Source of the DNA: Bdellovibrionales bacterium | GTDB lineage: Bacteria; Bdellovibrionota; Bdellovibrionia; Bdellovibrionales; UBA1609 | Length of the DNA: 64,000 bases | Direction of reading: 5' to 3' | Assembly: GCA_965199825.1 (NCBI GenBank) | Contig: OZ241329.1 | Span: 1,280,362-1,344,361, forward strand | Shown: piece after piece, positions 1 through 64,000 of the stretch | Layout: every line of letters begins with the position of its first letter | Numbering within the stretch: the stretch's first letter is position 1 | Made by a program: the position numbers and the translations under genes | Notes under the pieces: model-generated | Databases searched by the model: none | What the model was told of the DNA's origin: nothing | Seen by the model: only the letters and a program-made list of their open reading frames with translations

Positions 1-130
1 TAGATTCCGTTTTCTGATTGGCCCAAAAGGAGCATTCAGGTGAAAATTGCGTTCATGTTTTTGAGCAATATCATACTGCTTAAAAAGTTCCAGACCTTTT
101 AAAAACTGCATATAGGATTTTTTACTAAAT

Positions 131-1012
131 ATGTTTAGCGATAATTATGGATTAAAAATTTCGATTCCCTATAAAGCCCCTTTTGAATTTGGGGCGTTAC
201 TCAATCATTACCGCAACTACAAAATTGGCGAGCTCGAAGAATTCGATGAGCATAAGATGTATCGCATCGTGAATTTTGAAAATACAGTGGGCAAGGTTGC
301 GATCTCAGACGAACCGCAAAAAAATTCGGTTTTGGTAGAGATTGATTATCCAGAGGCACTTAAAGTTGATGAGATTCTCTCACGCGTGAAAGCGATGTTT
401 GATCTTGAATCCGATCCGGAAATTATCGCCAAGGCCTTGTCGGTGGATGATCATTTTAAAAAAATTGTGGAGAAACATCCGGGCCTTCGAATGCCCTCGG
501 GGTGGGATTCGTTTGAGCTTGCGATCGGGACAATTCTTGGCCAGTTGGTCAGCACCCAAAGAGCGCGCGAACTTGTGAGAGATTTGATTGAGTTGGTCGG
601 AAGTGAAATCGTATTTGAGGGTAAATCGATCAGACTTTTCCCGACTCCAGAACAGCTTGCAAATGCTGATCTTGAAAAACTCAAAACAACTAAGATTCGT
701 AAACGAACCTTAAAAACATTTGCCCAGCATATTGTGGACAAAACCTTGTCTTTCGATCCTGATCAGGATGCGGATCAATTTATCAAAAACGCCTTAAGCA
801 TTTCGGGTATAGGTCCCTGGACCGCAAACTATATGGCGCTAAAATGTTTGCGCCATGCCGATGCCTTTCCTGGATCAGATTTAATTTTGGCGCGTGCGCT
901 TCAGATTCATTCAAGATCCACCATCGAAAAGATGAGCCCTTGGCAAGGATATGCCGCAATCTTATTGTGGCGCGAATACGCAGGACTTTTAAAAAAGGAG
1001 AAATCAAAATGA
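131..1012 (+). CDS. alkA: DNA-3-methyladenine glycosylase II (AlkA-like, HhH-GPD superfamily)
   Basis: 293-aa ORF. The helix-hairpin-helix/GPD region 'ISGIGPWTANYMALKCLRHADAFPGSDLIL' parallels the E. coli AlkA HhH plus catalytic-Asp segment. Its stop overlaps the next start as ATGA, pairing it with an ogt-like repair gene. Confidence 0.8.
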   Translation: MFSDNYGLKISIPYKAPFEFGALLNHYRNYKIGELEEFDEHKMYRIVNFENTVGKVAISDEPQKNSVLVEIDYPEALKVDEILSRVKAMFDLESDPEIIAKALSVDDHFKKIVEKHPGLRMPSGWDSFELAIGTILGQLVSTQRARELVRDLIELVGSEIVFEGKSIRLFPTPEQLANADLEKLKTTKIRKRTLKTFAQHIVDKTLSFDPDQDADQFIKNALSISGIGPWTANYMALKCLRHADAFPGSDLILARALQIHSRSTIEKMSPWQGYAAILLWREYAGLLKKEKSK

Positions 1013-1488
1013 AAATTCAATGGGAGATGCGATCAACGATTTGCCCCCTCTTTTTAGTTGCCTCAGACCAAGGGATTCATGGGGTTCATTGGACAAAACA
1101 GCCGATTGAATTTGCCCCTGATTTAAAAGGATCTACTCGTCGCATCGAAATTTTAAAGGAGACCATCTTTCAAATCGAGCAGTATTTTTCGGGTCAAAGA
1201 AAAGTTTTTGATGTTCCACTTGTGGCCCACGGAACCGAATTTCAACTCAAAGTATGGGAAGAGCTCAAAAAAATTCCTTATGGTAAGACCTGCTCTTATT
1301 CTGATATTGCTCAAAGGGTCGAAAATAAAAAAGCGGTGCGCGCGGTGGGTGCAGCCAATGGCAAAAATCCGATCTCAATACTAGTTCCCTGTCACCGAGT
1401 GATCGGTGCAAACGGAAAGCTTACCGGATTTGCAGGTGGACTAGATATCAAATTAAAACTATTGAGAGTCGAGAAGTCTCTTCTCTAA
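1009..1488 (+). CDS. ogt: methylated-DNA--protein-cysteine S-methyltransferase
   Basis: Carries the active-site motif 'LVPCHRVIG' and the preceding 'AVGAANGKNPISILVP'. I set the start at ATG 1009 (MKIQWEM...), which overlaps the alkA stop as ATGA. The ORF-track start at 844 lies inside alkA. Confidence 0.85.
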   Translation: MKIQWEMRSTICPLFLVASDQGIHGVHWTKQPIEFAPDLKGSTRRIEILKETIFQIEQYFSGQRKVFDVPLVAHGTEFQLKVWEELKKIPYGKTCSYSDIAQRVENKKAVRAVGAANGKNPISILVPCHRVIGANGKLTGFAGGLDIKLKLLRVEKSLL

Positions 1489-1564
1489 AATTATTTAGAA
1501 AAAAAGAGAACTTGCCGCCAAAATCTTGAGTTGACCTCCGAACCAAAATTATTAAAATTTTTGA

Positions 1565-2968
1565 GTGATAAACTTATTACTTTTTATGGTGGGACTGCAG
1601 GTCACACGCAGTGCCCATGCTAATTTTTTGGGCAATGGCACCCAAAATTTTAATCCTATTGCCGGATCGAGCACTTATACCATGGTTCACGACCGTGACG
1701 CACAGTCTCTCAACACCCTAAGCACCTCTTTTTTTTTAAGTGAAGCCTGGAATAGCCTTCCAGATACTTTTTTAAATGGAAGTCCCGTCCATTCTAAAGA
1801 CACCACGCTATCTGGTGATTTGGGTTTACGTTACGGCATTTTGAACCACGTTGATTTTGATCTCAATGTGAGTAGCCTATTTAGTCAGCAAACCAACCGT
1901 GAGTTGAGTGGGGCTCAGTTTTCTTCTAGCGGATTAAACAATCTTCGTGTTGGTGCAAAATACAATTTTTTGGATAAGGCGGAGTGGGGATTGAGTTCGG
2001 TCATTTCGCTTGATCTGAATCAAGCACGCCAAAATCCATTTGTCGGAAACAAGGCTGGCCCCATTTATAATATTGAAGGAATTGTTGATCGAAAATTAAG
2101 ATCAACCGCTATTGCGTTAAATGTGGGTTACCGCGTTCGACGAGGCGAGAACATTCCAAACTCTGTCTACTCGGCTTTGTCGGATCAATATATTGCATCG
2201 CTCGGTGTACGCCAATTTTTAAGTCAACGGTGGTCTGTCTCAACCGAAATTGCAGCATCAAAATTTTCACATTCGGTTTATTCAACAAATTCGAATGAGA
2301 TTCCAGCCGAACTGCTTGTGACCACACGATTCAATCAAAACCAATGGATGTGGAATATGGGTGGGGGTGCCCGAATCAGTAATGGTTTATTCACACCAGA
2401 TTGGCGTTTATTTGTTGGTGTCTCATTGGATATTGGCTCTAAAAAACCAGAGCGTCACGCCCAACTCAATGCCGAAGATGTGATCCAAAACTTCGAAGTG
2501 CCCTTTGACCACATGATGAAATCACATGAATTTCGTTTGGTTAAAACCGTCGATCATGAGGGTTTTACGAGTGATAAGCCGCCTTTTGAATTAATAAGGC
2601 TTTATAAATTTGATTTTGATTTTGGTTCGACCAAACTTCGGCCGGAGTACATTGCCTTGATCGATCAGATCGGCAGTTATTTGGACTCTCCTCCACCGGT
2701 ATTAAAAGTGAGGGTTGAGGGGCACACAGATTCACTCGGACTCAGAGAAAGAAACCGAATTGTGGGGCAGGGCCGAGCCGACAATTTGGTCGGATATCTC
2801 AAAGAGCGAGGTTTTTTAAAAAGCATTCCGGTTGAGGCCGTGGGATATGGTCCTGACCGGCCCATCGCCGATAATGCCACCATCAGCGGCCGCCAGCAAA
2901 ATCGCAGAGTTGAAATTCGAATTTTGCGAAGTCCACAATCACAAAAAAATCTAAAGGATGATTTATGA
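1565..2968 (+). CDS. OmpA-family outer-membrane protein (beta-rich N-domain plus C-terminal OmpA/MotB peptidoglycan-binding domain)
   Basis: Signal-like N-terminus ending 'SAHA'. C-terminal OmpA signature 'VRVEGHTDSLG...GRADNLVGYL...NRRVEIRIL'. The stop overlaps the next start (ATGA at 2965-2968). The start codon is uncertain (non-ATG at 1565). Confidence 0.75.
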   Translation: MINLLLFMVGLQVTRSAHANFLGNGTQNFNPIAGSSTYTMVHDRDAQSLNTLSTSFFLSEAWNSLPDTFLNGSPVHSKDTTLSGDLGLRYGILNHVDFDLNVSSLFSQQTNRELSGAQFSSSGLNNLRVGAKYNFLDKAEWGLSSVISLDLNQARQNPFVGNKAGPIYNIEGIVDRKLRSTAIALNVGYRVRRGENIPNSVYSALSDQYIASLGVRQFLSQRWSVSTEIAASKFSHSVYSTNSNEIPAELLVTTRFNQNQWMWNMGGGARISNGLFTPDWRLFVGVSLDIGSKKPERHAQLNAEDVIQNFEVPFDHMMKSHEFRLVKTVDHEGFTSDKPPFELIRLYKFDFDFGSTKLRPEYIALIDQIGSYLDSPPPVLKVRVEGHTDSLGLRERNRIVGQGRADNLVGYLKERGFLKSIPVEAVGYGPDRPIADNATISGRQQNRRVEIRILRSPQSQKNLKDDL

Positions 2969-3531
2969 AAAGCCTGAGCTCGCTTTTTTGGGTTTTATTT
3001 TTGATCTCGTGCTCGCCAGCCGCTTTTGATACGGTGAAACCGACCACAGACACCACTCTCTCCCCGCGAGCGCCATCACTGGTCTATAGCACGATCACTG
3101 TCACAGGACCCTCGATTGCCGATGGTATTACGCCAACTCTGGTTACGGTTAAGCTTATGGACCAAAACAACACCCCCATCGTTGGTGCACTTTTGCAAAT
3201 GACCGTTTCAGGTATGCAAAATGTGGTGGTCAACTTCACCCCATCAAATCAAAATGGTCTTGCCTACGGAAAAATTTATTCCTCTTTTGCCGAAATCAAA
3301 ACTGTAACGGCAATTGGACAAATTACTCTAAATAAACAATTAATATTTAATCGAGTTTCTTATACCCGCAGTGTGATTGGCATTACAAGCTCCGGAAATG
3401 TCCAACGTGCGGTCACAGGCCAAAAATTTATTACCATTATCGGAAACGCGTTTGCACCCGCACCTATCAAGGACTCAACAGGAACAAAAAGAACATTGCC
3501 GTCTATCTTAGGCGGGATCGTCGATAACTAA
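2965..3531 (+). CDS. lipoprotein with bacterial Ig-like (invasin/Big_1-type) domain
   Basis: Lipobox 'FLISC'. Ig-like segment 'ITVTGPSIADGITPTLVTVKLMDQNNTPIVGALLQMTVSG'. An AAGGAG RBS for the fibre gene follows its stop directly. A similar ~185-aa lipoprotein sits at 61082-61627. Confidence 0.6.
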   Translation: MKSLSSLFWVLFLISCSPAAFDTVKPTTDTTLSPRAPSLVYSTITVTGPSIADGITPTLVTVKLMDQNNTPIVGALLQMTVSGMQNVVVNFTPSNQNGLAYGKIYSSFAEIKTVTAIGQITLNKQLIFNRVSYTRSVIGITSSGNVQRAVTGQKFITIIGNAFAPAPIKDSTGTKRTLPSILGGIVDN

Positions 3532-3545
3532 AAGGAGAACATCAA

Positions 3546-6500
3546 GTGACAACAGCAATTTTTGGTTTTGTATTTTTGATTTCAAATGCGGCTTTTGCCG
3601 CAGATCCTCCGTTGATGTTCAATTTTAGTGGAAAGCTGTTTCAATCAAACGGAGTTGATCCTGTTGAAAACGCTTCGGTCACTTTCAAAACCCAAATCTT
3701 ATCGCCCGATGGGACATGTTTGCTTTTTGAACAAACCGATTTTCGCGATATGACGAGTACGGGCGGTGTGTTTTCGTTGATGGTTGGGACCGGCACGGTA
3801 TCAAACGCAAGTGCTCTAAGTATTCCCCAAGTATTCGATAATTTAAGTCCAAAAACGGGCGCTGCAAACTGCAACTACACTCCCGCAAGTGGTGATTCAA
3901 GACGGATACGTTTTAGTTATAATGATGGCTCATCAACCATTTTGTTGCCCACCGATCAGTGGGTAGCGAGTGTGCCCTATGCTCTTACCGCACAATCACT
4001 TGGAGGCCTGGGCAAAGATGGCTTTATCCAAGTGTCTTCGAACATTACCCAAACAAATCTTGAATCTCTCACCCAAAATGTTTCAGCCATATTAAATGTG
4101 GCTTCGGGCACATCGACCACCTACGCAAAAAGTTCTGACTTACCGGTGACCAATGGGGTTTTAGATCTCTCTTCAAGAGGGGTTGAGGTTCCAAACGTAC
4201 CGCCAGCCGCGATTTTTGCTGTAAACAAAAATTATTCAGACGCCAATATTGCCGGTAGAGCAGTCGATGTGAGCACTCTTGCAAACGGGCAAGCACTGGT
4301 TTGGAATTCGACTCTGAACAAATGGCAAGCCAACACCCTGGCGATGGGAACTGTGACCTCAATCACCGCAGGTTCTGGATTAACCGGTGGAACCATTAAT
4401 GGGAGCGGCACAATCGCTTTAAATAGTGTGGGCACCGCCGGCACCTATTCAAAAGTCACTACGGACTCATCGGGACGAGTGGTGAGTGGAAGTAGCTTAC
4501 AGCAAAGCGATATGACGACAGCACTTGGTTACACCCCTCTAAACAAAGCAGGAGACACTTTGTCTGGTGACTTAAATCTTGCGGGTCATAATCTTATAAA
4601 CACAGGTTATTTAACTCTCGGAAGCGGAAAATATTTAAGTTTGGGAAGTTTTGATACCACCACAGAAGGAGCCTTGATCACCTCAACTCTTTCACCCGGT
4701 GGAATGACCTATGCCGGCGTGGAATGGTTTAACACTGCCACAAAAACAATAAAATATTGGGACGGGACACAGCCTCAGATTTTGACTTCAAGTGTGAGCG
4801 GAGGGGCACTTCAAAGTTTTAATGGTCAAACCGCCGCGACACAAACAATCGGATTTGGGTCGACGGGTCTTTTGCCGAATGTGACATCACTCAATGGTGT
4901 GCATACTTTTAATTTTCCGATGGCTTCGGGTGCAGGAATTACCGCCGGGCTAATTTCAAATTCGGATTACGCCATCTTCTCATCAAAGCAAGCAAGCCTC
5001 GGATACACACCGATTGACCGCAGCGGTAGCAACTCGATGGCGGCCAATCTAAATATGTCGCCCGATAATGGAACAACCACATTTAAGATCACCAATCTTA
5101 GGGATCCCACTGCAGCTCAAGATGCCGCAACAAAAAATTATGCCGATCAAACTGTCGCCGGAAATAAATCGTCCATCGGTATTTTAAATAATTCAACGGA
5201 CATAAACAAAATCGCTCAGTGGACAGGTACGACCACAGGTTGGATGATGACCATTCCAACAAATGGAACCGTCACCAATGTGACAGCGTCAGCTCCCTTA
5301 TCTGTCAATACGTCATCAACGACCCCACAGCTCTTTTTGCAGGCGGCCGCTATGTCAGGACAATCGTTAAGTTGGAATGGATCGGCATGGGTCAGTGGTT
5401 TTGCAAATACCAGTCAGTTGCGATCGGCTACCGGAACAAATCAATTTCCGACCAACTGTACCGCCTCCCAAACCCTTGTGTACTCCTCGGTGTCGGACAC
5501 ATTTCAGTGCACAAATATCACGGTGGCTGCAGCCACCGGAATTGCAACTCCTGGCACCTATCGCTCGGTGGTTGTGGATACAACCGGCCGCGTGACCAGT
5601 GGAACAAATCCGACAACACTTGCTGGCTACGGCATTACCGATGTGGTTCCGGTATTAACAGGTGTAGATTCCGCAAAACCCACAGCGTCGATCAACGGCC
5701 GAATATATGTAGCAGCTGATAGTAAAATTATTTATTTAGACAATGGCAGTCTATGGATCCCGGTGGCCTCTAACGGGAGTGTTGGCTCATCATTCTCGAG
5801 TCTTACAGGCGACGTTTCAGCCAGCGGGACGGGTGCAGCGAGTGCCGTGGTCAACAGCGTCGGAGGATCCACCGCACTCAACGTTCATTCCGCAGAAGTT
5901 TTGGCCAATGCCTCTACAAACTCAAACACCGCAAGCACTATTGTGAAGAGAGATGGCAGCGGCAACTTTGCGGCGAACAGTTTAAATTTAAGTTCGGTGG
6001 TTTTAAAAGACAGCTCCACAAATTCACTAACTCTGCAATCGCCTACGACTTATTCCACCTACGCACTTACGTTTCCAGCCGCAGCCCCAAGCAGCAACAA
6101 TCAGATTTTGAGTTCAACAACAGCTGGCGTTTTATCGTGGACTTCGCCTTACGCGGACACCAATGCTCGCGCGGCGATTTCGGCGAGTTCCCCTTTGAGT
6201 TACAATTCAACAACCGGTGCACTTTCGATTTCGACTCTTTCAAGTTTGACCGGAGATGTAACCGCAAGCGGGACGGGTGCAGTAAGTTCAGTCGTCAATA
6301 GTGTTGGAGGCTCCACCGCATCGAATCTTCATGCGGCAGAGGTGTTGGCCAATGCCTCCACCAATACAAACACCGCAAGCACCATTGTGAAGAGAGACGG
6401 CAGCGGAAATTTTGCGGCGAACAATATAAATTTAAGTTCGGTGGTTTTGAAAGACAGCTCAACAAATTCGCTAACTTTGCAATCGCCTACGACTTATTCT

Positions 6501-8300
6501 AGTTATGCACTTACGTTTCCAGCGGCGGCACCGAGTAGCAACAATCAGATTTTAAGTTCCACAACGGCTGGAGTTTTATCTTGGACTTCGCCTTACGCGG
6601 ACAGCAATGCTCGCGCGGCGATCTCAGCCAGTGCGCCATTGAGTTACAATTCGACAACCGGTGCAGTTTCGATTTCAAATTTACCTGTTGCAAACGGCGG
6701 AACCAACTCAACCGCAGCACTAAATAATAATAGTTTAATGATCTCAAGTGGAGGTGCTATCGTCGAGGCTTCGGCTTTAACTCACGGACAAATATTAATT
6801 GGATCTACAGGTGCTGCACCCACCGCTGCGACTCTGACTGCAGGAAGTGGAATTGCGATCACAAATGCGGCAGGTTCGATCACTATTGCTGCGAATGCGG
6901 CATTGGGCTCGGCGAGCGGGGATCTCTCAGGAACATTTCCCTCGCCGACGGTTGCAAAAATCCAAGGGGTGGCAGTGAGTTCAACCAGTCCAACCAGTGG
7001 GCGATTTATGGAATACAACGGAACAAATTGGATCGACAAATCGGTGAACATTACCGATCTTAAGAGCTCGATTGCAGGAAATTTGTTTAGCTCGCCCAAT
7101 TGCTCGGCTGCACAAACTTTATCGTGGAGTGCGATCAGTGATCAATTTAGTTGCGTCACGATTGCGATCACCGACAGCAATGTGACCTTTGGAACAAAAG
7201 CGGCAAATACAATTTTGGCTGCACCCAGTGGCAGCAGCGGAACGCCCACCTTTCGCGCACTCGCGGCCACAGATTTACCGAGCGGGGTTGTGACTGCCGG
7301 GACCTACAATACGGTCAGCGTGGATACTTACGGCCGTGTGACAGCGGGCACCAATCCGACCACTCTCTCAGGACATGGAATTACGGATGCGGTACAAAAT
7401 GCGGGAGGCATACCATCGCTCACATCTGGACTGGATGCCGCAAAAGGAAGTGCCACAACAGCTGGTCGCCTTTACGTTGCCACCGACACATTAAAAATAT
7501 ATCGCGACACCGGTTCCAGTTGGACGGTGGTGTCTTCGGCAAATGGGAGTGGTGGAACCTTAACCTCGCTCACTGCAGGCGCAGGCTTGACTGGTGGAAC
7601 TGTCACCGCAACTGGCACACTCGCGGTTGACTCCGGAACAACGGCCAACAAAATTGTTGTCCTTGATGCCAATGCCAAACTTCCCGCGGTGGATGGCAGT
7701 CAACTTACCAATCTTCCTCAACCCACTATGGCCACCTACACTAATGTCTATTCCACCGATGCAACCTCAACTTGGACAGTCCCCGCAGGGGTCACACGCG
7801 TTTATGTTCAAGTTTGGGGAGCAGGCGGCGGCGGGGGCGGCGGAAACGCCCTTGGTATGGGCGGCAGCGGCGGTGGAGGCGGCGGATATGGCGCAGCTTT
7901 TCTCACTGTTACACCCGGAGCCGCAATGGCCGCGACTGTGGGTACCGCCGGAACCGGAGCTGCCGCGGCAGCGGCAGGTGGGGCTGGGGGCAGCTCGATT
8001 TTCTCAACAATCACTGCGACGGGAGGCGCCGGAGAGATCGGCTCTGGTCAGGCCCCAATCGCGGGCGGAACTTCAAGCGCAACCATAAATGTGGCGGGTG
8101 GACGTGGATCTTCGGGGGCATCGGGTTCTTCTGGTGGCACGGGCGGAGCTGCGGGTGGTGGTGGCGGCTCCGGCGGTGGTGGATCTTCTTCGAACACGAT
8201 TGCCGGCGGTGCGGGTTCGACACCTGGTGGTGGCGGCGGCGGGGGCGGAGGAGCTGCCAGCGGCGCTGGCGGATCGGGACGGGTCACAATCTGGTATTAA
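3546..8300 (+). CDS. giant tail-fibre-like surface protein (signal peptide, fibre-family N-module, phage tail-fibre repeats, glycine-rich C-terminal domain)
   Basis: 1584-aa ORF with a GTG start 8 nt after AAGGAG and a signal peptide ending 'AAFA'. The N-terminal ~190 aa align with the N-modules of the five fibres at 41739-61072 ('FSGKLFQSNG...VASVPYALTAQSL' vs 'FQGQLLKDG...VIQSVPYAIEAERL'). It carries phage tail-fibre repeats 'GTYRSVVVDTTGRVTSGTNPTTLAGYGITD' and 'GTYNTVSVDTYGRVTAGTNPTTLSGHGITD'. Confidence 0.85.
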   Translation: MTTAIFGFVFLISNAAFAADPPLMFNFSGKLFQSNGVDPVENASVTFKTQILSPDGTCLLFEQTDFRDMTSTGGVFSLMVGTGTVSNASALSIPQVFDNLSPKTGAANCNYTPASGDSRRIRFSYNDGSSTILLPTDQWVASVPYALTAQSLGGLGKDGFIQVSSNITQTNLESLTQNVSAILNVASGTSTTYAKSSDLPVTNGVLDLSSRGVEVPNVPPAAIFAVNKNYSDANIAGRAVDVSTLANGQALVWNSTLNKWQANTLAMGTVTSITAGSGLTGGTINGSGTIALNSVGTAGTYSKVTTDSSGRVVSGSSLQQSDMTTALGYTPLNKAGDTLSGDLNLAGHNLINTGYLTLGSGKYLSLGSFDTTTEGALITSTLSPGGMTYAGVEWFNTATKTIKYWDGTQPQILTSSVSGGALQSFNGQTAATQTIGFGSTGLLPNVTSLNGVHTFNFPMASGAGITAGLISNSDYAIFSSKQASLGYTPIDRSGSNSMAANLNMSPDNGTTTFKITNLRDPTAAQDAATKNYADQTVAGNKSSIGILNNSTDINKIAQWTGTTTGWMMTIPTNGTVTNVTASAPLSVNTSSTTPQLFLQAAAMSGQSLSWNGSAWVSGFANTSQLRSATGTNQFPTNCTASQTLVYSSVSDTFQCTNITVAAATGIATPGTYRSVVVDTTGRVTSGTNPTTLAGYGITDVVPVLTGVDSAKPTASINGRIYVAADSKIIYLDNGSLWIPVASNGSVGSSFSSLTGDVSASGTGAASAVVNSVGGSTALNVHSAEVLANASTNSNTASTIVKRDGSGNFAANSLNLSSVVLKDSSTNSLTLQSPTTYSTYALTFPAAAPSSNNQILSSTTAGVLSWTSPYADTNARAAISASSPLSYNSTTGALSISTLSSLTGDVTASGTGAVSSVVNSVGGSTASNLHAAEVLANASTNTNTASTIVKRDGSGNFAANNINLSSVVLKDSSTNSLTLQSPTTYSSYALTFPAAAPSSNNQILSSTTAGVLSWTSPYADSNARAAISASAPLSYNSTTGAVSISNLPVANGGTNSTAALNNNSLMISSGGAIVEASALTHGQILIGSTGAAPTAATLTAGSGIAITNAAGSITIAANAALGSASGDLSGTFPSPTVAKIQGVAVSSTSPTSGRFMEYNGTNWIDKSVNITDLKSSIAGNLFSSPNCSAAQTLSWSAISDQFSCVTIAITDSNVTFGTKAANTILAAPSGSSGTPTFRALAATDLPSGVVTAGTYNTVSVDTYGRVTAGTNPTTLSGHGITDAVQNAGGIPSLTSGLDAAKGSATTAGRLYVATDTLKIYRDTGSSWTVVSSANGSGGTLTSLTAGAGLTGGTVTATGTLAVDSGTTANKIVVLDANAKLPAVDGSQLTNLPQPTMATYTNVYSTDATSTWTVPAGVTRVYVQVWGAGGGGGGGNALGMGGSGGGGGGYGAAFLTVTPGAAMAATVGTAGTGAAAAAAGGAGGSSIFSTITATGGAGEIGSGQAPIAGGTSSATINVAGGRGSSGASGSSGGTGGAAGGGGGSGGGGSSSNTIAGGAGSTPGGGGGGGGGAASGAGGSGRVTIWY
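5797..6678 (+). repeat. in-frame tandem duplication, 2 x 441 nt (2 x 147 aa) inside the fibre gene
   Basis: 'SSLTGDVSASGTGAASAVVNSVGGSTALNVHSAEVLANASTN...SPLSYNSTTGALSISTL' is followed immediately by 'SSLTGDVTASGTGAVSSVVNSVGGSTASNLHAAEVLANASTN...APLSYNSTTGAVSISNL'. By eye the two copies differ at about 14 of 147 residues. Confidence 0.85.
7731..8297 (+). other. glycine-rich C-terminal domain of the fibre; local GC-rich patch
   Basis: 'TWTVPAGVTRVYVQVWGAGGGGGGG...GGYGAAFLTVTPGAAMAATVGTAGTG...' followed by long G/S/A runs. The pattern resembles the bacterial/ALK-type glycine-rich domain family (recalled as Pfam Gly_rich, unverified). The GGN codon runs create many spurious P/A/R-rich shadow ORFs on the other frames. 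Confidence 0.6.
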
Positions 8301-8986
8301 TCCTCGATCGAAAAGCAATAGCCCTTTTTGATTACCGCCTTTAGATACTGAGCGGATGGCCCAATTTTTTTACGTAACGTAGAAATATGGGCATCCACTG
8401 TGTGATCCGATACATGAACCGCACTGCCCCAAACTTGACCGACAAGGTCTTGTCGACTCAGAGTCACCCCTTGGTTTTGGAGAAAGTGCATCATCAATTT
8501 AAATTCGGTGGGTGTCAGATTCAAATCTTCGCGATCACCCGAAGAAGGACTTCTAAATATTTTTTGCAATTTCAGATCAATTCCAAAATTCGCCTTTTCA
8601 AAAAAAGTCTCCATCGCGGGCGACGATCGCTTCAGTTTTGATGCCACACGCGCCTTAAACTCTCGCGGCTCAAGAGGCTTTGTGATGTAGTCATCAGCAC
8701 CCAGCGCAAAACCTTGCACCCGCTGCTCCACCTCGGACAATGCGGTCAAAAAGATGATCGGAGTGTTGGCCCAACGCGAACTCTCGCGCAGCTTTTGGCA
8801 AAACTCAAAACCATTTCCATCGGGCAATTCAACATCCAAAATAAATAGATCAACATTCAAGGTCTCAAGTTTAGCCATGGCCTCTTTGATGGTACCCGCG
8901 ATGGTGAGTTCGCAAAGAGATGAGATTGTGGACTGGACTAATTTTGCGGTGAGAGCATTGTCTTCGACACAGAGGACAGTGGGCAT
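8297..8986 (-). CDS. OmpR/PhoB-family response regulator (receiver plus winged-helix)
   Basis: Receiver 'VLCVEDN...DLFILDVELPDGNGFE...ITKP'. Winged-helix 'LTPTEFKLMMHF...VDAHISTLRKKI...GYCF'. I set the start at ATG 8986 (MPTVLCVEDN). There is a 4-nt convergent overlap with the fibre gene stop. Confidence 0.85.
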   Translation of the reverse strand: MPTVLCVEDNALTAKLVQSTISSLCELTIAGTIKEAMAKLETLNVDLFILDVELPDGNGFEFCQKLRESSRWANTPIIFLTALSEVEQRVQGFALGADDYITKPLEPREFKARVASKLKRSSPAMETFFEKANFGIDLKLQKIFRSPSSGDREDLNLTPTEFKLMMHFLQNQGVTLSRQDLVGQVWGSAVHVSDHTVDAHISTLRKKIGPSAQYLKAVIKKGYCFSIED

Positions 8987-9077
8987 GGGGGCTCCTTTGT
9001 TAATATATTTGTCTAAAGCAGACGGAGCAGCAACTGTTTTTGGGGAGGGCGAAACCAAGACGAGACTAATAGTCTAC

Positions 9078-10111
9078 AAACTGGCCCCTTTGACTGTGTT
9101 TATAAACATAGAAATTTTTTATTACAAAATCTTAAACAGAGTGACCGATCAGTTTACGAAATTTTCGATGACACTTGTGAGGCTGAATCAGAAATTCATT
9201 ATGGTAGAGCACATAAATTGCCAGATGATTACGCAGCTCTTCGATCTTTTTAGTCGTGCACCACGTTCGTCTCGACATTCGTTTGAGATTATCACGAATC
9301 ATTGCACAGGTATGGTTGAGCGTATGGAGTGGATCAAAGCCGCCGCGCTTAAGTTCGCCTTGTCCAACGATACAGCCCCTTCGTCCTTTGAATTGCTGAT
9401 ATTTATGGTCTTTAAAATATTTTTTGATGTCGGGTGGGTAATGAGGGTTTTGGTCGGACATAAAAGTGCAGTCATCGGACACTATCGACTTTAATTTTGT
9501 AAACAAAACCTTTCGTCCATCAGGTCGCTCATCTTTGCGCCGTCCGTATTTGAACCGCGCTTTTTTAGCGAGAAGTCCGCGGGCCGGCATCGGACTGCAT
9601 TCGAAAGAAAGGATGCGTCGACTACGGTTTTCTACGGCTAAAGTAATCGAAACAGGTTTGAACTTAGTATGTTCAAATGTTTCCATATCATCAAATTGGA
9701 CATCACGAACTTTTGGGAGAACCAAATTTTGTTTATTTGTTATTTCAAACGCAAGGCCTGCCAGAAATCGAAATTTCCGGATCACGGTTTTTCGGTTGGT
9801 TTCGAGTACGATTGCGGTTCGCCTTTTTGAAAAGCCGCCACAAAGTTTATGATAAATCTGAATATTGAGATGACGTTTTTTTTGACGATAACAAATGTCT
9901 TGAGTTGCATGCGAAAAACTTTTTTTGCAAACCAGACAACGGTAACGCTGAATCTTTTTTTGATCACATTTGCGGATAAAGAAGCCGGATTTGCGAATGG
10001 CCATCCGGTCTTTTCCGAACTCTTTGTTGCAAGCGCAAACTGGAATTGATCTCTTCATCGTGAGGGATCAAGAGAGCAATTCGCTGGCCAGCACAATCAA
10101 GTGGGCCAGTT
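9078..10111 (-). mobile_element. candidate IS1-family insertion sequence (~1.03 kb) with imperfect terminal inverted repeats
   Basis: 9078-9100 'aactggcccctttgactgtgttt' matches the reverse complement of 10089-10111 ('aactggcccacttgattgtgctg') at 18 of 23 positions by eye. The two repeats bracket the transposase ORF. I found no clear target-site duplication. Confidence 0.5.
9132..10058 (-). CDS. IS1-family transposase (single fused InsA/InsB-like ORF)
   Basis: The N-terminal zinc finger 'CACNKE...QRYRCLVCKKSF' resembles IS1 InsA 'CPSC...QRYLCSHCRKTW'. It is followed by HTH-like 'SKRRTAIVLETNRKTVIRKF'. DDE-region motifs 'FDDMETFEH', 'FMSDQNPHYP' and 'LNHTCAMIRDNLKRMSRRTWCTTKKIEELRNHLAIYVLYHN' parallel InsB '[34 protein letters not shown]'. 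Confidence 0.8.
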   Translation of the reverse strand: MKRSIPVCACNKEFGKDRMAIRKSGFFIRKCDQKKIQRYRCLVCKKSFSHATQDICYRQKKRHLNIQIYHKLCGGFSKRRTAIVLETNRKTVIRKFRFLAGLAFEITNKQNLVLPKVRDVQFDDMETFEHTKFKPVSITLAVENRSRRILSFECSPMPARGLLAKKARFKYGRRKDERPDGRKVLFTKLKSIVSDDCTFMSDQNPHYPPDIKKYFKDHKYQQFKGRRGCIVGQGELKRGGFDPLHTLNHTCAMIRDNLKRMSRRTWCTTKKIEELRNHLAIYVLYHNEFLIQPHKCHRKFRKLIGHSV

Positions 10112-10655
10112 AGGAGAGGACCCCCGCGCTTTTTTTGGTTTTGTGTTTTTGGGTCTTCGCCCGCAAACTCACAAACTTCTTCAGCATCCCATGATTCTTT
10201 TCACCACTTGCCGCCTTGCGAATCAATGGCAACAGATCGCGTTCTTCTTCTTTTAAATGATGCTCAACAATTTCTGAAAGCACATTCGCGCTCGCCGACC
10301 ATTTGAGAGCGTTTTTTTGTTTTTCGATTCGTCCCATCAGATCCTCGGCCAAGCTGTGTTCGACATACCCTTCGCTCACTTTGATATGCATTTCTTTGCC
10401 AACAAGTTTCATTGAGGGAGTGTAAACCGCTTGCTCTTCGGCAATGGTGTGGGACTTCAAAAGATCCGAAAAGCTTTTATAAGCAGCGCGACGCTTTGCC
10501 ATCGGCTGATCTGTGTCTTTTAAAGTATCCAAGTAGTTTCGCAGGGCTTGGTGGTCCATCTTGATTGCATCGACAATATCCTTTGGGGTCGACGAAAAAA
10601 GGGAGACGAGTTGGTGAGAGAATTCCTCTATGTATTTTCCGACCGATGATTTCAT
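10110..10655 (-). CDS. hemerythrin-like (HHE cation-binding) domain protein
   Basis: Spaced His/Glu motifs 'DAIKMDHQALRNYL', 'HTIAEEQAVY', 'YVEHSLAEDL' and 'VEHHLKEEERDLLP' are typical of hemerythrin four-helix bundles. Confidence 0.75.
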   Translation of the reverse strand: MKSSVGKYIEEFSHQLVSLFSSTPKDIVDAIKMDHQALRNYLDTLKDTDQPMAKRRAAYKSFSDLLKSHTIAEEQAVYTPSMKLVGKEMHIKVSEGYVEHSLAEDLMGRIEKQKNALKWSASANVLSEIVEHHLKEEERDLLPLIRKAASGEKNHGMLKKFVSLRAKTQKHKTKKSAGVLS

Positions 10656-10759
10656 TTTAGAACTCCAAATTGTGATAAATCGTTCGCATAAAAGGAAAAT
10701 ATAGTCGTTAAATCCGAATAAAGGTAGTTATTGTGCTTAACCTTTTTGATAGGAGCTAT

Positions 10760-11665
10760 ATGAAAAACCAAAATTATCCAAAAACAGAGCACGTGACGTC
10801 AGATTCCCATCGTCATTTGCTATGCTGGAAGTCGACCTTAGCTGGTCTACTGATTACGATCATGGGATTTATGATGTTAACCGCATTGGGCGGAGTGGTT
10901 GCGGGTTTCACCGCTGAAGGCTTAATCACCAACGAAAGCGGCGGCGGCTCGGCTCTCGCAAGTGGTGCAGGCCTCTGGCTTGGACTTTCGGCAGTGATCG
11001 CTTTATTTTGCGGCAGTTACTTTGCTTTGCGCATCTCGCGATTTGTGACCGCAAAAGTTGGAGCGGCTCATGGATTTGTGATTGCCTCACTCTTTTTTAT
11101 TTTGATGTTTGTCAAAATTGGCTCGTTTATGGGCGGAGCAATGAGCAACTTTGCAAAAGTGGCTCAAGGTGCGGGCGACCAGGCTTCGAGTCTTTCTTCA
11201 AGCCCAATGGTCCAAGACACTTTTAATAAAGTGATTGGCAATGCGAATCTAAAATCGGATCCAAAAGAAGTGGCGCAAGGCCTGACCAATCGTCTTCTTC
11301 AAGGCGATGTTGAGTCGGCAAAAAATTACTTGGCTTATCAAACCGGAATGAATGCTTCAGAAGTGGATGCAAAGATTGCTCAACTGAAGAGTGATTTTGA
11401 AGCTGCGGCAAAACGTGTTGGTGAAAAAACCGCTCGTGGGGTTGCTGATGCTTCGCTCAGTCTTTTTGTTGTATTTTTGGCAGGCTTAATCGGCGCAGTT
11501 GTTGGTGGTCGCGTAGGCGCTCATTCCAATAACGACCGTCCTTTTGCCACTTTCAGTCCAATGAGCAACGCTCGTGGCAGCATGATGCCTTATGTTTTGG
11601 GTTGGTTCTTAGGCGTTCCAGCATCGATTCTTATGTTGATTGCGGTGTTACGTAGTATTTTTTAA
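10760..11665 (+). CDS. multi-pass membrane protein, function unknown
   Basis: Several hydrophobic helices ('LAGLLITIMGFMMLTALGGVVAGF', 'LWLGLSAVIALFCGSYFAL', 'FVIASLFFILMFVKIGSF', 'LSLFVVFLAGLIGAVVGG'). ATG 10760 is preceded by AGGAG. A terminator hairpin follows. Confidence 0.5.
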   Translation: MKNQNYPKTEHVTSDSHRHLLCWKSTLAGLLITIMGFMMLTALGGVVAGFTAEGLITNESGGGSALASGAGLWLGLSAVIALFCGSYFALRISRFVTAKVGAAHGFVIASLFFILMFVKIGSFMGGAMSNFAKVAQGAGDQASSLSSSPMVQDTFNKVIGNANLKSDPKEVAQGLTNRLLQGDVESAKNYLAYQTGMNASEVDAKIAQLKSDFEAAAKRVGEKTARGVADASLSLFVVFLAGLIGAVVGGRVGAHSNNDRPFATFSPMSNARGSMMPYVLGWFLGVPASILMLIAVLRSIF

Positions 11666-11673
11666 ATATCTTT

Positions 11674-11704
11674 AAGCCAGAGCTTTACCGCTCTGGCTTT
11701 TTTT
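11674..11704 (+). terminator. rho-independent terminator
   Basis: Stem 'aagccagagc' / 'gctctggctt' with a 6-nt loop, followed by a T-run, 9 nt after the stop at 11665. Confidence 0.65.
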
Positions 11705-11717
11705 AGGGAGAATCAAG

Positions 11718-12053
11718 ATGACTTATCAAGGTGGATGTCATTGCGGAAATGTTCGATTCGAAGTTGAGATGGATCTCAAAAATGCGGTCTCTTGCAATTG
11801 TTCGATTTGTCTTAAGCGCGGAAGCCTATTTGATTTTGTTCCTGAATCTCAATTTAAATTGATGAGTGGAAATCTCAAAGAATATCTCTTTAATAAAAAT
11901 AAAATTCATCACCAGTTTTGCAGCAACTGTGGGATTTTGCCATTTGCCAAAACCTCTGCACCAGAAACGATGGTTGCGGTGAACGTGCGCTGTCTTGATA
12001 ATATCGATCTCTCAAAGCTTTCAATCCAAGAGCATGATGGAAAGAGCAGCTAG
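11718..12053 (+). CDS. GFA/CENP-V family zinc-binding protein
   Basis: 'GGCHCGNVRFEV', 'CNCSIC' and 'CSNCG' show the cysteine spacing of the glutathione-dependent formaldehyde-activating (GFA) fold. An RBS 'gggag' lies upstream. Confidence 0.8.
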   Translation: MTYQGGCHCGNVRFEVEMDLKNAVSCNCSICLKRGSLFDFVPESQFKLMSGNLKEYLFNKNKIHHQFCSNCGILPFAKTSAPETMVAVNVRCLDNIDLSKLSIQEHDGKSS

Positions 12054-12760
12054 AGTCTAAACCAGGTGCTCAAAAGATCTTGGTAGTAGTTTTGTGAATC
12101 CTCCGAATCAAATGAATTATCTAAGCGCCGAATCCTTTCGATGACGCTTTTGTAAAAATCCTGATCCACATGAATATGATTGGTAAATGAAGATTGAATG
12201 GCTTGAGCCACCATTGGGTTTGAGGGTTCGATCTCGCGAAAATAAGTTTTAAGTCTTGCGGCTGCGTCGGCCACTTGATCGGCGGCGTATTCGGGGTCGT
12301 TGGACTGCATCGCTCGGTGGGCCTCATAAAAATTTTGGCGGGCCAGAATCAAAAATTGGTTGATCACGTTGCGGCTCATCTGGGCATTGAGGCTATAATT
12401 TTCCTGAGTCTTGACCCATACCGATTCAAATGAAGCATCAAAATCTTCCTGTTGAAAGGTTGGCGAGGTTTTCATTCCGAAAGCTTTTTTGCGAAACCAA
12501 GAAGAGATCGGCTCCCAGATCGGCGCACCAAAAACAAAAACTCCGAGGGTTGCAAATTGCGACACAAAGGTCGATAAGAATTTATATTTTTGGGGGAGGG
12601 CCGCTGTCAGATAAGTTGTTCCAACCGCACTTAAAACCATGGTGCCCACAAGAATGGAGTAGCCGTAAATTTCTTGAGTGCTGGTTTTTTTTTGTGGCGG
12701 TGGTAATGAAAAAGACGAACCACAAAAACAAAACAAGATGATAAATAAAAATGCTCGCAC
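12050..12760 (-). CDS. hypothetical secreted/membrane protein
   Basis: 236-aa ORF with a signal-like N-terminus 'MRAFLFIILFCFCGSSFS' and two further hydrophobic segments. I recognised no family. Confidence 0.4.
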   Translation of the reverse strand: MRAFLFIILFCFCGSSFSLPPPQKKTSTQEIYGYSILVGTMVLSAVGTTYLTAALPQKYKFLSTFVSQFATLGVFVFGAPIWEPISSWFRKKAFGMKTSPTFQQEDFDASFESVWVKTQENYSLNAQMSRNVINQFLILARQNFYEAHRAMQSNDPEYAADQVADAAARLKTYFREIEPSNPMVAQAIQSSFTNHIHVDQDFYKSVIERIRRLDNSFDSEDSQNYYQDLLSTWFRL

Positions 12761-12794
12761 ACAACCTCCTGCTCGCTACGTAGCAGAGATTGAT

Positions 12795-15173
12795 TTATGC
12801 GGCTAGCGATTCGAGCGTGACAAGAGTGATTACCTGTTCGGCCACACGGTGAACTGGAAATCCTTGGGCAAAAAAGACCGGATCGGTAAAGGCGACCGAG
12901 GTCACAAGGTCTTCGATCTGTTGGACCACATACCCAACCAAGACGCCGGCGTTTCGAACAACAATCACATCAAGGGTTGAGGAACTCCAGGGAACCAAGG
13001 GGGACTTCATTGCTTGAGCCATATCGATCAATGGCAAAGAGCTATTATTATAAAGAATAAAGGCTTGATCCTTCCAATACTGAACGCGGGTGATATCGAT
13101 TTTTTCGATCCTAAAAATCGCGTCTTGTGAAAGGGCGCACAATGTTTTGTTTGATAAGGTAAACAACAAATAATGCGAGACGGGCATTGCAACTTTTTGG
13201 TCTGTGTCGATCAACGGCTTTTTATTGATCTGAAATTCTTGCGAGATTTTTTCGCAATCCAAAATCAATCCCACGCGCCTGTCGCCCAAAAAAGTGCAGC
13301 CTTTGTAGATATTGAGATTTTTAAACCAGCCTGAGACCGATTTTACCACAATATCTTCGGCACCCAAAATATCGTCCACACAGATGCAGAACACACCTTT
13401 TTGGGTGCGGATACGGATCAGATAACCTTGGAGCTTTGATCTCAGTGGTTTGTGAAAGATATCTTCAACCTGAATGATCGAGTCGATTTGGTCTTCGCAA
13501 ACAAAAAAAGTTTTTCTGCTGATTTCGGTCAACGTCGCTTTTTCGACCGAGATAATGCGGTCCACATGCTCTTGGGGGATCGCATAGGTCTCTTCCCCAA
13601 ATTTGACTAAAAGTGAGCTAATGATCTGCACCGATTTTGGAATGGGAAGTTTAATTGTGAACTCGGTCCCTTTGTTGACTTCGGATTGGATCGAGATCGA
13701 GCCGCCAGTTTCGATAATGGTTTTTTTGACCATATCTGTTCCGACTCCACGGCCAGAAACATCGGTGACAACTTCGGCGGTACTAAATCCGGGTTCAAAA
13801 ATTAAAAGTTGAAGTTCACCATCGGTTTTTTTGGCGGCGTCGAGTTCGGTGAGCAATCCTTTTTCAATTGCTTTATTTTTTACTCGCTGGGCATCGATCC
13901 CGCGGCCATCATCTTTGACGAGCACGATGATTTCGGTTTCGAATTCCAAAAATTCAATTTTGATTTTTCCGGATTGGGCAATCCCATGGTCGGCGGAGTT
14001 TCGAACCAAATGAATCAAGCATTTATTGAGAGCTTCAAATAATCTTTGATCAATGCGTAAATCGTCGCCAACAAATTCGAGCCGGATTTGTTTTTTTAAG
14101 TTTGTGCACAAATCTTTCACCACACGCTGAAGAGGGCGGGTCAACTGACGAACCGGAATTTTTTTGAGCTCTTCGATTTGATTCTGCATCGACTCAATCG
14201 AATTTTGAAGTTCACTCATCAATTCATTGAGCATTTGGACATTGGGATCATTGGCGTAAGTATTTTCGATAACATTCAAAGTCTTATTGACCATGTTTCG
14301 AAGTACGGTGATCTCACCGTTTTTTTCCATAAAGCGGTTTAGGACCGAGAGTGAGATTTTCAAAGAATCTTCTTTTTTTTCTTTACGGTCATTGCTAACC
14401 AAAGTTGGTTTTACAAAAAGACTTAATAAATCCTCAAAGGATCCCAAAAATGGTTTTTGGGTTTTTAATAACTCCACCAAATTTTTGAGTTGATCCAGCC
14501 CACTTAGTAGCACCTGACTTGATTTTGAGTCGAGGATCATCTCGCCTTTTTTGATCAACGACAAATAATCTTCGTAGCGATGCATAAAGCGGTGAATGGT
14601 GTCGGGCTTAAAAAATCCGCTGGCCCCTTTGATGGTGTGGGCACATGCAAAGACTCGATTGAGATTATCCGCATTTTGGGGTTCATCTTCGAGCTTAAAA
14701 ATCAGATCTTCCATCTCTTCAATCAGCTGAGTCGCATCGGCAACAAAACCCTCACGCAATTCATCGTCTTCGAGGATCGCTGCGATTCGGTCCTTGCTGT
14801 GCACTTCAATACTTTGAGTGAGCTCTTCGTTTGAAAAGGGCTTAGGCAAAAATCCGGCAATCTTAAGATTGATCGCTTCAAGAGCGGTATCGCGCGAGAT
14901 ATTTCCAGAGATCAAAACAAACGGAATATCTTTGTATTCGCCGAGCATTTCGCGACGCAGATCAAACCCGGTACCCGAGGGCATCGTAAAATCAGAAATG
15001 ACCAAAGCAATGCGTTGACCCTCAGACCGAATGATTTCGAGAGCGGCGGGCGGGGAGTCGGCAGTCAGAATTTCAAAACGAGTTTTAGATAATAGCTTTT
15101 TTAAAAGATCTAAGAGATCTGGTTCATCATCAACAAGTAAAAGTTTTAGAATTGGCCCGTTATTGCTCGTCAT
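12795..15173 (-). CDS. CheA-like hybrid histidine kinase with N-terminal receiver (REC-Hpt-dimerisation-HATPase-CheW-CheW)
   Basis: REC 'LLLVDDEPD...LVISDFTMPSGTG...LPKPF'. Hpt 'FACAHTIKGASGFF'. N-box 'HLVRNSADHGI', G1 'DDGRGID', G2 'GFSTAE..VSGRGVGTDMV'. Two CheW-like segments ('YAIPQEHVDRIISV', 'HYLLFTLSNKTLCALSQDAIFRIEKI'). Confidence 0.85.
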   Translation of the reverse strand: MTSNNGPILKLLLVDDEPDLLDLLKKLLSKTRFEILTADSPPAALEIIRSEGQRIALVISDFTMPSGTGFDLRREMLGEYKDIPFVLISGNISRDTALEAINLKIAGFLPKPFSNEELTQSIEVHSKDRIAAILEDDELREGFVADATQLIEEMEDLIFKLEDEPQNADNLNRVFACAHTIKGASGFFKPDTIHRFMHRYEDYLSLIKKGEMILDSKSSQVLLSGLDQLKNLVELLKTQKPFLGSFEDLLSLFVKPTLVSNDRKEKKEDSLKISLSVLNRFMEKNGEITVLRNMVNKTLNVIENTYANDPNVQMLNELMSELQNSIESMQNQIEELKKIPVRQLTRPLQRVVKDLCTNLKKQIRLEFVGDDLRIDQRLFEALNKCLIHLVRNSADHGIAQSGKIKIEFLEFETEIIVLVKDDGRGIDAQRVKNKAIEKGLLTELDAAKKTDGELQLLIFEPGFSTAEVVTDVSGRGVGTDMVKKTIIETGGSISIQSEVNKGTEFTIKLPIPKSVQIISSLLVKFGEETYAIPQEHVDRIISVEKATLTEISRKTFFVCEDQIDSIIQVEDIFHKPLRSKLQGYLIRIRTQKGVFCICVDDILGAEDIVVKSVSGWFKNLNIYKGCTFLGDRRVGLILDCEKISQEFQINKKPLIDTDQKVAMPVSHYLLFTLSNKTLCALSQDAIFRIEKIDITRVQYWKDQAFILYNNSSLPLIDMAQAMKSPLVPWSSSTLDVIVVRNAGVLVGYVVQQIEDLVTSVAFTDPVFFAQGFPVHRVAEQVITLVTLESLAA

Positions 15174-16140
15174 GTTGAGTGTGTCGATTTCTTATAGAAC
15201 GGCGCTGGCCGAGGAGACTTGAGATCTCGTCAGATATTACTTTTTTAATATCCTCTTTGCCTTGCGACTGAAGGAACTCGCTTAAGTCTGAAAATTGATA
15301 CATCAACAAATTAATCGAACTATTTAGCATTTTACTTAACTTAAATTTTTCAAGTGCGTTCAAGGCAACTTCAATTACCCGAATCAGATCAAATGGCTTT
15401 TCGATCACGCCGAAAACTCCAAGATGGATGGCCTTTAGTAGAGAATCTTTGTTTACATAGCCACTGATGAGCACCACCGGGATATCGGGATGGTGTTTGC
15501 GAACAATTTTAAGAAGATCAAGACCACTCACATTCGGCATCGAAATATCAGAGAAGATCACATTGGGTTTATGTTTTTCGATATCGGCCAAAATATTTTC
15601 TGCAGATAAGACGCCGCAAACTTCGATATTTTCGGAATTTAAAATTTTAGCCAGGATTTTTACGATGTCTTCTTCATCGTCGACCACAAGAATGCGCCCT
15701 GCAGATTCTTTTTCGACCATCACAGGCGGGAGTGTGGCAGCTGGAGCAGCGGCGTCTGCAACCACAGTGTAGTCAAAGGTAATACTTTTACCTTCGATCA
15801 GTGAGCGACTGCCATCAAAACCGCGTAGAAAAAAATCGACATAATTTTTTTCGAGATATTCTTTTGATTTTTGTTCGACAAAAATTGTTTCAAGTTGATG
15901 CATATGGGTTTGAAGCTCGGTCAAATCCATCATGCCTGCCGCACCTTTAATGCTATGAAGGGCGCGAAAAATTGAGTCGTACTGGTTTTGGAGTTGATCG
16001 CCTTTATCTAGTTTTAATAAACTCTTTTCGGCGCTATCTAATAGTTCTTCGGCTTCAACCTTGAACGCTTTTATTTCATCATCAGTAAACGACATCATAC
16101 ACCCCGCAAATAGTTTATCGGAGTATAAACGCTGATTCAA
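15160..16140 (-). CDS. Hpt-receiver phosphotransfer protein
   Basis: CheA-P1-like Hpt 'FRALHSIKGAAGMMDL', then REC 'ILVVDDEEDI...VIFSDISMPNVSGL...VIEKPF'. It overlaps the downstream CheA-like gene by 14 nt. An alternative start at ATG 16098 (MMSFTDDE) is possible. Confidence 0.8.
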   Translation of the reverse strand: MNQRLYSDKLFAGCMMSFTDDEIKAFKVEAEELLDSAEKSLLKLDKGDQLQNQYDSIFRALHSIKGAAGMMDLTELQTHMHQLETIFVEQKSKEYLEKNYVDFFLRGFDGSRSLIEGKSITFDYTVVADAAAPAATLPPVMVEKESAGRILVVDDEEDIVKILAKILNSENIEVCGVLSAENILADIEKHKPNVIFSDISMPNVSGLDLLKIVRKHHPDIPVVLISGYVNKDSLLKAIHLGVFGVIEKPFDLIRVIEVALNALEKFKLSKMLNSSINLLMYQFSDLSEFLQSQGKEDIKKVISDEISSLLGQRRSIRNRHTQHDEQ

Positions 16141-16157
16141 AATGTTAACAAAAGAAT

Positions 16158-16841
16158 TTAATATTTAAACCGGTAACCCACGTGAGGAATACATTCTACA
16201 GCAGCAGCATGTGTGCCAAGTTTACGTCGTAAACCAAAAATATGAGAGTCAACTGTGCGTTGTTGGATATGAACGTCTGGACCCCAAATATGTTCAACCA
16301 ACTCTTGGCGAGAAAAAACCTGATTTTCATTTTGAGCCAACAGCGCAAGAATTTTAAATTCTTTTGCGGTCAAAGGCAGTGCATTTGAATTGGAACCCTC
16401 TTGAATATTGGCTCGCAACAGCGCGAGATCAAGGGTAAGCGCGCCTTTCACCAGTTTGGTTGCCATTGTTTTTTGTTTTTGGTTTTTCTTGAGTCTCATT
16501 TCAACTCGCGCACGAAGCTCGGCGCCGGTAATTGGTTTGATAAGATAATCTTCTGCACCAAGATGAAATGCGGTAATTTTCGCGTCGAGATTCATATTGC
16601 TGGTTAAAAAAAACACCGGGACTGTGTCGCCAAAGCGATGATGAATTTGCTCGAGAATATATAAACCTTCGCCATCGGGAAGACTCGAATCGAGAATAAT
16701 CAAATCAAACGGCGGCTCATCTTTTAAGGTGATCAAGGCTTCACGACAAGTTCCGACAATATGAACTTCGAAATTGTTTAACGCTCGTTTAACCAGAATT
16801 TGATACTCTTGAAGATCTTCGACTAATAAAATACGCGACAT
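16158..16841 (-). CDS. OmpR/PhoB-family response regulator (DNA-binding output)
   Basis: REC 'ILLVEDLQE...LIILDSSLPDGEG...LIKP' plus winged-helix 'LTAKEFKILALLA...VDSHIFGLRRKL...GYRF'. It is the first gene of the minus-strand che-like operon. Confidence 0.85.
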   Translation of the reverse strand: MSRILLVEDLQEYQILVKRALNNFEVHIVGTCREALITLKDEPPFDLIILDSSLPDGEGLYILEQIHHRFGDTVPVFFLTSNMNLDAKITAFHLGAEDYLIKPITGAELRARVEMRLKKNQKQKTMATKLVKGALTLDLALLRANIQEGSNSNALPLTAKEFKILALLAQNENQVFSRQELVEHIWGPDVHIQQRTVDSHIFGLRRKLGTHAAAVECIPHVGYRFKY

Positions 16842-16964
16842 AGATCCATCCTACCACGCCTTACGTGATGTCTCATAAAGAGATTGAGATTTCTAAACCA
16901 AAACCCAACAGGAACACCATCGGATCTCACTCATCATAAATTGATCAAGTACGATAAATTATTT
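16842..16964. promoter_or_regulatory. divergent intergenic region expected to hold promoters of both chemosensory operons
   Basis: Inferred only from geometry: 123 nt lie between divergently oriented first genes. I could not assign convincing -35/-10 hexamers by eye. Confidence 0.35.
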
Positions 16965-19502
16965 ATGAATCATGATGAAAATATGGAAGCTGCGTTGTTT
17001 GAGTATCTCGCGGAATGTGATGAACTCAACCTTCGTATAGGTGAAAGCTTGCGTTCGTTTGAAAAAGGCCCACAGACCCCTGAGGCCATCGATTCGCTCT
17101 ATCGCGATATCCATACTCTTAAAGGGTCATCCCAACTTTTTGGTTTTAAGCAGCTGGCAGAAATCACTCATAACATCGAAACTAGCCTAGACCCTATTCG
17201 CCGCAATCAGATTCAACTCCAAACTCCACAAATTGATTTGCTTCTCAAAGGTCTAGATTTGGTTGATCGAATTCTCCAAACCGTAAAGACCAATAAAAAA
17301 GAAAAAGATTTTTCGGTCGAGGTTGCTTATTTGATTCAAGAGATCTCGGCAACACAACCCTCAACGACTGTGGCACCCAAGGTTCAAATCGTGGCTGCAC
17401 AACCCACGGCGCATGCTCCTGAGGGTGCAGATCCAAGCTCGAGCATTCGAGTGCCGGTCACATTGTTAGACAAACTGATGAATTTGATGGGCGAAATGGT
17501 TTTGGTCCGTAATCAGGTTTTGCAATATGCCAATCAAAGTGAGTCTTTGGATTTTTTAAATTTAAGCCAGAGATTAGATATCGTCACAAGCGAAATTCAA
17601 GGCGAAGTGATGAAAACACGAATGCAACCGATTGGAACGATCCTTTCGAAATTTAACCGGGTGACTCGCGATCTTGCCAAGGAACTCAATAAAAAAATTG
17701 ATCTCAAACTTGTAGGTGTAGAAACAGAGCTCGATAAAACATTGCTCGAGGCTGTTAAAGATCCTGTGATGCATATTGTTCGTAACTCTTGTGATCACGG
17801 TTTAGAAACTCCTCAAGAGCGCCTTGCGGCTCACAAGCCAGAAACCGGAACCGTTACTGTTCGCTCGTTTCATGAAGGTGGGCAAGTGATCATCGAAATC
17901 AGCGATGATGGCCGTGGACTAAACAAAGATAAGTTAATTGCTAAAGCCATCGAAAAAGGACTTTTAACAGCAGAAAAAGCGAGCACTCTTCCGGAGCGTG
18001 ATGCTTTTGCTTTAATTTTTGCTCCAGGATTTTCTACCGCTACTACCGTTACGAATGTTTCTGGTCGTGGTGTGGGTATGGATGTGGTCAAAAATAATAT
18101 TGAAGGCATTGGTGGCCTTGTAGAAATTCAAAGTCAATTGGGTAAGGGCACAGTCACACGACTTAAAATTCCTCTAACGCTTGCAATTGTTCCAGCAATG
18201 ATTGTGCGTATTGGTGCTGAGCGCTTTGCCATTCCTCAAGTGAAATTGGTCCAATTGGTACGAGTTGAAAATTCGAATAATTCAATTGAAATGCTACAAG
18301 GTAAACCCGTATTTCGCTTACGCGGAAATATTCTTCCTTTGATCACGCTGCGCGAAGTTCTTAAAATGAAAGAGCCAGAAACTCCAAGCGAAGTCACAAA
18401 TATTGTGGTGGTCAACGCCGAAGGCACACTCGTGGGCCTGATTGTCGACGAGGTTCAAGACACCGCAGAAGTTGTGGTAAAGCCCCTAAGCCATTTTTTA
18501 AAAAATCTCTTTTTGTATTCGGGCGCAACCGTTTTGGGTGATGGATCGGTGGCTCTAATTTTAGATATTGTTGGGATTGCACAAAAAAATAATCTCAGCC
18601 GTGAAAATCAATCCAATAGACGCAATGAAGAAGAAGAAGCCGCACGCCTCGTGGACGAACAAGAATTTTTATTGTTTAAACTGAATTCTCCCACACGCCA
18701 TGCGATTCCGCTCAATCTCGTTCATCGACTCGAAGAATTTAAATCATCTGACGTGGAATACTCGGGAGAGCAGCGGTTTGTGCGCTATCGAGATTCGGCT
18801 TTGCCAATATTATCGTTGAATAAGATCTTGGGCTTTCCTGAAAAAGAATCCACCGGATCTTTGTCGGTGATCGTTACCCAACGCTCCTCACGGCTTTTTG
18901 GGATTGAGGTCGAGGAGATCTTTGACGTCCTGAACACCAGCGCGCCAATGGACGATGGATTTTCGGATCGTCGTGGAATTTTTGGTAACCTCGTGACCGA
19001 TAACGAATTGATCGTGGTGGTCGACACATTAAGAATCCTTGATGATGTTAATAACGCGCTCTCCAATTCCGATCCGAATAAGGTGGAAGAAAAAACTCAA
19101 CATCACGGTCAGGGTCGACGCATTTTATTTGTCGAAGACACCGCATTTTTTAGACGACATGTTTCGGCCGTATTAGAACGAGCCGGATATTCCTTAAAGA
19201 CCTGTGAAAACGGACTTGAAGCCCTTAATTTATTAGAAAAAACTCCAGCCAATCAGTTTGATCTGATTTTATCAGATATCGAAATGCCCAAGATGAACGG
19301 AATGCAACTCGCAACTGCTGTTCGACAGCTTGATGCTTGGAAGAACGTTCCGATGATTGCGCTCACCACAAAATTCAATCCTGTATTTGTGGACGAAGGT
19401 AAAAAGGCTGGATTCAATAGTTATCTTGAAAAGTTGAAACCAGAAATTTTACTGGCCGAACTTGAACTTTATCTCAGCCACGTTGAACGGAGAAGCGCTT
19501 GA
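16965..19502 (+). CDS. cheA: chemotaxis histidine kinase CheA fused to C-terminal receiver (Hpt-dim-HATPase-CheW-CheW-REC)
   Basis: Hpt 'IHTLKGSSQLFG'. N-box 'HIVRNSCDHGLE', G1 'DDGRGLN', G2 'GFSTA..VSGRGVGMDVV'. CheW-like 'FAIPQVKLVQLVRV' and 'EFLLFKLNSPTRHAIPLNLVHRLEEF'. REC 'ILFVEDTAFF...LILSDIEMPKMNG...EKL'. I set the start at ATG 16965; the ORF-track TTG at 16884 adds 27 unsupported residues. Confidence 0.9.
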   Translation: MNHDENMEAALFEYLAECDELNLRIGESLRSFEKGPQTPEAIDSLYRDIHTLKGSSQLFGFKQLAEITHNIETSLDPIRRNQIQLQTPQIDLLLKGLDLVDRILQTVKTNKKEKDFSVEVAYLIQEISATQPSTTVAPKVQIVAAQPTAHAPEGADPSSSIRVPVTLLDKLMNLMGEMVLVRNQVLQYANQSESLDFLNLSQRLDIVTSEIQGEVMKTRMQPIGTILSKFNRVTRDLAKELNKKIDLKLVGVETELDKTLLEAVKDPVMHIVRNSCDHGLETPQERLAAHKPETGTVTVRSFHEGGQVIIEISDDGRGLNKDKLIAKAIEKGLLTAEKASTLPERDAFALIFAPGFSTATTVTNVSGRGVGMDVVKNNIEGIGGLVEIQSQLGKGTVTRLKIPLTLAIVPAMIVRIGAERFAIPQVKLVQLVRVENSNNSIEMLQGKPVFRLRGNILPLITLREVLKMKEPETPSEVTNIVVVNAEGTLVGLIVDEVQDTAEVVVKPLSHFLKNLFLYSGATVLGDGSVALILDIVGIAQKNNLSRENQSNRRNEEEEAARLVDEQEFLLFKLNSPTRHAIPLNLVHRLEEFKSSDVEYSGEQRFVRYRDSALPILSLNKILGFPEKESTGSLSVIVTQRSSRLFGIEVEEIFDVLNTSAPMDDGFSDRRGIFGNLVTDNELIVVVDTLRILDDVNNALSNSDPNKVEEKTQHHGQGRRILFVEDTAFFRRHVSAVLERAGYSLKTCENGLEALNLLEKTPANQFDLILSDIEMPKMNGMQLATAVRQLDAWKNVPMIALTTKFNPVFVDEGKKAGFNSYLEKLKPEILLAELELYLSHVERRSA

Positions 19503-19924
19503 TCAAGCAATTTTCGACATTCTATATTTCTGATCGTATTTACGCGATTGATGTGACCGAGGTGCAAGAAATTGCAAAACCTCTTCCGATCACACCAATC
19601 CATCTGGCGCCAAATTTTGTTTTGGGTTTGATTAATCTACGTGGTCAGATTGCAACCGCGATCGGACTCAAAGAACTTTTCGAACTGCCTGAAGACACTC
19701 ATCTGGATAAGATGTCGGTGGTCTGTAAATGCGAGGGAGCCTTACTCTCGCTCTTGGTTGATCAAATTGGCGATGTGGTCGAAGTGTCGGACGACGACTT
19801 TGAACAGACTCCCGCAACTATTGATGAAACCACCAAAAGATTTTTAAAAGGCGTTTATAAAACTCCGACCGCAATTTTATCAGTCATTGAAATTAACAAA
19901 ATAAATAACTTCCTATCAAAGTGA
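19499..19924 (+). CDS. cheW: chemotaxis coupling protein CheW
   Basis: 141-aa single CheW domain '[21 protein letters not shown]...[14 protein letters not shown]'. A TTG start overlaps the cheA stop. Confidence 0.85.
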
Positions 19925-19931
19925 GGCCACT

Positions 19932-21908
19932 ATGAAAGACAAAAAAACAAGCGACATCGAGCTTATCGACTCCCCTGAAGACCAAAATCCTCGCGAACTG
20001 GAAGCGATTTCGGAAGCATTGAATCGTTCACAAGCAGTGATTGAGTTTACTCCTACTGGTGAGATTATCACTTGTAACGAGAACTTCTTAAGCACAGTGG
20101 GCTATTCATTAAACGAAGTTAAAGGAATGCATCATTCGATGTTTTGTACTCCTGACTACGTTAAAACAGCTGAGTACCCCATGTTTTGGAAAAAACTGGC
20201 TCGCGGCGAATTTCAATCTGGCGAATTTTTACGTTCGGCAAAAGGTGGCCGCGAAATTTGGCTGCAAGCAACTTACAATCCTATTCTCGATAAAAATGGC
20301 AAAGCAACCAAGGTCATTAAATTTGCGTCTGATATCACAGAGCAAAAAAATCACGCCGCTGATTCCGATGGAAAATTAAAAGCGATCGACAAGTCACAAG
20401 CTGTGATCGAATTTAACACCGACGGTGTGGTATTGACCGCCAATGAAAATTTCTTAAAAACTTTGGGATATGAACTTCGTGAAATCCAAGGCAAACATCA
20501 CCGCATGTTTTGCGAACCAAAGTATGTCGATTCAACCGCATATCGTCAGTTTTGGGATAAATTAGGTCGTGGCGAGTTTGAATCTGGAGAATACAAACGC
20601 GTTGGACGTGGCGGAAAAGAAGTTTGGATTCAAGCTTCGTACAATCCTATTTTTGATGCCACCGGACGAGTTGCAAAGGTTGTTAAATTTGCTTCTGACA
20701 TCACAGAAGAAAAAAACAAAAACGCAATTTTCGAAGGCAAGGTCAATGCGATTGGTAAAGCTCAGGCAATTATTGAATTCCAACTTGATGGAACAATCAT
20801 CACCGCCAACGAGAATTTCTTAAAAACTTTAGGTTATGACCTCCGAGAAATTCAAGGCAAACATCACCGTATTTTTGTTGAACCTTCCTACTTAAATTCA
20901 GCCGACTATCGCAACTTTTGGGAACGCCTTGGTCGCGGTGATATGGATGCGGGACAGTACAAACGGATTTCAAAAAATGGTTCTGAAGTTTGGATTCAGG
21001 CTTCGTACAACCCTATTTTTGATTCTGAGGGCCGTGTGATTCGTATCGTTAAGTTCGCCACCGACATCACTTCTGAAAAGAAAAAACTTGTTGAATTCGA
21101 AGGTCATGTTTCTTTACTTGAAGAAACGGCTAATGATCTTGCTGCAGCATCTTCACAGTTAACTGCAACAGCGTCACAAATGAGTTCTACTGCAAAGCGC
21201 ACGAACGAAGAATCTATGGCTGCTACCAAATCTTCTGAAGATGTGGCGGGCGGATTTGAAACCGTTGCGACAAACACCGAAGAGATGGTTGCTTCGATCA
21301 AAGAAATTTCGCGCTCAGCCAATGAGTCTGCAGAAATGGCAAAACTCACTTCGCGTAAAGCCCAAGAAACCAACTCAACGGTCACTCAGCTTGGAGCAAG
21401 CAGCCAAGAAATTGGCGAAGTGATCAAAGTGATTAGCTCGATTGCTCAGCAAACAAATTTACTAGCACTGAATGCGACGATCGAAGCCGCTCGTGCGGGT
21501 GATGCTGGAAAAGGTTTTGCGGTTGTTGCTAATGAAGTCAAAGAACTTGCAAAGCAAACTGCAAAAGCCACCCAAGATATCACCAACAAAATTGGCGCTA
21601 TCCAAAAGGATTCACAACGTGCGGTTGATGCGATTGGTGGAATCAATCAAGCGGTTGACCGTTTGAATGGAATCTCTGGAACTATTGCTGCAGCTGTTGA
21701 AGAACAAACTGCAACCACAAACGAAGTTTCACGAGTGGTTCAGCAAGCAAGTCGAAGTGTTCAAGGTATTTCTGGCAACATTCGATTGGTTTCGGTTGCG
21801 GCTGAAGAGGGTACCGCTTCGGCGAATCAAACTCTTGAAGCTTCACATAGTTTAACCGCTTTGGCGCAGAAATTAAAAGAAGTCGTCAAAAAGGTGAAGG
21901 CTGCTTAA
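19932..21908 (+). CDS. soluble methyl-accepting chemotaxis protein with three tandem PAS domains
   Basis: No TM or HAMP segments. Three ~122-aa PAS repeats precede the MCP signalling hairpin '[34 protein letters not shown]'. Confidence 0.9.
20001..21098 (+). repeat. 3 x 366-nt (122-aa) tandem PAS-domain repeats within the MCP gene
   Basis: 'SQAVIEF' occurs at residues 33 and 155 and 'AQAIIEF' at about 277. Each copy has 'NENFL.T.GY.L.E..G.HH..F' and 'W.QA.YNPI.D..G....V.KFA.DIT..K'. Confidence 0.85.
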
Positions 21909-22991
21909 TTGAGCTCTGAAAAAGTTAAAGTTTTTATTGTCGATGACTCAACGCTGTTTCGATCACAAATTCGAGCAGCGCTTGAGAGTGTCAATGACGT
22001 AGAAGTGGTCGGTTTTGCTCCTAATGGGCAATTGGCCATTGATGCGTTAAAGCACAAGCAAGCCGACGTGGTTACACTCGATCTTGAAATGCCCGTATTG
22101 AACGGCATCGAAACTTTGATCGAACTTAAGAAAATGAATTTCGCAGGACGAGTTTTGGTCTTTTCGTCACACTCAAAACGTGGGGCTGATCTGACTCTTA
22201 AAGCACTCGAAGCGGGTGCGAGCGATTTTTTACTTAAGCCCCAACTTCAAGACACTCCGGATCTGACTCCGATGGAAGCAATCAAAAAAGTTCTCGAACC
22301 AAAGATTGCCCAATTTCGATTTGTGAAACCTCAAGTCGTTGAAGTCAGGCCTCAACCAAAAAAGATTTATCCAATTTTAAATTTGAATTCATTTAATCCT
22401 CAAATGGTTGTGATTGCATCATCAACTGGCGGGCCCACCGCACTTGAAAAATTATTTTCGTTAATCACCGGCCCCTTGTCTTGCCCAATATTGATTGTGC
22501 AACATATGCCTCCTGTGTTTACCCAAGCCCTTGCCGAAAGATTGCAGCGCATCTCTGGCTTAGATGTCAAAGAGGCCACCAATCTGATGCCCATAAAAAA
22601 GGGAAGTGTGTATATTGCGCCGGGCGATTTTCATATGTCGGTTGCGATGATCAACGGAGCTCCAACTCTGATCACAGATCAGCGTCCGATGAGAAACTCG
22701 GTAAGACCTGCCGCAGATTTTCTTTTTGAATCGGCAACAGCGGTTTACAAAAATGCAACTCTTGGATTGGTTTTAACCGGAATGGGTGCAGACGGTAAAG
22801 ACGGAGCACTCGCAATCAAAAACGATGGCGGCGGAATTTTTATTCAAGATCAAAAATCCTGTGTGGTGTTTGGAATGCCAGGTGCGGTGCATGCCGATGG
22901 CGCTTACGATTATATGTCGGACATTGATGGGCTAGCAAAAAAATTAAGTGATCTCTCGATTTGTGGAATCAAAAAGGAAATTATAAAATGA
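21909..22991 (+). CDS. cheB: protein-glutamate methylesterase CheB (REC plus methylesterase)
   Basis: REC 'VFIVDDSTLFR...VVTLDLEMPVLNG'. Esterase 'VVIASSTGGPTAL', 'ILIVQHMP', 'GMGADG' and 'IQDQKSCVVFGMP'. The TTG start at 21909 lies directly after the MCP stop, and there is no in-frame ATG upstream of the REC. Confidence 0.9.
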   Translation: MSSEKVKVFIVDDSTLFRSQIRAALESVNDVEVVGFAPNGQLAIDALKHKQADVVTLDLEMPVLNGIETLIELKKMNFAGRVLVFSSHSKRGADLTLKALEAGASDFLLKPQLQDTPDLTPMEAIKKVLEPKIAQFRFVKPQVVEVRPQPKKIYPILNLNSFNPQMVVIASSTGGPTALEKLFSLITGPLSCPILIVQHMPPVFTQALAERLQRISGLDVKEATNLMPIKKGSVYIAPGDFHMSVAMINGAPTLITDQRPMRNSVRPAADFLFESATAVYKNATLGLVLTGMGADGKDGALAIKNDGGGIFIQDQKSCVVFGMPGAVHADGAYDYMSDIDGLAKKLSDLSICGIKKEIIK

Positions 22992-23365
22992 AAAAGATTT
23001 TGATTATTGATGACTCAAAAGCTGTGCATGCATTTGTTAAAGACTGCTTAAAAAGTTGTAACTATCAAATTCGTGACGTGTTCAATGGTCGAGAGGCTCT
23101 TGATCTGATCAACACCGGCGAAGCTTTTGATTTAATTTTACTCGATTGGGAAATGCCAATCTTGGACGGTCCCTCAACCATGGACCGCATGCCCAAATCA
23201 CAAAAAGCACCCGTCTTAATGATGACAACAAAAAACAAACCCGAAGAGATCTCGATGATGCTCGAAAAGGGTGTGAGCGAATATATCTTAAAACCGTTTA
23301 CCGCCGATATCATTGTCGAAAAAATTCAAAACGCCATGAGCGAAGGTATGAAACATGCAGCTTGA
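22988..23365 (+). CDS. cheY: CheY-like single-domain response regulator
   Basis: 'KILIIDDSKAV...LILLDWEMPILDG...ILKPF'. ATG 22988 overlaps the cheB stop as ATGA. Confidence 0.85.
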   Translation: MKKILIIDDSKAVHAFVKDCLKSCNYQIRDVFNGREALDLINTGEAFDLILLDWEMPILDGPSTMDRMPKSQKAPVLMMTTKNKPEEISMMLEKGVSEYILKPFTADIIVEKIQNAMSEGMKHAA

Positions 23366-24188
23366 AGCCATCACTTATTTTGCAAGCCTGATCGAAAAAG
23401 AATTGGGAATCGTTTATTCGGAATCCAATTATTTTCAGCTCCAAAACCGTCTAGAAGAAATTGCCAAAATGCGTGGCTTTCGCGATATTCAAGAGCTGCT
23501 CCAAGAGGCAAAACTTGGGATGTCGAGTGTGCTCAAGCAACTCGTTTTGGATGTAGCCACCAATAACGAAACTTCGTTTTTTCGTGATGCCAAATTGTTT
23601 CAAGGTATCAAACAGGTTTTGATTCCAAAACTGATCGAGGAATCAAAGGGAACCATTCGGATTTGGTCTGCGGCTTGTAGCTCGGGCCAAGAGGCATACT
23701 CGGTCGCAATGTTGATTCAAGAGCAACTTGAGCAATCTCAAAAGCAAGTGGATTTTAAAATTATCGCCACCGATATTTCCTCGCGTATTTTGCAAAAGGC
23801 CCAAGAGGCCCGCTACTCGCAGCTTGAAGTTCAACGCGGACTTCCAGCAAATTTGATGATTAAGTATTTTCAAAAAGATGAGCAAGACTATTGGTCGCTC
23901 AAACCCCAAATCCGCAATAAAGTTGAATTTCATAAATTAAATCTGCTCGATCCTTTTGATCGTATGGACAATTTTGATGTGATTTTGTGTCGCAATGTTT
24001 TGATCTATCAAGATGTTGAAAACAAAAAGAAGTGCATCCAAAAAATCACCGCAAAATTAACCCAAAAATCTGTTCTGATTCTTGGCGCGGGTGAAAGCAT
24101 GATTGGTCTTAATGATAATTTTGATTCAGTTAAAATCGCTGATGCGATTGTTTACCAATTGAAGCCATCCATTTCAAAAGTGGCTTAG
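23355..24188 (+). CDS. cheR: chemotaxis protein methyltransferase CheR
   Basis: 'TNNETSFFRD', the SAM-binding 'IRIWSAACSSGQEAYSVAM' and 'FDVILCRNVLIY' are canonical CheR motifs. Confidence 0.9.
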   Translation: MQLEAITYFASLIEKELGIVYSESNYFQLQNRLEEIAKMRGFRDIQELLQEAKLGMSSVLKQLVLDVATNNETSFFRDAKLFQGIKQVLIPKLIEESKGTIRIWSAACSSGQEAYSVAMLIQEQLEQSQKQVDFKIIATDISSRILQKAQEARYSQLEVQRGLPANLMIKYFQKDEQDYWSLKPQIRNKVEFHKLNLLDPFDRMDNFDVILCRNVLIYQDVENKKKCIQKITAKLTQKSVLILGAGESMIGLNDNFDSVKIADAIVYQLKPSISKVA

Positions 24189-24197
24189 AGGTTTTTT

Positions 24198-25823
24198 ATG
24201 AGCTCAGAAGAAGGTAAAAATCGTCTTAAGGAACTTGCTGATTACAAGATTCTAGACACCGAGCCCGAAGAGCAATTTAATAAATTGGTCGCAATGGCCG
24301 CTGCCATCTGCGAAGTTCCAATCGGAAAAATTTCATTCGGCGATGGCAACCGGAGATGGGTCAAAGCTTGTGTGGGAAGCGATCCGTTAGAAACTCCCTT
24401 AGACTTTTCTTTTTGCGAAGCCGTAACTGAATCGCGTAAGCAAATGATTATCTCAGATCTCTCAAAAGATCCACGCTTTGCAAATAACCCTATGGTTGTT
24501 GATTCCTCTCATTTTCGTTTTTATGCCGGTTTTCCACTGATCAGCAATGGACATGTTCTTGGCACGTTATGCGTGATTGACACAAAGCCTCGCACCTTAA
24601 AACCAGTCCAAATTGAATTCCTACAAATTTTGGCGAGCGAAGTTTTGAGTCATCTGAAATTGCGCAGAACATTGCTTGAGCTCAACGGCGCACAGGCCGC
24701 GATTGCCGAAGAAAACAACAGATTTAATAATCTGGTGAATCATCTTAAAGAAGCTGTATTTCAAACAGATTATGAAGGGCATTGGACTTATCTTAGTCCT
24801 GCATGGACTGAAATTTTAGGATATTCTATAGAAGAAAGTTTAAAAAAATCTTTTATAGACTACCTCCATCCTGATGATCAATTGTTGACTGGATTTGAAC
24901 CCTTGCTCAATGGTGATGTGACTTTCGTTCGCCGCCAAGTTCGGTATCTCAAAAAAAGTGGCGACTACTGTCCGATGGAAGTTTCTATTAGCGTCACCTA
25001 TGGCAAAAAAGGTGAGATTCTTGGACTTACCGGAACTTTGACCGACATCACCCAAAAATTGATCAATGAAAAAATAATGGAAGATCAAAGACTCAAGATG
25101 ATCCACTCAGGAAGACTGTATTCTCTTGGTGAAATGGCTGCAGGCATCGCTCACGAGATCAATAATCCCTTAGCGATTATTCGTGGTGCGGCTCAGGTCT
25201 TACAGCTCTCGGTGAAAGACAACAGCGTTGATGTGCTCAGCGTGAAAGAGACCGCGGCAAAAATTGATTCGACTGTTAGTCGCATTTCTAAGATTATTTC
25301 TGGCCTTCGATCCTTTGCGCGTGATGGTGGAACAGATCCTTTTGTTTCAACCTCGATCAAGGCGGTGATCACAGAGGCTTTGGAATTGTGTCAGTCACGA
25401 TTTCGCAATCATGGCATTGGCCTTATTGTTGAAAATACTGAAACCGATTTGCATATTCAATGTCGTCCCGTTCAAATTTCTCAAGCCATTTTGAATTTGC
25501 TCAATAATGCTTTTGACGCGATCGAAAAATTAGAACGCAAACAAATTCGAATTCAACTGATCGAAGCAACAGAGGTCATCAAGATCAATGTTTATGATTC
25601 GGGCAAGGGAATTCCTGAAGAGTTGTTAGCCAAAGTCATGCAACCCTTCTTTTCGACCAAAGGTCCCAATCGTGGGATGGGTTTGGGTTTGAGTTTGTCT
25701 AAGGGACTTATCGAGAGTCATGGGGGCTCGCTGGAGCTCAGCACGGTCTATGGCTGGACATGTTTTACGATCACCTTACCAAAAAAACAGGCGAGCCCAT
25801 CGGCTGTGCGAATCGCGAGTTAA
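24198..25823 (+). CDS. GAF-PAS sensor histidine kinase
   Basis: GAF 'YKILDTEPEEQFNKLVAMAAAICEVPIGKISF...RFYAGFPL'. PAS segment 'AVFQTDYEGHWTYLSPAWTEILGY'. H-box 'AGIAHEINNPL', N-box 'LLNNAFDA', G-boxes 'DSGKGIP' and 'GMGLGLSLS'. Confidence 0.85.
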   Translation: MSSEEGKNRLKELADYKILDTEPEEQFNKLVAMAAAICEVPIGKISFGDGNRRWVKACVGSDPLETPLDFSFCEAVTESRKQMIISDLSKDPRFANNPMVVDSSHFRFYAGFPLISNGHVLGTLCVIDTKPRTLKPVQIEFLQILASEVLSHLKLRRTLLELNGAQAAIAEENNRFNNLVNHLKEAVFQTDYEGHWTYLSPAWTEILGYSIEESLKKSFIDYLHPDDQLLTGFEPLLNGDVTFVRRQVRYLKKSGDYCPMEVSISVTYGKKGEILGLTGTLTDITQKLINEKIMEDQRLKMIHSGRLYSLGEMAAGIAHEINNPLAIIRGAAQVLQLSVKDNSVDVLSVKETAAKIDSTVSRISKIISGLRSFARDGGTDPFVSTSIKAVITEALELCQSRFRNHGIGLIVENTETDLHIQCRPVQISQAILNLLNNAFDAIEKLERKQIRIQLIEATEVIKINVYDSGKGIPEELLAKVMQPFFSTKGPNRGMGLGLSLSKGLIESHGGSLELSTVYGWTCFTITLPKKQASPSAVRIAS

Positions 25824-25855
25824 ACCGTCTCAATATCAAACAAGTGTGAGACGGC

Positions 25856-27763
25856 TTGTGTGAACCATGGTATCCTAAAACAACATTGAAAAAACTCGGC
25901 GTTTTAGCCTTACTCATTTTGCCGCTCGTATTATTTCAAAATTGTTCAAAATTGAGCAGCACTCTCTTTGTGACCTCGTTGTCTTCAAATGCAGGATTCG
26001 CATTAGATCAAAAATTTACATCGACAAAAATGATTTCGAATCAAAACCAAATTATTTTTACAGGCGTGTGTGCTGCGGGCTCTGAGATCACCATTCAAGA
26101 TCAAACAGAAACTTTGACCACGAACTGTCAAAATGGATCTTGGAGTTGGACCTCTGTGAGTTCGACCGGTGGATTAAGAACCTATTCATTTACCCAAAAT
26201 AATGTGAGCCTGTCGATGCGGGTATTGCGAAACTTTTCGCTCAACGGATCCTTTGCCGAAGGGGCAACCGACAGCGATGATATTTTTGTATTTACTATGG
26301 GCTCTCAATTGATGCTGGTTCAAAATCCATTTCATGCCACAGACTTTACTGGCACATCCATTTTTAGCGAGTCCAATCCGATTCAAGCGGTTGCTCTGAA
26401 TCCTTCGGGGCGACAGGCCTACTACGTGATGGGTGGAAATCTTTATTGTTATGCATTTTCAAATCTTGATGAAAATGACAACTGTCGCAACCGACGAGCC
26501 GATGCCCATACTCTGCAAGCAACCAATATTCAGATGCATGGCGTGCTCGCACAAATATCAGGAACTGCTGATAAAGCCGAGTGGATCGCACCTTCAACAA
26601 TCAATGTGCAGTCTCAAGGGATCGTAATTTCATCGTATCAAATCCCAAAGCCCACACTGATCACCCAAAATTTAAAGGTGGGTGTAAATATAAAAATGAA
26701 TGGCGATGCTTACCAAATGGGAGCCGACGCCATTTTTAAAAAACTTTCTGATAATGGATTTAAAAGTGCTCGTTTGTTCTTAGGAATTCCACCCCTCACC
26801 GCAACCCAAACATTTAATGATACTGTGGGATACTTAAGAACCTACGTCACCGCCGCCCAAAAATACGGAATACAAATTTATTTAAATTATCAGGTGGAGT
26901 GGATTGTTTGCCCCTCGGATAGCTTCACATTTCAAACTCAAGATCAAAATGCAATTTATCAAAGTGCCTACCAAACCACTCAAGCGTTTGTTGATCATTT
27001 TAAAAATGATATTGTCGAGTGGGAACTTGGCAATGAGCTCGATCTGAAAAGTGGAACATCAAATTCACCCGGCGGTTGGCCCTATGGATTTCAAGCAGCC
27101 GATTGGGATCAAGTTTCGGCTCACGGAAGCTCCGATTATTACGGAAATTTTGCCGCCGCTCTTAAAGGGGCTTCTGATGCGATCAACGCTGTGAATACCG
27201 CCTCGGGCACTCATATGAAACGGATCGTAAATTCTACGGGCACCCATCTTGGATTATGGAAATTTTTAATTTCTAAAAATGTTCAGTTCGACGAGATTTC
27301 GTATCACTATTACCAAACATCGGGCACTTCGGCTTATGCCTATGCGACCACCGATCCTAATTACCCGGGCTCTCAAGCATGGAACGTGGTGGGAAGTCTT
27401 GCCCAGTTTAATAAGCCTGTCCAGATTACCGAATTCAATTGCGGCGAAATCTATAATGACAGTTTTCAAAATACATCGAGTGATCCACTTTACGCCCAAT
27501 GTTTAAAGAGCTTAAAAGTTCAACTGAATTATTGGACCAAACAAACTGTGTTTGATCTCTCGGCAATTTATGCCTACGAGCTTTTTGATGAGCCCTCGCA
27601 ACCCGATATCCACGAAAAACATTTTGGTTTATTTTATGCCCTAAATGATGGCTCGACCTCACCCAAATCGACCCTGTCGATTTGGCAATCTTTGGCCGGC
27701 ATCACGCTCACCCAAGCCCAAATCGATGATCTTAAAGGTTATAACGTCTGGCCGCTGTTTTAA
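25856..27763 (+). CDS. secreted lipoprotein, putative clan GH-A (TIM-barrel) glycoside hydrolase
   Basis: Lipobox-like 'LFQNC'. Candidate acid/base 'EWELGNELD' and nucleophile 'VQITEFNCGE' sit at the spacing expected for (beta/alpha)8 clan-A hydrolases. The family is not identified and the start codon is uncertain (TTG). Confidence 0.5.
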   Translation: MCEPWYPKTTLKKLGVLALLILPLVLFQNCSKLSSTLFVTSLSSNAGFALDQKFTSTKMISNQNQIIFTGVCAAGSEITIQDQTETLTTNCQNGSWSWTSVSSTGGLRTYSFTQNNVSLSMRVLRNFSLNGSFAEGATDSDDIFVFTMGSQLMLVQNPFHATDFTGTSIFSESNPIQAVALNPSGRQAYYVMGGNLYCYAFSNLDENDNCRNRRADAHTLQATNIQMHGVLAQISGTADKAEWIAPSTINVQSQGIVISSYQIPKPTLITQNLKVGVNIKMNGDAYQMGADAIFKKLSDNGFKSARLFLGIPPLTATQTFNDTVGYLRTYVTAAQKYGIQIYLNYQVEWIVCPSDSFTFQTQDQNAIYQSAYQTTQAFVDHFKNDIVEWELGNELDLKSGTSNSPGGWPYGFQAADWDQVSAHGSSDYYGNFAAALKGASDAINAVNTASGTHMKRIVNSTGTHLGLWKFLISKNVQFDEISYHYYQTSGTSAYAYATTDPNYPGSQAWNVVGSLAQFNKPVQITEFNCGEIYNDSFQNTSSDPLYAQCLKSLKVQLNYWTKQTVFDLSAIYAYELFDEPSQPDIHEKHFGLFYALNDGSTSPKSTLSIWQSLAGITLTQAQIDDLKGYNVWPLF

Positions 27764-28608
27764 GGAGTTGAAGAGCTCGAGGGTGGATTATTTTCGACCA
27801 TTGCATTGCCGTGAAATCTTTTGTTCATCGAATTTTGCAGAGCAACCTTAAAAGCTTCGGGATCAAATGGATTCGAGGTGCATTGAGCAACCAACTGCGC
27901 TCCCGATTTTTCGATCTCTAAAGACATACTGCCCTTGGAGTGAGCTTCGTCCATACAACTGCTTTTGAATTTAACCGTACCATCGTTCATCAATTTGCCT
28001 TCAGCAATTTTATGATCACTGGTCTCAACTCGTAATCCGTTTTTGTCACAGGTTGCCGATAAAATTTTAAGCTCTCCCTGCTCTCGGGGTGCACACGGCA
28101 CAAGAGTTGACCCCAATGCCACACCCACGGCATGGGTGGTTGTGTTTTTAACATTGAGCCAAAAAGAGGGGGCTGTGGGAGCTGAGGTCGCCCAGCCCAA
28201 AATCACAGTTTGTATGGCAGCTTCGCCCAAAGGGGCTGCGATAGCCTGAGGGATAAAAAATGAAAAGTGAGATTGTCCGGGTCGCATGCGCTGGTACGCA
28301 TCCTCAACAGCCACATCAAATGATTTTGAAGAATCGGTTTTGTAATTCACACCGTTGTAGGTAAATGTTTTGTTGTCCGAGCTAAATTTTATTTCGCGTC
28401 CGGAGAGCCAAACCGTTTTGTGTTTGACTGTGACCGGAACCAGTTGATCGAGATTTATTTTTTTTGCGTCAACAAATCGGGTGATGCCGTCGGCTTCAGA
28501 TTTGGATTTTTCGGAAAGCAAAACGGTTAAGAGACTTCTTAAGTTGGGTTTAGCCAACTCGGCGGCATGAGCATTGATAATAAAAAAAGATAAGATTAGA
28601 GTTTTCAA
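27760..28608 (-). CDS. hypothetical secreted protein
   Basis: 282-aa ORF with signal peptide 'MKTLILSFFIINAHA'. I recognised no family. It has a 4-nt convergent overlap with the previous gene. Confidence 0.4.
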   Translation of the reverse strand: MKTLILSFFIINAHAAELAKPNLRSLLTVLLSEKSKSEADGITRFVDAKKINLDQLVPVTVKHKTVWLSGREIKFSSDNKTFTYNGVNYKTDSSKSFDVAVEDAYQRMRPGQSHFSFFIPQAIAAPLGEAAIQTVILGWATSAPTAPSFWLNVKNTTTHAVGVALGSTLVPCAPREQGELKILSATCDKNGLRVETSDHKIAEGKLMNDGTVKFKSSCMDEAHSKGSMSLEIEKSGAQLVAQCTSNPFDPEAFKVALQNSMNKRFHGNAMVENNPPSSSSTP

Positions 28609-28664
28609 AATTCACCTCGCTTCGAGATAAATTTAAAACTAAAAAATCATGATTACAAATTACT

Positions 28665-29408
28665 TTATTTAAAACAAGACGTGTAAGGTTTTATTTGTGT
28701 CTGCATCAGTCCCGCAAAAAGTGTACTGAGTTCTAATGAGTTTCGCACATTGTAGCACTGTACCGATGCCGAGCCAGATGAAACAAATCCATCCACCTGA
28801 GCGCCTGATTTTGGCGAAAAGTTTTTAACACCGGTGTAACAAAACGTTTGATCAGGCAGAGTGGTTTGGGCTGCAGAGTCGAGTGTTAAAACACAAAACG
28901 GCAAAGCCAATTTTGAAACAGTGCTTGCGAAATCAAAAGCGCTGCCGCTTCGCACGCCTAAGTGTTCATATTTTTTTTGCTTCTTTTCGATCTCAGCCTG
29001 ATGCTGAAGTTGTTGTAAAATCCAATCATTGATGGGCGCGGCCTCAGGAATCTGAGGTGCGATCAAGTAGCTTTGATCATGGACAAATCGAAACGATGTG
29101 GTCACCGCAAGTAAATTAGGAATACTTAAAGTGGGTAATAAATTTTTATTTGAGTTGCCGATCACAAACTTTTTGAGATTGAGTTTAAGTTCTTGCGATT
29201 TTTCAAGCAGCAAAAGATTCCAATCATTTTTTAAGCTGTTTGAAAGATAAATCAGATCTTCGGGTGTTTCATATTTAAATGGTCCACACACATCCGCAGG
29301 GCAAGCTTCGGTCTGAGCTGCCGGAGTTGGAGTTTGGCGAGTTGAAGTTTTATCTCCAGCACTGCAGCCCAAAAGCATAAAACAAATAAAAATCGCTGAC
29401 GACTTCAT
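28665..29408 (-). CDS. hypothetical lipoprotein
   Basis: ATG 29408 gives 'MKSSAIFICFMLLGCSAGD' (lipobox LLGC), preceded by 'aaagga'. The 27 extra residues in the ORF track are unsupported. Confidence 0.45.
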   Translation of the reverse strand: MKSSAIFICFMLLGCSAGDKTSTRQTPTPAAQTEACPADVCGPFKYETPEDLIYLSNSLKNDWNLLLLEKSQELKLNLKKFVIGNSNKNLLPTLSIPNLLAVTTSFRFVHDQSYLIAPQIPEAAPINDWILQQLQHQAEIEKKQKKYEHLGVRSGSAFDFASTVSKLALPFCVLTLDSAAQTTLPDQTFCYTGVKNFSPKSGAQVDGFVSSGSASVQCYNVRNSLELSTLFAGLMQTQIKPYTSCFK

Positions 29409-29532
29409 TTCGGTTCCTTTTACAAGGGAGTGACAATTTTTGTCGTCCAGGTCGGATTCAATTGGTGTTTGAACGGTCCACTTGGGCAACTCTTAAGATG
29501 AGAGCAAACGGTGAACCATGGTACCGCCAGTA

Positions 29533-30813
29533 TTAAAGGCGGACCATCAAGGCAAAATTGATTCTGTCTTCGACTTTGACCAAGTCGGGGGTAAATGAAG
29601 GCACGTCGGAGCCCGGCAGACCCATGTTTCCACCCACAGGTGTGATTCCGTTAGGCCCAGAAAAATAGGGGACATCGGCCTGGCGGTGAACGAATTCGAC
29701 GCGGTAAGTGATATATTGTTTTGGCATATAATCAAAACTTGTTGAGGCATCCCAAGCATGAAAGGGATCGCCAGCATTGGTGGTAAAACTACTTGTTCCC
29801 GATGCGGCTGTTGCTCCGTTCACTGCGGGCATAAGGACCAAATATCGCCCGGGATTTGAAACATAGCCTCCGCCAAATGTGACAGCATAATGATCGTGCT
29901 CAAACCAAAGTCGGTTGTAAAACATCAGGCCCAAAAAATTTTGATTCCCACAAGAAACCCCGTCTCCAGTTTCGCAACCCACATCCGCCGTAAATGAAAG
30001 TGCTGCCTTACTTAAATTTGCCGCTGGTCGGTCGAGATATTTGTATTGCAGACTATTGTCACTATGAAATCTATGGCGTTCGGGTGTGGTGAGCCAATCT
30101 TCTCCGTAATATTCATTTGTGACAAAGGACCAATTGCCTGTTGGGCGCCACAGCACTTGAAATCCAATTCCTGGGGCCTCGTTAAACATCCCATAAGATT
30201 GCCAACCATTTACCAGCCATATTTCGTATTTTAATTTGTCTGTGGGAAAAATCTGGAGCCTGAGTCCGTTAAAATACCAAGGCGTATTGGCCGAGACATA
30301 GGACATTTGATAGATCCAATTTTCAAAATTATAATAGCTGCACAGACCGATGTAGGACATAAAAATGCCGGCATCGAGATTGATGCCTTCTAAAACATCA
30401 AAGTGATATCCACCATAAGCCTCAGACAAATAGCGATAAGCATTGTCCATGTTCCATTGACCGCGAGTGGGGCTTGGATCATTTCGCGGAATCATTGTGG
30501 AATAAAGACCAAACTGTGTCATCACTCGCCCGCGCACATTTTCAAAATTAAAATCACCTCCAATACCAAGGTGCTGAACCTGAAACTCGCTGGTGCGACC
30601 GGTGTTTGTCGAACCGACCAAGGTGTGATCTTTTGGATTATTAAAGTCGTGAACATAATTTGTATCGAGGGTAAACTGTCCAACAAAATTTTTAGTTGTG
30701 AGTGGAAAAGTGGTTTGTCGGCTATTGCCATTGAGCCAGGAGAAGTCGGCAAACGAAAAAGGTTCGGCGTAACTTTTAATTAAAAACAGAAACGTGAAGA
30801 TGATGATATTCAT
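29533..30813 (-). CDS. putative outer-membrane beta-barrel (porin-like) protein
   Basis: Signal peptide 'MNIIIFTFLFLIKSYA'. The sequence is aromatic-rich with alternating beta-strand patterns throughout ('GIGGDFNFENVRGRVMTQFGLY', 'YKYEIWLVNGWQSYGMF'). The family assignment is tentative. Confidence 0.5.
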   Translation of the reverse strand: MNIIIFTFLFLIKSYAEPFSFADFSWLNGNSRQTTFPLTTKNFVGQFTLDTNYVHDFNNPKDHTLVGSTNTGRTSEFQVQHLGIGGDFNFENVRGRVMTQFGLYSTMIPRNDPSPTRGQWNMDNAYRYLSEAYGGYHFDVLEGINLDAGIFMSYIGLCSYYNFENWIYQMSYVSANTPWYFNGLRLQIFPTDKLKYEIWLVNGWQSYGMFNEAPGIGFQVLWRPTGNWSFVTNEYYGEDWLTTPERHRFHSDNSLQYKYLDRPAANLSKAALSFTADVGCETGDGVSCGNQNFLGLMFYNRLWFEHDHYAVTFGGGYVSNPGRYLVLMPAVNGATAASGTSSFTTNAGDPFHAWDASTSFDYMPKQYITYRVEFVHRQADVPYFSGPNGITPVGGNMGLPGSDVPSFTPDLVKVEDRINFALMVRL

Positions 30814-30883
30814 TAAGACCTTTCGACCAGCTAAGGAACAGTTTAATAACTGTTGGCCAATTCAAACAAAAGGACAAGCGGTA

Positions 30884-31246
30884 ATGAACAATAAAACTCC
30901 TCCACCAAAGAATTGCGAAAGCTGCGGCCGGCCGATGGAGTACCGCAAAAAATGGGCGCGCAATTGGGATGAGGTCAAATATTGCAGTGAGGAATGTCGC
31001 CGCAATAAAAACCAGTTTGACTATCGCGATCAGATTTTAAGTTTGCTTGAAAACCGGGGTTTGCAAAAAACAATCTGCCCAAGTGAAGTTTTGTCTCCAA
31101 ATGACAAACAAAACTCAGGTATGATGGAACACGTTCGTAGAAGTGCAAGACGTCTTGCAAATGAAGGAAAAATTGATATTACCCAAAATGGAAAGCGTGT
31201 AGACCCCGAAAATTTTAAAGGGCCTATCCGGTTGAGATTAAAATGA
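30884..31246 (+). CDS. zinc-ribbon protein (DUF2256-like fused to DUF3253-like)
   Basis: 'CESCGRPMEYRKKWARNWDEVKYCSEECRR' is the DUF2256 CxxC...CxxxC ribbon as I recall it. The tail 'ICPSEV...RRLANEGKIDITQNGKRVDP' resembles DUF3253. The ATGA overlap is with the downstream MHYT kinase at 31243-31246. Confidence 0.6.
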   Translation: MNNKTPPPKNCESCGRPMEYRKKWARNWDEVKYCSEECRRNKNQFDYRDQILSLLENRGLQKTICPSEVLSPNDKQNSGMMEHVRRSARRLANEGKIDITQNGKRVDPENFKGPIRLRLK

Positions 31247-33147
31247 TGGAAATTACAACTCAATATTTATCAGGCTTAGTGTTGCTCTCTTTTTTGGTAG
31301 CAATCGCGGCATCGTTTGTCGCACTTGATATGGTACAAAGTCTTTCGCATGCAAAGGGTTCAAGTAAACTCTTTTGGTTGACCGGAGGCTCACTCGCAAT
31401 GGGCTGCGGAATTTGGAGTATGCATTTTATCGGCATGCTCGCCTTTGATATGCCCGGTATGACCATGGGTTATGATATTCAGCTCTTAATTTTATCGATC
31501 GTTGTGGCGGTGGCCGGCTCGGCCTTTGCCCTCCTGATCATGAGTAAAAATCCGATTTCACACACGATGTTGTCAATGAGCGCGTGTGCGATGGCTTGCG
31601 CAATTGCGGGCATGCATTACATCGGAATGTTTTCGATGCGAATGCACGCCGAAATTAAATGGGATCTCAATCTGATCGCATTTTCTTTTGTGATTGCTCT
31701 TGCCGCATCCTTTTGGGCGTTTTTGGTCGCGCGCGAACTGACCACAATCAAAAATCCATTGCGCATTCAAATTGGTGCAAGTGTGTTGCTCGGTATTGGG
31801 ATCGCCGGAATGCACTATATCGGAATGAAAGCTGCTCATTTTTATGCGGCCGAAACTTCTTCCTTTAGTGATGGCGGGTATGTGCTCGCAAATTCTCAAC
31901 TCACCGTGATTGTGGTGGGTGTGACCTTTATGATTTTGACCCTTGCGCTGAGCGGCTCGACCATCGATCGCATTTTAACAAGGCGATCGATTAGCGAAAA
32001 AGTGAATTTGCAAAAAGCCAAGGAGGCCGAAATCGCCAGCGAACTCAAAACCCGCTTTTTAGCCAATATGTCTCACGAGATCAGAACTCCTCTTGGAGCA
32101 ATCATTGGTTTTACCCAAGTTTTAATTGATGAGCCTTTAAGTGAACAACAACGACAGGCCCATCTTAAAACAGTTCTTCGCAGTGCAAGAGCTTTACTCG
32201 CATTACTTGATGATATTTTGGATCTTTCAAAAATTGAGCTCAACAAACTTGAGATCGAAAATCGCGATTTTGAATTGAAAACCTTTTTGGATGAGCTGAT
32301 GAGCATGTTCAAAGTCAAAACAGATGCGAAAGGTTTAACCCTTGATCTTCAAGTTGATTCGCTTTTACCAAAACGAATCTTTAGTGATTCGAATCGGCTC
32401 AGACAAATTTTGATGAATCTGATCGGCAACGCGGTGAAGTTTACCGAATACGGTGGGATCAAGGTGAGAGTAAAAAGAGACGGCAGCGATTACCTTTCTT
32501 TCGAAATCGAAGATAGTGGCATCGGGCTCACCGCTGAACAGACTTCGCGTTTATTTCAACCCTTTACTCAGGCCGATAATTCGACAAGCCGAGTGCATGG
32601 GGGCACGGGGCTTGGGCTTGATATCGCAAAAAGAATGGCCGAGATGCTCGGGGGAACAGTGGTAATTTTAAAAAGCGAAAAAGGTAAAGGCACCACCTTT
32701 ATTGCAACTATCCAATTGGTTAAAGCAAGAGTCGAAGAGGTGGCAAAGACATCATTAATTTCAACGTTCTCATCTGGAGAACTTAAAACTCTGAATATTC
32801 TCGTGGTTGATGACAATGAAGATAATCAGGCCTTGATCAGTCTTATCCTCAAGTCCAAAGGGGCAACCGTTGCCTTGGCGAGTGATGGAAGCCAAGGTGT
32901 AGAAAAAGCCGAGAAAACGGGCTTTGATGTGATCTTGATGGATATCCAAATGCCAGTGATGAATGGTTACCGAGCCATCGAGCTCTTAAGAGCTAAAATG
33001 ATCACCAGCCCCATTATTGCTCTTACGGCTAACGCCTACAAAGACGAGCGGGACAGGTGCTTTAAGAGTGGCTGTGATGCTTACATCACGAAGCCAATTG
33101 ATGTAGCAGAACTTGTGGCCACAATCCAACAGCTGGTCCGAGTTTAA
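31243..33147 (+). CDS. MHYT-domain hybrid sensor histidine kinase/response regulator
   Basis: Three membrane MHYT motifs ('MHFIGMLAF', 'MHYIGMFSM', 'MHYIGMKAA'). H-box 'SHEIRTPL', N-box 'LIGNAVKFT', G-boxes 'DSGIGL' and 'GTGLGLDIA'. C-terminal REC 'ILVVDDNEDN...VILMDIQMPVMNG...ITKP'. Confidence 0.85.
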   Translation: MMEITTQYLSGLVLLSFLVAIAASFVALDMVQSLSHAKGSSKLFWLTGGSLAMGCGIWSMHFIGMLAFDMPGMTMGYDIQLLILSIVVAVAGSAFALLIMSKNPISHTMLSMSACAMACAIAGMHYIGMFSMRMHAEIKWDLNLIAFSFVIALAASFWAFLVARELTTIKNPLRIQIGASVLLGIGIAGMHYIGMKAAHFYAAETSSFSDGGYVLANSQLTVIVVGVTFMILTLALSGSTIDRILTRRSISEKVNLQKAKEAEIASELKTRFLANMSHEIRTPLGAIIGFTQVLIDEPLSEQQRQAHLKTVLRSARALLALLDDILDLSKIELNKLEIENRDFELKTFLDELMSMFKVKTDAKGLTLDLQVDSLLPKRIFSDSNRLRQILMNLIGNAVKFTEYGGIKVRVKRDGSDYLSFEIEDSGIGLTAEQTSRLFQPFTQADNSTSRVHGGTGLGLDIAKRMAEMLGGTVVILKSEKGKGTTFIATIQLVKARVEEVAKTSLISTFSSGELKTLNILVVDDNEDNQALISLILKSKGATVALASDGSQGVEKAEKTGFDVILMDIQMPVMNGYRAIELLRAKMITSPIIALTANAYKDERDRCFKSGCDAYITKPIDVAELVATIQQLVRV

Positions 33148-33177
33148 TACCTTCGTTCATATTTACCTTTGTACAAT
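33127..33177 (+). repeat. direct repeat copy 1 (3' end of the kinase gene plus upstream region of paralog 1)
   Basis: 'caacagctggtccgagtttaataccttcgttcatattt(accttt)gtacaat' recurs at 35060-35104. Confidence 0.8.
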
Positions 33178-33226
33178 ATAAAGCTGGGCTGTTTCGAATT
33201 TTGGGCGGCTCAGTTATAACACTCTG

Positions 33227-35056
33227 ATGGGCATTGTGTTTGTTTTGTTTAGTTTTTTGGCGCTGGCCCAGCCCGGTGATCCTTGTATTCAACATCTCAC
33301 CGAGTATTTTCCACGCACGTGGCGTATTGACCAAAAAAAAATAGATCAATATTTAGATCAAAATCCTGAAGAATTAAAAACATTTTTGCAATATTCAAAG
33401 CTTGCCGAATTCATCGAGGACGCTCGTCACGAAGCATTTTTTGATTGGTTAGGAACACAATATTATTTAAGCACAGATCAAAAAAATGAAATGGATCTCG
33501 ATGCCGAAATAAAAAAGTATGTGATTAAAAATAACCCATCTTTTTCGCTAAACGAATCAGATCCAGCAAAACTAAATGAAGTGTTTGATAAGACGGTCAA
33601 CACTCTTTTTAAATTTTTAGAGCAAAACGGACTTGGAAATTTTAGGCTGATAACGAAAGGTCCTTTTTTAGAAATTTTTAAAAAGTACGATTTGGATATT
33701 TATAATTTTGTTTTAGATAAAAAAATACCTCCGTCGTCACTTCGAACTTTTCTGACCCTGACCCAACTTTTGTATGCCGAAGATCCTGAAATTCATTCTT
33801 CAACTGAAGAGTTGGAAGGCCTCTATGAACCTTTTTTTTCACTGCTGGGTGAATCGAAATTTGAATCCAAACAGCCATTGCCAAAAATTGATTTTGGTTA
33901 CAACAAAGAAACGCTAGATAAAATTTGGCTCTTTCTTAAATCCTCGAATTACCCTCTTCCGGAATATTCAACATTACTCAAACACTCTGAGGTCGTGCAG
34001 GTACAGGCTGTGGCAAAGATCACTCACCACTCCAAGCAGAAGTTGACTGAGAATGAAGAATCGGAAGTTTTGGAGATTTACAGAAATCAGATTTTAGGGA
34101 CTGAGCCTGTTATTCCTTTTAAATTTAAGAACCTCATCGCTGATCTTGAAGATGATGATATTGTGCTCAAGATCAGTGATTCAAAAAAATCAATAGCAGC
34201 TTCAAAAAATATGAGCGAAAAAATTCGCCTCGGGGCAATTCAAGCCACCTACCTCGCCCGTGCATCTTATGGACTTATGACCGATAAAAGTATCAACTCG
34301 GAGGTGGCTCCCAATGAATCGGTCACATCTTATCGGCTTTTTTCGAATTTCGTACTTGCATCCTTTCGTGAGATTTCAATTGATCAAGGGCTTGAACCGA
34401 TGATTCGCAAAGCTTTTGTAAAAGTATTCTTGGACAAATCGATTCTCTCAAGCGCGAGTTACCGGGCGATGATGCGGACACGTCTAAAACAAGTCATCGC
34501 ATTAAAAATAAACACAAGTGCTCAACATGTCCACGCTGAGAGCAAGCCAACGACACCGCAACCTCAGCCGAGGGTTGGTCCTACGCGCGAAGAGCGCATC
34601 GCAAATTATGTGAAAATCGAAAAAGAGCCTGCAGAAGAACCGGCAGTCGAGCCACGAAACCAAACCGATGAGACTGAATCAAAATCGGATTTTCTTTCGC
34701 AGCTGTTGGATGAGCCCCAAGATTTGGCAACCGATCGCCGACGTTTATTAGAGCTCATCAAGCCCGACAAGATTATCCCGATTACGTTGAAACGGTTTGG
34801 GTTTGTCTATCAGGTTGTGTTCTCAAAACGGGCGCTTGAGGAATTGGCGTCACCACGTGCTCAATTTCCACAAGATTTTCGGCCCTGGCTCAAAGCCATG
34901 AGTATGGGTCCTGCTCGCGGTCAAGGTCAAAACGGATGGAAAAGGATCAGTGGACATGAATGGAAAATTAAAATTTTGACTTCACCCTATCGGCTCTACA
35001 GCTATCGAGACAAAAAGCGAATATGGCACTTTACTCAATTTCAGTTGGATCACTAA
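33227..35056 (+). CDS. secreted protein, paralog 1 of a 3-gene family, with RelE/ParE-like C-terminal module
   Basis: Signal peptide 'MGIVFVLFSFLALAQP'. Family N-motif 'C.Q.LT.YFPRTWRIDQK'. C-terminus 'FVYQVVFSKRALEEL...GWKRISGHEWKIKILTSPYRLYSYRDKKRIWHFTQF'. Confidence 0.75.
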   Translation: MGIVFVLFSFLALAQPGDPCIQHLTEYFPRTWRIDQKKIDQYLDQNPEELKTFLQYSKLAEFIEDARHEAFFDWLGTQYYLSTDQKNEMDLDAEIKKYVIKNNPSFSLNESDPAKLNEVFDKTVNTLFKFLEQNGLGNFRLITKGPFLEIFKKYDLDIYNFVLDKKIPPSSLRTFLTLTQLLYAEDPEIHSSTEELEGLYEPFFSLLGESKFESKQPLPKIDFGYNKETLDKIWLFLKSSNYPLPEYSTLLKHSEVVQVQAVAKITHHSKQKLTENEESEVLEIYRNQILGTEPVIPFKFKNLIADLEDDDIVLKISDSKKSIAASKNMSEKIRLGAIQATYLARASYGLMTDKSINSEVAPNESVTSYRLFSNFVLASFREISIDQGLEPMIRKAFVKVFLDKSILSSASYRAMMRTRLKQVIALKINTSAQHVHAESKPTTPQPQPRVGPTREERIANYVKIEKEPAEEPAVEPRNQTDETESKSDFLSQLLDEPQDLATDRRRLLELIKPDKIIPITLKRFGFVYQVVFSKRALEELASPRAQFPQDFRPWLKAMSMGPARGQGQNGWKRISGHEWKIKILTSPYRLYSYRDKKRIWHFTQFQLDH

Positions 35057-35059
35057 CTT

Positions 35060-35104
35060 CAACAGCTGGTCCGAGTTTAGTACCTTCGTTCATATTTGTA
35101 CAAT
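35060..35104 (+). repeat. direct repeat copy 2 (relic of the kinase 3' end upstream of paralog 2)
   Basis: 'caacagctggtccgagtttagtaccttcgttcatatttgtacaat' is nearly identical to 33127-33177, with one substitution and a 6-nt gap. Confidence 0.8.
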
Positions 35105-35151
35105 TGAGAGCCTCAACTGTTTTGAAAACAATCCGGCTCGGTTATAGCTTC

Positions 35152-36987
35152 ATGATGAGCTTCATTTTTATTTTGTTTAGTTTCTTTGCTTTTGCCCAGC
35201 CGATCGACTCTTGTACCCAAGATCTTACCGATCATTTTCCAAGAACCTGGCGTATTGATCAAAAACAAGTCGATCTCTTTTTGGCTGAGCGTCCTGAAGA
35301 AACGAATTCATTCTTACAATATTCTCAACTGGCCCAATTTGTTGAGGACGAAAAACATGAGGCGTTTTTTGAATGGCTCGGCGTCCAACATTTTTTGAGT
35401 GCGGCTCAAACAGAAGAAATTAATCTGGATCAAAAGATCAAAACATTTCTTAGCCAAAGAAATATTCCGATCTCAGAGGATCCATCAGTTTTACGACAAT
35501 CGGTCATGAATGCGGTGAATGAGGACATAGAAGGCTTTAGGCAAGTTGGCCTTGAAAATTTTAAGCACTTATTTGATGGACCGTTCGAAAGAGTCTTAAA
35601 AAATTACGATCTAGATGTTTATAATTTTGTTTTTGGTAAGCCCGTTCCCCAGTCTTCACTGCGAGCCTTTCTTACAGTTCTTAGTTTATTAAAAGCGAAT
35701 GATCCCGAGATTCATGCTTCAACAGAGGATCTTGATGGCAATTATGAACTGTTCTTTTCGTTGCTCGACGAGGCTAAATTTGAAAAGCCACGGCCTTTTC
35801 CGGCCCTTGATTTTAAATATGATCAGGCAATGCTCAATAAACTGCGTCTTTTTTTAAAGACTCAGGGGTATGAGCTTCCCGAATATTCGACACTCATGAA
35901 ACATTCTCGCTACGTTCAAGTGGATGCAATCACAAAAATCACATCTCAATCTCATGAATTTTTTAATGAGAGGGAATACGATCAAATCACCGAGATTTAC
36001 AAAAATATTGTTTTAAGAAATCCAACTTTTGTTCCTCAAAAGTTTAAATATCTCATCAACGAATTGATTGATGAAAAAAATCAGTTTGTTGTTAAGTATG
36101 GTCTTCCAAAAAAATCGCTCTCGAATCCAAAAAAAATTAGAGAACTGAGCGAAAATTTTCGGCTCTCTACACTTCGCTCGATCTATCTCGCTCGGCTTTT
36201 CGAAGGTTTTTTTACCGATGAAAATGGCTCCGAAATTCCCCATGATAAACTGATCACAACCGAGCGACTGTTTGGGATTCTTTTGGCATCGGCTCCTGAG
36301 GAGATTTCGGTAGATCAAGGGCTTGATCCGCTTGTTCGTAAAGCCTTTGTAAAAGTATTTTTAGAAAAGCCAATTCTTTCGAGCAATGATTACCGAACGA
36401 TGCTGCGTACCCGGTTGAAACAAATCATCGCTTCAAAATTAGCTACGGTTACAAAATCCTTTAAGCTTGATAAAGACCAGAAGGTTGCGCCATCGCAACA
36501 GAATCTGGGGCCGACCCGCGAAGAGCGCAAAGCGAACTATGTGAAGATCGAAAAGACACCTTTGCAAATAGCAGAAGTCGCTGCAGCTCGAAAAATAGTG
36601 GAGATGGAATCAAATTCAGATTTTCTTTCTGAGCTTTTAGATCATCCTCAAGATTTGGCAACTGATCGCGAACGTTTGCTTAAAATGATTCGGCCAGGTG
36701 AGATTATCCCCATTACCCTTAAACGATTTGGGTTTGTTTACAATGTCACATTTTCAAAGCGGGCGCTCGAAGAGTTGACCTCTCCCAGTGCACAGCTGCC
36801 ACAGGATTTTAGACCTTGGCTCAAAGCGATGAGCATGGGGCCTGCGCGCGGTCGGGGTCAAAATGGCTGGAAGAGGGTCAGAGGACATGAGTGGAAAATC
36901 AAGATACTGACTTCACCATATCGTTTGCATAACTATCGTGATAACAAACGGGTCTGGCATTTTACTCAGTTTCAACTCAACCATTAA
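35152..36987 (+). CDS. secreted protein, paralog 2 of the family
   Basis: ATG 35152 gives 'MMSFIFILFSFFAFAQP', co-linear with paralog 1. The ORF-track start at 35023 overlaps paralog 1 and reads through the repeat relic. It has the same N-motif and the same 'RFGFVYNVTFSKRALEEL...HEWKIKILTSPYRLHNYRD' C-terminus. Confidence 0.75.
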   Translation: MMSFIFILFSFFAFAQPIDSCTQDLTDHFPRTWRIDQKQVDLFLAERPEETNSFLQYSQLAQFVEDEKHEAFFEWLGVQHFLSAAQTEEINLDQKIKTFLSQRNIPISEDPSVLRQSVMNAVNEDIEGFRQVGLENFKHLFDGPFERVLKNYDLDVYNFVFGKPVPQSSLRAFLTVLSLLKANDPEIHASTEDLDGNYELFFSLLDEAKFEKPRPFPALDFKYDQAMLNKLRLFLKTQGYELPEYSTLMKHSRYVQVDAITKITSQSHEFFNEREYDQITEIYKNIVLRNPTFVPQKFKYLINELIDEKNQFVVKYGLPKKSLSNPKKIRELSENFRLSTLRSIYLARLFEGFFTDENGSEIPHDKLITTERLFGILLASAPEEISVDQGLDPLVRKAFVKVFLEKPILSSNDYRTMLRTRLKQIIASKLATVTKSFKLDKDQKVAPSQQNLGPTREERKANYVKIEKTPLQIAEVAAARKIVEMESNSDFLSELLDHPQDLATDRERLLKMIRPGEIIPITLKRFGFVYNVTFSKRALEELTSPSAQLPQDFRPWLKAMSMGPARGRGQNGWKRVRGHEWKIKILTSPYRLHNYRDNKRVWHFTQFQLNH

Positions 36988-36992
36988 AAAAG

Positions 36993-38705
36993 ATGATCAC
37001 ACCAATACTCTTCTTTTTATTTAGTTTCTTTGCTTCCGCTCAACCTGTTGATTCTTGTCTTCAGAGTCTGACCGATTATTTTCCACGCACCTGGCGCATC
37101 GATCAAAAACAAGTGGAGCAATACTTAATTCGGCATCCCGATCAGGCGGCGCTGTTTCAAAAGTATTCTTGGTTTGCATCGTTTATTGAGGCTAAAGAGA
37201 ATCAATCTTTATTTGATTGGCTTGGAACCCAATATTATTTAAGCGCTGCGGATCGAATTCAAACTGACAGTAAACAGACTACAGAAAAATATGTGGCGGC
37301 AGCAGCGGAGCAGTTAAAGCTCAACTCCGATGAAATCGAAAAGATGAAGTTGGTCACTCATTCGCAAATCAATTTCGATGTGGATGCAATGGAAGCCCAA
37401 GGCCTTCATGGAGTCAGATTCTTTTTTGAAGGCGCTGGAGTCGAGGTTCTCAAAGCCTATGATTTAGGACCTGAAAATTTTAAACTCCAAACCCGTGTCC
37501 CAAAATCTTCGCTGCGGGTTTACCTCACCGTGCAACAACTTCTTTATTCGCGAGATCCTTCGGTGCACGCCGCAATGGAAAAATTGACCGAGAATTTTGA
37601 TTTGTTTTTTTCGCTTCTGGGGCCAGCCGATTTTGAAGAGGCAAAGCCATTTCCTATTCTCTCAACCGATTATGATCCAAAAAAAGTAAAGCAGATCGAA
37701 GTTTTTTTGAAGTCGCGAGGATATATCTTACCGAGCTTTGTTGACTACACCATACACTCTTCGGCTGCTCGAAACTACGTGGTGAATTTGATCTTAAGAT
37801 CTTTTAAGCAAAACCTGAGTCGTGAAGAGCTCGACGAGTTTTTGCTTATTTATAAGAAAAGTGTTTTGGGCGAAGCCCCACCGGTTCCGCCAAAATATCA
37901 AGAGATCAATCGGCTGTTGATTGCCGAATACACTCATGCGGGAACGTTGATCCGCCAACTGATGCCCACAGTAACAAGTCCAAAAAAAGTCAAAGAGCTC
38001 TATCAAGATTATTTGATCGATATGATCAATTTTATTCATTCGGTACGGATCAACAGTCTTGTTAGAGTTGAAAATGCAACGGTGAGCTCATCAATTTTAT
38101 TTTATCTTATCGCTCTATCGAACTTTGCCGACTTAACCCAGGATCGGGGGCTTGAGCCTTTGATTTACAAATCATTTGTGCACTTGGTTTTAAAAAAGCC
38201 TTTATTATCTGCCGATGATTATCGCGCGATGCTCAGGCGAGGCCTCAAGGAAAAAATCTCTGCGATCCTCAAACAGGATGTTGAGCCCAAAAAAGATTTA
38301 TTGGTTGCGAGCGTTCAACCTCTTGAGCTCCCAAAGTTGATGGTGAATGAAAAACGTCAAGCTCCTCCAGCAAAAAAAAATAAACCTGCCGAGACTCAAG
38401 AGATCGAAATTCCTGTGGGAATTGTTCCAGAGAAAATTGAGCCCAATATTCCCATCCAGATCGTGATCAAACCTTTTGGATTTGTGTACCGAGCCTCTTT
38501 TTCTGAAGCTGTTGTTTCTGAGCTTTCGACGCCCTGGCGTGAGGCTCTTGCACGAGGACCGGCGCGGGATCAGAGTCGAGACGGGTGGAAGCAGGTGCGG
38601 GATTACGAGTGGCAAATCACTTTGCCCAACTCGCATCAGCGCTTAGTGGGATACCGAGATCCATCAGGGCTTTGGTATTTTACCCATTTTGTTTTTGATC
38701 ACTGA
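36993..38705 (+). CDS. secreted protein, paralog 3 (more divergent)
   Basis: 'MITPILFFLFSFFASAQPVDSCLQSLTDYFPRTWRIDQKQ'. C-terminus 'FGFVYRASFSEAVVSEL...GWKQVRDYEWQITLPNSHQRLVGYRDPSGLWYFTHF'. It starts 5 nt after paralog 2. Confidence 0.75.
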   Translation: MITPILFFLFSFFASAQPVDSCLQSLTDYFPRTWRIDQKQVEQYLIRHPDQAALFQKYSWFASFIEAKENQSLFDWLGTQYYLSAADRIQTDSKQTTEKYVAAAAEQLKLNSDEIEKMKLVTHSQINFDVDAMEAQGLHGVRFFFEGAGVEVLKAYDLGPENFKLQTRVPKSSLRVYLTVQQLLYSRDPSVHAAMEKLTENFDLFFSLLGPADFEEAKPFPILSTDYDPKKVKQIEVFLKSRGYILPSFVDYTIHSSAARNYVVNLILRSFKQNLSREELDEFLLIYKKSVLGEAPPVPPKYQEINRLLIAEYTHAGTLIRQLMPTVTSPKKVKELYQDYLIDMINFIHSVRINSLVRVENATVSSSILFYLIALSNFADLTQDRGLEPLIYKSFVHLVLKKPLLSADDYRAMLRRGLKEKISAILKQDVEPKKDLLVASVQPLELPKLMVNEKRQAPPAKKNKPAETQEIEIPVGIVPEKIEPNIPIQIVIKPFGFVYRASFSEAVVSELSTPWREALARGPARDQSRDGWKQVRDYEWQITLPNSHQRLVGYRDPSGLWYFTHFVFDH

Positions 38706-39381
38706 TTTTGTAACGCAACCACAACACACCACCTTCGAGTCGTTTCACCGAAGCCAATTTCATTTTTGTGATCGGCCTTTTGGTATAGCCCTTTTCAACA
38801 TCAAACAGGGTTGGTGTTTCGGTTGAGCCATCGGCATAGGGCATAACGAGTTGGCTCAGCTCATCAATCAATTTTGATTTTAAAAAGCTTCCGTTAATGA
38901 TGCCGCCGCCTTCAAGCAAAAGTCGTTTGATTCCAAAAAGCGATTTTAATTTTTTCAGTGCGACCGAAAGGTCGATCTCTTTTTTACCCGCAAAAATATA
39001 GGACACTTTTTTTTGCTGGAGATGTTCAAGATACGAGTTCGAAACATTTTCGCTCAAGATCTCGATCACGTGATCTCCTGTAATCGAATTCGAATCCCAG
39101 AGGCATTTGCCAGCTCGATCAATCACAATTGCAAAGGACTGCGCCTGAAGATCGCCAACGAAATCTCGTTTTATAATTGTGCCCTTGGTCTTGGGCAGTT
39201 TTATTTTTGAGCTCGAAAAACCTTGCATTGATGTTCGACCAATAATCCAGCCGTCGCCTTTTAATTTTTTATGGCAACTTTCATAAAGGCGATGAATGTT
39301 TGTATCTTTTGGCCAAAGGGTCGGCTTAATTTTTCCATCAACGGTTGTTGTCATATGACAAATAACATAAGGGCGTTTCAT
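38680..39381 (-). CDS. RibD C-terminal domain / dihydrofolate-reductase-like family protein
   Basis: 'MKRPYVICHMTTTVDGKI' and 'LLLEGGGIINGSFLKSKLIDELSQLVMP' match the bifunctional deaminase-reductase C-domain pattern. It has a 26-nt convergent overlap with paralog 3. Confidence 0.7.
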   Translation of the reverse strand: MKRPYVICHMTTTVDGKIKPTLWPKDTNIHRLYESCHKKLKGDGWIIGRTSMQGFSSSKIKLPKTKGTIIKRDFVGDLQAQSFAIVIDRAGKCLWDSNSITGDHVIEILSENVSNSYLEHLQQKKVSYIFAGKKEIDLSVALKKLKSLFGIKRLLLEGGGIINGSFLKSKLIDELSQLVMPYADGSTETPTLFDVEKGYTKRPITKMKLASVKRLEGGVLWLRYKISDQKQNG

Positions 39382-39390
39382 AAAATTCCT

Positions 39391-40884
39391 TTAATGTGAA
39401 TACTTCTGCAATACCTGATACTGCGGCGCCGTTGGGGATTCAATCGAGTAAGCATAATTTCCCCACCAGGGGCCAGCGGCCCAGTAGGTCACTTCAATGC
39501 CATGATTCTGCATAAATAAAAGTGCTTTATCAAGACTGACATTCCAGTTGAGGTTGTCATTCCCAACTCCGGTTTCACCAAGATGACAAGCAACCCGGTG
39601 GGCTTCGCACCATAATGCGAAAGGTCGAATGCGATCAACAAGCGTATCAGTGTTCACACCCAATTGAGCTTCATCATTCCAGTTGTAGTGTGTTCCGGAG
39701 GAGTCATGATCGGCGTAGGCATGGGCCGAGTAGACAATATGATCTGATGGATCTTGCAGAGGAAATGTTGGATTTTGATTATTCCAGTCGGCAGCGTTAG
39801 AATAGAAATTTCCCTCAACGTAAATTAGCACCGAGCTGTCAATCGAGCGAATCGCATTGACCGCATCTTGTGCGGACTCAGCCCAGACAGTTTCTGAAGG
39901 CATGGCGTTGGGCTCATTCATTAAATCGTATCCACCAACGCCCGCTTGATTTTTGAATTCAGAAGCCAATCTTTTCCAGAGATCGGCAAGATCAGCCGCG
40001 GTCACTTGACCTCCGCCGATCACATTGCCCCGATACCTCGCGTAGTTATGGATATCGAGCAAAACACGCATTGATTTTGAGCTCGCATAATTTAAAATAT
40101 GACGAATCTGATTTAAATAGATTGTATTTAACTCAGCCTGAAGCGTGGGTTGAAGTCGTTCCCAACTTAAGGGCAAACGAATTAGGTTAAGATGTGAGCT
40201 CTGGTAGGAATCGATTTCGCTGTCGGTGATAAGAGCGTAGTCAGTGCCTGCTGCTCCCGGGAATTGCGAACCGTATTCCATCCCGCTTGCATTAACACCT
40301 AGTTGAAATTGACCCTTGATAAAACCATCAGAAGGGTAGGGAGTGGGTACGGCACTCGTTGCAGCAACTGCACTCAGCCCGAACTGATTCCAAAAATGCA
40401 GGGTGGAAAAGTCGGAGCTAAATGCTGCAAAAATAAAATAGTATGTGCCCAAGGCTGCGGATGTTGGAAAAGTGTAGCTCATCGTAAACTGTTGTGTTTC
40501 GCCAGTGGTAAAAATTTGGGGTTCAGAGGTTTGACTCAAAGTGTTTCCATTAGCGTCGCGGACCTCGATTCGGATGACATAATCGCCAGCTTTGATTGCT
40601 GTTATTTTTCCGGTAGCTGTCACACTCGAGCCCACACGCACTTTTGTGGCTGAGAGCATGTGAGAGGTGAGATTGATATTTGGAGTTGTTGGAGCGTCTT
40701 CGGTCCATAAGGAGTAATCATTGGATTGTCTGAGTGTGCCGGCTTGCGGTGCCGACGAGGACAATCCACTTGTTGCATTTTGAAGCGCATGAAATTGCCC
40801 GGAGCTACAGTTATTAAATAAAAAAAGATTTGCGAGGGCGATCAAAACTAAGGAGATCTTTTTGAATATTTGGAGTCGTTTCAT
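39391..40884 (-). CDS. secreted glycoside hydrolase family 5 (cellulase-type) with N-terminal Ig-like domain
   Basis: Lipobox-like 'LFNNCSS'. GH5 motifs 'NLIRLPLSWERLQP', 'DIHNYARY', acid/base 'YDLMNEPN', 'HAYAD' and nucleophile 'HLGETGVG'. Confidence 0.8.
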   Translation of the reverse strand: MKRLQIFKKISLVLIALANLFLFNNCSSGQFHALQNATSGLSSSAPQAGTLRQSNDYSLWTEDAPTTPNINLTSHMLSATKVRVGSSVTATGKITAIKAGDYVIRIEVRDANGNTLSQTSEPQIFTTGETQQFTMSYTFPTSAALGTYYFIFAAFSSDFSTLHFWNQFGLSAVAATSAVPTPYPSDGFIKGQFQLGVNASGMEYGSQFPGAAGTDYALITDSEIDSYQSSHLNLIRLPLSWERLQPTLQAELNTIYLNQIRHILNYASSKSMRVLLDIHNYARYRGNVIGGGQVTAADLADLWKRLASEFKNQAGVGGYDLMNEPNAMPSETVWAESAQDAVNAIRSIDSSVLIYVEGNFYSNAADWNNQNPTFPLQDPSDHIVYSAHAYADHDSSGTHYNWNDEAQLGVNTDTLVDRIRPFALWCEAHRVACHLGETGVGNDNLNWNVSLDKALLFMQNHGIEVTYWAAGPWWGNYAYSIESPTAPQYQVLQKYSH

Positions 40885-40953
40885 TTTAAAACCTTTAGTC
40901 TTTATCGACCATTGGCCGGGATTTCTTAAACGGTGTTTTAAATTGAGACAGAG

Positions 40954-41742
40954 TTAATTCAATCCGCAAGATTGTTGATCGTATATTGTTTTAATTTCTT
41001 TTGCCAAAAGTGCTGTGTTCCACACTGCAGCTTCGGCAATCGTTCCTGATGTCCAATACGCATAACCAGTGTGACCACCAATTTGTAATGTGTAGGTCGA
41101 AGAACTTGTCCACGTGGTACTCGCTGTCCCGTCAGCACGTCCATTGACATAATAGGTGATCGAAGACCCATTGATTACAGCAGCAATAAAATACCATTTT
41201 GCTAATTGCAGCGTAGTTTGCCCAGACGCGCCCGAACCAAAAACAATCTGACCAGGAGGATGTCCATAAGATCCAACTACTCCAAAAATGACATTGTTTG
41301 GACCTGATCTTTGATCGATCACGTAGTTGACGAGACTGGTGTTGTAAGCCGCAAGTTTGATCCATGCACTAAAAGTTAAACCACTTCCGCCTGCAGAACT
41401 GCCAAAGTTCAAAGTGCTTGATGCGGGCACTCCAATGTATCCTGTCGATCCATCGAACAAAGCAGCAGTCGTTCCCACTCGGCCTGGTACTCCTAATGTT
41501 GTTCCACTTTGCGGCACTCCAGTATTTGTAGCGATCGAGGAAGAGTCTGTGACACTTGTTGCTCCATAACTCTCTGCTAAGGTCCAATACCCTACGAGAT
41601 GTGACCACTGCGGTGTCCAACCTGACTTTAATTTATAGCAAGCTCCGCCTGCACCAATCATTGCTGTGAGCGAACTTGTTGGTTGAGCCAGAACAGCAGA
41701 GGGCAGACATAGAATAAAAACTTGAACTAAATAATTTCTCAT
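40954..41742 (-). CDS. LamG (concanavalin-A-like lectin, Laminin_G_3-type) domain protein
   Basis: 'LVGYWTLAES...DSS...ALFDGSTGYIGVP...LTFSAWIKL...WYFIAAVINGSSITYYVNG...LQIGG...GTIAEAAVWNTALLAKEIKTIY'. ATG 41742 overlaps the stop of the 1638-aa fibre gene as ATGA. Signal peptide 'VFILCLPSAVLAQP'. Confidence 0.7.
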   Translation of the reverse strand: MRNYLVQVFILCLPSAVLAQPTSSLTAMIGAGGACYKLKSGWTPQWSHLVGYWTLAESYGATSVTDSSSIATNTGVPQSGTTLGVPGRVGTTAALFDGSTGYIGVPASSTLNFGSSAGGSGLTFSAWIKLAAYNTSLVNYVIDQRSGPNNVIFGVVGSYGHPPGQIVFGSGASGQTTLQLAKWYFIAAVINGSSITYYVNGRADGTASTTWTSSSTYTLQIGGHTGYAYWTSGTIAEAAVWNTALLAKEIKTIYDQQSCGLN

Positions 41743-44700
41743 TGATACCCACTCGCCCAAGTGACATAGCAGTCATAAGTTGAACCATTATATATTGTTG
41801 TCATAGTGATCAGCGTTCCACCAGAACCAGTTGTTACAATGGTATTGGCCGCCGACGACAAGGGTTTGTATTTGATTGATCCACAACTGGCCGCTGAGAA
41901 AACAATATTGATTGAGGCGGTGTCTTTAAAAGAGATCAAATAATTTGCTCCATTTGCAGGAGTTCCGGTAAAGGTGAGTGCCACAGTATCATTTGCAACC
42001 GCAAAGGTCGGACTAATCGAAAATGCATTGGTTGCTGAAAAAGCTAAATTTGCTGCCCAACTTGGACTTGATCCCGTGACGCTTGGACTACTCTGAAGAC
42101 TGACGATGGCTCCATTCACAGTCAGCGCAGTGGTGGGCGAAGATGTGCCGATCCCCACATTGCCGCTCACGATCATTCCATTTGTGGGTGCTGCAAGCAC
42201 ACCACCGTAGGTGCCGAAGGAAGCACTGCCTGCGACGTCGAGGGTTGAAGTGTTGCTGGATGTATTGACCCCGAGACGTGAGCCTGCGCTGTTAGTAATA
42301 TTATAATTGAGAGTACTTCCAGAATTGCCCGAAATCCCTCCGGCATTGGAATAGAATCGAACGCCACCGCCGTAATAAATCAGACTTCCACCACTGGTGA
42401 TATCTAGATTTCCATAAACAGTAAGTGTTGGGTCACTTGCCGAAGTTTCGGCCTTGGCGGTCCCACCGATCGCCATCCAGCCTTGCACATCGGCCGAGCC
42501 GGAGACATCTAAGTTGTTTTGAGGATTACTTGTACCAATCCCCACATTGCCTGATGAATCCACGCGCATTCTCTCAGGCGCATAAGAGTTGTTTATATTT
42601 GTGGTATGAAAAGCAATGTGTCCGTCACCGGCTGCAGCGGTGAGGAGAAGTTGTGCTTGTGCCTTTGAAGCGTCTGTAACTACCCCGTCTGAGATGCGGC
42701 GATTTGAAGAGAGCCCAAAATTATCGCCGTAGGTTCCCAAATAAATTTTGTTGCTGGTGTTTGATGCAACGGCAAGATCTGTATTTGCTGATGCACCGAC
42801 CTGAAGTTGGGCCCCTGGCGATGTTGTTCCAATACCCACATTACCACTCACAATCAAACCATTCGCAGGTGCTGCTGTTACGCCTGCATAACTTCCAACC
42901 GACATTCCACCCGTTACATCCAATGAAGATTTGGGAGCAGCAGTTGCTCCGACGTTGATGGGGCTTGAGATATAATTGTTTGCGCCTCCGTTTGCTTCAC
43001 CTAAACGAAATCCATTTCCTGTCACATAGCCATGACTGTAGGCCGTGCCCATGCAGAGATCACTAATGCAAAGACCATCGGCATTGATTCCACCCACAAC
43101 TGAAAGAGTATTTGTGGGCGAGGTCGTTCCTATTCCAACTTTTCCATTTTTTAAAATTTGAAACGCGGTCGAAGGAGTCGACGCGCTTTGCCCATTCCCA
43201 ATCACGAATAAGGGATCGGTGGCCACCCATGCGTTGGCGGTCTCGCCGCCGTAAGTGTTGTACGTCCCCATAACGGTTTCGTTGTATGCGGGCGCCTTAA
43301 CAGCTGATCCGATGGCGACTGCGCTTTGCCCATTTGCTTGACTTGAAGAACCCAATGCAAGGCTTGCATAGCCTGAAGCATTATTCGCAGTTCCAAGTGC
43401 AACCGAATTTGATCCCGAAGTCTGACTCCCATATCCTAATGCAATCGAAGCAAGTCCGCGCGATGTGCTCGTGTTCGATTGAACCGAACCATCGTTCATC
43501 ACTGTGAAAGCCGAAGTCCCATTCGAAAGAATATTTAGATTGGATGAGCGCACAAGGCATCCATTGTGAGGCACGGCGGATGTTCCTAATTGACCACGCG
43601 AAACTCCGGTAAATGAATTTGATGTGAGTCCCGTGTAGGAGACCGCTTCGGAGTCGAGCCATAAAATTCCAGAAGAGCCGAATCCAGTGGTTGAACTTAC
43701 GGGAATGACAGTGACCGTATTATCGATCGAACCTGCAAAGGTGCCAGCAACAAGGCTTGATGCCGAATTCACTCTGAGACTTCCAGTCACCTCTAGTGTT
43801 TCATTCGGAGTGACCGTTCCAATACCGACCCGACCACCACCCTGAATAGTCATCAACGGGGTTGCGGTGCCCGTATTTGAATAATCGTAGAATCGAAAAC
43901 CACCAACCGTTCCGTATCCACGATTAGCTATGAAGTCGCTTTCACCGTCGCCACCCGAATAATTAGATCCAATCAAATTTTTCCCCTGGAATTCAAGTTT
44001 GGTGAGATCAATAGATGGAGAAAGATTTGGATCCAAATTTCCATTTGGTCCCCCTAAACTGACGACGCCAGAAATATCTAAATTATAACGGGGTGATGTG
44101 GTTCCGATTCCAACACTCCCACCGGTCGCCAAAAGATTTCCGTTGGTGATCGCAACATCACCCCCGCCAAACGCAGAGGGTCCAAAGGATTTGATTGAAA
44201 CTGTATTAAACCCATTGCCTTGACTGATATTAAGAACGCCATTGCCGTAATTATTAAACGCGTTGATCACCGAGTTTGGCCCGTTCGGTACGGTCAATTG
44301 GCCAACATTTGCGGTCCCTGCCACATCGAGTTTGCCACCCATACTAGAATTGTTTGTAACCGTGAGGCCAGTGCCTGTGCCGCTGGCGGTGACTGGTCCA
44401 GAAAAAGTTTCTGTTCCTGCAATTGTCTGGTTGCCCGAAGTGTTGAGCAGTGACCCGTAGGCTCCTCCGTTTTGTGACAACATTAATTGGTTGGAGGTGG
44501 AATCGAAATACATGCGGGCTTGGGCGCTGGGTGCGACCGAAGGCGCAATCGTTCCTCGAAGCGAAATCGCACCGTTAACATCGAAAGTTGAGGCGGGTGA
44601 TGTGGTGCCGATGCCGACATTTCCGCTTGAAGTAATTCTCATCGCTTCGCTTAAAGCTGTAGCATTCGGCCCAACATCAAATGCGATGATTCCATTTGTT

Positions 44701-46655
44701 GTATTCTCGAGACGCAAGTTTGACGAATTTGATTTTAAGACAATGTCACCGTCATTGGTTGTATTTGTCCATGCACCATTGCCAACGGCCACACCGAGGA
44801 CACCCTTTGAAGCCCCATTGGAATCTAAATTTATACCGACAGAATTTGTGCCATCAACTACAAGGCCGTCGTATTGACTGGTAGAAAAAACATGTAGCCG
44901 CTTAGCCGGCGAAGTTGTTCCAATACCAACATTGCCATTAGCAAGAAGTGTCATGACTGTCGTTTCAGCGTTTGGAGGGTCGCCGATTGCGGCTTTGAGA
45001 TTGATATCTAATCGAGTGTTTGGACCATACCCATTAGCAATACTATTCGCCGCGTAGGTTCCAAGTTTAAATGCTGCGGCTTGGGAATAAGAAATGCCAC
45101 CATTGGTCGGTCTTGAAATTTGAAATTCATTTTCGGTTCCTACACCAGCAGCGGCAAGAGACCCGCTAACGTCGAGCGCGGAGTTTGGTGAAGCTGTAGC
45201 AATACCAACTCTTCCACCACGAGGATTTAGGAGTAGAGGTTGGTAGCTTCCTATCTTTGATGAAGAAATATATGCGGCATCGACTGATCCATCATATCCC
45301 ATATATAAACTCTGACCGCTTGTACCGGTATTGATTGCAAAACCGTGAGCGCTTACTTCATACCCACTCGAGCTTGTATCTGCAGTGACTACCAGTTTGG
45401 AAATCGGAGCGTTGTCACCAATTCCTACGTTGCCGTTTGCGGTTACTGTCATGACGTCGCCGATGCCGCTGCGTAAATTTAGAATTCTATTGGTCGCACC
45501 GATGGAAGCTACATTCACAGCTAAACCGTTCGCGTGACTATCTGAAAATTCGTTATTCAAAATCCCCGCGGCATAGCCACCTCCAGAAGTTGCCCACGAG
45601 ATTCCGTTTGAATTTTCATATGAGGTGCTCGCATCGCCAATACCATACGGTGTATTTGCTAATTGGGTAGACGGTGCTGTCGTCCCAATCCCAACAGATC
45701 CATTTCCTAAAATTGTCATTTTCGTTGAAGGGGAGTTACTTGTAGTCCCGCTTGAGGTTGGCGTTGCAGTTTGAAATTGGATTGTCGAACCGCCAGCACC
45801 TGTAGATACCCCAGAAGACAAATTTAAAAATCCTCCACCTTTGTCACTTGAAGATAAGGTTGCGCCACCAGCCGTAACGCTCAAATTGTTGCCCGCACTA
45901 TTCGAAGTGGTCGAGCGCTCCATCGCAATATTGCGCGCGACATTGCCACCAAAACTCAAATCAGAACTAGGATTTGTCGTGCCCACACCAATTTTGCCTG
46001 AGCCTAAACTTAAATTTCCACCTGCAAGTCCAGCAAACGAAGTCGATGTTCCGTTGATCAAAGCGAGCAATTCCGCATAAGGCGTGCTCGCAAAGATCGC
46101 ATCCACTTTAGATTGGGTGGTGTCGCTGCTCGTTTGTATAAAACCCGATGAGGCTGCACTTGAAAGTCTCTCGGCTTCAAAGGCATACGGCACAGACTCA
46201 ATGACGTAAGGCGCAGAAAATGCCACCGTGTCGGGTCCATCAACAAAGCTCACATAAATGTTGCGTGAATCGGTCGGTTGCGGAGTGTAGGCGGTAGCAG
46301 TGGGTGCTCCCACGCAATTTAAACTCGAAAGTGTTCCGGCATTTTGAAAAGCACTGGAGACCGAAAGACCAAGATCATTCGATGTTCTTACACCTGTACC
46401 GAGCGTGACCGCAAAAATGCCGTTCGAGTTTGTCATGTTAAGAGGAAAAGTTTCTTCAAACAAAACACATTCGGGCCGTGAGTTCGCAATCGCCATGCTT
46501 GTGACACGGATAGTGAGATCCACCGTTGAGGACTCAACCACCACGCTGTCTTTTAAAAGTTGTCCTTGAAAGGTGATGCCTTGGGGGGCAGCAAAAGCAC
46601 CGCGGCTGATAATAAAGAGTGCGAGCCCAATCCTGAGCCCTTGTTTTAAATTCAT
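41739..46655 (-). CDS. giant fibre protein E (type-1 N-module, about 12 'GNVGIGTTSP' junctions, Hep_Hag-like repeats, no S74 domain)
   Basis: 1638 aa with signal peptide ending 'GAFA|APQG'. It has the family N-module and ends in a unique ~130-aa domain ('...YDCYVTWASGYQ'). Confidence 0.85.
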   Translation of the reverse strand: MNLKQGLRIGLALFIISRGAFAAPQGITFQGQLLKDSVVVESSTVDLTIRVTSMAIANSRPECVLFEETFPLNMTNSNGIFAVTLGTGVRTSNDLGLSVSSAFQNAGTLSSLNCVGAPTATAYTPQPTDSRNIYVSFVDGPDTVAFSAPYVIESVPYAFEAERLSSAASSGFIQTSSDTTQSKVDAIFASTPYAELLALINGTSTSFAGLAGGNLSLGSGKIGVGTTNPSSDLSFGGNVARNIAMERSTTSNSAGNNLSVTAGGATLSSSDKGGGFLNLSSGVSTGAGGSTIQFQTATPTSSGTTSNSPSTKMTILGNGSVGIGTTAPSTQLANTPYGIGDASTSYENSNGISWATSGGGYAAGILNNEFSDSHANGLAVNVASIGATNRILNLRSGIGDVMTVTANGNVGIGDNAPISKLVVTADTSSSGYEVSAHGFAINTGTSGQSLYMGYDGSVDAAYISSSKIGSYQPLLLNPRGGRVGIATASPNSALDVSGSLAAAGVGTENEFQISRPTNGGISYSQAAAFKLGTYAANSIANGYGPNTRLDINLKAAIGDPPNAETTVMTLLANGNVGIGTTSPAKRLHVFSTSQYDGLVVDGTNSVGINLDSNGASKGVLGVAVGNGAWTNTTNDGDIVLKSNSSNLRLENTTNGIIAFDVGPNATALSEAMRITSSGNVGIGTTSPASTFDVNGAISLRGTIAPSVAPSAQARMYFDSTSNQLMLSQNGGAYGSLLNTSGNQTIAGTETFSGPVTASGTGTGLTVTNNSSMGGKLDVAGTANVGQLTVPNGPNSVINAFNNYGNGVLNISQGNGFNTVSIKSFGPSAFGGGDVAITNGNLLATGGSVGIGTTSPRYNLDISGVVSLGGPNGNLDPNLSPSIDLTKLEFQGKNLIGSNYSGGDGESDFIANRGYGTVGGFRFYDYSNTGTATPLMTIQGGGRVGIGTVTPNETLEVTGSLRVNSASSLVAGTFAGSIDNTVTVIPVSSTTGFGSSGILWLDSEAVSYTGLTSNSFTGVSRGQLGTSAVPHNGCLVRSSNLNILSNGTSAFTVMNDGSVQSNTSTSRGLASIALGYGSQTSGSNSVALGTANNASGYASLALGSSSQANGQSAVAIGSAVKAPAYNETVMGTYNTYGGETANAWVATDPLFVIGNGQSASTPSTAFQILKNGKVGIGTTSPTNTLSVVGGINADGLCISDLCMGTAYSHGYVTGNGFRLGEANGGANNYISSPINVGATAAPKSSLDVTGGMSVGSYAGVTAAPANGLIVSGNVGIGTTSPGAQLQVGASANTDLAVASNTSNKIYLGTYGDNFGLSSNRRISDGVVTDASKAQAQLLLTAAAGDGHIAFHTTNINNSYAPERMRVDSSGNVGIGTSNPQNNLDVSGSADVQGWMAIGGTAKAETSASDPTLTVYGNLDITSGGSLIYYGGGVRFYSNAGGISGNSGSTLNYNITNSAGSRLGVNTSSNTSTLDVAGSASFGTYGGVLAAPTNGMIVSGNVGIGTSSPTTALTVNGAIVSLQSSPSVTGSSPSWAANLAFSATNAFSISPTFAVANDTVALTFTGTPANGANYLISFKDTASINIVFSAASCGSIKYKPLSSAANTIVTTGSGGTLITMTTIYNGSTYDCYVTWASGYQ

Positions 46656-46679
46656 AATCTCTCCATAAATTATTTTTAT

Positions 46680-47057
46680 TTAACGAGCTTGAACCAATCT
46701 TTCCAATTGCTCGATCCGAGCTTTGAGCTCGGCTGATTCTTGTTTTGATTTTTGTTCTGCTTGTTCGAGATCTACGATTCGCTGTTTTAATTGCGTATTT
46801 TGACTATAAATCGTTTTTATTGACTCAATCACAGGAGCGATAAGGTGATCGTAGACAACCGATTTCAATCCTGACTCAGGATCGGTTTTTATCGATTGAG
46901 GATAAACCTTTTCGACATCTTGTGCGATCAATCCAATCTGCTCTTGATTTCCAAAATGCTCCTGGTCTTTCCAGTCGTAACTAACACCCTGAAGTTTTAA
47001 GATATTCTCGAGCGAATTTTGAAGTGGATCGATATTATTTTTTAGGCGCACGTCCGA
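46680..47057 (-). other. Peptidase_S74-type intramolecular chaperone/autoprotease domain plus coiled-coil tail (fibre D)
   Basis: 'SDVRLKNNIDPLQNSLENILKLQGVSYDWKD...IGLIAQDVEKVYPQSI...VVYDHLIAPVIESIK' has the Ser...Lys (S-D-x-R-x-K) dyad spacing known from endosialidase and tail-spike C-terminal chaperone domains. Confidence 0.8.
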
Positions 47058-50000
47058 GGGTGATGAACACCCAGTCGACGTGCAAACTTGAGTTCCGCCT
47101 ACGCGCAAAACATTTGTTGATGCGATATTGATGTCGCCGTTGACGTCAAGTTTGTAGGCGGGTGACGTGGTTCCGATACCGACGTTTCCGCTGACGATAA
47201 GCCCATTGGCTGGCGCAGCCGTTCCTGCATATGCTCCGATTGCGGCTTCGCCCGCAACATCAAGATGGTTCACTGGATAAATACTGATTCCGATATTATT
47301 ACTTTTTAAATAACTTGTTCCGCCGTAAGTGTTTCTAATTGTAACAGTCCCATCATATCCAAAAGCCAGTCCTGCACTCACAACTCCAGCGACATCAAGA
47401 GAATCATTAGGAGCGGTCGTCCCAATACCGACACGACCCGCCGAATAAGACAGATTCGAACCATTCTGATTCCAATAACTCGAAGTTGAAGTTCCAACAG
47501 GCACTCCATTGACGGTGAGCGATGTTGCGTTCACGGTGCCTGCGACATCAAGCTTTGTTGCCGGATTTGTTGTTCCAATTCCCACATTGCCGGTGCCATT
47601 CGGTTTGATAATAATATTGTGATTGGTTGCGCCACCGCCGCCATCGCTCGTTATAAACAAAGCTGAATTATACGTTGTGAGAGAAGCTGTATTTACACTT
47701 GAATCATAATTTGAAAACATAATTCCAGAATTCATTCTCAGGCTTCCATATTGATCAAATAGGGAGGTGCCCGCAGAACTCGTAAAGCTTGCCACATCTG
47801 TTCCGGTGGGGCTTGAGACTGAGAGTCTCGCCCCTGGATTTGATGTGCCTATGCCGACGTTGCCGGAAAAATAAGAAGGTGCTGTCGGATCGCTCGTGTA
47901 GATAGACCACTTGTTGGTTCCTTGGACTAAACCTGTGTACACACCATAGGCGGTTGAGATGACCGAACCTAGATTTTGGGTGACGGCAAAAGATCCACCA
48001 CTGGCAGTGGTAATACCACCAGTGCCTGACGTGTAGACTCCACCGTTGATTGCAGTCGCACTCCCAATTGTGGTGTTGTAGGCATTTTGCGCTTGTGCTT
48101 CGAAGCCACGAATAATTCCACTTGGAGAATTTGCTCCATTAAAACTGACTGTCGAATATCCTCCGCGGACAGTAGCAGTGGATGCACTGGATGGATAAAA
48201 ATTCTGATTCATAATAAACGCGTTGGAGCTTCCGGATGAAAGACTGACATTACCTCCCTCAACATCCAGCAAAGCAGAAGGGGCTGTTGTGCCTATGCCG
48301 ACGTTGCCGTTCGGCAGCATAGTCACGATATTTGAACCGTTGGTATTGAAATCGTATCCAGCATAGCTGGATTGAGATCCATTAAAGGTCAGTCTGCCCG
48401 TTGTTCCATTCCGGTTTAGAGAATATCCGTAGCCGGTTCCGTTATACAGACCGAGGCCAGCCCCAGCGACGATACTGCCGGTAAAACTAAAGTTTTGAAA
48501 GCCATCGGTGGAAATTGAGCTTGCTAAAGTGCCGTCTGAACGTTGTGTCTGGATAAGCGGTGAATTTGAATCAGCTATTTTAAAGACGGAGCCCGTAACC
48601 TTAACGCTTCCAGTGACATCCAGTGCTTGAGACGGGTTCGTAATACCGATCCCAACATTCCCACCAACAATCAACGACCCACCTATACTAGAATTATTTA
48701 CTACCGATAATCCAGTGCCTGTGCCACTTACTGTGACTGCGCCGGAAAAAGTTTCGGCTCCCGCTACAGTTTGACCACCTGAAGTACTAAGCAGAGAGCC
48801 GTAAGCTCCACCGTTCTGTGAAAGCATCAGTTGATTCGATGTCGAATCAAAATACATTCTGGCCTGTGCGGTTGGCGAAAGTGCTGGCGCCGACATCGCA
48901 TGCAGCGAAACCGCGCCATTAAGATCAAGAGTCGATGCGGGTGAGATTGTGCCGATGCCGACGTTGCCTCCGTTTGGATTTAATAAAATCGGGTAACTCA
49001 CACCAAAATTTCCACGATCGTGCCCTTGAAACCAAATACCATTTGGTGGCGATGCATAAGCTCCAATGTCTAATAGATTTCCATAGGCATAGCTGCCGCC
49101 GACTCGTAAAATTCCTACCGGGGCAGCTGCATTTCCATTGTAGTCGCTGGTCGTGCCAGCGATTTCAAGAGGGAGCGATGGGTGAGTTGTGCCGATTCCG
49201 ACATTCCCATCATTTCCGCTACCGGTCGTCTTGCTCCCAGGTTTTAGGAGTATGTGTCCGCCATTGCCGCCACCATTACCCCCACCATTTCCTGCAGTGA
49301 CAACAACACTTCCTCCGCTGCCGCTCAGTGATCCGTCTGCTGCGGTGATATTTATATTTGATGAAGCGTCTGAGGCTGAATTGCCGAAGAAGAGGGTCCC
49401 ACTTCTGATGTTAACTGCGCCTCCACCATAATTTCCGCCTCCAGCAGTTATGTTTACCGCACCACCACCGCCCGATCCGTTGCCAGCAGAAAGATTAAGA
49501 ACACCGCCAAGACCATTTGCTGATGAAGCACTGCTTGCCGCTCCTGCAGAGATGTTCACAGTACCAGCATTGCCATGGCCGGCTGCAGGATCTGTATTCG
49601 AACCTGCGGTGAGAGTTATATTTCCAGCAGTCGGTCCAGCATAAATATCGTTATTGCTCGAGCCTGCGACTAAAAAAATTGAAGCCGGGCTTGTACTTGT
49701 CGGAGCTCTCACATCTAGGATGCCTGCAGGATTTGTTGTGCCAATTCCCACATTCCCATTATACCCGATTCGCATTCTTTCTTGATTTAAACCAAAACTA
49801 TTTAAGACACCACTTGTTCTAAAAACAATATTGGTATTGTCGTCATCAAAATTGGATTGTCGAAGAACTCCAATCGACGCGAATGGTGAATTAGTGCTTT
49901 GGTTTGAGCCAAAAATAATATTTCCCATCGATGATCCGTCGTCAGGATTCCCATGCGTGTCATGTAAAAAGACTTGAGGGGAAGATGCGGTAACATCCAG

Positions 50001-51011
50001 AATACCAGTCGGATTTGTCGTGCCCACGCCCACATTGCCATTGCCCATTACTGTCATCTTAGTCGAAGGGGAGTGACTCGAAGTCCCCGAGCTCGCAGGC
50101 GAAGAAGTTTGAAATTGAATTGCAGAACTTCCGCCACCGGTTGCAATTCCAGATGAGAGATTGAGTGTTCCACCATTTTGATCGGTGCTTGATATGGTTG
50201 CTCCACCCGCAGACACAGTTAAATTATTTCCTTGTGAAGCGGTTGAGCGCTCCATTGCAATATTGCGCGCGACATTGCCGCCAAAACTTAAATCTGAACT
50301 TGGATTTGTCGTGCCCACACCAACGCGACCTGAAGTACCATTCACAAAAAAGTTGCCTGAACCAATATTGAGATTGCCGCTTGCGAGGCCCATAAATGAA
50401 TTTGATGTTCCATTGATCAGTGCCAGCAACTCGGTGTAAGCGCTTGAAGCCATGATGGCATCGACTTTAGATTGCGTTGTGTCGGTATTCGTTTGCAAAA
50501 AACCAGAAGAAGCCGCGCTCGAAAGTCTTTCAGCCTCAATCGCATAAGGCACAGACTGAATCACATAAGGTTGAGCAAAGGCCACGGTGTCGGGCCCGTC
50601 GACAAAGCTCACATAAATATTTCGTGAGTCGGTGGGGAGCGGAGAATATGCGGTGGCAGTTGGTGCGCCCACACAGTTTAAGCTCGACAATGTTCCGGTG
50701 TTTGCAAAAACATTTGGGATTGAAAGTCCAAGATCATTTGCGGTTCTCGTGCCCGTACCTAAGGTGACCAAAAATATTCCGTTGGATGCGGTCATATTTA
50801 AAGAATAGCTTTCTTCAAACACCGTACATTCGGGCCTCGTGCCCGCAATCGACATGCTGGTAATTCTAAAAGTGACATCGACGTTTGAGTCTTCGACCAC
50901 AACGCCGTCTTTTAGAAGTTGCCCTTGAAAAGTAATTCCTTGTGGGCCTGCTTTGGCGACTTTCCCTAAACAAAATAAGAGTAAACCAAAAATAAATTTA
51001 TTTTTTAACAT
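46680..51011 (-). CDS. giant fibre protein D (type-2 N-module, Gly-rich beta-helix-like segment, C-terminal S74 chaperone domain)
   Basis: 1443 aa with signal 'GKVAKA|GPQG'. It has the family N-module, 'GGGNGGGNGGHILLKPG' and the C-terminal 'SPSDVRLKNNIDPL...'. Confidence 0.85.
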   Translation of the reverse strand: MLKNKFIFGLLLFCLGKVAKAGPQGITFQGQLLKDGVVVEDSNVDVTFRITSMSIAGTRPECTVFEESYSLNMTASNGIFLVTLGTGTRTANDLGLSIPNVFANTGTLSSLNCVGAPTATAYSPLPTDSRNIYVSFVDGPDTVAFAQPYVIQSVPYAIEAERLSSAASSGFLQTNTDTTQSKVDAIMASSAYTELLALINGTSNSFMGLASGNLNIGSGNFFVNGTSGRVGVGTTNPSSDLSFGGNVARNIAMERSTASQGNNLTVSAGGATISSTDQNGGTLNLSSGIATGGGSSAIQFQTSSPASSGTSSHSPSTKMTVMGNGNVGVGTTNPTGILDVTASSPQVFLHDTHGNPDDGSSMGNIIFGSNQSTNSPFASIGVLRQSNFDDDNTNIVFRTSGVLNSFGLNQERMRIGYNGNVGIGTTNPAGILDVRAPTSTSPASIFLVAGSSNNDIYAGPTAGNITLTAGSNTDPAAGHGNAGTVNISAGAASSASSANGLGGVLNLSAGNGSGGGGAVNITAGGGNYGGGAVNIRSGTLFFGNSASDASSNINITAADGSLSGSGGSVVVTAGNGGGNGGGNGGHILLKPGSKTTGSGNDGNVGIGTTHPSLPLEIAGTTSDYNGNAAAPVGILRVGGSYAYGNLLDIGAYASPPNGIWFQGHDRGNFGVSYPILLNPNGGNVGIGTISPASTLDLNGAVSLHAMSAPALSPTAQARMYFDSTSNQLMLSQNGGAYGSLLSTSGGQTVAGAETFSGAVTVSGTGTGLSVVNNSSIGGSLIVGGNVGIGITNPSQALDVTGSVKVTGSVFKIADSNSPLIQTQRSDGTLASSISTDGFQNFSFTGSIVAGAGLGLYNGTGYGYSLNRNGTTGRLTFNGSQSSYAGYDFNTNGSNIVTMLPNGNVGIGTTAPSALLDVEGGNVSLSSGSSNAFIMNQNFYPSSASTATVRGGYSTVSFNGANSPSGIIRGFEAQAQNAYNTTIGSATAINGGVYTSGTGGITTASGGSFAVTQNLGSVISTAYGVYTGLVQGTNKWSIYTSDPTAPSYFSGNVGIGTSNPGARLSVSSPTGTDVASFTSSAGTSLFDQYGSLRMNSGIMFSNYDSSVNTASLTTYNSALFITSDGGGGATNHNIIIKPNGTGNVGIGTTNPATKLDVAGTVNATSLTVNGVPVGTSTSSYWNQNGSNLSYSAGRVGIGTTAPNDSLDVAGVVSAGLAFGYDGTVTIRNTYGGTSYLKSNNIGISIYPVNHLDVAGEAAIGAYAGTAAPANGLIVSGNVGIGTTSPAYKLDVNGDINIASTNVLRVGGTQVCTSTGCSSPSDVRLKNNIDPLQNSLENILKLQGVSYDWKDQEHFGNQEQIGLIAQDVEKVYPQSIKTDPESGLKSVVYDHLIAPVIESIKTIYSQNTQLKQRIVDLEQAEQKSKQESAELKARIEQLERLVQAR

Positions 51012-51020
51012 CTGTCATCC

Positions 51021-51395
51021 TTAACGCTTTTGATTGAGCTTTTCGAGTTGATCCATGCGTGACATCATCGCCGCAGTTTGTTCTTCGAGTTGGACTACGC
51101 GTTCCTTGAGGGCTTTGTTTTCTGTATCTAACGAAGTGATTCTTTCATAAATAGTTTTTATTGATTCAATCACAGGAGCGATAAGATGGTCATAAGCAAT
51201 AGACTTGTAACTTGAACGTAAATCGGTCTTAACCGCTTGGGGATATATTTTTTCGACATCTTGTGCGATCAAACCGATCTGTTCTTCTGCTCCGAATGAT
51301 TCTTGATTCCAGTGATAGCTTACACCTTGCAGCTGCAAGATTTTTGCAAGTGAATCTTCAAGTGGCTCAACATGGTTTTTGAGTCTGAGGTCTGA
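51021..51395 (-). other. S74-type intramolecular chaperone domain (fibre C)
   Basis: 'SDLRLKNHVEPLEDSLAKILQLQGVSYHWNQ...IGLIAQDVEKIYPQAV...IAYDHLIAPVIESIK' plus a heptad-like tail. Confidence 0.8.
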
Positions 51396-54300
51396 AGGTG
51401 AGGTGCAGCCACTTGATGAACAAACCGAATTTCCACCAAAGCGTAACACATTGGCCGAGGCGATATTGACATCACCGCTAACATCCAGTGTGTAGGCGGG
51501 CGAAAGGGTTGCGATTCCAACATTTCCATTGCCCGCAGGTTTTATAATAATATTTTTAGAAGGGGATTGCTGATAGCCCGAAGTGATATACAGATCGTTA
51601 AAAGCCGAATAAGCAAAACTACTTATATTTGCATCGTAGCCAGCAACTAAATTCGCGTTAAATATGGACACACCGTATTGATTTACTCGAAATGCATCGC
51701 CGTATTGAGATGCTATAAATAGCGCGTCAGTTCCAGCGTCGGACACAATATTTAATTTTGCAGATGGAGTCAGCGTACCGATCCCGACATTCCCACCTTT
51801 TGGATTCAACAGTATTGGATAGGTGGCCCCAAAATTTCCGCGGTCGTGGGCTTGAAACCAAATTCCGTTGGGGTAAGCGGCATACGCACCAATGTCTAAA
51901 AGATTTCCGTATCCATTACTGCTTTCTATTCGGAGCATTCCTGCAGGACTAATCTCACTGCCATTCGAATCTAAAGTGCTGCCTGCAATATCGAGAGGAA
52001 GTTTTGGGTTGATTTTACCGATGCCGACGTTGCCCGCCGGTGCCGCGAGCGTTCCGTTCATTCCGGTTGCGAAAATCACGTTGCCGATATTTAAATAATT
52101 GCTTGTTGCTGCAAGTGGAGTATCGACCGAGTTTCCAATCAAAATATTTGATGATCCCGATTGAAGAGTTGCTGAGCCAACTCCGTTTCCAACTAAAATA
52201 TTGTCACTTCCGCTAACGTTCGTGCTTCCGGATGATGCGCCAAGAGCAGTATTTCGTGATCCTGTTGTATTGATGAGAGAGTTCCATCCAACAGCAGTGT
52301 TATAATTGGTGGTTGTCACATTTTGAAGTGCGGAGGCACCGAGTGCGGTATTTTGCGAACCTGTGGTCACTCTGTATGCTGTGTTTAACCCTAAGGCTGT
52401 GGTGTTATTTGCTGTACTCAATACCGTGCACGAACCATTACCCACACACGCATTATTTCCACCAGAATTGACATTGGTGAGTGATTTAAATCCAATCGCT
52501 AAATTATTTGATCCGGTCAGTGGACTGCCCGAACCCATGGCGTAAGTGCCGATGGCAATGTTATACGAGCCTGTTCCGCAGGTGCCAGTAGTCTGGTTTT
52601 TAAGTGCGTTGTTTCCGATTGCGATACTCGAACCTGCTGGCGTGCAGCTGTCTGGAGGTAAACTAAAAGCATTTAATCCATTGACTGAGATCGTGCCATT
52701 GACGTCAAGTGAGCTTGCGGGTGATGTTGTGCCGATTCCGACATTACCATTTGATAAAACTCGAATTCGCTCGGTGGCATTCGACGAGATCGCTGCGCCA
52801 TTTGCATCGTAATAAAATCCATTGCCGTAATTTCCAAAATTCACCGCATTGGGTGCGCCGTAGCCCGAGGTGAATCTCCAGGCTGTGATTCCGCCATTAA
52901 TTTGAAAATCATCTACTGGACTTGTTGTTCCGACCCCAACTTTCCCGGATTGAGTTATTGTCACTATTTTTGTTCCGTCATTCAGTTGAAAACTGAGCGC
53001 ATCGTTATTGATCGTATCGTCGGCGATAAGAAAATATTTGCTTGCACCGGTTCTTTTCAAACCGATGCTTGGCCCCACAAGCGATGTTGGAGCGCCAGAA
53101 TATTCAAGTAGGACAGTAGAGTTGCCAGCATATGCAGAGAGTGTGTGGAGTGACGATCCGTCGGTCATTGAGTTGGTACCGATACCTAGGCCTGCCATTC
53201 GCCCAATTCCGTAGACGTCTAACAAAGCGGAGGGCGAGGTTGTCCCAATTCCCACGCTTCCATTTTCCACTACACGCAATACTGAAGTGCCTCCAGAGGA
53301 TAGATCAATCTGGCCGACTAAAGGTGTGGAGCCATTTAAAAATTTTAAAGCTGCGGTTTGAGTCGAGCCCACGTACTGCAACATTCCTCCTGTTACAGTA
53401 TACGGAGTTCCGATCCCACTCCCACTTTCATAGTAGTGTACTGATCCTCCATCTGAGCTATTGTTGACAAAAGAAGCCAACCCACTCCGTCCACCATACC
53501 CATCAGTAGATAAAAATTGTTTAGCGCTGGTTGTTCCCATCACTTGAAGAGTGGAAACAGGGGTGGTTGTCCCTATCCCTACATTTCCATTGGACAACAA
53601 CGTCATGACATTGTAATCACCAGTGGCTGAAATGTTGGCCGTTGATTTTAAGTTAATATCTAACTCAGTTGTTGGCCCATATCCGTTGGTATAACTACCG
53701 AGTTTAAATGTCGCAACATTGGGCCATGCGACCCCGGAATTTAGCGGACGAATCAATTGGAGAATATTACTTGTGCTCGCTAGATTCGAGGCTGTTGAAC
53801 CTTGAATTTCCAAATTAGCTTGCGGTGTCGTCGTCCCAATCCCCACATTCCCATTCCCCAAAACAGTCATCTTAGTCGAAGGGGAGTTACTCAAAGTCCC
53901 CGATGAAGCAGGCGAGGATGTTTGAAATTGAATCGCCGATGAACCTGCGCCCGTCGAAATTCCAGATGAGAGATTCAGTGTTCCACCATTTTGATCGGTA
54001 CTTGATGTGGTCGCACCACCCGCAGACACAGTTAAATTATTTCCCTGCGATGAAGTCGCGCGCTCCATCGCAATCGTTCGCGCAACATTGCCACCAAAAC
54101 TAAGATCTGAACTGGGATTCGTCGTGCCCACACCAATTCTGCCTGAGCCCAAATTTAGATTTCCACCCGCAAGGCCTGCAAACGAAGTCGATGTTCCATT
54201 GATCAACGCGAGCAACTCCGCATAAGGCGTGCTCGCAAAGATCGCATCCACTTTAGATTGAGTGGTGTCGCTGCTGGTTTGCAAAAATCCTGATGAAGCT

Positions 54301-54791
54301 GCACTCGACAGTCTTTCGGCCTCGATGGCATAAGGCACCGACTGAATCACATAAGGTTGAGCAAAGGCCACGGTGTCTGGTCCATCAACAAATGAGACAT
54401 AAATGTTCCGTGAGTCGGTGGCTAAAGGTGTGTACGCAGTTGCGGTTGGTGCCCCCACACAGTTCAAGCTCGACAATGTTCCGGTGTTGGCAAAAACATT
54501 TGAGATCGAAAGACCAAGATCATTTGATGTTCTCGTGCCCGTGCCTAAAGTGACCAAAAATATGCCGTTCGAGGCGGTCATATTAAGAGAATAGCTTTCT
54601 TCAAACAAGGTGCATTCAGGGCGCGTGCCACTCACAGGCATGCTGGTGATTTTGATTGTGACATCCACGTTTGAGTCTTCGACAATCACACCGTCTTTTA
54701 AAAGTTGGCCTTGGAAGGTGAGGCCTTGGGGGCCAGCAAAAACGGATCGACAAAAAAGAGCGAAAACAAAAAACCATAAATTCAATTTCAC
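51021..54791 (-). CDS. giant fibre protein C (type-2 N-module, 'NTALG' beta-roll repeats, C-terminal S74 domain)
   Basis: 1256 aa with a GTG start after 'aaggaag' and signal 'RSVFA|GPQG'. It has the family N-module, repeats at about 52075-52640, and the C-terminal 'SPSDLRLKNHVEPL...'. Confidence 0.85.
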   Translation of the reverse strand: MKLNLWFFVFALFCRSVFAGPQGLTFQGQLLKDGVIVEDSNVDVTIKITSMPVSGTRPECTLFEESYSLNMTASNGIFLVTLGTGTRTSNDLGLSISNVFANTGTLSSLNCVGAPTATAYTPLATDSRNIYVSFVDGPDTVAFAQPYVIQSVPYAIEAERLSSAASSGFLQTSSDTTQSKVDAIFASTPYAELLALINGTSTSFAGLAGGNLNLGSGRIGVGTTNPSSDLSFGGNVARTIAMERATSSQGNNLTVSAGGATTSSTDQNGGTLNLSSGISTGAGSSAIQFQTSSPASSGTLSNSPSTKMTVLGNGNVGIGTTTPQANLEIQGSTASNLASTSNILQLIRPLNSGVAWPNVATFKLGSYTNGYGPTTELDINLKSTANISATGDYNVMTLLSNGNVGIGTTTPVSTLQVMGTTSAKQFLSTDGYGGRSGLASFVNNSSDGGSVHYYESGSGIGTPYTVTGGMLQYVGSTQTAALKFLNGSTPLVGQIDLSSGGTSVLRVVENGSVGIGTTSPSALLDVYGIGRMAGLGIGTNSMTDGSSLHTLSAYAGNSTVLLEYSGAPTSLVGPSIGLKRTGASKYFLIADDTINNDALSFQLNDGTKIVTITQSGKVGVGTTSPVDDFQINGGITAWRFTSGYGAPNAVNFGNYGNGFYYDANGAAISSNATERIRVLSNGNVGIGTTSPASSLDVNGTISVNGLNAFSLPPDSCTPAGSSIAIGNNALKNQTTGTCGTGSYNIAIGTYAMGSGSPLTGSNNLAIGFKSLTNVNSGGNNACVGNGSCTVLSTANNTTALGLNTAYRVTTGSQNTALGASALQNVTTTNYNTAVGWNSLINTTGSRNTALGASSGSTNVSGSDNILVGNGVGSATLQSGSSNILIGNSVDTPLAATSNYLNIGNVIFATGMNGTLAAPAGNVGIGKINPKLPLDIAGSTLDSNGSEISPAGMLRIESSNGYGNLLDIGAYAAYPNGIWFQAHDRGNFGATYPILLNPKGGNVGIGTLTPSAKLNIVSDAGTDALFIASQYGDAFRVNQYGVSIFNANLVAGYDANISSFAYSAFNDLYITSGYQQSPSKNIIIKPAGNGNVGIATLSPAYTLDVSGDVNIASANVLRFGGNSVCSSSGCTSPSDLRLKNHVEPLEDSLAKILQLQGVSYHWNQESFGAEEQIGLIAQDVEKIYPQAVKTDLRSSYKSIAYDHLIAPVIESIKTIYERITSLDTENKALKERVVQLEEQTAAMMSRMDQLEKLNQKR

Positions 54792-54812
54792 GAAACTTCC
54801 TTTAATAAAACT

Positions 54813-55226
54813 TTACTGCATTAACATTTCGAGCCGAGCCATACGCTTGAGCATTTGTGCATTTTCTTTTTCAAGACGATCCATTCGAATCGTCATCTGG
54901 GCTTTTTCTGATTCAAGTTGTTCGGATTTTAATTTCAACGCTGCAAGCTCCGAATCGGTTGAGATCAATTTTGAGTAAATAGATTTAATTGACTCAATAA
55001 TTGGCGCAACCAAATGATCATAGGCCACCGATTTGATGCCGGATTGAGAATCTGTTGAGATCGCTTCGGGATAAATTTTTTCGACTTCTTGAGCGATCAA
55101 GCCAATTTGTTTATTTTTGTTAAATCGCTCTTTGTCTTGCCAGTCATAACTGACGCCACGAAGATCTAAAATATTTTCTAAAGCATTCTCAAGAGGCTGA
55201 ATATTTTCTTTGAGTCGCAAGTCAGA
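54813..55226 (-). other. S74-type intramolecular chaperone domain (fibre B)
   Basis: 'SDLRLKENIQPLENALENILDLRGVSYDWQD...IGLIAQEVEKIYPEAI...VAYDHLVAPIIESIK' plus a long coiled-coil-like tail. Confidence 0.8.
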
Positions 55227-58200
55227 AGGTGAAGTGCATCCGGTCGAAGAGCAAACTTGGTTGCCGCCAAAGCGAAGTAGATTTGCCGAAGCAATATTCA
55301 AATCTCCACCCACATCGAGTTTGTAGCCAGGTGTTAAAACTCCAACACCCACATTTCCATTTGAGAGGATGTCCATGTAGTGGCTGTAGGCAGCACTGTT
55401 GTAGTTTTGAAATGTGATGCGCCCATTGTTGCCAGCAATAAAATCCAACTGCCCAACTCTTCCAGAGTAATTCGGACCATAAAGCGTCATTGCTGCGCCG
55501 TCGTTTGATCCTGTGTTGGCAGCAAAATCGATTCTTCCTGAGCTGTCGTCTGTTCCGGTTCGGGCGGCATAAATAGATGGCGAATTTCCAGAAAGTTTTA
55601 TTTTTCCTGCAACTTCGAGCATTTCGGATGGGCTGATCGTGCCGATTCCAAATCCCGAACCGGTTAGACGCATTCGTGGTGTGCCGCCGAGATACCAGTT
55701 CATCGTGTTCATCCCAATAAATCCAAAACTCAACTCGTTGTACGATTCAACGGTTACAAGATTCTGATTATTTCCGGCGGTGTCTTTTCCGTAGAGCGCA
55801 TTTCCATTTGCGATCACCATACTCCCATTCACATCGAGTGTGGCTGAAGGTGATGTTGTGTTGATTCCAACTTTGCCAGGTGCTGCGCTGTAAAGTCCTA
55901 CGCCCGGTTGTAAAATAATATTTCCGCCTGAGTATCCTGAATTAACACCGGTACCTGCTGTGACATTGACGTTTCCGCCAGAGGCTCCGGGTGAAGTTCC
56001 GCCATTGCCTGCAGTGAGGTTGAGTGCGCCACCGGTAGCGTAGAGAGAATTACCACTAATTATGTTTATAGGGCCTCCTGCGCCATTACCGCCCGCATAC
56101 CCTCCGTTGAGATTAAGCGCTCCGCCTACAATATTGCCTTTTGAAGTTCCACTTGAAAGTGTCAGCGCTCCAGCCGCACCATTTCCGCTGCTTGTATTCG
56201 ATCCCGATTGTAAAGTGACTGCTCCTGCAGTTGTAGACGTGGCGCTATTTCCTGCAACAAGGTTGATCGCCGCGGAATTTGAGCCGCCCTCCACATCTAA
56301 AATTCCAGCAGGACTTGTCGTCCCGATCCCAACATTGCCCGCAGAGTCGATGGCCAAACGCGATGTTGAATTAGTAATCAAAGACAGTTTAGCTGAGGCC
56401 GCGTCTGCACCCATCCCGATTCCGCTGTAATCGCGAAATCCAAACGCGGGCACGGTCATTGTTGAAGTCGAAAGCGCAATGTAAGCCCCCGCAGTGGTAG
56501 CTCTCATGGCCTGCTTCAATTCAATTTCACCGCCATAAGAAAATAAAACGGGCGAGCCGCAGTTTGAAATTCCGATGCTGCAATTGGCATTGCTGTAAAG
56601 ACCACCCACATTCGGAATTGAAAATGCAGGAGAAGTGACGCTACTTGCTCCTGATGAAGCAAACGAACTCGATGTGAGCGATCCACCAACATTTGCATTG
56701 TTGGTGACCGATAAGCCAGTACCCGCGGCACTTGCGGTCACTGCACCAGAAAATGTTTCTGCCCCAGAAATAGTTTGTCCACCTGAGGTGCTTAAGAGTG
56801 ATCCGTATGCGCTTCCATTTTGAGAAATCATCAGCTGATTCGCCGTTGAATCGAAATACATTCGTGCTTGTGCCACAGGCGAAAGTGGGGGAGCCGAACT
56901 TGCTCGCAAAGAAAATGCACCATTCAGATCGAGAGGTGTGGCGGGAGATGTTGTGTTGATTCCAACATTTCCGCTCGAGCTCACTTGCAAACCAGTATAG
57001 TTTATATAGTAATTTAAATTTGGTTTTGTTTGCGAGATCGATACAATCATCGAACTGCTACTGGAGACAGAAAGTATTGTTCCCCCCGCAACACCGTCTG
57101 CAAAAACGAATTGCGAACCAATAAGGTCTGAGGTCCACATCGTTCCTGAACCGGTGATTGTGGTTCCTGACTGCGTTGCCAATCCGGTTTGATATTGAGC
57201 GGGCGATGCAGAAAATGGATTCATCGGAAACAGAGTATTCACCCCAACATAACTCGAGTTCTTCACAATCAATCCCGTTGTGAAGTTCAGGCCTACTCCT
57301 GCAGCTGGCACTGCTGGAGCTGTCCGTAATAAAATATCACCGTGATCAAATCCGATTTGTTGAGCCGGATTGTAGGCTGTTTGACTTGCCCAAAATCCAA
57401 TGTTGGTTGTTCCTGCTGACAAATAGTAATTTCCGAAAAAGGGTTGAAAGTTGAAACTGCTGCCACCAGGGGTGCTATTCATACTGATCGATCCGTAATC
57501 ACCAACCGAGAAATTTATTTTCTGTCCCCGAACGTCGAGCTGACTTCCAGGACTTGTCGTCCCGATCCCAACATTGCCCGCACCATCAAATCGCGCGACC
57601 TCTTTCGTTGTTCCGCTTTGAGCGGTAGAAATCGCTAAGTAGCCGCCCTCACTTCCTTGAGTCGTAGTTTGAATTCCAGATGTAATATTTGAAAAATCAA
57701 ATTTGTTTCCGCTACCATTTAACGCTTCGAACAACATTCTTGGTGAAGCCACATTTGAGATTCTAAAAACATCGGTACTATCACTTGCGACGTAGAGCTT
57801 TGAAAATGCATAAGGACTGGCTTCACCAATCCCGACATTGCCGGATGGAGAAATGGTGAGAGCCGCATAATTCGGCGAGCGATCGGTTGTTCCGTTGCCT
57901 TGAAAACTTTTAACAATATTTAAAGCGATGCCCGAGCCGCCATTGCCGGTTGCCATTCCCGCATTTAAATTGAGTGTTCCACCATTTTGATTGGTGCTCG
58001 ATGAAGTCGCACCACCCGCAGCCACAGTTAAATTATTTCCTTGCGACGAAGTCGCGCGTTCCATCGCAATCGTGCGCGCGACATTGCCACCAAAACTGAG
58101 ATCTGAACTGGGATTCGTCGTGCCCACACCAATTCTGCCTGAGCCCAAATTTAAATTACCGCCTGCAAGTCCTGCAAACGAAGTGGAGGTGCCGTTGATC

Positions 58201-58772
58201 AATGCGAGCAATTCCGCATAAGGCGTGCTCGCAAAAATCGCATCCACTTTAGATTGGGTGGTGTCGCTGCTGGTTTGTAAAAAACCCGACGACGCCGCAG
58301 TCGAAAGTCTTTCGGCTTCAAAGGCATAAGGGACGGATTCAATCACATAAGGAGCAGAAAATGCCACGGTGTCAGGTCCATCAACAAAGCTCACATAAAT
58401 ATTTCGTGAATCAGTGGGCTGCGGAGTGTAGGCGGTAGCAGATGGTGCTCCTATACAATTCAAACTCGAAAGTGTTCCCGCATTTTGAAAAACATTGGAG
58501 ACCGAAAGACCAAGATCATTGGACGTTCTTACACCTGTACCTAAAGTCACCGCAAAGATGCCGTTCGAATTTGTCATGTTGAGTGGAAAGGTTTCTTCGA
58601 ATAAAACACATTCAGGCCTCGTGTTTATCATGGGCATGCTTGTCACTCGAATGGTGAGGTCTACAGTGGGCGACTCAACAACCACGCTGTCTTTTAAAAG
58701 CTGTCCTTGAAAGGTGATGCCTTGAGGGGCAGCATAAATAAAATGTGTTAAAATTAAATTTAATAAAATCAT
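54813..58772 (-). CDS. giant fibre protein B (type-1 N-module, Gly-rich beta-helix-like segment, C-terminal S74 domain)
   Basis: 1319 aa with signal 'HFIYA|APQG'. Its N-module is nearly identical to that of fibre E. C-terminal 'SPSDLRLKENIQPL...'. Confidence 0.85.
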   Translation of the reverse strand: MILLNLILTHFIYAAPQGITFQGQLLKDSVVVESPTVDLTIRVTSMPMINTRPECVLFEETFPLNMTNSNGIFAVTLGTGVRTSNDLGLSVSNVFQNAGTLSSLNCIGAPSATAYTPQPTDSRNIYVSFVDGPDTVAFSAPYVIESVPYAFEAERLSTAASSGFLQTSSDTTQSKVDAIFASTPYAELLALINGTSTSFAGLAGGNLNLGSGRIGVGTTNPSSDLSFGGNVARTIAMERATSSQGNNLTVAAGGATSSSTNQNGGTLNLNAGMATGNGGSGIALNIVKSFQGNGTTDRSPNYAALTISPSGNVGIGEASPYAFSKLYVASDSTDVFRISNVASPRMLFEALNGSGNKFDFSNITSGIQTTTQGSEGGYLAISTAQSGTTKEVARFDGAGNVGIGTTSPGSQLDVRGQKINFSVGDYGSISMNSTPGGSSFNFQPFFGNYYLSAGTTNIGFWASQTAYNPAQQIGFDHGDILLRTAPAVPAAGVGLNFTTGLIVKNSSYVGVNTLFPMNPFSASPAQYQTGLATQSGTTITGSGTMWTSDLIGSQFVFADGVAGGTILSVSSSSSMIVSISQTKPNLNYYINYTGLQVSSSGNVGINTTSPATPLDLNGAFSLRASSAPPLSPVAQARMYFDSTANQLMISQNGSAYGSLLSTSGGQTISGAETFSGAVTASAAGTGLSVTNNANVGGSLTSSSFASSGASSVTSPAFSIPNVGGLYSNANCSIGISNCGSPVLFSYGGEIELKQAMRATTAGAYIALSTSTMTVPAFGFRDYSGIGMGADAASAKLSLITNSTSRLAIDSAGNVGIGTTSPAGILDVEGGSNSAAINLVAGNSATSTTAGAVTLQSGSNTSSGNGAAGALTLSSGTSKGNIVGGALNLNGGYAGGNGAGGPINIISGNSLYATGGALNLTAGNGGTSPGASGGNVNVTAGTGVNSGYSGGNIILQPGVGLYSAAPGKVGINTTSPSATLDVNGSMVIANGNALYGKDTAGNNQNLVTVESYNELSFGFIGMNTMNWYLGGTPRMRLTGSGFGIGTISPSEMLEVAGKIKLSGNSPSIYAARTGTDDSSGRIDFAANTGSNDGAAMTLYGPNYSGRVGQLDFIAGNNGRITFQNYNSAAYSHYMDILSNGNVGVGVLTPGYKLDVGGDLNIASANLLRFGGNQVCSSTGCTSPSDLRLKENIQPLENALENILDLRGVSYDWQDKERFNKNKQIGLIAQEVEKIYPEAISTDSQSGIKSVAYDHLVAPIIESIKSIYSKLISTDSELAALKLKSEQLESEKAQMTIRMDRLEKENAQMLKRMARLEMLMQ
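57973..58266 (-). repeat. near-identical ~294-nt tract shared with 60273-60566 (fibre B vs fibre A)
   Basis: My base-by-base comparison at a constant offset of 2300 nt finds only 3 mismatches. The flanks diverge much more. Confidence 0.8.
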
Positions 58773-58801
58773 TTGGGTCCCTTTTCAATAGATAGCAATC
58801 T

Positions 58802-59179
58802 TCAATGAGGAGAAATTAATTTTTCAAGGCGTTCGAAGCGTGCCGAAGATTGAGCCGCCTCAAACTCAAGCTGACTCACTTTTTCCTTAAGCACTGCATT
58901 TTCGTTTCTTAAAGCTGTGATTTGTTCATAAATTGATTTTATTGATTCAATGACAGGAGCCACAAGATGATCGTAAGCAATCGATTTAAAGCCCGATTCA
59001 GAATCAGTTTTTACAGTTTCTGGATAAATAGCTTCGACTTCTTGTGCAATCAAACCGACTTGATTTTGTTTTCCAAACTGACTTTGATTTTTCCAATGAT
59101 AATTCACACCTTGAAGCTTTAAAATATTCTCAAGAGAGTTTTGCAGCGGCTCAATATCTTCTTTTAACCGCGCATCTGA
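58802..59179 (-). other. S74-type intramolecular chaperone domain (fibre A)
   Basis: 'SDARLKEDIEPLQNSLENILKLQGVNYHWKN...VGLIAQEVEAIYPETV...IAYDHLVAPVIESIK'. Confidence 0.8.
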
Positions 59180-61072
59180 TGGCGAGGTACATCCAGTTGA
59201 GGAACACACTTGGGTTCCACCAAAACGCAAGGCATTTGCTGAAGCGATATTTATGTCGCCATTGACGTCGAGCTTGTAATTGGGCGGATTCGTCCCGATC
59301 CCGACGTTGCCGCCGCCCGAGGGCAGCAATAAAATACTACTCATAGAATTGGAGCCCCAACCCGATGTTAAATAAAGTGAGTTTACAGATCCGTATCCAC
59401 CGGGACCGCCGAGATTTGGATCGTTTCCGACAATTTGTCCGTTTGAACTTGAAAGTCCGCCGTAGCGATCAAAAGTAAAATTCGAGTAGGGTGTGGCGAT
59501 GCGAACAAGATCAACGCCCGTTGCACCTTGCACAACCAGCGGCATTGCGGCAGAAGTTGTTCCAATCCCCACATTGCCGCTAAAAGTTGCGTTTCCCACA
59601 CCATCATCAATCAAATTTCGAAATACGGGATTTCCAAATGCACCACTCATACTGCCAACAGCGCCGTTCGGGTTCATTCCAAAAAATGTTTGGTTGCCAT
59701 TGGCGGGGATAGCACCTTGTAACGCGCCCGAAATGTTGTACATCCCGAGTTGAGCTTTTCCGTAGCTCTGGCCAAAATAGGATCCTAAGGTTCCACTAAA
59801 ATCTCCGGCGTTGCGTATTCTTAAACTTGGATCTGTTATCACTGCTTCGACTACACCAGAGGGAGAATTTGTGCCCAAGCCGACATTTCCAGTGCCTCGA
59901 TCGATGAACAAAGCGGAGATGCCCGCGTAAGAACTCTCATGGCGGAGTATGTTTAATCCGCGGGGAATTATGTCTTCGTTGTTGATTGTGAATCCGTAAT
60001 AATCATCATAAAAACGCAACTTGATTCCATTGGTGTGAATGCTTCCTCCGGCACCGTTGATTCTTAGATAAGCATTCGCGGGTGTGTTGATGAGAGCTGA
60101 AAGTTCGAGCAACTCTGTTGGTGCTGAATTTCCGATCCCTACATTGCCATTTCCAAGCAAGGTCATCCTTGTCGAAGGCGTATTACTCGCAGTCCCTGAA
60201 CTTGCAGACGAAGAAGTCTGAAACTGAATCGCCGATGCACCAGCGCCCGTAGAAATCCCAGATGAAAGATTCAGTGTTCCACCATTTTGATTGGTGCTCG
60301 ATGATGTCGCACCACCCGCAGCCACAGTTAAATTATTTCCTTGCGACGAAGTCGCGCGTTCCATCGCAATCGTGCGTGCGACATTGCCACCAAAACTGAG
60401 ATCTGAACTGGGATTCGTCGTGCCCACACCAATTCTGCCTGAGCCCAAATTTAAATTACCGCCTGCAAGTCCTGCAAACGAAGTGGAGGTGCCGTTGATC
60501 AATGCGAGCAATTCCGCGTAAGGCGTGCTCGCAAAAATCGCATCCACTTTAGATTGGGTGGTGTCGTTGCTGGTTTGCAAAAATCCCGATGACGTCGCAG
60601 TCGAAAGTCTTTCGGCCTCAATTGCATAAGGGACCGACTGAATCACATAAGGTTGAGCAAAGGCGACGGTGTCGGGTCCATCAACAAACGAGACATAAAT
60701 ATTTCGTGAGTCGGTGGGGAGTGGAGTGTAGGCCGTTGCGGTTGGTGCACCCACACAATTCAAACTCGAAAGTGTTCCGGAGTTTGCAAAAACATTTGAG
60801 ATCGCAAGTCCAAGATCATTTGCGGTTCTGGTGCCCGTACCTAAAGTGACTAAAAATATTCCGTTGGATGCGGTCATATTTAAAGAATAACTTTCCTCAA
60901 ACACCGTACATTCTGGCCGTGTACCCGCAACCGGCATGCTGGTGATTTTAAAAGTGACATCGACATTTGAGTTTTCGACCACGACACCGTCTTTTAAAAG
61001 TTGACCTTGAAAAGTCACACCTTGAGGTCCGGCATAAACAAATTGGCTGAAACAAAAAATAAAGAAGAACAT
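58802..61072 (-). CDS. fibre protein A (type-2 N-module, short shaft, C-terminal S74 domain)
   Basis: 756 aa with signal 'SQFVYA|GPQG'. It has the family N-module and the C-terminal 'SPSDARLKEDIEPL...'. It starts 9 nt after the lipoprotein gene. Confidence 0.85.
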   Translation of the reverse strand: MFFFIFCFSQFVYAGPQGVTFQGQLLKDGVVVENSNVDVTFKITSMPVAGTRPECTVFEESYSLNMTASNGIFLVTLGTGTRTANDLGLAISNVFANSGTLSSLNCVGAPTATAYTPLPTDSRNIYVSFVDGPDTVAFAQPYVIQSVPYAIEAERLSTATSSGFLQTSNDTTQSKVDAIFASTPYAELLALINGTSTSFAGLAGGNLNLGSGRIGVGTTNPSSDLSFGGNVARTIAMERATSSQGNNLTVAAGGATSSSTNQNGGTLNLSSGISTGAGASAIQFQTSSSASSGTASNTPSTRMTLLGNGNVGIGNSAPTELLELSALINTPANAYLRINGAGGSIHTNGIKLRFYDDYYGFTINNEDIIPRGLNILRHESSYAGISALFIDRGTGNVGLGTNSPSGVVEAVITDPSLRIRNAGDFSGTLGSYFGQSYGKAQLGMYNISGALQGAIPANGNQTFFGMNPNGAVGSMSGAFGNPVFRNLIDDGVGNATFSGNVGIGTTSAAMPLVVQGATGVDLVRIATPYSNFTFDRYGGLSSSNGQIVGNDPNLGGPGGYGSVNSLYLTSGWGSNSMSSILLLPSGGGNVGIGTNPPNYKLDVNGDINIASANALRFGGTQVCSSTGCTSPSDARLKEDIEPLQNSLENILKLQGVNYHWKNQSQFGKQNQVGLIAQEVEAIYPETVKTDSESGFKSIAYDHLVAPVIESIKSIYEQITALRNENAVLKEKVSQLEFEAAQSSARFERLEKLISPH
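60273..60566 (-). repeat. near-identical ~294-nt tract shared with 57973-58266
   Basis: See the partner feature: 3 mismatches in about 294 nt. Confidence 0.8.
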
Positions 61073-61081
61073 TTATTTTCC

Positions 61082-61627
61082 TTACCTTTGGAAGGTTTGG
61101 GTTTGGACGCCGCCTTTGAGCGTGTAGCGGCCACTTGTTTTTACAGCTCCTGGCTCTTGGTTTCCAAAATTGCCTAGCAGCTCGTAGCGACTATCGGTGG
61201 ATGTGATTTTTTTTGCGCCAGCGATGGCTCCAAAGACCGATCGGCCCATGGGTGTTGTGAACACAACGTCGGATTTTAATACGATTGCCACATTGTTAAC
61301 CAAAATTGTTTTCACCCCCACTTGAGTGCTTCGCAAAATGCAGGTGGATACTCCATTGCTATTCGAAGTTGTGCAGGGCAGAGCGGTGACGCCACCGCCT
61401 GACACAACAGTGTAGGTGGGTCTAAATCCAACAACCGGAGTGCTGTCAGAATTTGTTAATTGGATGACGATCAATAAATCGGATTGCCCATCAGCTGCAG
61501 CAGGACCGTTGGAAATGATTTCTGATTTTTTAAAATCTTGGATCGATGCGTGTTTGAAAGTTCCAGTGATGGTGCCTTTTGAGCAGTTGACCAAAAACAA
61601 AAAAGTGAGAAAAATAAAAAAACGCAT
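61082..61627 (-). CDS. lipoprotein with bacterial Ig-like (Big_1-type) domain, first gene of the fibre array
   Basis: Lipobox 'FLVNC'. 'AADGQSDLLIVIQLTNSDSTPVVGFRPTYTVVSGG...NSNGVSTCILRSTQVGVKTILV'. It has the same size and layout as the lipoprotein at 2965-3531. Confidence 0.6.
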   Translation of the reverse strand: MRFFIFLTFLFLVNCSKGTITGTFKHASIQDFKKSEIISNGPAAADGQSDLLIVIQLTNSDSTPVVGFRPTYTVVSGGGVTALPCTTSNSNGVSTCILRSTQVGVKTILVNNVAIVLKSDVVFTTPMGRSVFGAIAGAKKITSTDSRYELLGNFGNQEPGAVKTSGRYTLKGGVQTQTFQR

Positions 61628-61718
61628 AAGCTTGTCCCCCGACGCATGCCAGGCTACCGAGCTATTTCATAGAATGTGAAACGGTTTTTTATTTTGCAAC
61701 CCACTCCGTCGCAAAAAA

Positions 61719-63245
61719 CTAAAAGTCGAAGCCAAGCCTTATTTCAAAATTTGAAATAAAAAGGGATTGTCTTCCATCGAGTGGAGATTGATTTGTTGGG
61801 GCATAGCTAAAATTATAATCATGCCACTGCGCATACCAATAAGTTCCAAGGCGAAGATGCTCAGTGAGTTGATAAATTCCACCAACAGAGCCATCAAAAG
61901 CGATTTTAGGAGTGATTTTAAAATTTGCACCGTCACTCGCCGAAGAGCTTACAGGTAATTGATAACGCGCCAACCACTCAAATTTCAAGGAAGGTGTAAT
62001 GTTGTAAGTCTGCTCAACCCCAAGGGTTGCCATATTGATAACATTGGATTTGATTTCGACATTTGCAGTGGATGTATTTAAAAACATAAATGGAACAGAG
62101 TGGTGTTGAATCCCTAAACGATAATTGGTGAGCGATTCGCTTGAAGTTTTATAAAGCACCTCACCACCAAGAGTTTTCCAACGATATTTTCCGCCAAGAA
62201 CATTCAGATTGTCTGAAGATTGAACTTGGCCTGGCGCATCCCGGTAAGTCAAATCGACACCCCAGTTTTCGCCCTGAAATCCTGAGCGCATCACAACACT
62301 TGGTCCATTGATATTTTGATATTTCACATTGCCCGCGATCGAAGGAATCGATTGCTCATAACTTTGAAAACTCATTCCACTACCAAGCCAAAACCAAAAT
62401 TGTTTGGCTAATTTCTTGGGCTCTGTGATTTCGACTGCTGTTACGGGTGGTGGAGGAGGCGGTTGTACGACTGGTTCGACAACTTCGACTTGTGCCGGCA
62501 TTCGCTTTGGAGCTTTGTAAATAGGCTCGATTTTGACTTGTTTGATTTCGGGTTGCTCAATTATCGGTGGAGCTTCGACAATTACAGGTTGTTCCACAAC
62601 AGGTGGTGGGGGCGCTGCCGCCATAATTTCGGGTTCGGCAGGTTTTGCTTCGGTGATAATATCTTTGGTTACAACTACCACCTGATTTTCTTTGATCTCG
62701 ACAATCTGACCCTGTTTTTCAACATTGATATGGCCAGTGACCACGGTGATATTAAGCTCACCCGCAGGAGCCTGATGAACTTCGACTTGGGTGTCGGAGT
62801 CTGAGCTTTTGAGATCAAGATCTTTTCCGTCATGCTGAATCTTTAGATGAAACTGTTTTTTGATGCGGCCAAAAAATCCACCGAGTTTTAGATTTAAAAC
62901 CGAATTGGATTGTTCATTGCCAATCACGATCATGCTGTTGGCATTCATTGAGAGCGAAACGCCGCTATCCAAATCAATTTCTGCTTTCGAATTTTCACCA
63001 GTAAAAATATGATCGCGATTAAAAACTTTGTCTTGGTTAGGAATTTGGCTCCACGACAATTCACTATCACTGCGCCGTCTCACATCGTTCACATGACTTG
63101 TCAGTTTACCAACCGCCATCGTTTTTTGAAATGTAGGATTAGCAGAAAATGGATCCATCACCATCACATAAGCCACTGCAGCGATTCCAAAAAGAGCGGT
63201 CGCCAGAATCCATTTTTCGAGATGTTTTTTTAAATGAGTGATCAC
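61719..63245 (-). CDS. membrane-anchored FecR-like domain / proline-rich linker / C-terminal beta-barrel protein
   Basis: N-terminal TM 'WILATALFGIAAVAYVMVM'. FecR-like 'VGKLTSHVNDVRRR...VFNRDHIFTGENSKAEIDLDSGVSLSMNANSMIVI'. Pro-rich segment 'APPPPVVEQPVIVEAPPIIEQPE...VVQPPPPPPV' (about nt 62440-62650). The beta-rich C-domain ends in 'FEIRLGFDF', a terminal Phe typical of OM barrels. Confidence 0.6.
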   Translation of the reverse strand: MITHLKKHLEKWILATALFGIAAVAYVMVMDPFSANPTFQKTMAVGKLTSHVNDVRRRSDSELSWSQIPNQDKVFNRDHIFTGENSKAEIDLDSGVSLSMNANSMIVIGNEQSNSVLNLKLGGFFGRIKKQFHLKIQHDGKDLDLKSSDSDTQVEVHQAPAGELNITVVTGHINVEKQGQIVEIKENQVVVVTKDIITEAKPAEPEIMAAAPPPPVVEQPVIVEAPPIIEQPEIKQVKIEPIYKAPKRMPAQVEVVEPVVQPPPPPPVTAVEITEPKKLAKQFWFWLGSGMSFQSYEQSIPSIAGNVKYQNINGPSVVMRSGFQGENWGVDLTYRDAPGQVQSSDNLNVLGGKYRWKTLGGEVLYKTSSESLTNYRLGIQHHSVPFMFLNTSTANVEIKSNVINMATLGVEQTYNITPSLKFEWLARYQLPVSSSASDGANFKITPKIAFDGSVGGIYQLTEHLRLGTYWYAQWHDYNFSYAPTNQSPLDGRQSLFISNFEIRLGFDF

Positions 63246-63357
63246 ATCTTACTTTTCGGCTAAAGGCCGATGGGCTGAAGCGTTGAGGGCAATTTAAATA
63301 CCTTAGTCCAGGTGGTGCGGCTCGCTTCCTAGACCCTAACATGATAGGATCAAAATT

Positions 63358-63744
63358 ATGAGTTTTTTGATGATCGGTTTCCTAAGCTTAAATGTTTTGG
63401 CCCAACAATTTGCTGATGTTGGATTTCAAGGAAATGACGATTACATCGGAATCGAAATCACCGAAAAAGACTTCTATAAATTTACTTTATGCAGCACTCG
63501 ACTTTCGCGTTGCAGCCTGATGAGCGACTGCGAGTTTGGTGAGCCAGCCCTGCTGGCTTCGCTGGATGCGATTGGTGATTTAGATATCAAAAATTTATTT
63601 TTATCCCACCAAAGCGCTTACGCAAAAAATAAAATTGAGCGAGTTTATCCACAAATCGCTAGGCTTCTGATTCAAACCCGGCCTGAGTGTTCCGTGACCG
63701 AAATCAAACAGGTGCGGGCGTTGTTACATCCCGAGCGGGGCTAG
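63358..63744 (+). CDS. hypothetical small secreted protein
   Basis: 128-aa ORF with signal-like 'MSFLMIGFLSLNVLAQQ'. I recognised no family. Confidence 0.4.
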   Translation: MSFLMIGFLSLNVLAQQFADVGFQGNDDYIGIEITEKDFYKFTLCSTRLSRCSLMSDCEFGEPALLASLDAIGDLDIKNLFLSHQSAYAKNKIERVYPQIARLLIQTRPECSVTEIKQVRALLHPERG

Positions 63745-63984
63745 TGCGAGCAATAAAAGTCGCATCGTCCACAAAGCGGTTCGCACCCAATTGGCAAAAA
63801 CAAGCGAGCGAATCAGATGCGGTTCATTGGTTTGGCTCAGCTGATTGTGGTAAGGAACAAGAATAAAAAAGGTGCTGGCCCAAATCAAAATGATTAGGCC
63901 AAAATTAATCAGATAAACAAAATTAAGTTGGTACGCGAGCGCGCCAGCGGTCAAAAGTTCTACAACCATCACAGGCAAGACCAC
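63724..63984 (-). CDS. small integral membrane protein, possibly DUF1772-like; N-terminus may lie beyond the window
   Basis: Hydrophobic helices plus 'FFILVPYHNQL' and 'ANWVRTALWT', which resemble the DUF1772 pattern as I recall it. The ORF may continue past nt 64000. Confidence 0.35.
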   Translation of the reverse strand: MVLPVMVVELLTAGALAYQLNFVYLINFGLIILIWASTFFILVPYHNQLSQTNEPHLIRSLVFANWVRTALWTMRLLLLALAPLGM

Positions 63985-64000
63985 ATAAGTGATCCGTCGA

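Follow-up and report, generated by a model that had tools for sequence, protein, structure and literature searches.

Evidence for two layers of diversification in a tandem array of MAT fibre genes from a Bdellovibrionales bacterium

The five tandem genes analysed here, A–E, encode new members of the mosaic adhesive trimer (MAT) fibre family, which has already been described and for which chimerism is the defining idea. The exchange and reordering of building blocks among them is typical of that family and does not represent a new kind of system. Taken as a whole, the reading that A–E are MAT fibres diversified in two evolutionary layers, an old one in the stalks and a more recent one at the 5′ ends, is in our judgment very probably correct.

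The array lies on the minus strand of a 64,000-nucleotide stretch of DNA, the whole of which we refer to as the window. Its five paralogues are full-length and share a single orientation. Gene A (58802-61072; 756 aa) encodes a type-2 MAT N-domain, a neck, bead 1, a unique bead, a pre-S74 bead and an S74 chaperone. Gene B (54813-58772; 1319 aa) combines a type-1 N-domain and an A-like neck with an AQARMYF module, a Gly-rich block and S74. In gene C (51021-54791; 1256 aa) a type-2 N-domain is followed by a C2/E4 module, a bead with YadA-head-like repeats, a YGNLL module, the pre-S74 bead and S74, and in gene D (46680-51011; 1443 aa) by the Gly-rich block, the YGNLL and AQARMYF modules, the pre-S74 bead, an ANGLIVS half-bead and S74. 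Gene E (41739-46655; 1638 aa) is of the NS74 type, i.e., without S74, and has a type-1 N-domain, the C2/E4 and AQARMYF modules, a YadA-head-like bead, two ANGLIVS half-beads and an orphan tip. These layouts were derived from the ORFs together with Pfam and NCBIfam matches, supplemented by the module map for B, by profile searches for C, D and E, and by bead-wise BLAST for C and D. All five proteins have a signal peptide, which in A and B is short and without a basic n-region. The array is probably co-transcribed; promoter and terminator scans returned only chance-level signals. Its neighbours in the window are chemotaxis and two-component genes, a GH5 enzyme, LamG and outer-membrane proteins.

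Family membership was decided by an NCBIfam scan, in which NF053851 (Bdello_MAT_N) scored 100.4-106.4 bits in A–E (106 bits for A, 100 bits for B) relative to a cut-off of 60 bits, covering model positions 2/4-161 of 162. A word-indexed homologue search with the N-domain as query matched one protein. The AF2 model of the N-domain is beta-rich, with nine strands and a pLDDT of 82; with this model as query, Foldseek returned only generic Ig-like sandwiches (TM < 0.45) and no PDB fold match, as has also been reported for the MAT family (Caulton et al. 2024, Nat Microbiol, PMC10769870). The nearest relatives of A–E are found in Bdellovibrionales and Bdellovibrio MAGs and in Peredibacter, and at 90% identity those of the five proteins for which a look-up was possible are all singletons.

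The N-domains, each of about 130-135 aa (A 60584-61027, B 58284-58727, C 54288-54731, D 50502-50945 and E 46143-46586, all on the minus strand), are 75-91% identical and monophyletic, with two sub-clades. The two types of N-module proposed in the initial annotation were recovered by regular-expression searches, type-1 strings occurring only in B (aa 27, 54 and 138) and E (aa 35, 62 and 146) and type-2 strings only in A, C and D. Twenty residues are fixed in a type-specific manner, and in A all of them lie between aa 15 and 151. On its own, the fact that the types interleave along the array proves nothing, since a single clade with two sub-clades contains all five N-domains.

At the C-terminal end, A–D carry an S74 intramolecular chaperone/protease domain (PF13884, Peptidase_S74; minus strand, A 58805-59179, B 54816-55226, C 51024-51395, D 46683-47057) with E-values of 1e-17 to 1e-19 (1.8e-19 for A, 1e-19 for B). 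The SDxxxK motif has the form SD[ALV]RLK: SDARLK in A (at aa 632), SDLRLK in B and C, and SDVRLK in D. Between paralogues the S74 domains are 61-68% identical at the amino acid level, with dS of at least 1.65 and saturation in half of the pairs. In the comparison with an outside protein (P0011), their mutual identity is 56-64%, so that they are about as distant from each other as from P0011; they group in a single clade with weak support. E lacks S74 and ends instead in a separate tip of about 120 aa (41742-42107, minus strand; aa 1517-1638), predicted to be all-beta and with one homologue among 5.8 billion sequences. The AF2 model of this tip, from a two-sequence alignment, has a pLDDT of 51, and Foldseek gave no match to it at E <= 0.001.

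Between these ends, the stalks consist of beads of about 50-240 aa, each opening with the junction motif G-N-V-G-I-G-T-T-x-P-x-x-x-L-x-V, of which A–E contain 43 copies. Compared with the published MAT capping-loop consensus, V-G-G/N-pi-x-x-P-x-x-x-L (Caulton et al., PMC10769870), the spacing to the proline is different by one residue. When E was compared with PDB sequences, the only matches at E < 0.01 were the Bdellovibrio MAT structures 8OML and 8OND, followed by another MAT entry, 8OJN, at E = 0.085; the same search with D gave nothing at E <= 0.01. The HMMER alignments to all three entries, with weak E-values of 0.003-0.08, fall at junction motifs. In 8OND (bd2133), the residues aligned to the motif are G683 and E813|N814, which are beta-helix domain limits of that protein (Caulton et al., PMC10769870). 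These weak alignments to MAT crystal structures suggest a beta-helical fold for the stalks of A–E.

The recurrence of internal modules claimed in the initial annotation was largely borne out: regular-expression searches found every named motif in the proteins named, and profile searches agreed with the absences from the other paralogues. Shared identical strings of 20-46 residues exclude chance. Modules were detected with ungapped window dot plots and bead-wise BLAST; full-length gapped BLASTP merged them into long alignments of low identity. The AQARMYF module (minus strand, B 56658-56972, aa 601-705; D 48654-48968; E 44310-44624) is 69-75% identical among its three copies, with dS of 1.7-2.0, and profile searches place it in neither A nor C. 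It had been described as lying at different distances from the N-terminus, which is true of B, with the string ‘AQARMYFDST...’ at aa 634 (56873-56736), but the distances are nearly equal in D (aa 715; 48869-48732) and E (aa 711; 44525-44388). The sequence preceding the module is different in B, D and E. Its second half resembles the neck of lactococcal phage BppL (E = 0.06). The module profile matched 563 cluster representatives, at all relative positions, and the MAT N-domain is present in just 6 of the 150 top matches.

The YGNLL module (minus strand, D 48927-49208, aa 602-695; C 51753-52034; 68% amino acid identity, synonymous sites saturated) was limited to C and D in both regular-expression and profile searches, the string ‘YGNLLDIGAYA...’ lying at aa 961 of C and aa 643 of D. 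The Gly-rich blocks of D (49209-49703, minus strand; aa 437-601) and B (55878-56285) are alike beyond composition, with a Smith-Waterman score of 215 vs 102 ± 10 for shuffles (z = 11). Their reported restriction to B and D is correct for the full block (B aa 915, D aa 503) but not for the short ‘G.LNL..G’ sub-motif, which is also found in bead 1 of all five proteins. The order of the two modules is opposite in these proteins: AQARMYF precedes the Gly-rich block in B and follows it in D.

Three more shared modules were seen beyond those listed earlier. The C2/E4 module (minus strand, E 44937-45161, aa 499-573; C 53589-53798, aa 332-401; BLASTP 46% identity, E = 1.5e-17) is bead 2 in C and bead 4 in E. 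The pre-S74 bead (minus strand, A 59312-59578, C 51528-51794, D 47592-47864) is 33-40% identical among A, C and D, and in D two further beads lie between it and S74. The third, the ‘...AAPANGLIVS’ half-bead, occurs once in D and twice in E. YadA-head-like repeats in E matched PF05658 at E = 4e-5, just below the cut-off; in C, such repeats were recognised only by eye. For the most part, the shared modules are collinear from one protein to the next.

A tract comprising the neck and the first half of bead 1 is 99% identical between A (60273-60566) and B (57973-58266; both minus strand) over 294 nt (291/294 nt) by direct comparison at an offset of 2300. At 71 of the 73 discriminating sites inside the tract A is like B, whereas outside it A resembles D. 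Identity drops to 22-42% in the 3′ flank and to 56-90% in the 5′ flank, and A–B dS is 0.026 in the tract vs 1.12 in the N-domain, a change that takes place within 100 nt. The tract starts at the boundary between N-domain and neck and breaks off in the middle of a bead, some 42 codons short of the following junction. From this pattern of identity we read the tract as a recent gene conversion and as the only datable exchange in the array. Concerted evolution by gene conversion is known in tandem surface-protein gene families.

Over the array, dS is at least 1.65 or saturated in the internal modules and S74 vs 0.03-1.4 in the 5′ region, and the 5′ ends of the paralogues coalesce much more recently than the 3′ ends. 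The DNA mechanism of the stalk permutations is no longer readable because synonymous sites are saturated. Differential loss from longer ancestors, instead of exchange, may have contributed to these old permutations; only the inversion of module order between B and D strictly needs transposition, or duplication and loss. The same mosaic pattern is present in tandem MAT genes of B. bacteriovorus, where four paralogues (L054) have a module of 180-210 aa in common, at different positions and in three copies in one of them.

The initial annotation had placed the exchanges at the GNVGIGTT junctions. If these were DNA-level crossover sites acting as short homology boxes, the array would be a cassette system making new fibres at appreciable frequency, which we consider unlikely. 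The edges of displaced homology blocks are enriched near junctions, with 14/28 within -6 to +20 aa of one vs 5.7 ± 1.8 expected, but the motif is also a structural domain boundary, where selection alone predicts such edges, and three blocks straddle junctions without ending there. A few junction pairs do share long exact matches: 35 nt for B399/B812 (57548-57582 = 56309-56343, minus strand), the only non-orthologous pair to match exactly over more than 22 nt, and 20-22 nt for D902/D1050, C682/D602 and B601/B966. The same-codon fraction is also slightly raised, at 0.328 vs 0.307 expected (47/2000 simulations as high). However, most of the 903 junction pairs have only 5-9 nt in register. With so little sharing and with codons that are essentially random, the motif appears to be conserved as protein and not as a DNA recombination substrate. 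Moreover, neither end of the one recent tract coincides with a junction, and the window offers no machinery for such a system, the scanned window ORFs containing no reverse transcriptase or recombinase domain and the interval 39000-63500 no inverted repeats >= 24 nt. The placement of exchanges at the junctions is supported only in part: the enrichment of block edges stands, but the datable breakpoints are elsewhere and the internal modules are synonymously saturated. A DGR target and a shufflon or invertible cassette were also considered and rejected on these same two scans.

Simple serial tandem duplication followed by divergence and indels, without exchange, would make the shared modules remnants of one long ancestor. 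The single clade of N-domains, the weakly supported clade of S74 domains and the collinearity of most shared modules are in keeping with such a history, and the internal modules are too old for DNA-level exchange to show. We nevertheless regard it as very unlikely, and as the sole process it is refuted by the PHI test, the tree conflict and the A/B tract. PHI was 0.308 vs a permutation mean of 0.4025, and 0/2000 permutations were as low. The per-module trees, although small, with five sequences, are not all congruent: adjacent segments have incompatible topologies, with B and E together in the N-domain and A and B together in the next ~350 nt (the neck), each with 100% bootstrap. The sharp fall in A–B dS, the inverted order of the AQARMYF module and Gly-rich block, and the much later coalescence of the 5′ ends also argue against duplication alone. 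The significant PHI, the conflicting trees and the B/D inversion thus support the original proposal of beads-on-a-string mosaics assembled by recombination; taken with the A/B tract, they demonstrate that recombination has occurred. That the array is a domesticated prophage or tailocin tail-fibre cluster and not a set of cellular adhesins is very improbable, for although the S74 chaperone, the BppL-like neck motif, fibre modules common to phage proteins and the many homologues annotated ‘tail fiber domain-containing protein’ point to phage, further phage genes for structure, lysis or integration are absent from the window (no baseplate, tube, sheath or lysis genes among the array neighbours), and each of A–E carries a signal peptide together with the Bdellovibrio-specific MAT N-domain.

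We therefore favor MAT fibres diversified in two layers; both layers are visible in the data, and we interpret them as follows. Each protein would comprise a Sec signal peptide, a conserved beta-rich N-domain that probably sits on the predator surface, a short neck, a beaded stalk, and S74 or a free tip, and the S74 domains of A–D should self-cleave after trimerisation. By analogy with their family, whose fibres are intertwined surface trimers that bind glycans on prey, A–E are presumably trimeric, surface-located and prey-binding, and may present different stalk and tip chemistries for recognising or handling prey surfaces. In the first layer, the stalks would be old permutations of modules from a very wide fibre-module pool, common also to proteins without a MAT N-domain. 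In the second, the 5′ kilobase (N-domain, neck and bead 1) would be kept alike and reshuffled by ongoing homologous recombination or gene conversion between paralogues, which would account both for the two N types in non-adjacent genes and for the nearly identical A/B tract. The junction motif would be conserved at the protein level because it caps the beta-helical beads at their domain boundaries; recombinants with breaks at it may survive selection, the motif itself being no DNA recombination signal.

A 181-aa Ig-like (Big_1-like) lipoprotein with a weak Pfam Big_1 match is encoded 9 nt upstream of gene A (61082-61627, minus strand). Before it lies the gene for a 508-aa FecR-like protein (61719-63245, minus strand; weak Pfam FecR match) with a Pro-rich linker and a C-terminal outer-membrane-barrel-like domain. 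This is the first gene of a triad consisting of an outer-membrane barrel protein (FecR-like or OmpA-like), a small Ig-like lipoprotein and one or more MAT genes. The triad occurs twice in the window, before the array (63245-61082) and before a sixth MAT-like gene (triad 1565-3531, gene 3546-8300), and also in three other lineages (L001, L047/L055 and L056). The lipoprotein is conserved directly upstream of MAT genes in L001, L047-L053, L055 and L056, and a metagenome scan for it gave a single locus. The C-terminal 300 aa of the 508-aa protein share 41% identity with the gene that lies two positions upstream of MAT in L001 and L047-L051, and L056 has a 691-aa FecR-containing gene in the matching position. 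We tentatively suggest that the triad may provide a surface anchor or export partner for the MAT N-domain, in which case 5′ gene conversion would keep all fibres fitting a single anchor while leaving the stalks and tips to permute freely. As a candidate fibre anchor, the conserved pair of barrel and lipoprotein is specific enough to be put to the test. No prey-recognition proteins other than MAT fibres are currently known in Bdellovibrio-like predators, which are under consideration as living antibiotics. Compact as it is, the array illustrates a way for a predator to diversify its fibres within a single locus, with an anchor end apparently kept uniform by gene conversion and a stalk drawn from a widely shared module pool, and the A/B tract provides a dated example of exchange between neighbouring genes.

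Several known systems share features with the array. As in surface-protein families subject to gene conversion, the 5′ regions are homogenised and there is a patchwork of incompatible phylogenetic signals, including a nearly identical short tract between neighbours; A–E differ from those families in that nothing points to silent cassettes, an expression site or programmed switching. Like trimeric autotransporter adhesins (YadA-like), A–E appear to be modular trimeric fibres, with YadA-head-like repeats in E, but the conserved and presumably anchoring domain is N-terminal, whereas those adhesins have a C-terminal YadA_anchor beta-barrel. Classification as such an adhesin was rejected, YadA_anchor being absent from all five proteins in Pfam. 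Mosaic phage tail fibres and receptor-binding proteins (e.g., the S74-bearing T5 pb1 and K1F endosialidase) are trimeric beta-helical fibres with a C-terminal intramolecular chaperone, an architecture that A–E seem to share. Their modules, too, are swapped between otherwise unrelated fibres, as in the protein-fragment shuffling of phage receptor-binding proteins (Smug et al. 2023, PMC10684548), and the second half of the AQARMYF module is like the BppL neck. Unlike these, A–E are encoded on the chromosome of what is probably a cellular predator, with Sec signal peptides and no phage genes nearby, and have what is probably an N-terminal cell-surface domain in place of a virion attachment domain.

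The closest system is the MAT superfamily of Bdellovibrio bacteriovorus HD100 (NF053851; Caulton et al. 2024, Nat Microbiol, PMC10769870). In both, a signal peptide and conserved beta-rich N-domain are followed by a long stalk with a repeated capping-loop/junction motif, there are S74 (SDxxxK) as well as non-S74 members, and the architecture is chimeric, with tips exchanged; genomes of the family likewise carry several paralogues, some of them arranged in tandem (L054; Peredibacter). A–E come from another Bdellovibrionota genome, and for the tip of E a single homologue is known and no fold can be recognised. Whereas the published account stresses tip swapping, the array documents the permutation of modules inside the stalk, N-domains of two sub-types and a gene-conversion tract that has been dated, and thereby refines that picture without changing it.

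The five tandem paralogous fibre genes lie on the minus strand at 58802-61072 (A, 756 aa), 54813-58772 (B, 1319 aa), 51021-54791 (C, 1256 aa), 46680-51011 (D, 1443 aa) and 41739-46655 (E, 1638 aa), with gaps of only 9-29 nt between the ORFs. All five products match NF053851, [quoted passage not shown], over the whole model with 100-106 bits (cut-off, 60 bits). Proteins A-D carry a C-terminal Peptidase_S74 domain (E = 1e-17 to 1e-19) with the catalytic SDxxxK motif. No S74 domain was found in E, which is therefore of the NS74 type; its tip has one homologue, and an AF2 model with a fold search gave no fold for it. The array encodes mosaic adhesive trimer (MAT) fibres, a family defined in B. bacteriovorus HD100 by Caulton et al. 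(PMC10769870); the kind is already known, and its mosaic nature is recorded in the family name. The closest relatives come from Bdellovibrionales and Bdellovibrio MAGs and from Peredibacter, and proteins from the source contig are singletons in the protein collection. AF2 models the N-domain confidently (pLDDT 82) as a beta-rich structure, with no significant fold match in the PDB, as the family's authors also reported for the MAT N-domain (PMC10769870). The signal peptides of C, D and E are conventional; those of A and B are very short and lack a basic n-region (MFFFIFCFSQFVYA/G and MILLNLILTHFIYA/A, starts at 61072 and 58772), and upstream extension of these two ORFs is limited to 0-4 codons.

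The initial annotation had described two N-module types and internal modules reappearing at different positions, and a motif search of A-E found each quoted string in the proteins given for it and in no others. B and E carry the type-1 N-module strings, and the other three proteins the type-2 strings. The AQARMYFDST block lies at aa 634 of B, 715 of D and 711 of E, and the YGNLLDIGAYA block at aa 961 of C and 643 of D; the Gly-rich block is present in B and D, where the kinship goes beyond composition (z = 11 versus shuffles). Per-module profiles match no copy in the other paralogues. Two details need correction: the AQARMYF module lies at nearly equal distances from the N-terminus in D and E, and restriction to B and D holds for the full Gly-rich block but not for its short G.LNL..G sub-motif, which is present in the first bead of all five proteins. 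Further shared modules are (i) C 332-401 and E 499-573, (ii) a pre-S74 bead of A, C and D, and (iii) an ANGLIVS half-bead, found once in D and twice in E. The stalk beads, of about 50-240 aa, are delimited by 43 copies of the junction motif G-N-V-G-I-G-T-T-x-P-x-x-x-L-x-V. One bead of E (43266-43538, aa ~1040-1130) has YadA-head-like short repeats, SxAxG and NTALG (PF05658 E = 4e-5, just under the cut-off), and the same repeats were seen by eye in a longer bead of C (52077-52634, aa ~720-905), which suggests a second, TAA-type module class within MAT stalks.

When the 5' kilobase common to A-E is aligned by codons, mutually incompatible splits appear in spatial clusters: B+E versus A+C+D prevails at alignment nt 71-522, and A+B+C versus D+E at nt 711-830. 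The PHI statistic, 0.308, lies below the permutation mean of 0.4025 (sd 0.009), with none of 2000 permutations as low. Neighbour-joining bootstraps for the N-domain are 100% for B+E and 92% for A+D, and those for the following 356 alignment columns are 100% for A+B and 87% for D+E. Between A and B, dS falls from 1.12 in the N-domain to 0.026 in the neck, the short segment before the first bead. By direct comparison, 291 of 294 nt are identical between 60273-60566 in A and 57973-58266 in B, with an abrupt fall to 22-42% identity on the 3' side and a decay to 56-90% on the 5' side. Thus, B is chimeric, joining an N-domain like that of E to a neck like that of A and a stalk of its own. In the stalks, B has AQARMYF (601-705) followed by the Gly-rich block (830-965), and D has the Gly-rich block (437-601) followed by AQARMYF (682-786), an inversion of order that insertions and deletions alone cannot produce. 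Per-module trees are incongruent, and the proposal that the fibres are mosaics assembled by recombination therefore stands.

The exchanges fall into two age layers. Displaced internal modules and S74 domains are 33-75% identical in protein sequence, with synonymous sites saturated (dS at least 1.65 or not computable); the S74 domains of A-D are 56-64% identical to each other and 57-60% identical to an outside protein, P0011. The A-E N-domains form one tight clade of two sub-clades at 75-91% identity, versus at most 61% to any outside sequence. On these divergences the stalk permutations are ancient, and homogenisation or exchange of the 5' ends is recent and probably ongoing.

The initial annotation had placed the recombination at the GNVGIGTT junctions. 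Edges of displaced blocks are indeed enriched there: with homology blocks defined independently of the beads, 14 of 28 edges fall within -6 to +20 aa of a junction (5.7 +/- 1.8 expected; none of 5000 randomisations reaches 14), although the conserved motif itself draws block ends towards the junction. Three of the seven blocks straddle a junction. As to the junctions, the claim is over-specific. At the DNA level the motif lacks conservation: the same-codon fraction at conserved junction positions, 0.328, compares with 0.307 predicted from codon usage in these genes, and the number of nt shared in register is below 10 in about 89% of 903 junction pairs. The clearest of few exceptions is the pair B399/B812, with 35 identical nt (57548-57582 and 56309-56343), far above expectation because synonymous codon choice is random; this identity could reflect micro-conversion or could serve as a substrate for deletion or duplication of the intervening 1.2 kb. 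The surroundings of these two junctions (aa 397-409 and 810-822) are unrelated. Neither end of the A/B tract is at a junction: one is the N-domain/neck boundary and the other lies ~42 codons before the next junction. In PDB searches with E, only the MAT structures 8OML and 8OND (bd2133) fell below E = 0.01, followed by the MAT entry 8OJN (E = 0.085); these matches are weak (E = 0.003-0.08), and all align at junction motifs. Taking chain residue 1 of 8OND as N662, an assumed numbering that fits the 370-residue construct and the residue letters, the aligned residues are G683 and E813/N814. These are the limits of the two beta-helix domains (PMC10769870), so in solved MAT fibres the junction motif marks the edges of structural domains. 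It is most economically read as a structural boundary element, with selection keeping those recombinants in which domain boundaries are respected. A mechanism of targeted crossover at the motif is unnecessary, and the DNA offers little support for it.

The array is preceded on the minus strand by genes for an Ig-like 181-aa lipoprotein (61082-61627) and a 508-aa protein (61719-63245) with a FecR-like N-terminus, a Pro-rich linker and an outer-membrane-barrel-like C-terminus ending in RLGFDF. Three further lineages (L001; L047-L053/L055; L056) conserve the lipoprotein and the barrel-like half in the same order immediately before a MAT gene, with lipoprotein genes at L001:4263-4889, L047:7552-8145, L055:9408-10001 and L056:7939-8526. 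Each copy of the lipoprotein family found directly precedes a MAT N-domain gene; the B. bacteriovorus locus L054 has no member of it. Caulton et al. (PMC10769870) describe the surface partner of the N-domain as unknown and mention no lipoprotein. The pair are candidate anchor or export partners, a lead rather than a result.

The same triad recurs on the plus strand, where an OmpA-family barrel protein (1565-2968) and a paralogous lipoprotein (2965-3531, 26% identity to the array lipoprotein) precede a sixth MAT-like gene (3546-8300, 1584 aa). In the N-domain this protein shares 35-38% identity with A-E; its different stalk has no GNVGIGT junctions, and the protein has two near-identical ~140-aa internal repeats and a Gly_rich_2 (PF21722) C-terminus, in a region of raised G+C (up to 0.53). 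Among outside proteins, P0001 (268 aa, L047:8145-8951) is closest to the N-domain of the array; it and the next 770-aa S74 ORF (L047:8948-11260) look like one frameshift-split MAT gene. The split recurs in L048-L053, in at least six samples, and could represent a pseudogene, a frameshift independent of sequencing, or programmed frameshifting; the L055 orthologue P0015 (864 aa) is intact.

After the array, on the minus strand, a gene for a secreted LamG/concanavalin-like protein (40954-41760) overlaps the end of E and is directly followed by one for a GH5 glycoside hydrolase lipoprotein (39391-40884); a second, weaker GH5-like gene lies 14 kb off (25856-27763, plus strand). These products may bind or cut glycans as partners of the fibres. 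Elsewhere in the window the gene content is that of an ordinary chromosome (chemotaxis, two-component and porin genes), and no phage, recombinase or reverse-transcriptase genes were found there.

Among 1.84 billion proteins, the AQARMYF profile matched 563 cluster representatives, 63 of them at E <= 1e-10, in proteins of very different lengths, at all relative positions and in some repeatedly; only 6 of the 150 top matches have a MAT N-domain. At L054 (LUKE01000002, 159435-183565), three tandem S74 MAT genes and a fourth 5 kb upstream encode a common module of 180-210 aa (79-88% identity), which lies at positions 614, 671 and 487 in three proteins and is present in three copies in the fourth. 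For Peredibacter HCB2-198, 29 MAT genes are reported, of which 20 are contiguous (PMC13147790). Module reuse and tandem arrays are therefore traits of the family and not peculiarities of the window. To these, the locus adds detail: the permuted order of internal modules in the stalks, two sub-types of N-domain, a gene-conversion tract that is dated, and an orphan tip of the NS74 type. In its second half, the AQARMYF module shared by B, D and E resembles the neck of BppL from a lactococcal phage (E = 0.06).

Follow-up and report, generated by a model that had tools for sequence, protein, structure and literature searches.

A near-identical tract shared by adjacent MAT fibre genes suggests recent gene conversion within a tandem array of a Bdellovibrionales bacterium

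We show that two adjacent, co-oriented fibre genes, A and B, in a 64,000-nt stretch of a Bdellovibrionales genome (hereafter the window) share a near-identical tract embedded in much more divergent sequence. This tract very likely arose by recent homologous, non-reciprocal copying of about 300-380 nt between the two genes, that is, by interlocus gene conversion. As a result, fibre B is a mosaic of three parts: its N-domain is E-like, its neck and first stalk module are A-like, and the remaining stalk and the tip are its own. The process is textbook gene conversion between tandem paralogues; the example is new and the mechanism is known. Our evidence base is one genome.

Judged by sequence and domain matches, the five tandem genes, A to E (Table 1), are members of the mosaic adhesive trimer (MAT) family of fibres found in Bdellovibrio-like predators. 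MAT proteins combine a signal peptide, a beta-rich N-domain of ~130 aa, a repetitive trimeric stalk and variable tips, and end either in an S74 chaperone with an SDxxxK motif or, in the NS74 subgroup, in an alternative tip (Caulton et al. 2024, PMC10769870). All five genes described here are full-length, with a start codon, an RBS-like spacer and a signal peptide (a hydrophobic N-terminus ending in an A-x-A-like site), and each protein carries 4-10 GNVGIG-type repeats. Fibres A-D have a SD[ALV]RLK motif (SDARLK in A) and the Pfam domain Peptidase_S74 (PF13884; E-values 1e-17 to 1e-19, with 1.8e-19 for A and 1e-19 for B); fibre E is without both and gives a weak, sub-threshold match to YadA_head. 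Residues 793-907 of B match PDB entry 8ond (Bd2133; E-value 7.6e-6). In the AF2 model of A, a beta-rich N-domain spans residues 20-145 (block-mean pLDDT mostly 74-96) and neck helices occupy residues 173-192, while the monomer model is of low confidence over residues 199-276. The tract encodes this helical neck and the first stalk module, between an N-terminal domain of two types and the variable stalk. MAT fibres have been proposed to set which prey a bacterial predator recognises (PMC10769870); fibres A-E may likewise be displayed on the surface and take part in prey recognition.

The genes are separated by spacers of only 9-29 nt, and all are encoded on a single contig of 2,777,499 bp. Around the array lie genes for chemotaxis, two-component systems, a porin and GH5 enzymes, and a domain scan of 39 window ORFs found no phage genes.

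Table 1. Positions of the fibre genes, the shared tract and its edges, in window coordinates
Feature	Position	Strand	Description
Fibre A gene	58802-61072	minus	756 aa; signal peptide, N-domain, neck, stalk, C-terminal S74 chaperone; ORF call
Fibre B gene	54813-58772	minus	1319 aa; S74-type MAT fibre; ORF call
Fibre C gene	51021-54791	minus	1256 aa; ORF call
Fibre D gene	46680-51011	minus	1443 aa; ORF call
Fibre E gene	41739-46655	minus	1638 aa; non-S74 type; ORF call
Core conversion tract, B copy	57973-58266	minus	codons 170-267; encodes DTTQSKVDAIFASTPYAELLALINGTSTSFAGLAGGNLNLGSGRIGVGTTNPSSDLSFGGNVARTIAMERATSSQGNNLTVAAGGATSSSTNQNGGTL
Core conversion tract, A copy (probable donor)	60273-60566	minus	codons 170-267; 291/294 match to B copy
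Proximal shoulder, B (ragged 5' edge of tract, gene sense)	58267-58352	minus	87.2% identity to A 60567-60652
Proximal shoulder, A	60567-60652	minus	87.2% identity to B 58267-58352
B N-terminal beta-rich domain region	58353-58715	minus	type 1 (E-like); 71.6% nt identity to A
A N-terminal beta-rich domain region	60653-61015	minus	type 2 (C/D-like); A-D dS 0.50, A-C dS 0.74
Distal breakpoint, B	57972 (A: 60272)	minus	abrupt; identity 99% to 39%

A sequence-only reading of this DNA had reported that the A and B tracts align at a constant offset of 2300 nt with three mismatches, and that the two proteins become unrelated just 3' of them. Both observations hold: 291 of 294 positions are identical (99.0%) with no indels, and A-B identity falls to 39% over the distal flank in gene sense (57873-57972). 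The same reading assigned A, with C and D, to one N-module and B, with E, to another, a grouping that our analysis reproduces below. Two points are corrected here. The gene-proximal edge is not sharp but an 86-nt mosaic shoulder at 87% identity, and the earlier estimate of about 85-90% for the corresponding tracts of C and E holds approximately for C (53977-54270; 91% identical to both A and B) but not for E (45826-46125), which is only 81% identical to both. The corresponding D tract matches A and B at 78% and has a 27-nt insertion and a divergent neck; E has a neck close to those of A, B and C but diverges in the distal half of the first stalk module.

The three A/B mismatches, at B coordinates 58005, 58077 and 58218 (B/A: T/A, G/A and T/C), are all at synonymous third-codon positions, which indicates that purifying selection has kept both A and B intact from the event onwards. 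These differences also bear on whether the tract is an artefact of assembly or polishing, in which reads of one paralogue homogenised some 300 nt of the other. Reads of tandem paralogues that are about 85-90% identical easily map to the wrong copy; we nevertheless regard such an error as highly improbable, given that the copies differ at three synonymous sites, that the tract edge is graded and interleaved, that both ORFs remain in frame, and that the single contig suggests a finished assembly.

The confinement of A-B similarity to the tract is evident at several levels. Sliding-window identity between the two genes is far from uniform: it lies at 53-83% over the N-domain, rises to 98-100% within the tract and drops to 42-51% beyond. 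Synonymous divergence, measured as Nei-Gojobori dS, is 1.39 in the N-domain and 1.7 beyond the tract, against 0.067 within it, where the other pairs range from 0.39 to 1.26; the collapse in dS is thus limited to this pair and this tract. The sequence-only reading had named two outcomes that would speak against conversion, uniform identity along the N-terminal region and equal synonymous divergence in tract and flanks; neither was observed. Bins of roughly 35 codons, for which we also calculated pS and pN, repeat the dS picture, with an A-B pS of 0.04-0.07 in the tract versus 0.30-0.87 upstream and 0.72 downstream, while pS for A-C, B-C, A-E and B-E is 0.18-0.77 in the tract codons. Chance as the origin of the A-B identity is excluded. 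In a GENECONV-style permutation analysis the best A-B fragment had 8 mismatches over 116 polymorphic sites (p<=0.0002, the floor set by 5000 permutations of polymorphic sites). Even with the mismatch rate of the closest other pair (~8.5%), a binomial model gives a probability of 2e-8 for seeing at most three mismatches across 294 nt.

Phylogenetic signal changes in the same place. In neighbour-joining trees, B groups with E at 100% bootstrap support in the N-domain and with A at 100% in the tract. The N-domain holds 38 sites that partition the genes as ACD|BE and the tract holds none, and N-domain dS is 0.71 for B-E versus 1.39 for A-B. Together, the dS values, the permutation result and the switch in topology support the earlier proposal of recent non-reciprocal recombination between array members. 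The term non-reciprocal is justified because two retained, near-identical copies require copying, whereas a reciprocal swap would not homogenise them.

Could the neck and first stalk module have stayed alike with no recombination at all, under very strong purifying selection or a constraint at the nucleotide level? At the amino-acid level no other part of the five proteins is as conserved as this region (pN for A, B and C is 0.00-0.05), and synonymous divergence is somewhat lower there for several pairs. However, selection on protein leaves synonymous sites free, and over the same codons the A-B pS lies well below that of the other pairs; nor would constraint account for a topology switch at full support. 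Moreover, the tract showed no Rfam match, no opposite-strand ORF of at least 100 aa in the ORF list, and no inverted repeat. The dS and pS values, the permutation and the trees contradict an explanation by constraint alone, to which we assign a negligible probability. At the same time, since synonymous divergence in the tract is also reduced for pairs other than A-B (for A-C, dS is 0.41 versus flank values of 0.74 and 1.03), either evolution is slower in this region or older conversions have left their mark there.

The distal edge of the tract calls for a separate consideration. The breakpoint coincides with the point where the B stalk ceases to be homologous to all four other fibres, and the 150 nt that follow contain 35 ACDE|B sites; a tip-swap junction, too, would be expected to show a tract that stops precisely where homology stops. 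The tract might be the remnant of a recent duplication, in which B (or A) was newly assembled from a copy of its neighbour's neck and module segment, with the E-like N-domain acquired by homologous crossover and the unrelated stalk and tip joined at 57972 by tip swapping or by a homology-facilitated illegitimate join. Such an origin would suit the abruptness of this edge. It would also suit the repeat unit of the array, which runs from the S74 end of a gene across the spacer into the N-region of its neighbour (a D/B HSP of 1430 nt and the junction-block profile), as expected from unequal crossovers, and the recurrence of the ~80-aa stalk module at many positions in homologues. Nevertheless, at least two recent joins would be needed, versus one event for conversion. 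The N-domain of B is also long separated from all copies in the window: because its dS to E is 0.71, an unseen paralogue would have to have served as recent N-domain donor, and a protein search listed no further close paralogue on the 2.78-Mb contig beyond A, C and E, though the array's own D was unlisted too. Finally, the interleaved shoulder resembles heteroduplex repair. We therefore consider a duplication remnant quite unlikely. Elsewhere in the array, the S74 ends are 65-75% identical throughout, and we found no further recent tracts.

For gene conversion between A and B, the sequence comparison most probably points to copying from A to B. A resembles C and D inside the tract and on both flanks, and at sites where C and D share a base that E lacks, the common A/B sequence follows C/D 25 times and E 5 times. 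Most of the sites that give this direction fall in the distal tract half, and there it could be E whose sequence was replaced. The dS between B and E is similar in the tract (0.67) and in the N-domain, which would also fit B as the native copy.

A plausible course of events is as follows. RecA-type strand exchange would have begun in the conserved neck. Since every other fibre pair still has exact matches of 23-55 nt in its N-terminal region, the earlier sequence of B probably offered seeds of similar length. The heteroduplex would then have grown distally until blocked at the non-homologous B stalk, which would leave the abrupt distal edge, and a patchily repaired zone at the proximal end would have produced the mosaic shoulder. 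In the B shoulder (alignment columns 465-531), A-only and E-shared sites are interleaved, with three ACD|BE, two AB|CDE and one AB|CD|E site.

Programmed systems of variation find no counterpart at this locus. Diversity-generating retroelements have a reverse transcriptase and a TR/VR pair that differs at adenines, with a C-terminal variable region; here, no reverse transcriptase domain was present among the 39 window ORFs scanned, and the A/B mismatches are of mixed type, synonymous and located in a conserved N-proximal region. An invertase shufflon was likewise rejected, as 41700-61700 contains no inverted repeats of at least 20 nt, all genes are co-oriented and no recombinase was found among the scanned window ORFs. 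Silent-cassette variation of the pilE/pilS type was rejected as well, all five copies being complete ORFs, none truncated or silent.

The fibres resemble the MAT fibres of B. bacteriovorus in their signal peptide, N-domain, GNVGIG-type stalk and S74 (A-D) or non-S74 (E) C-terminus (PMC10769870). The passages of that paper that we searched report no DNA-level recombination tracts, unlike what we find for A and B. The present fibres differ further in that the N-domain aligns to B. bacteriovorus proteins at only 32-34% identity (E-values 1e-13 to 1e-17), and in that the five genes here form a tight tandem array.

Interlocus gene conversion and concerted evolution are known for bacterial paralogues such as tufA/tufB in Salmonella, and have reportedly been reviewed by Santoyo and Romero (2005). 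The A/B case shares the short near-identical tract, diverged flanks, synonymous collapse, tree incongruence and retention of both copies, but differs from tuf-like conversion in that the tract covers no more than a single module between domains of a modular adhesin; because one tract edge lies at a homology boundary, the outcome is a new mosaic and not the homogenisation of a whole gene. Phage tail-fibre genes, which are reported to be mosaic (Haggard-Ljungquist 1992; Sandmeier 1994), are comparable in having conserved proximal and exchangeable distal receptor-binding parts, exchange at conserved blocks and S74-type intramolecular chaperones. In contrast, the present locus is chromosomal and cellular, and exchange took place between tandem paralogues of one genome rather than between phages. 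Cassette-based antigenic variation, as in Neisseria pilE/pilS, Borrelia vlsE and Treponema tprK, also involves non-reciprocal copying of segments within a surface-protein gene family, guided by conserved blocks. Here, however, the genes are complete, there is no silent cassette and no G4 element near the tract, the copied part is conserved rather than variable, and nothing indicates a high frequency.

Searches for comparable arrays returned distant relatives. A genome-contig protein scan for a close strain or orthologous array gave relatives at only 45-53% identity, exact-pattern and profile scans of metagenome contigs were both without a match, and a search of 5.8 billion proteins recovered the genome's own copies and then only relatives at 58% identity or less. 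The nearest relatives are proteins of Bdellovibrionales or Bdellovibrio MAGs (45-58% identity). MAT loci around B. bacteriovorus and Bdellovibrionaceae genes (L047-L049) are single genes with no arrays, and two further loci (L001 and L002) also have no arrays. Self-BLAST of 46 genome loci detected high-identity repeats only in three unrelated S74 loci (L017, L023 and L031). In our literature search, gene conversion among MAT genes was nowhere reported; one paper describes MAT genes that lie side by side in Peredibacter, with recombination unmentioned.

The authors of the MAT description speculate on "tip swapping" from the structural independence of tips (PMC10769870). Set beside that proposal, which there is structural only, the A/B tract is direct sequence evidence of homologous exchange between MAT paralogues, sited at the joint of the anchoring N-domain and the variable stalk. 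It is plausible that the conserved block acts as a crossover joint that shuffles tips onto N-modules, as had been suggested from the sequence. Two observations are consistent with that idea: the position of the tract, precisely at the transition from N-domain to variable stalk, and the lack of correspondence between the type of N-domain and the type of stalk or tip. That the neck and first stalk module form a dedicated recombination joint, kept similar across the array by recurrent conversion, seems to us doubtful. If they did, crossovers there and in the S74 block could exchange, delete or duplicate stalk-tip cassettes within a population, allowing fast heritable re-sorting of prey-binding tips onto two classes of anchoring N-domain. 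One predicted product is a 2300-bp deletion fusing the A N-domain to the B stalk, and recombinant junctions in the tract block should be detectable in long-read population data. For the engineering of chimeric fibres, the tract marks a natural joint, whose proximal side falls near residues 146-170 and whose distal side falls near residue 267.

Fibre genes A and B, two of five tandem genes (A-E) for fibres of the mosaic adhesive trimer (MAT) family, align from their start codons with zero indels at an offset of exactly 2300 nt and are identical at 291 of 294 positions across one tract, confirming the near-identity with three mismatches that a sequence-only reading of this DNA had described. All three differences (B 58005, 58077 and 58218) are third-position and synonymous. 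The tract is 91% identical to C, 78% to D and only 81% to E, whose divergence had been underestimated at 85-90% identity, and three or fewer mismatches in 294 nt would have a probability of about 2e-8 even if A and B differed as little as the next closest pair. Sliding-window identity between A and B, a check proposed in that reading, proved non-uniform: it is 53-83% in the N-terminal domain (N-domain), rises to 98-100% within the tract and falls to 42-51% past it. A-C, A-D and B-E have no comparable step. The proximal edge of the tract, towards the gene start, had been taken as sharp and is instead graded, through an 86-nt shoulder.

The proposed check on synonymous divergence (dS, Nei-Gojobori, on the codon alignment) pointed the same way: A-B dS drops to 0.067 in the tract versus 1.39 in the N-domain and 1.7 after the tract, the corresponding ranges for all other pairs being 0.39-1.26, 0.50-1.47 and 0.79 to saturated. 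Binned at about 35 codons from the N-domain side, A-B pS runs 0.83, 0.87, 0.42, 0.38 and 0.30, continues at 0.04, 0.05 and 0.07, and then returns to 0.72. Our own GENECONV-style permutation test (maximal fragment over 377 polymorphic sites, site order permuted 5000 times) found a best A-B fragment that spans 116 polymorphic sites and mismatches at 8 of them (p<=0.0002), still significant after correction for the ten pairs tested. The suggested grouping of N-domains, type 2 in A, C and D and type 1 in B and E, holds at 38 ACD|BE sites and in neighbor-joining trees (B+E, 100% bootstrap). Within the tract, the site-partition count found no ACD|BE sites, frequent splits are ABCE|D (33) and ABCD|E (25), and A+B receives 100% bootstrap; after the tract, ACDE|B occurs at 35 sites. 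That selection alone keeps A and B alike was rejected, being contradicted by the synonymous-site and tree results; uniform purifying selection cannot yield the observed identity, dS and tree pattern. Non-reciprocal recombination, as originally proposed, stands: a reciprocal swap is ruled out because both retained copies are nearly identical, which requires copying. An assembly or polishing artefact could in principle have homogenised the tract, but the three synonymous differences between the copies, the graded mosaic edge and the intact reading frames make this unlikely.

Features of the fibre array, its surroundings and the comparison loci (positions in the window unless a fetched locus is named)
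Feature	Position	Strand	Description
Fibre A	58802-61072	-	756 aa ORF
Fibre B	54813-58772	-	1319 aa ORF
Fibre C	51021-54791	-	1256 aa ORF
Fibre D	46680-51011	-	1443 aa ORF
Fibre E	41739-46655	-	1638 aa ORF
Distal 100 nt, B	57873-57972	-	39% identity to A
Core tract, B	57973-58266	-	99.0% identity to A
Core tract, A	60273-60566	-	
Shoulder, B	58267-58352	-	87.2% identity to A
N-domain part, B	58353-58715	-	71.6% identity to A
D neck region	50160-50480		
E, distal half of first stalk module	45826-46000		
G-quadruplex-type motif, C	53835-53859		G-rich on C coding strand
Ig-like putative lipoprotein	61082-61627	-	Big_1 sub-threshold; lipobox LFL[VI][NS]CS
Ig-like putative lipoprotein	2965-3531	+	Big_1 sub-threshold; lipobox LFL[VI][NS]CS
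Laminin_G_3 / concanavalin-like lectin-fold protein	40954-41760	-	overlaps E stop
GH5 cellulase-family enzyme	39391-40884	-	
Three tandem paralogous ORFs	33227-38705	+	609, 654 and 570 aa
Distant MAT-like gene	3546-8300	+	1584 aa
Direct repeat in distant MAT-like gene	5796-6232, 6240-6676		437 nt, 85% identity
Lipoprotein homologue	L001 4434-4889		53% identical
Direct repeats, S74-fibre loci	L017 5768-7174; L031 5450-13882; L023 8149-18274		270-914 nt, 92-98% identity

As to direction, we consider A the probable donor and B the recipient, because A is C/D-like throughout (A-C dS 0.74 before, 0.41 within and 1.03 after the tract), because B is E-like before the tract, and because at tract sites where E differs from a state common to C and D, A and B follow C and D 25 times and E 5 times. 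These informative sites lie in the distal half, where E itself might carry an altered copy, and the B-E dS of 0.67 in the tract, equivalent to the 0.71 in the N-domain, is a caveat on this direction. B is unlike all other fibres after the tract. In its shoulder, A-specific states are interleaved with retained E-like states, as patchy mismatch repair at a heteroduplex end would leave them, and the distal tract edge is the exact point where B loses family homology, where branch migration may have been stopped by heterology. That edge would instead be a tip-swap junction if the tract were a recent duplication with both flanks since replaced; we give this little credence. It is less parsimonious than conversion, calling for a pair of recent joins and for an N-domain donor not seen here. 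Exact matches of 23-55 nt occur in the N-terminal region between all other pairs, so the earlier B sequence probably had strand-exchange seeds of that size. With the 140-nt perfect match that it now includes, the A-B tract is well suited to further crossover, and such an event would remove or duplicate 2300 nt. Programmed systems were rejected, with no inverted repeats of at least 20 nt in 41700-61700, no silent cassettes, no reverse transcriptase among the 39 ORFs scanned and no G4 near the tract; no Rfam element was found in the tract. The array has a single G-quadruplex-type motif, within sequence encoding GNGNVGIG and about 120 nt to the distal side of the C tract homologue; it is probably just a consequence of glycine codons.

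An AlphaFold2 model of A residues 1-340 (monomer, 30 aligned sequences) predicts a beta-rich domain at residues 20-145, mostly with high confidence, and short helices at residues 173-192, here named the neck. Confidence is low at residues 199-276, as expected when a trimeric stalk is predicted from a single chain. The neck (A residues ~161-205) invariably comes after the N-domain in homologues, and the next ~80 residues (GNLNLGSGRIGVGTTNP...GGTLNL) form a module found at many positions, often in several copies per protein, in other fibres; this first stalk module is also repeated in the stalks of C, D and E at ~30% identity. The shoulder begins at residue 146, the N-domain end, and the core tract covers residues 170-267, ending with the first stalk module, so that the tract forms the joint where anchoring domain meets variable stalk.

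The architecture of fibres A-E is that of the MAT family of Caulton et al. (PMC10769870). The five co-oriented ORFs are separated by spacers of only 9-29 nt, and the proteins are encoded on one 2.78-Mb contig. A Peptidase_S74 intramolecular chaperone (Pfam, E 1e-17 to 1e-19) forms the C-terminal end of A-D, with the SDxRLK catalytic motif; Pfam and motif searches found neither in E. Residues 793-907 of B match PDB 8ond, the Bd2133 fibre of Bdellovibrio bacteriovorus, and the N-terminal domain is 32-34% identical to proteins named Bdellovibrio bacteriovorus (E 1e-13 to 1e-17) and at most 57% identical to Bdellovibrionales / Bdellovibrio MAG proteins. The neighbours are ordinary chromosomal genes (chemotaxis, two-component systems, porin, GH5 enzymes, DNA repair), and no phage module, reverse transcriptase or recombinase was found among the scanned ORFs around the array. 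Directly downstream of E lies a Laminin_G_3 gene, followed by that of a GH5 enzyme; these two may be partners of the array that are co-transcribed, one binding glycans and the other cleaving them. Beyond these are three tandem paralogous ORFs without a Pfam family, the first two with ~65% nucleotide identity across 1.9 kb.

No second recent tract was found in the five-gene array: over stretches of similar length no other pair exceeds ~91%, and between fibres the S74 ends share 65-75% identity. Older layers are visible. The neck of E is near those of A, B and C (pS 0.25-0.29 versus 0.47-0.69 in most N-domain bins), whereas that of D is strongly divergent (pN 0.17 versus 0.00-0.01 for the others) and carries a 9-codon (27-nt) insertion. 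Across the distal half of the first stalk module it is E that stands apart (pN 0.23), resembling the family again just past it. The D neck and the E half-module resemble older replacements, with the segments drawn from donors not seen here. N-domain type does not follow tip type, B and E both having type 1 and only B an S74 domain, and the repeat unit of the array comprises an S74 end, a spacer and the N-region of the next gene (1430-nt D/B match). These layers are consistent with segmental exchange and unequal crossover having occurred repeatedly, and they make it plausible that the conserved block may serve as a crossover point for tip shuffling.

Gene conversion between tandem paralogues is well known, and its occurrence here would not surprise a specialist. 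MAT fibres were likewise known, and the passages of PMC10769870 on their tips already propose tip swapping, stating that independent folding 'may aid tip swapping'. We came across no description of conversion tracts at the DNA level between MAT genes in the literature searched. The A-B tract adds a fresh, clear-cut case of an established process in an already described family, and is a useful lead for population sequencing and chimera design.

The window also holds a sixth, distant MAT-like gene, whose N-domain shares 33% identity with those of A and B (E about 1e-20 by tblastn), whose C-terminus is a Gly_rich_2 domain, not S74, and which contains an internal direct repeat. Directly in front of each of the two MAT loci of the window, and in the same orientation, is a small gene for an Ig-like putative lipoprotein. 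The two are homologous (30% identity, E 9e-9), and a further homologue sits immediately 5' of the MAT gene in L001, the closest MAG locus. PMC10769870 mentions a surface partner for the MAT N-domain but does not identify it; the Ig-like putative lipoprotein is a candidate. Local direct repeats were also seen in three unrelated S74-fibre loci of Patescibacteria and Bacteroidetes MAGs (L017, L031 and L023); among S74 fibre loci, recent copying within a locus may be a common occurrence.
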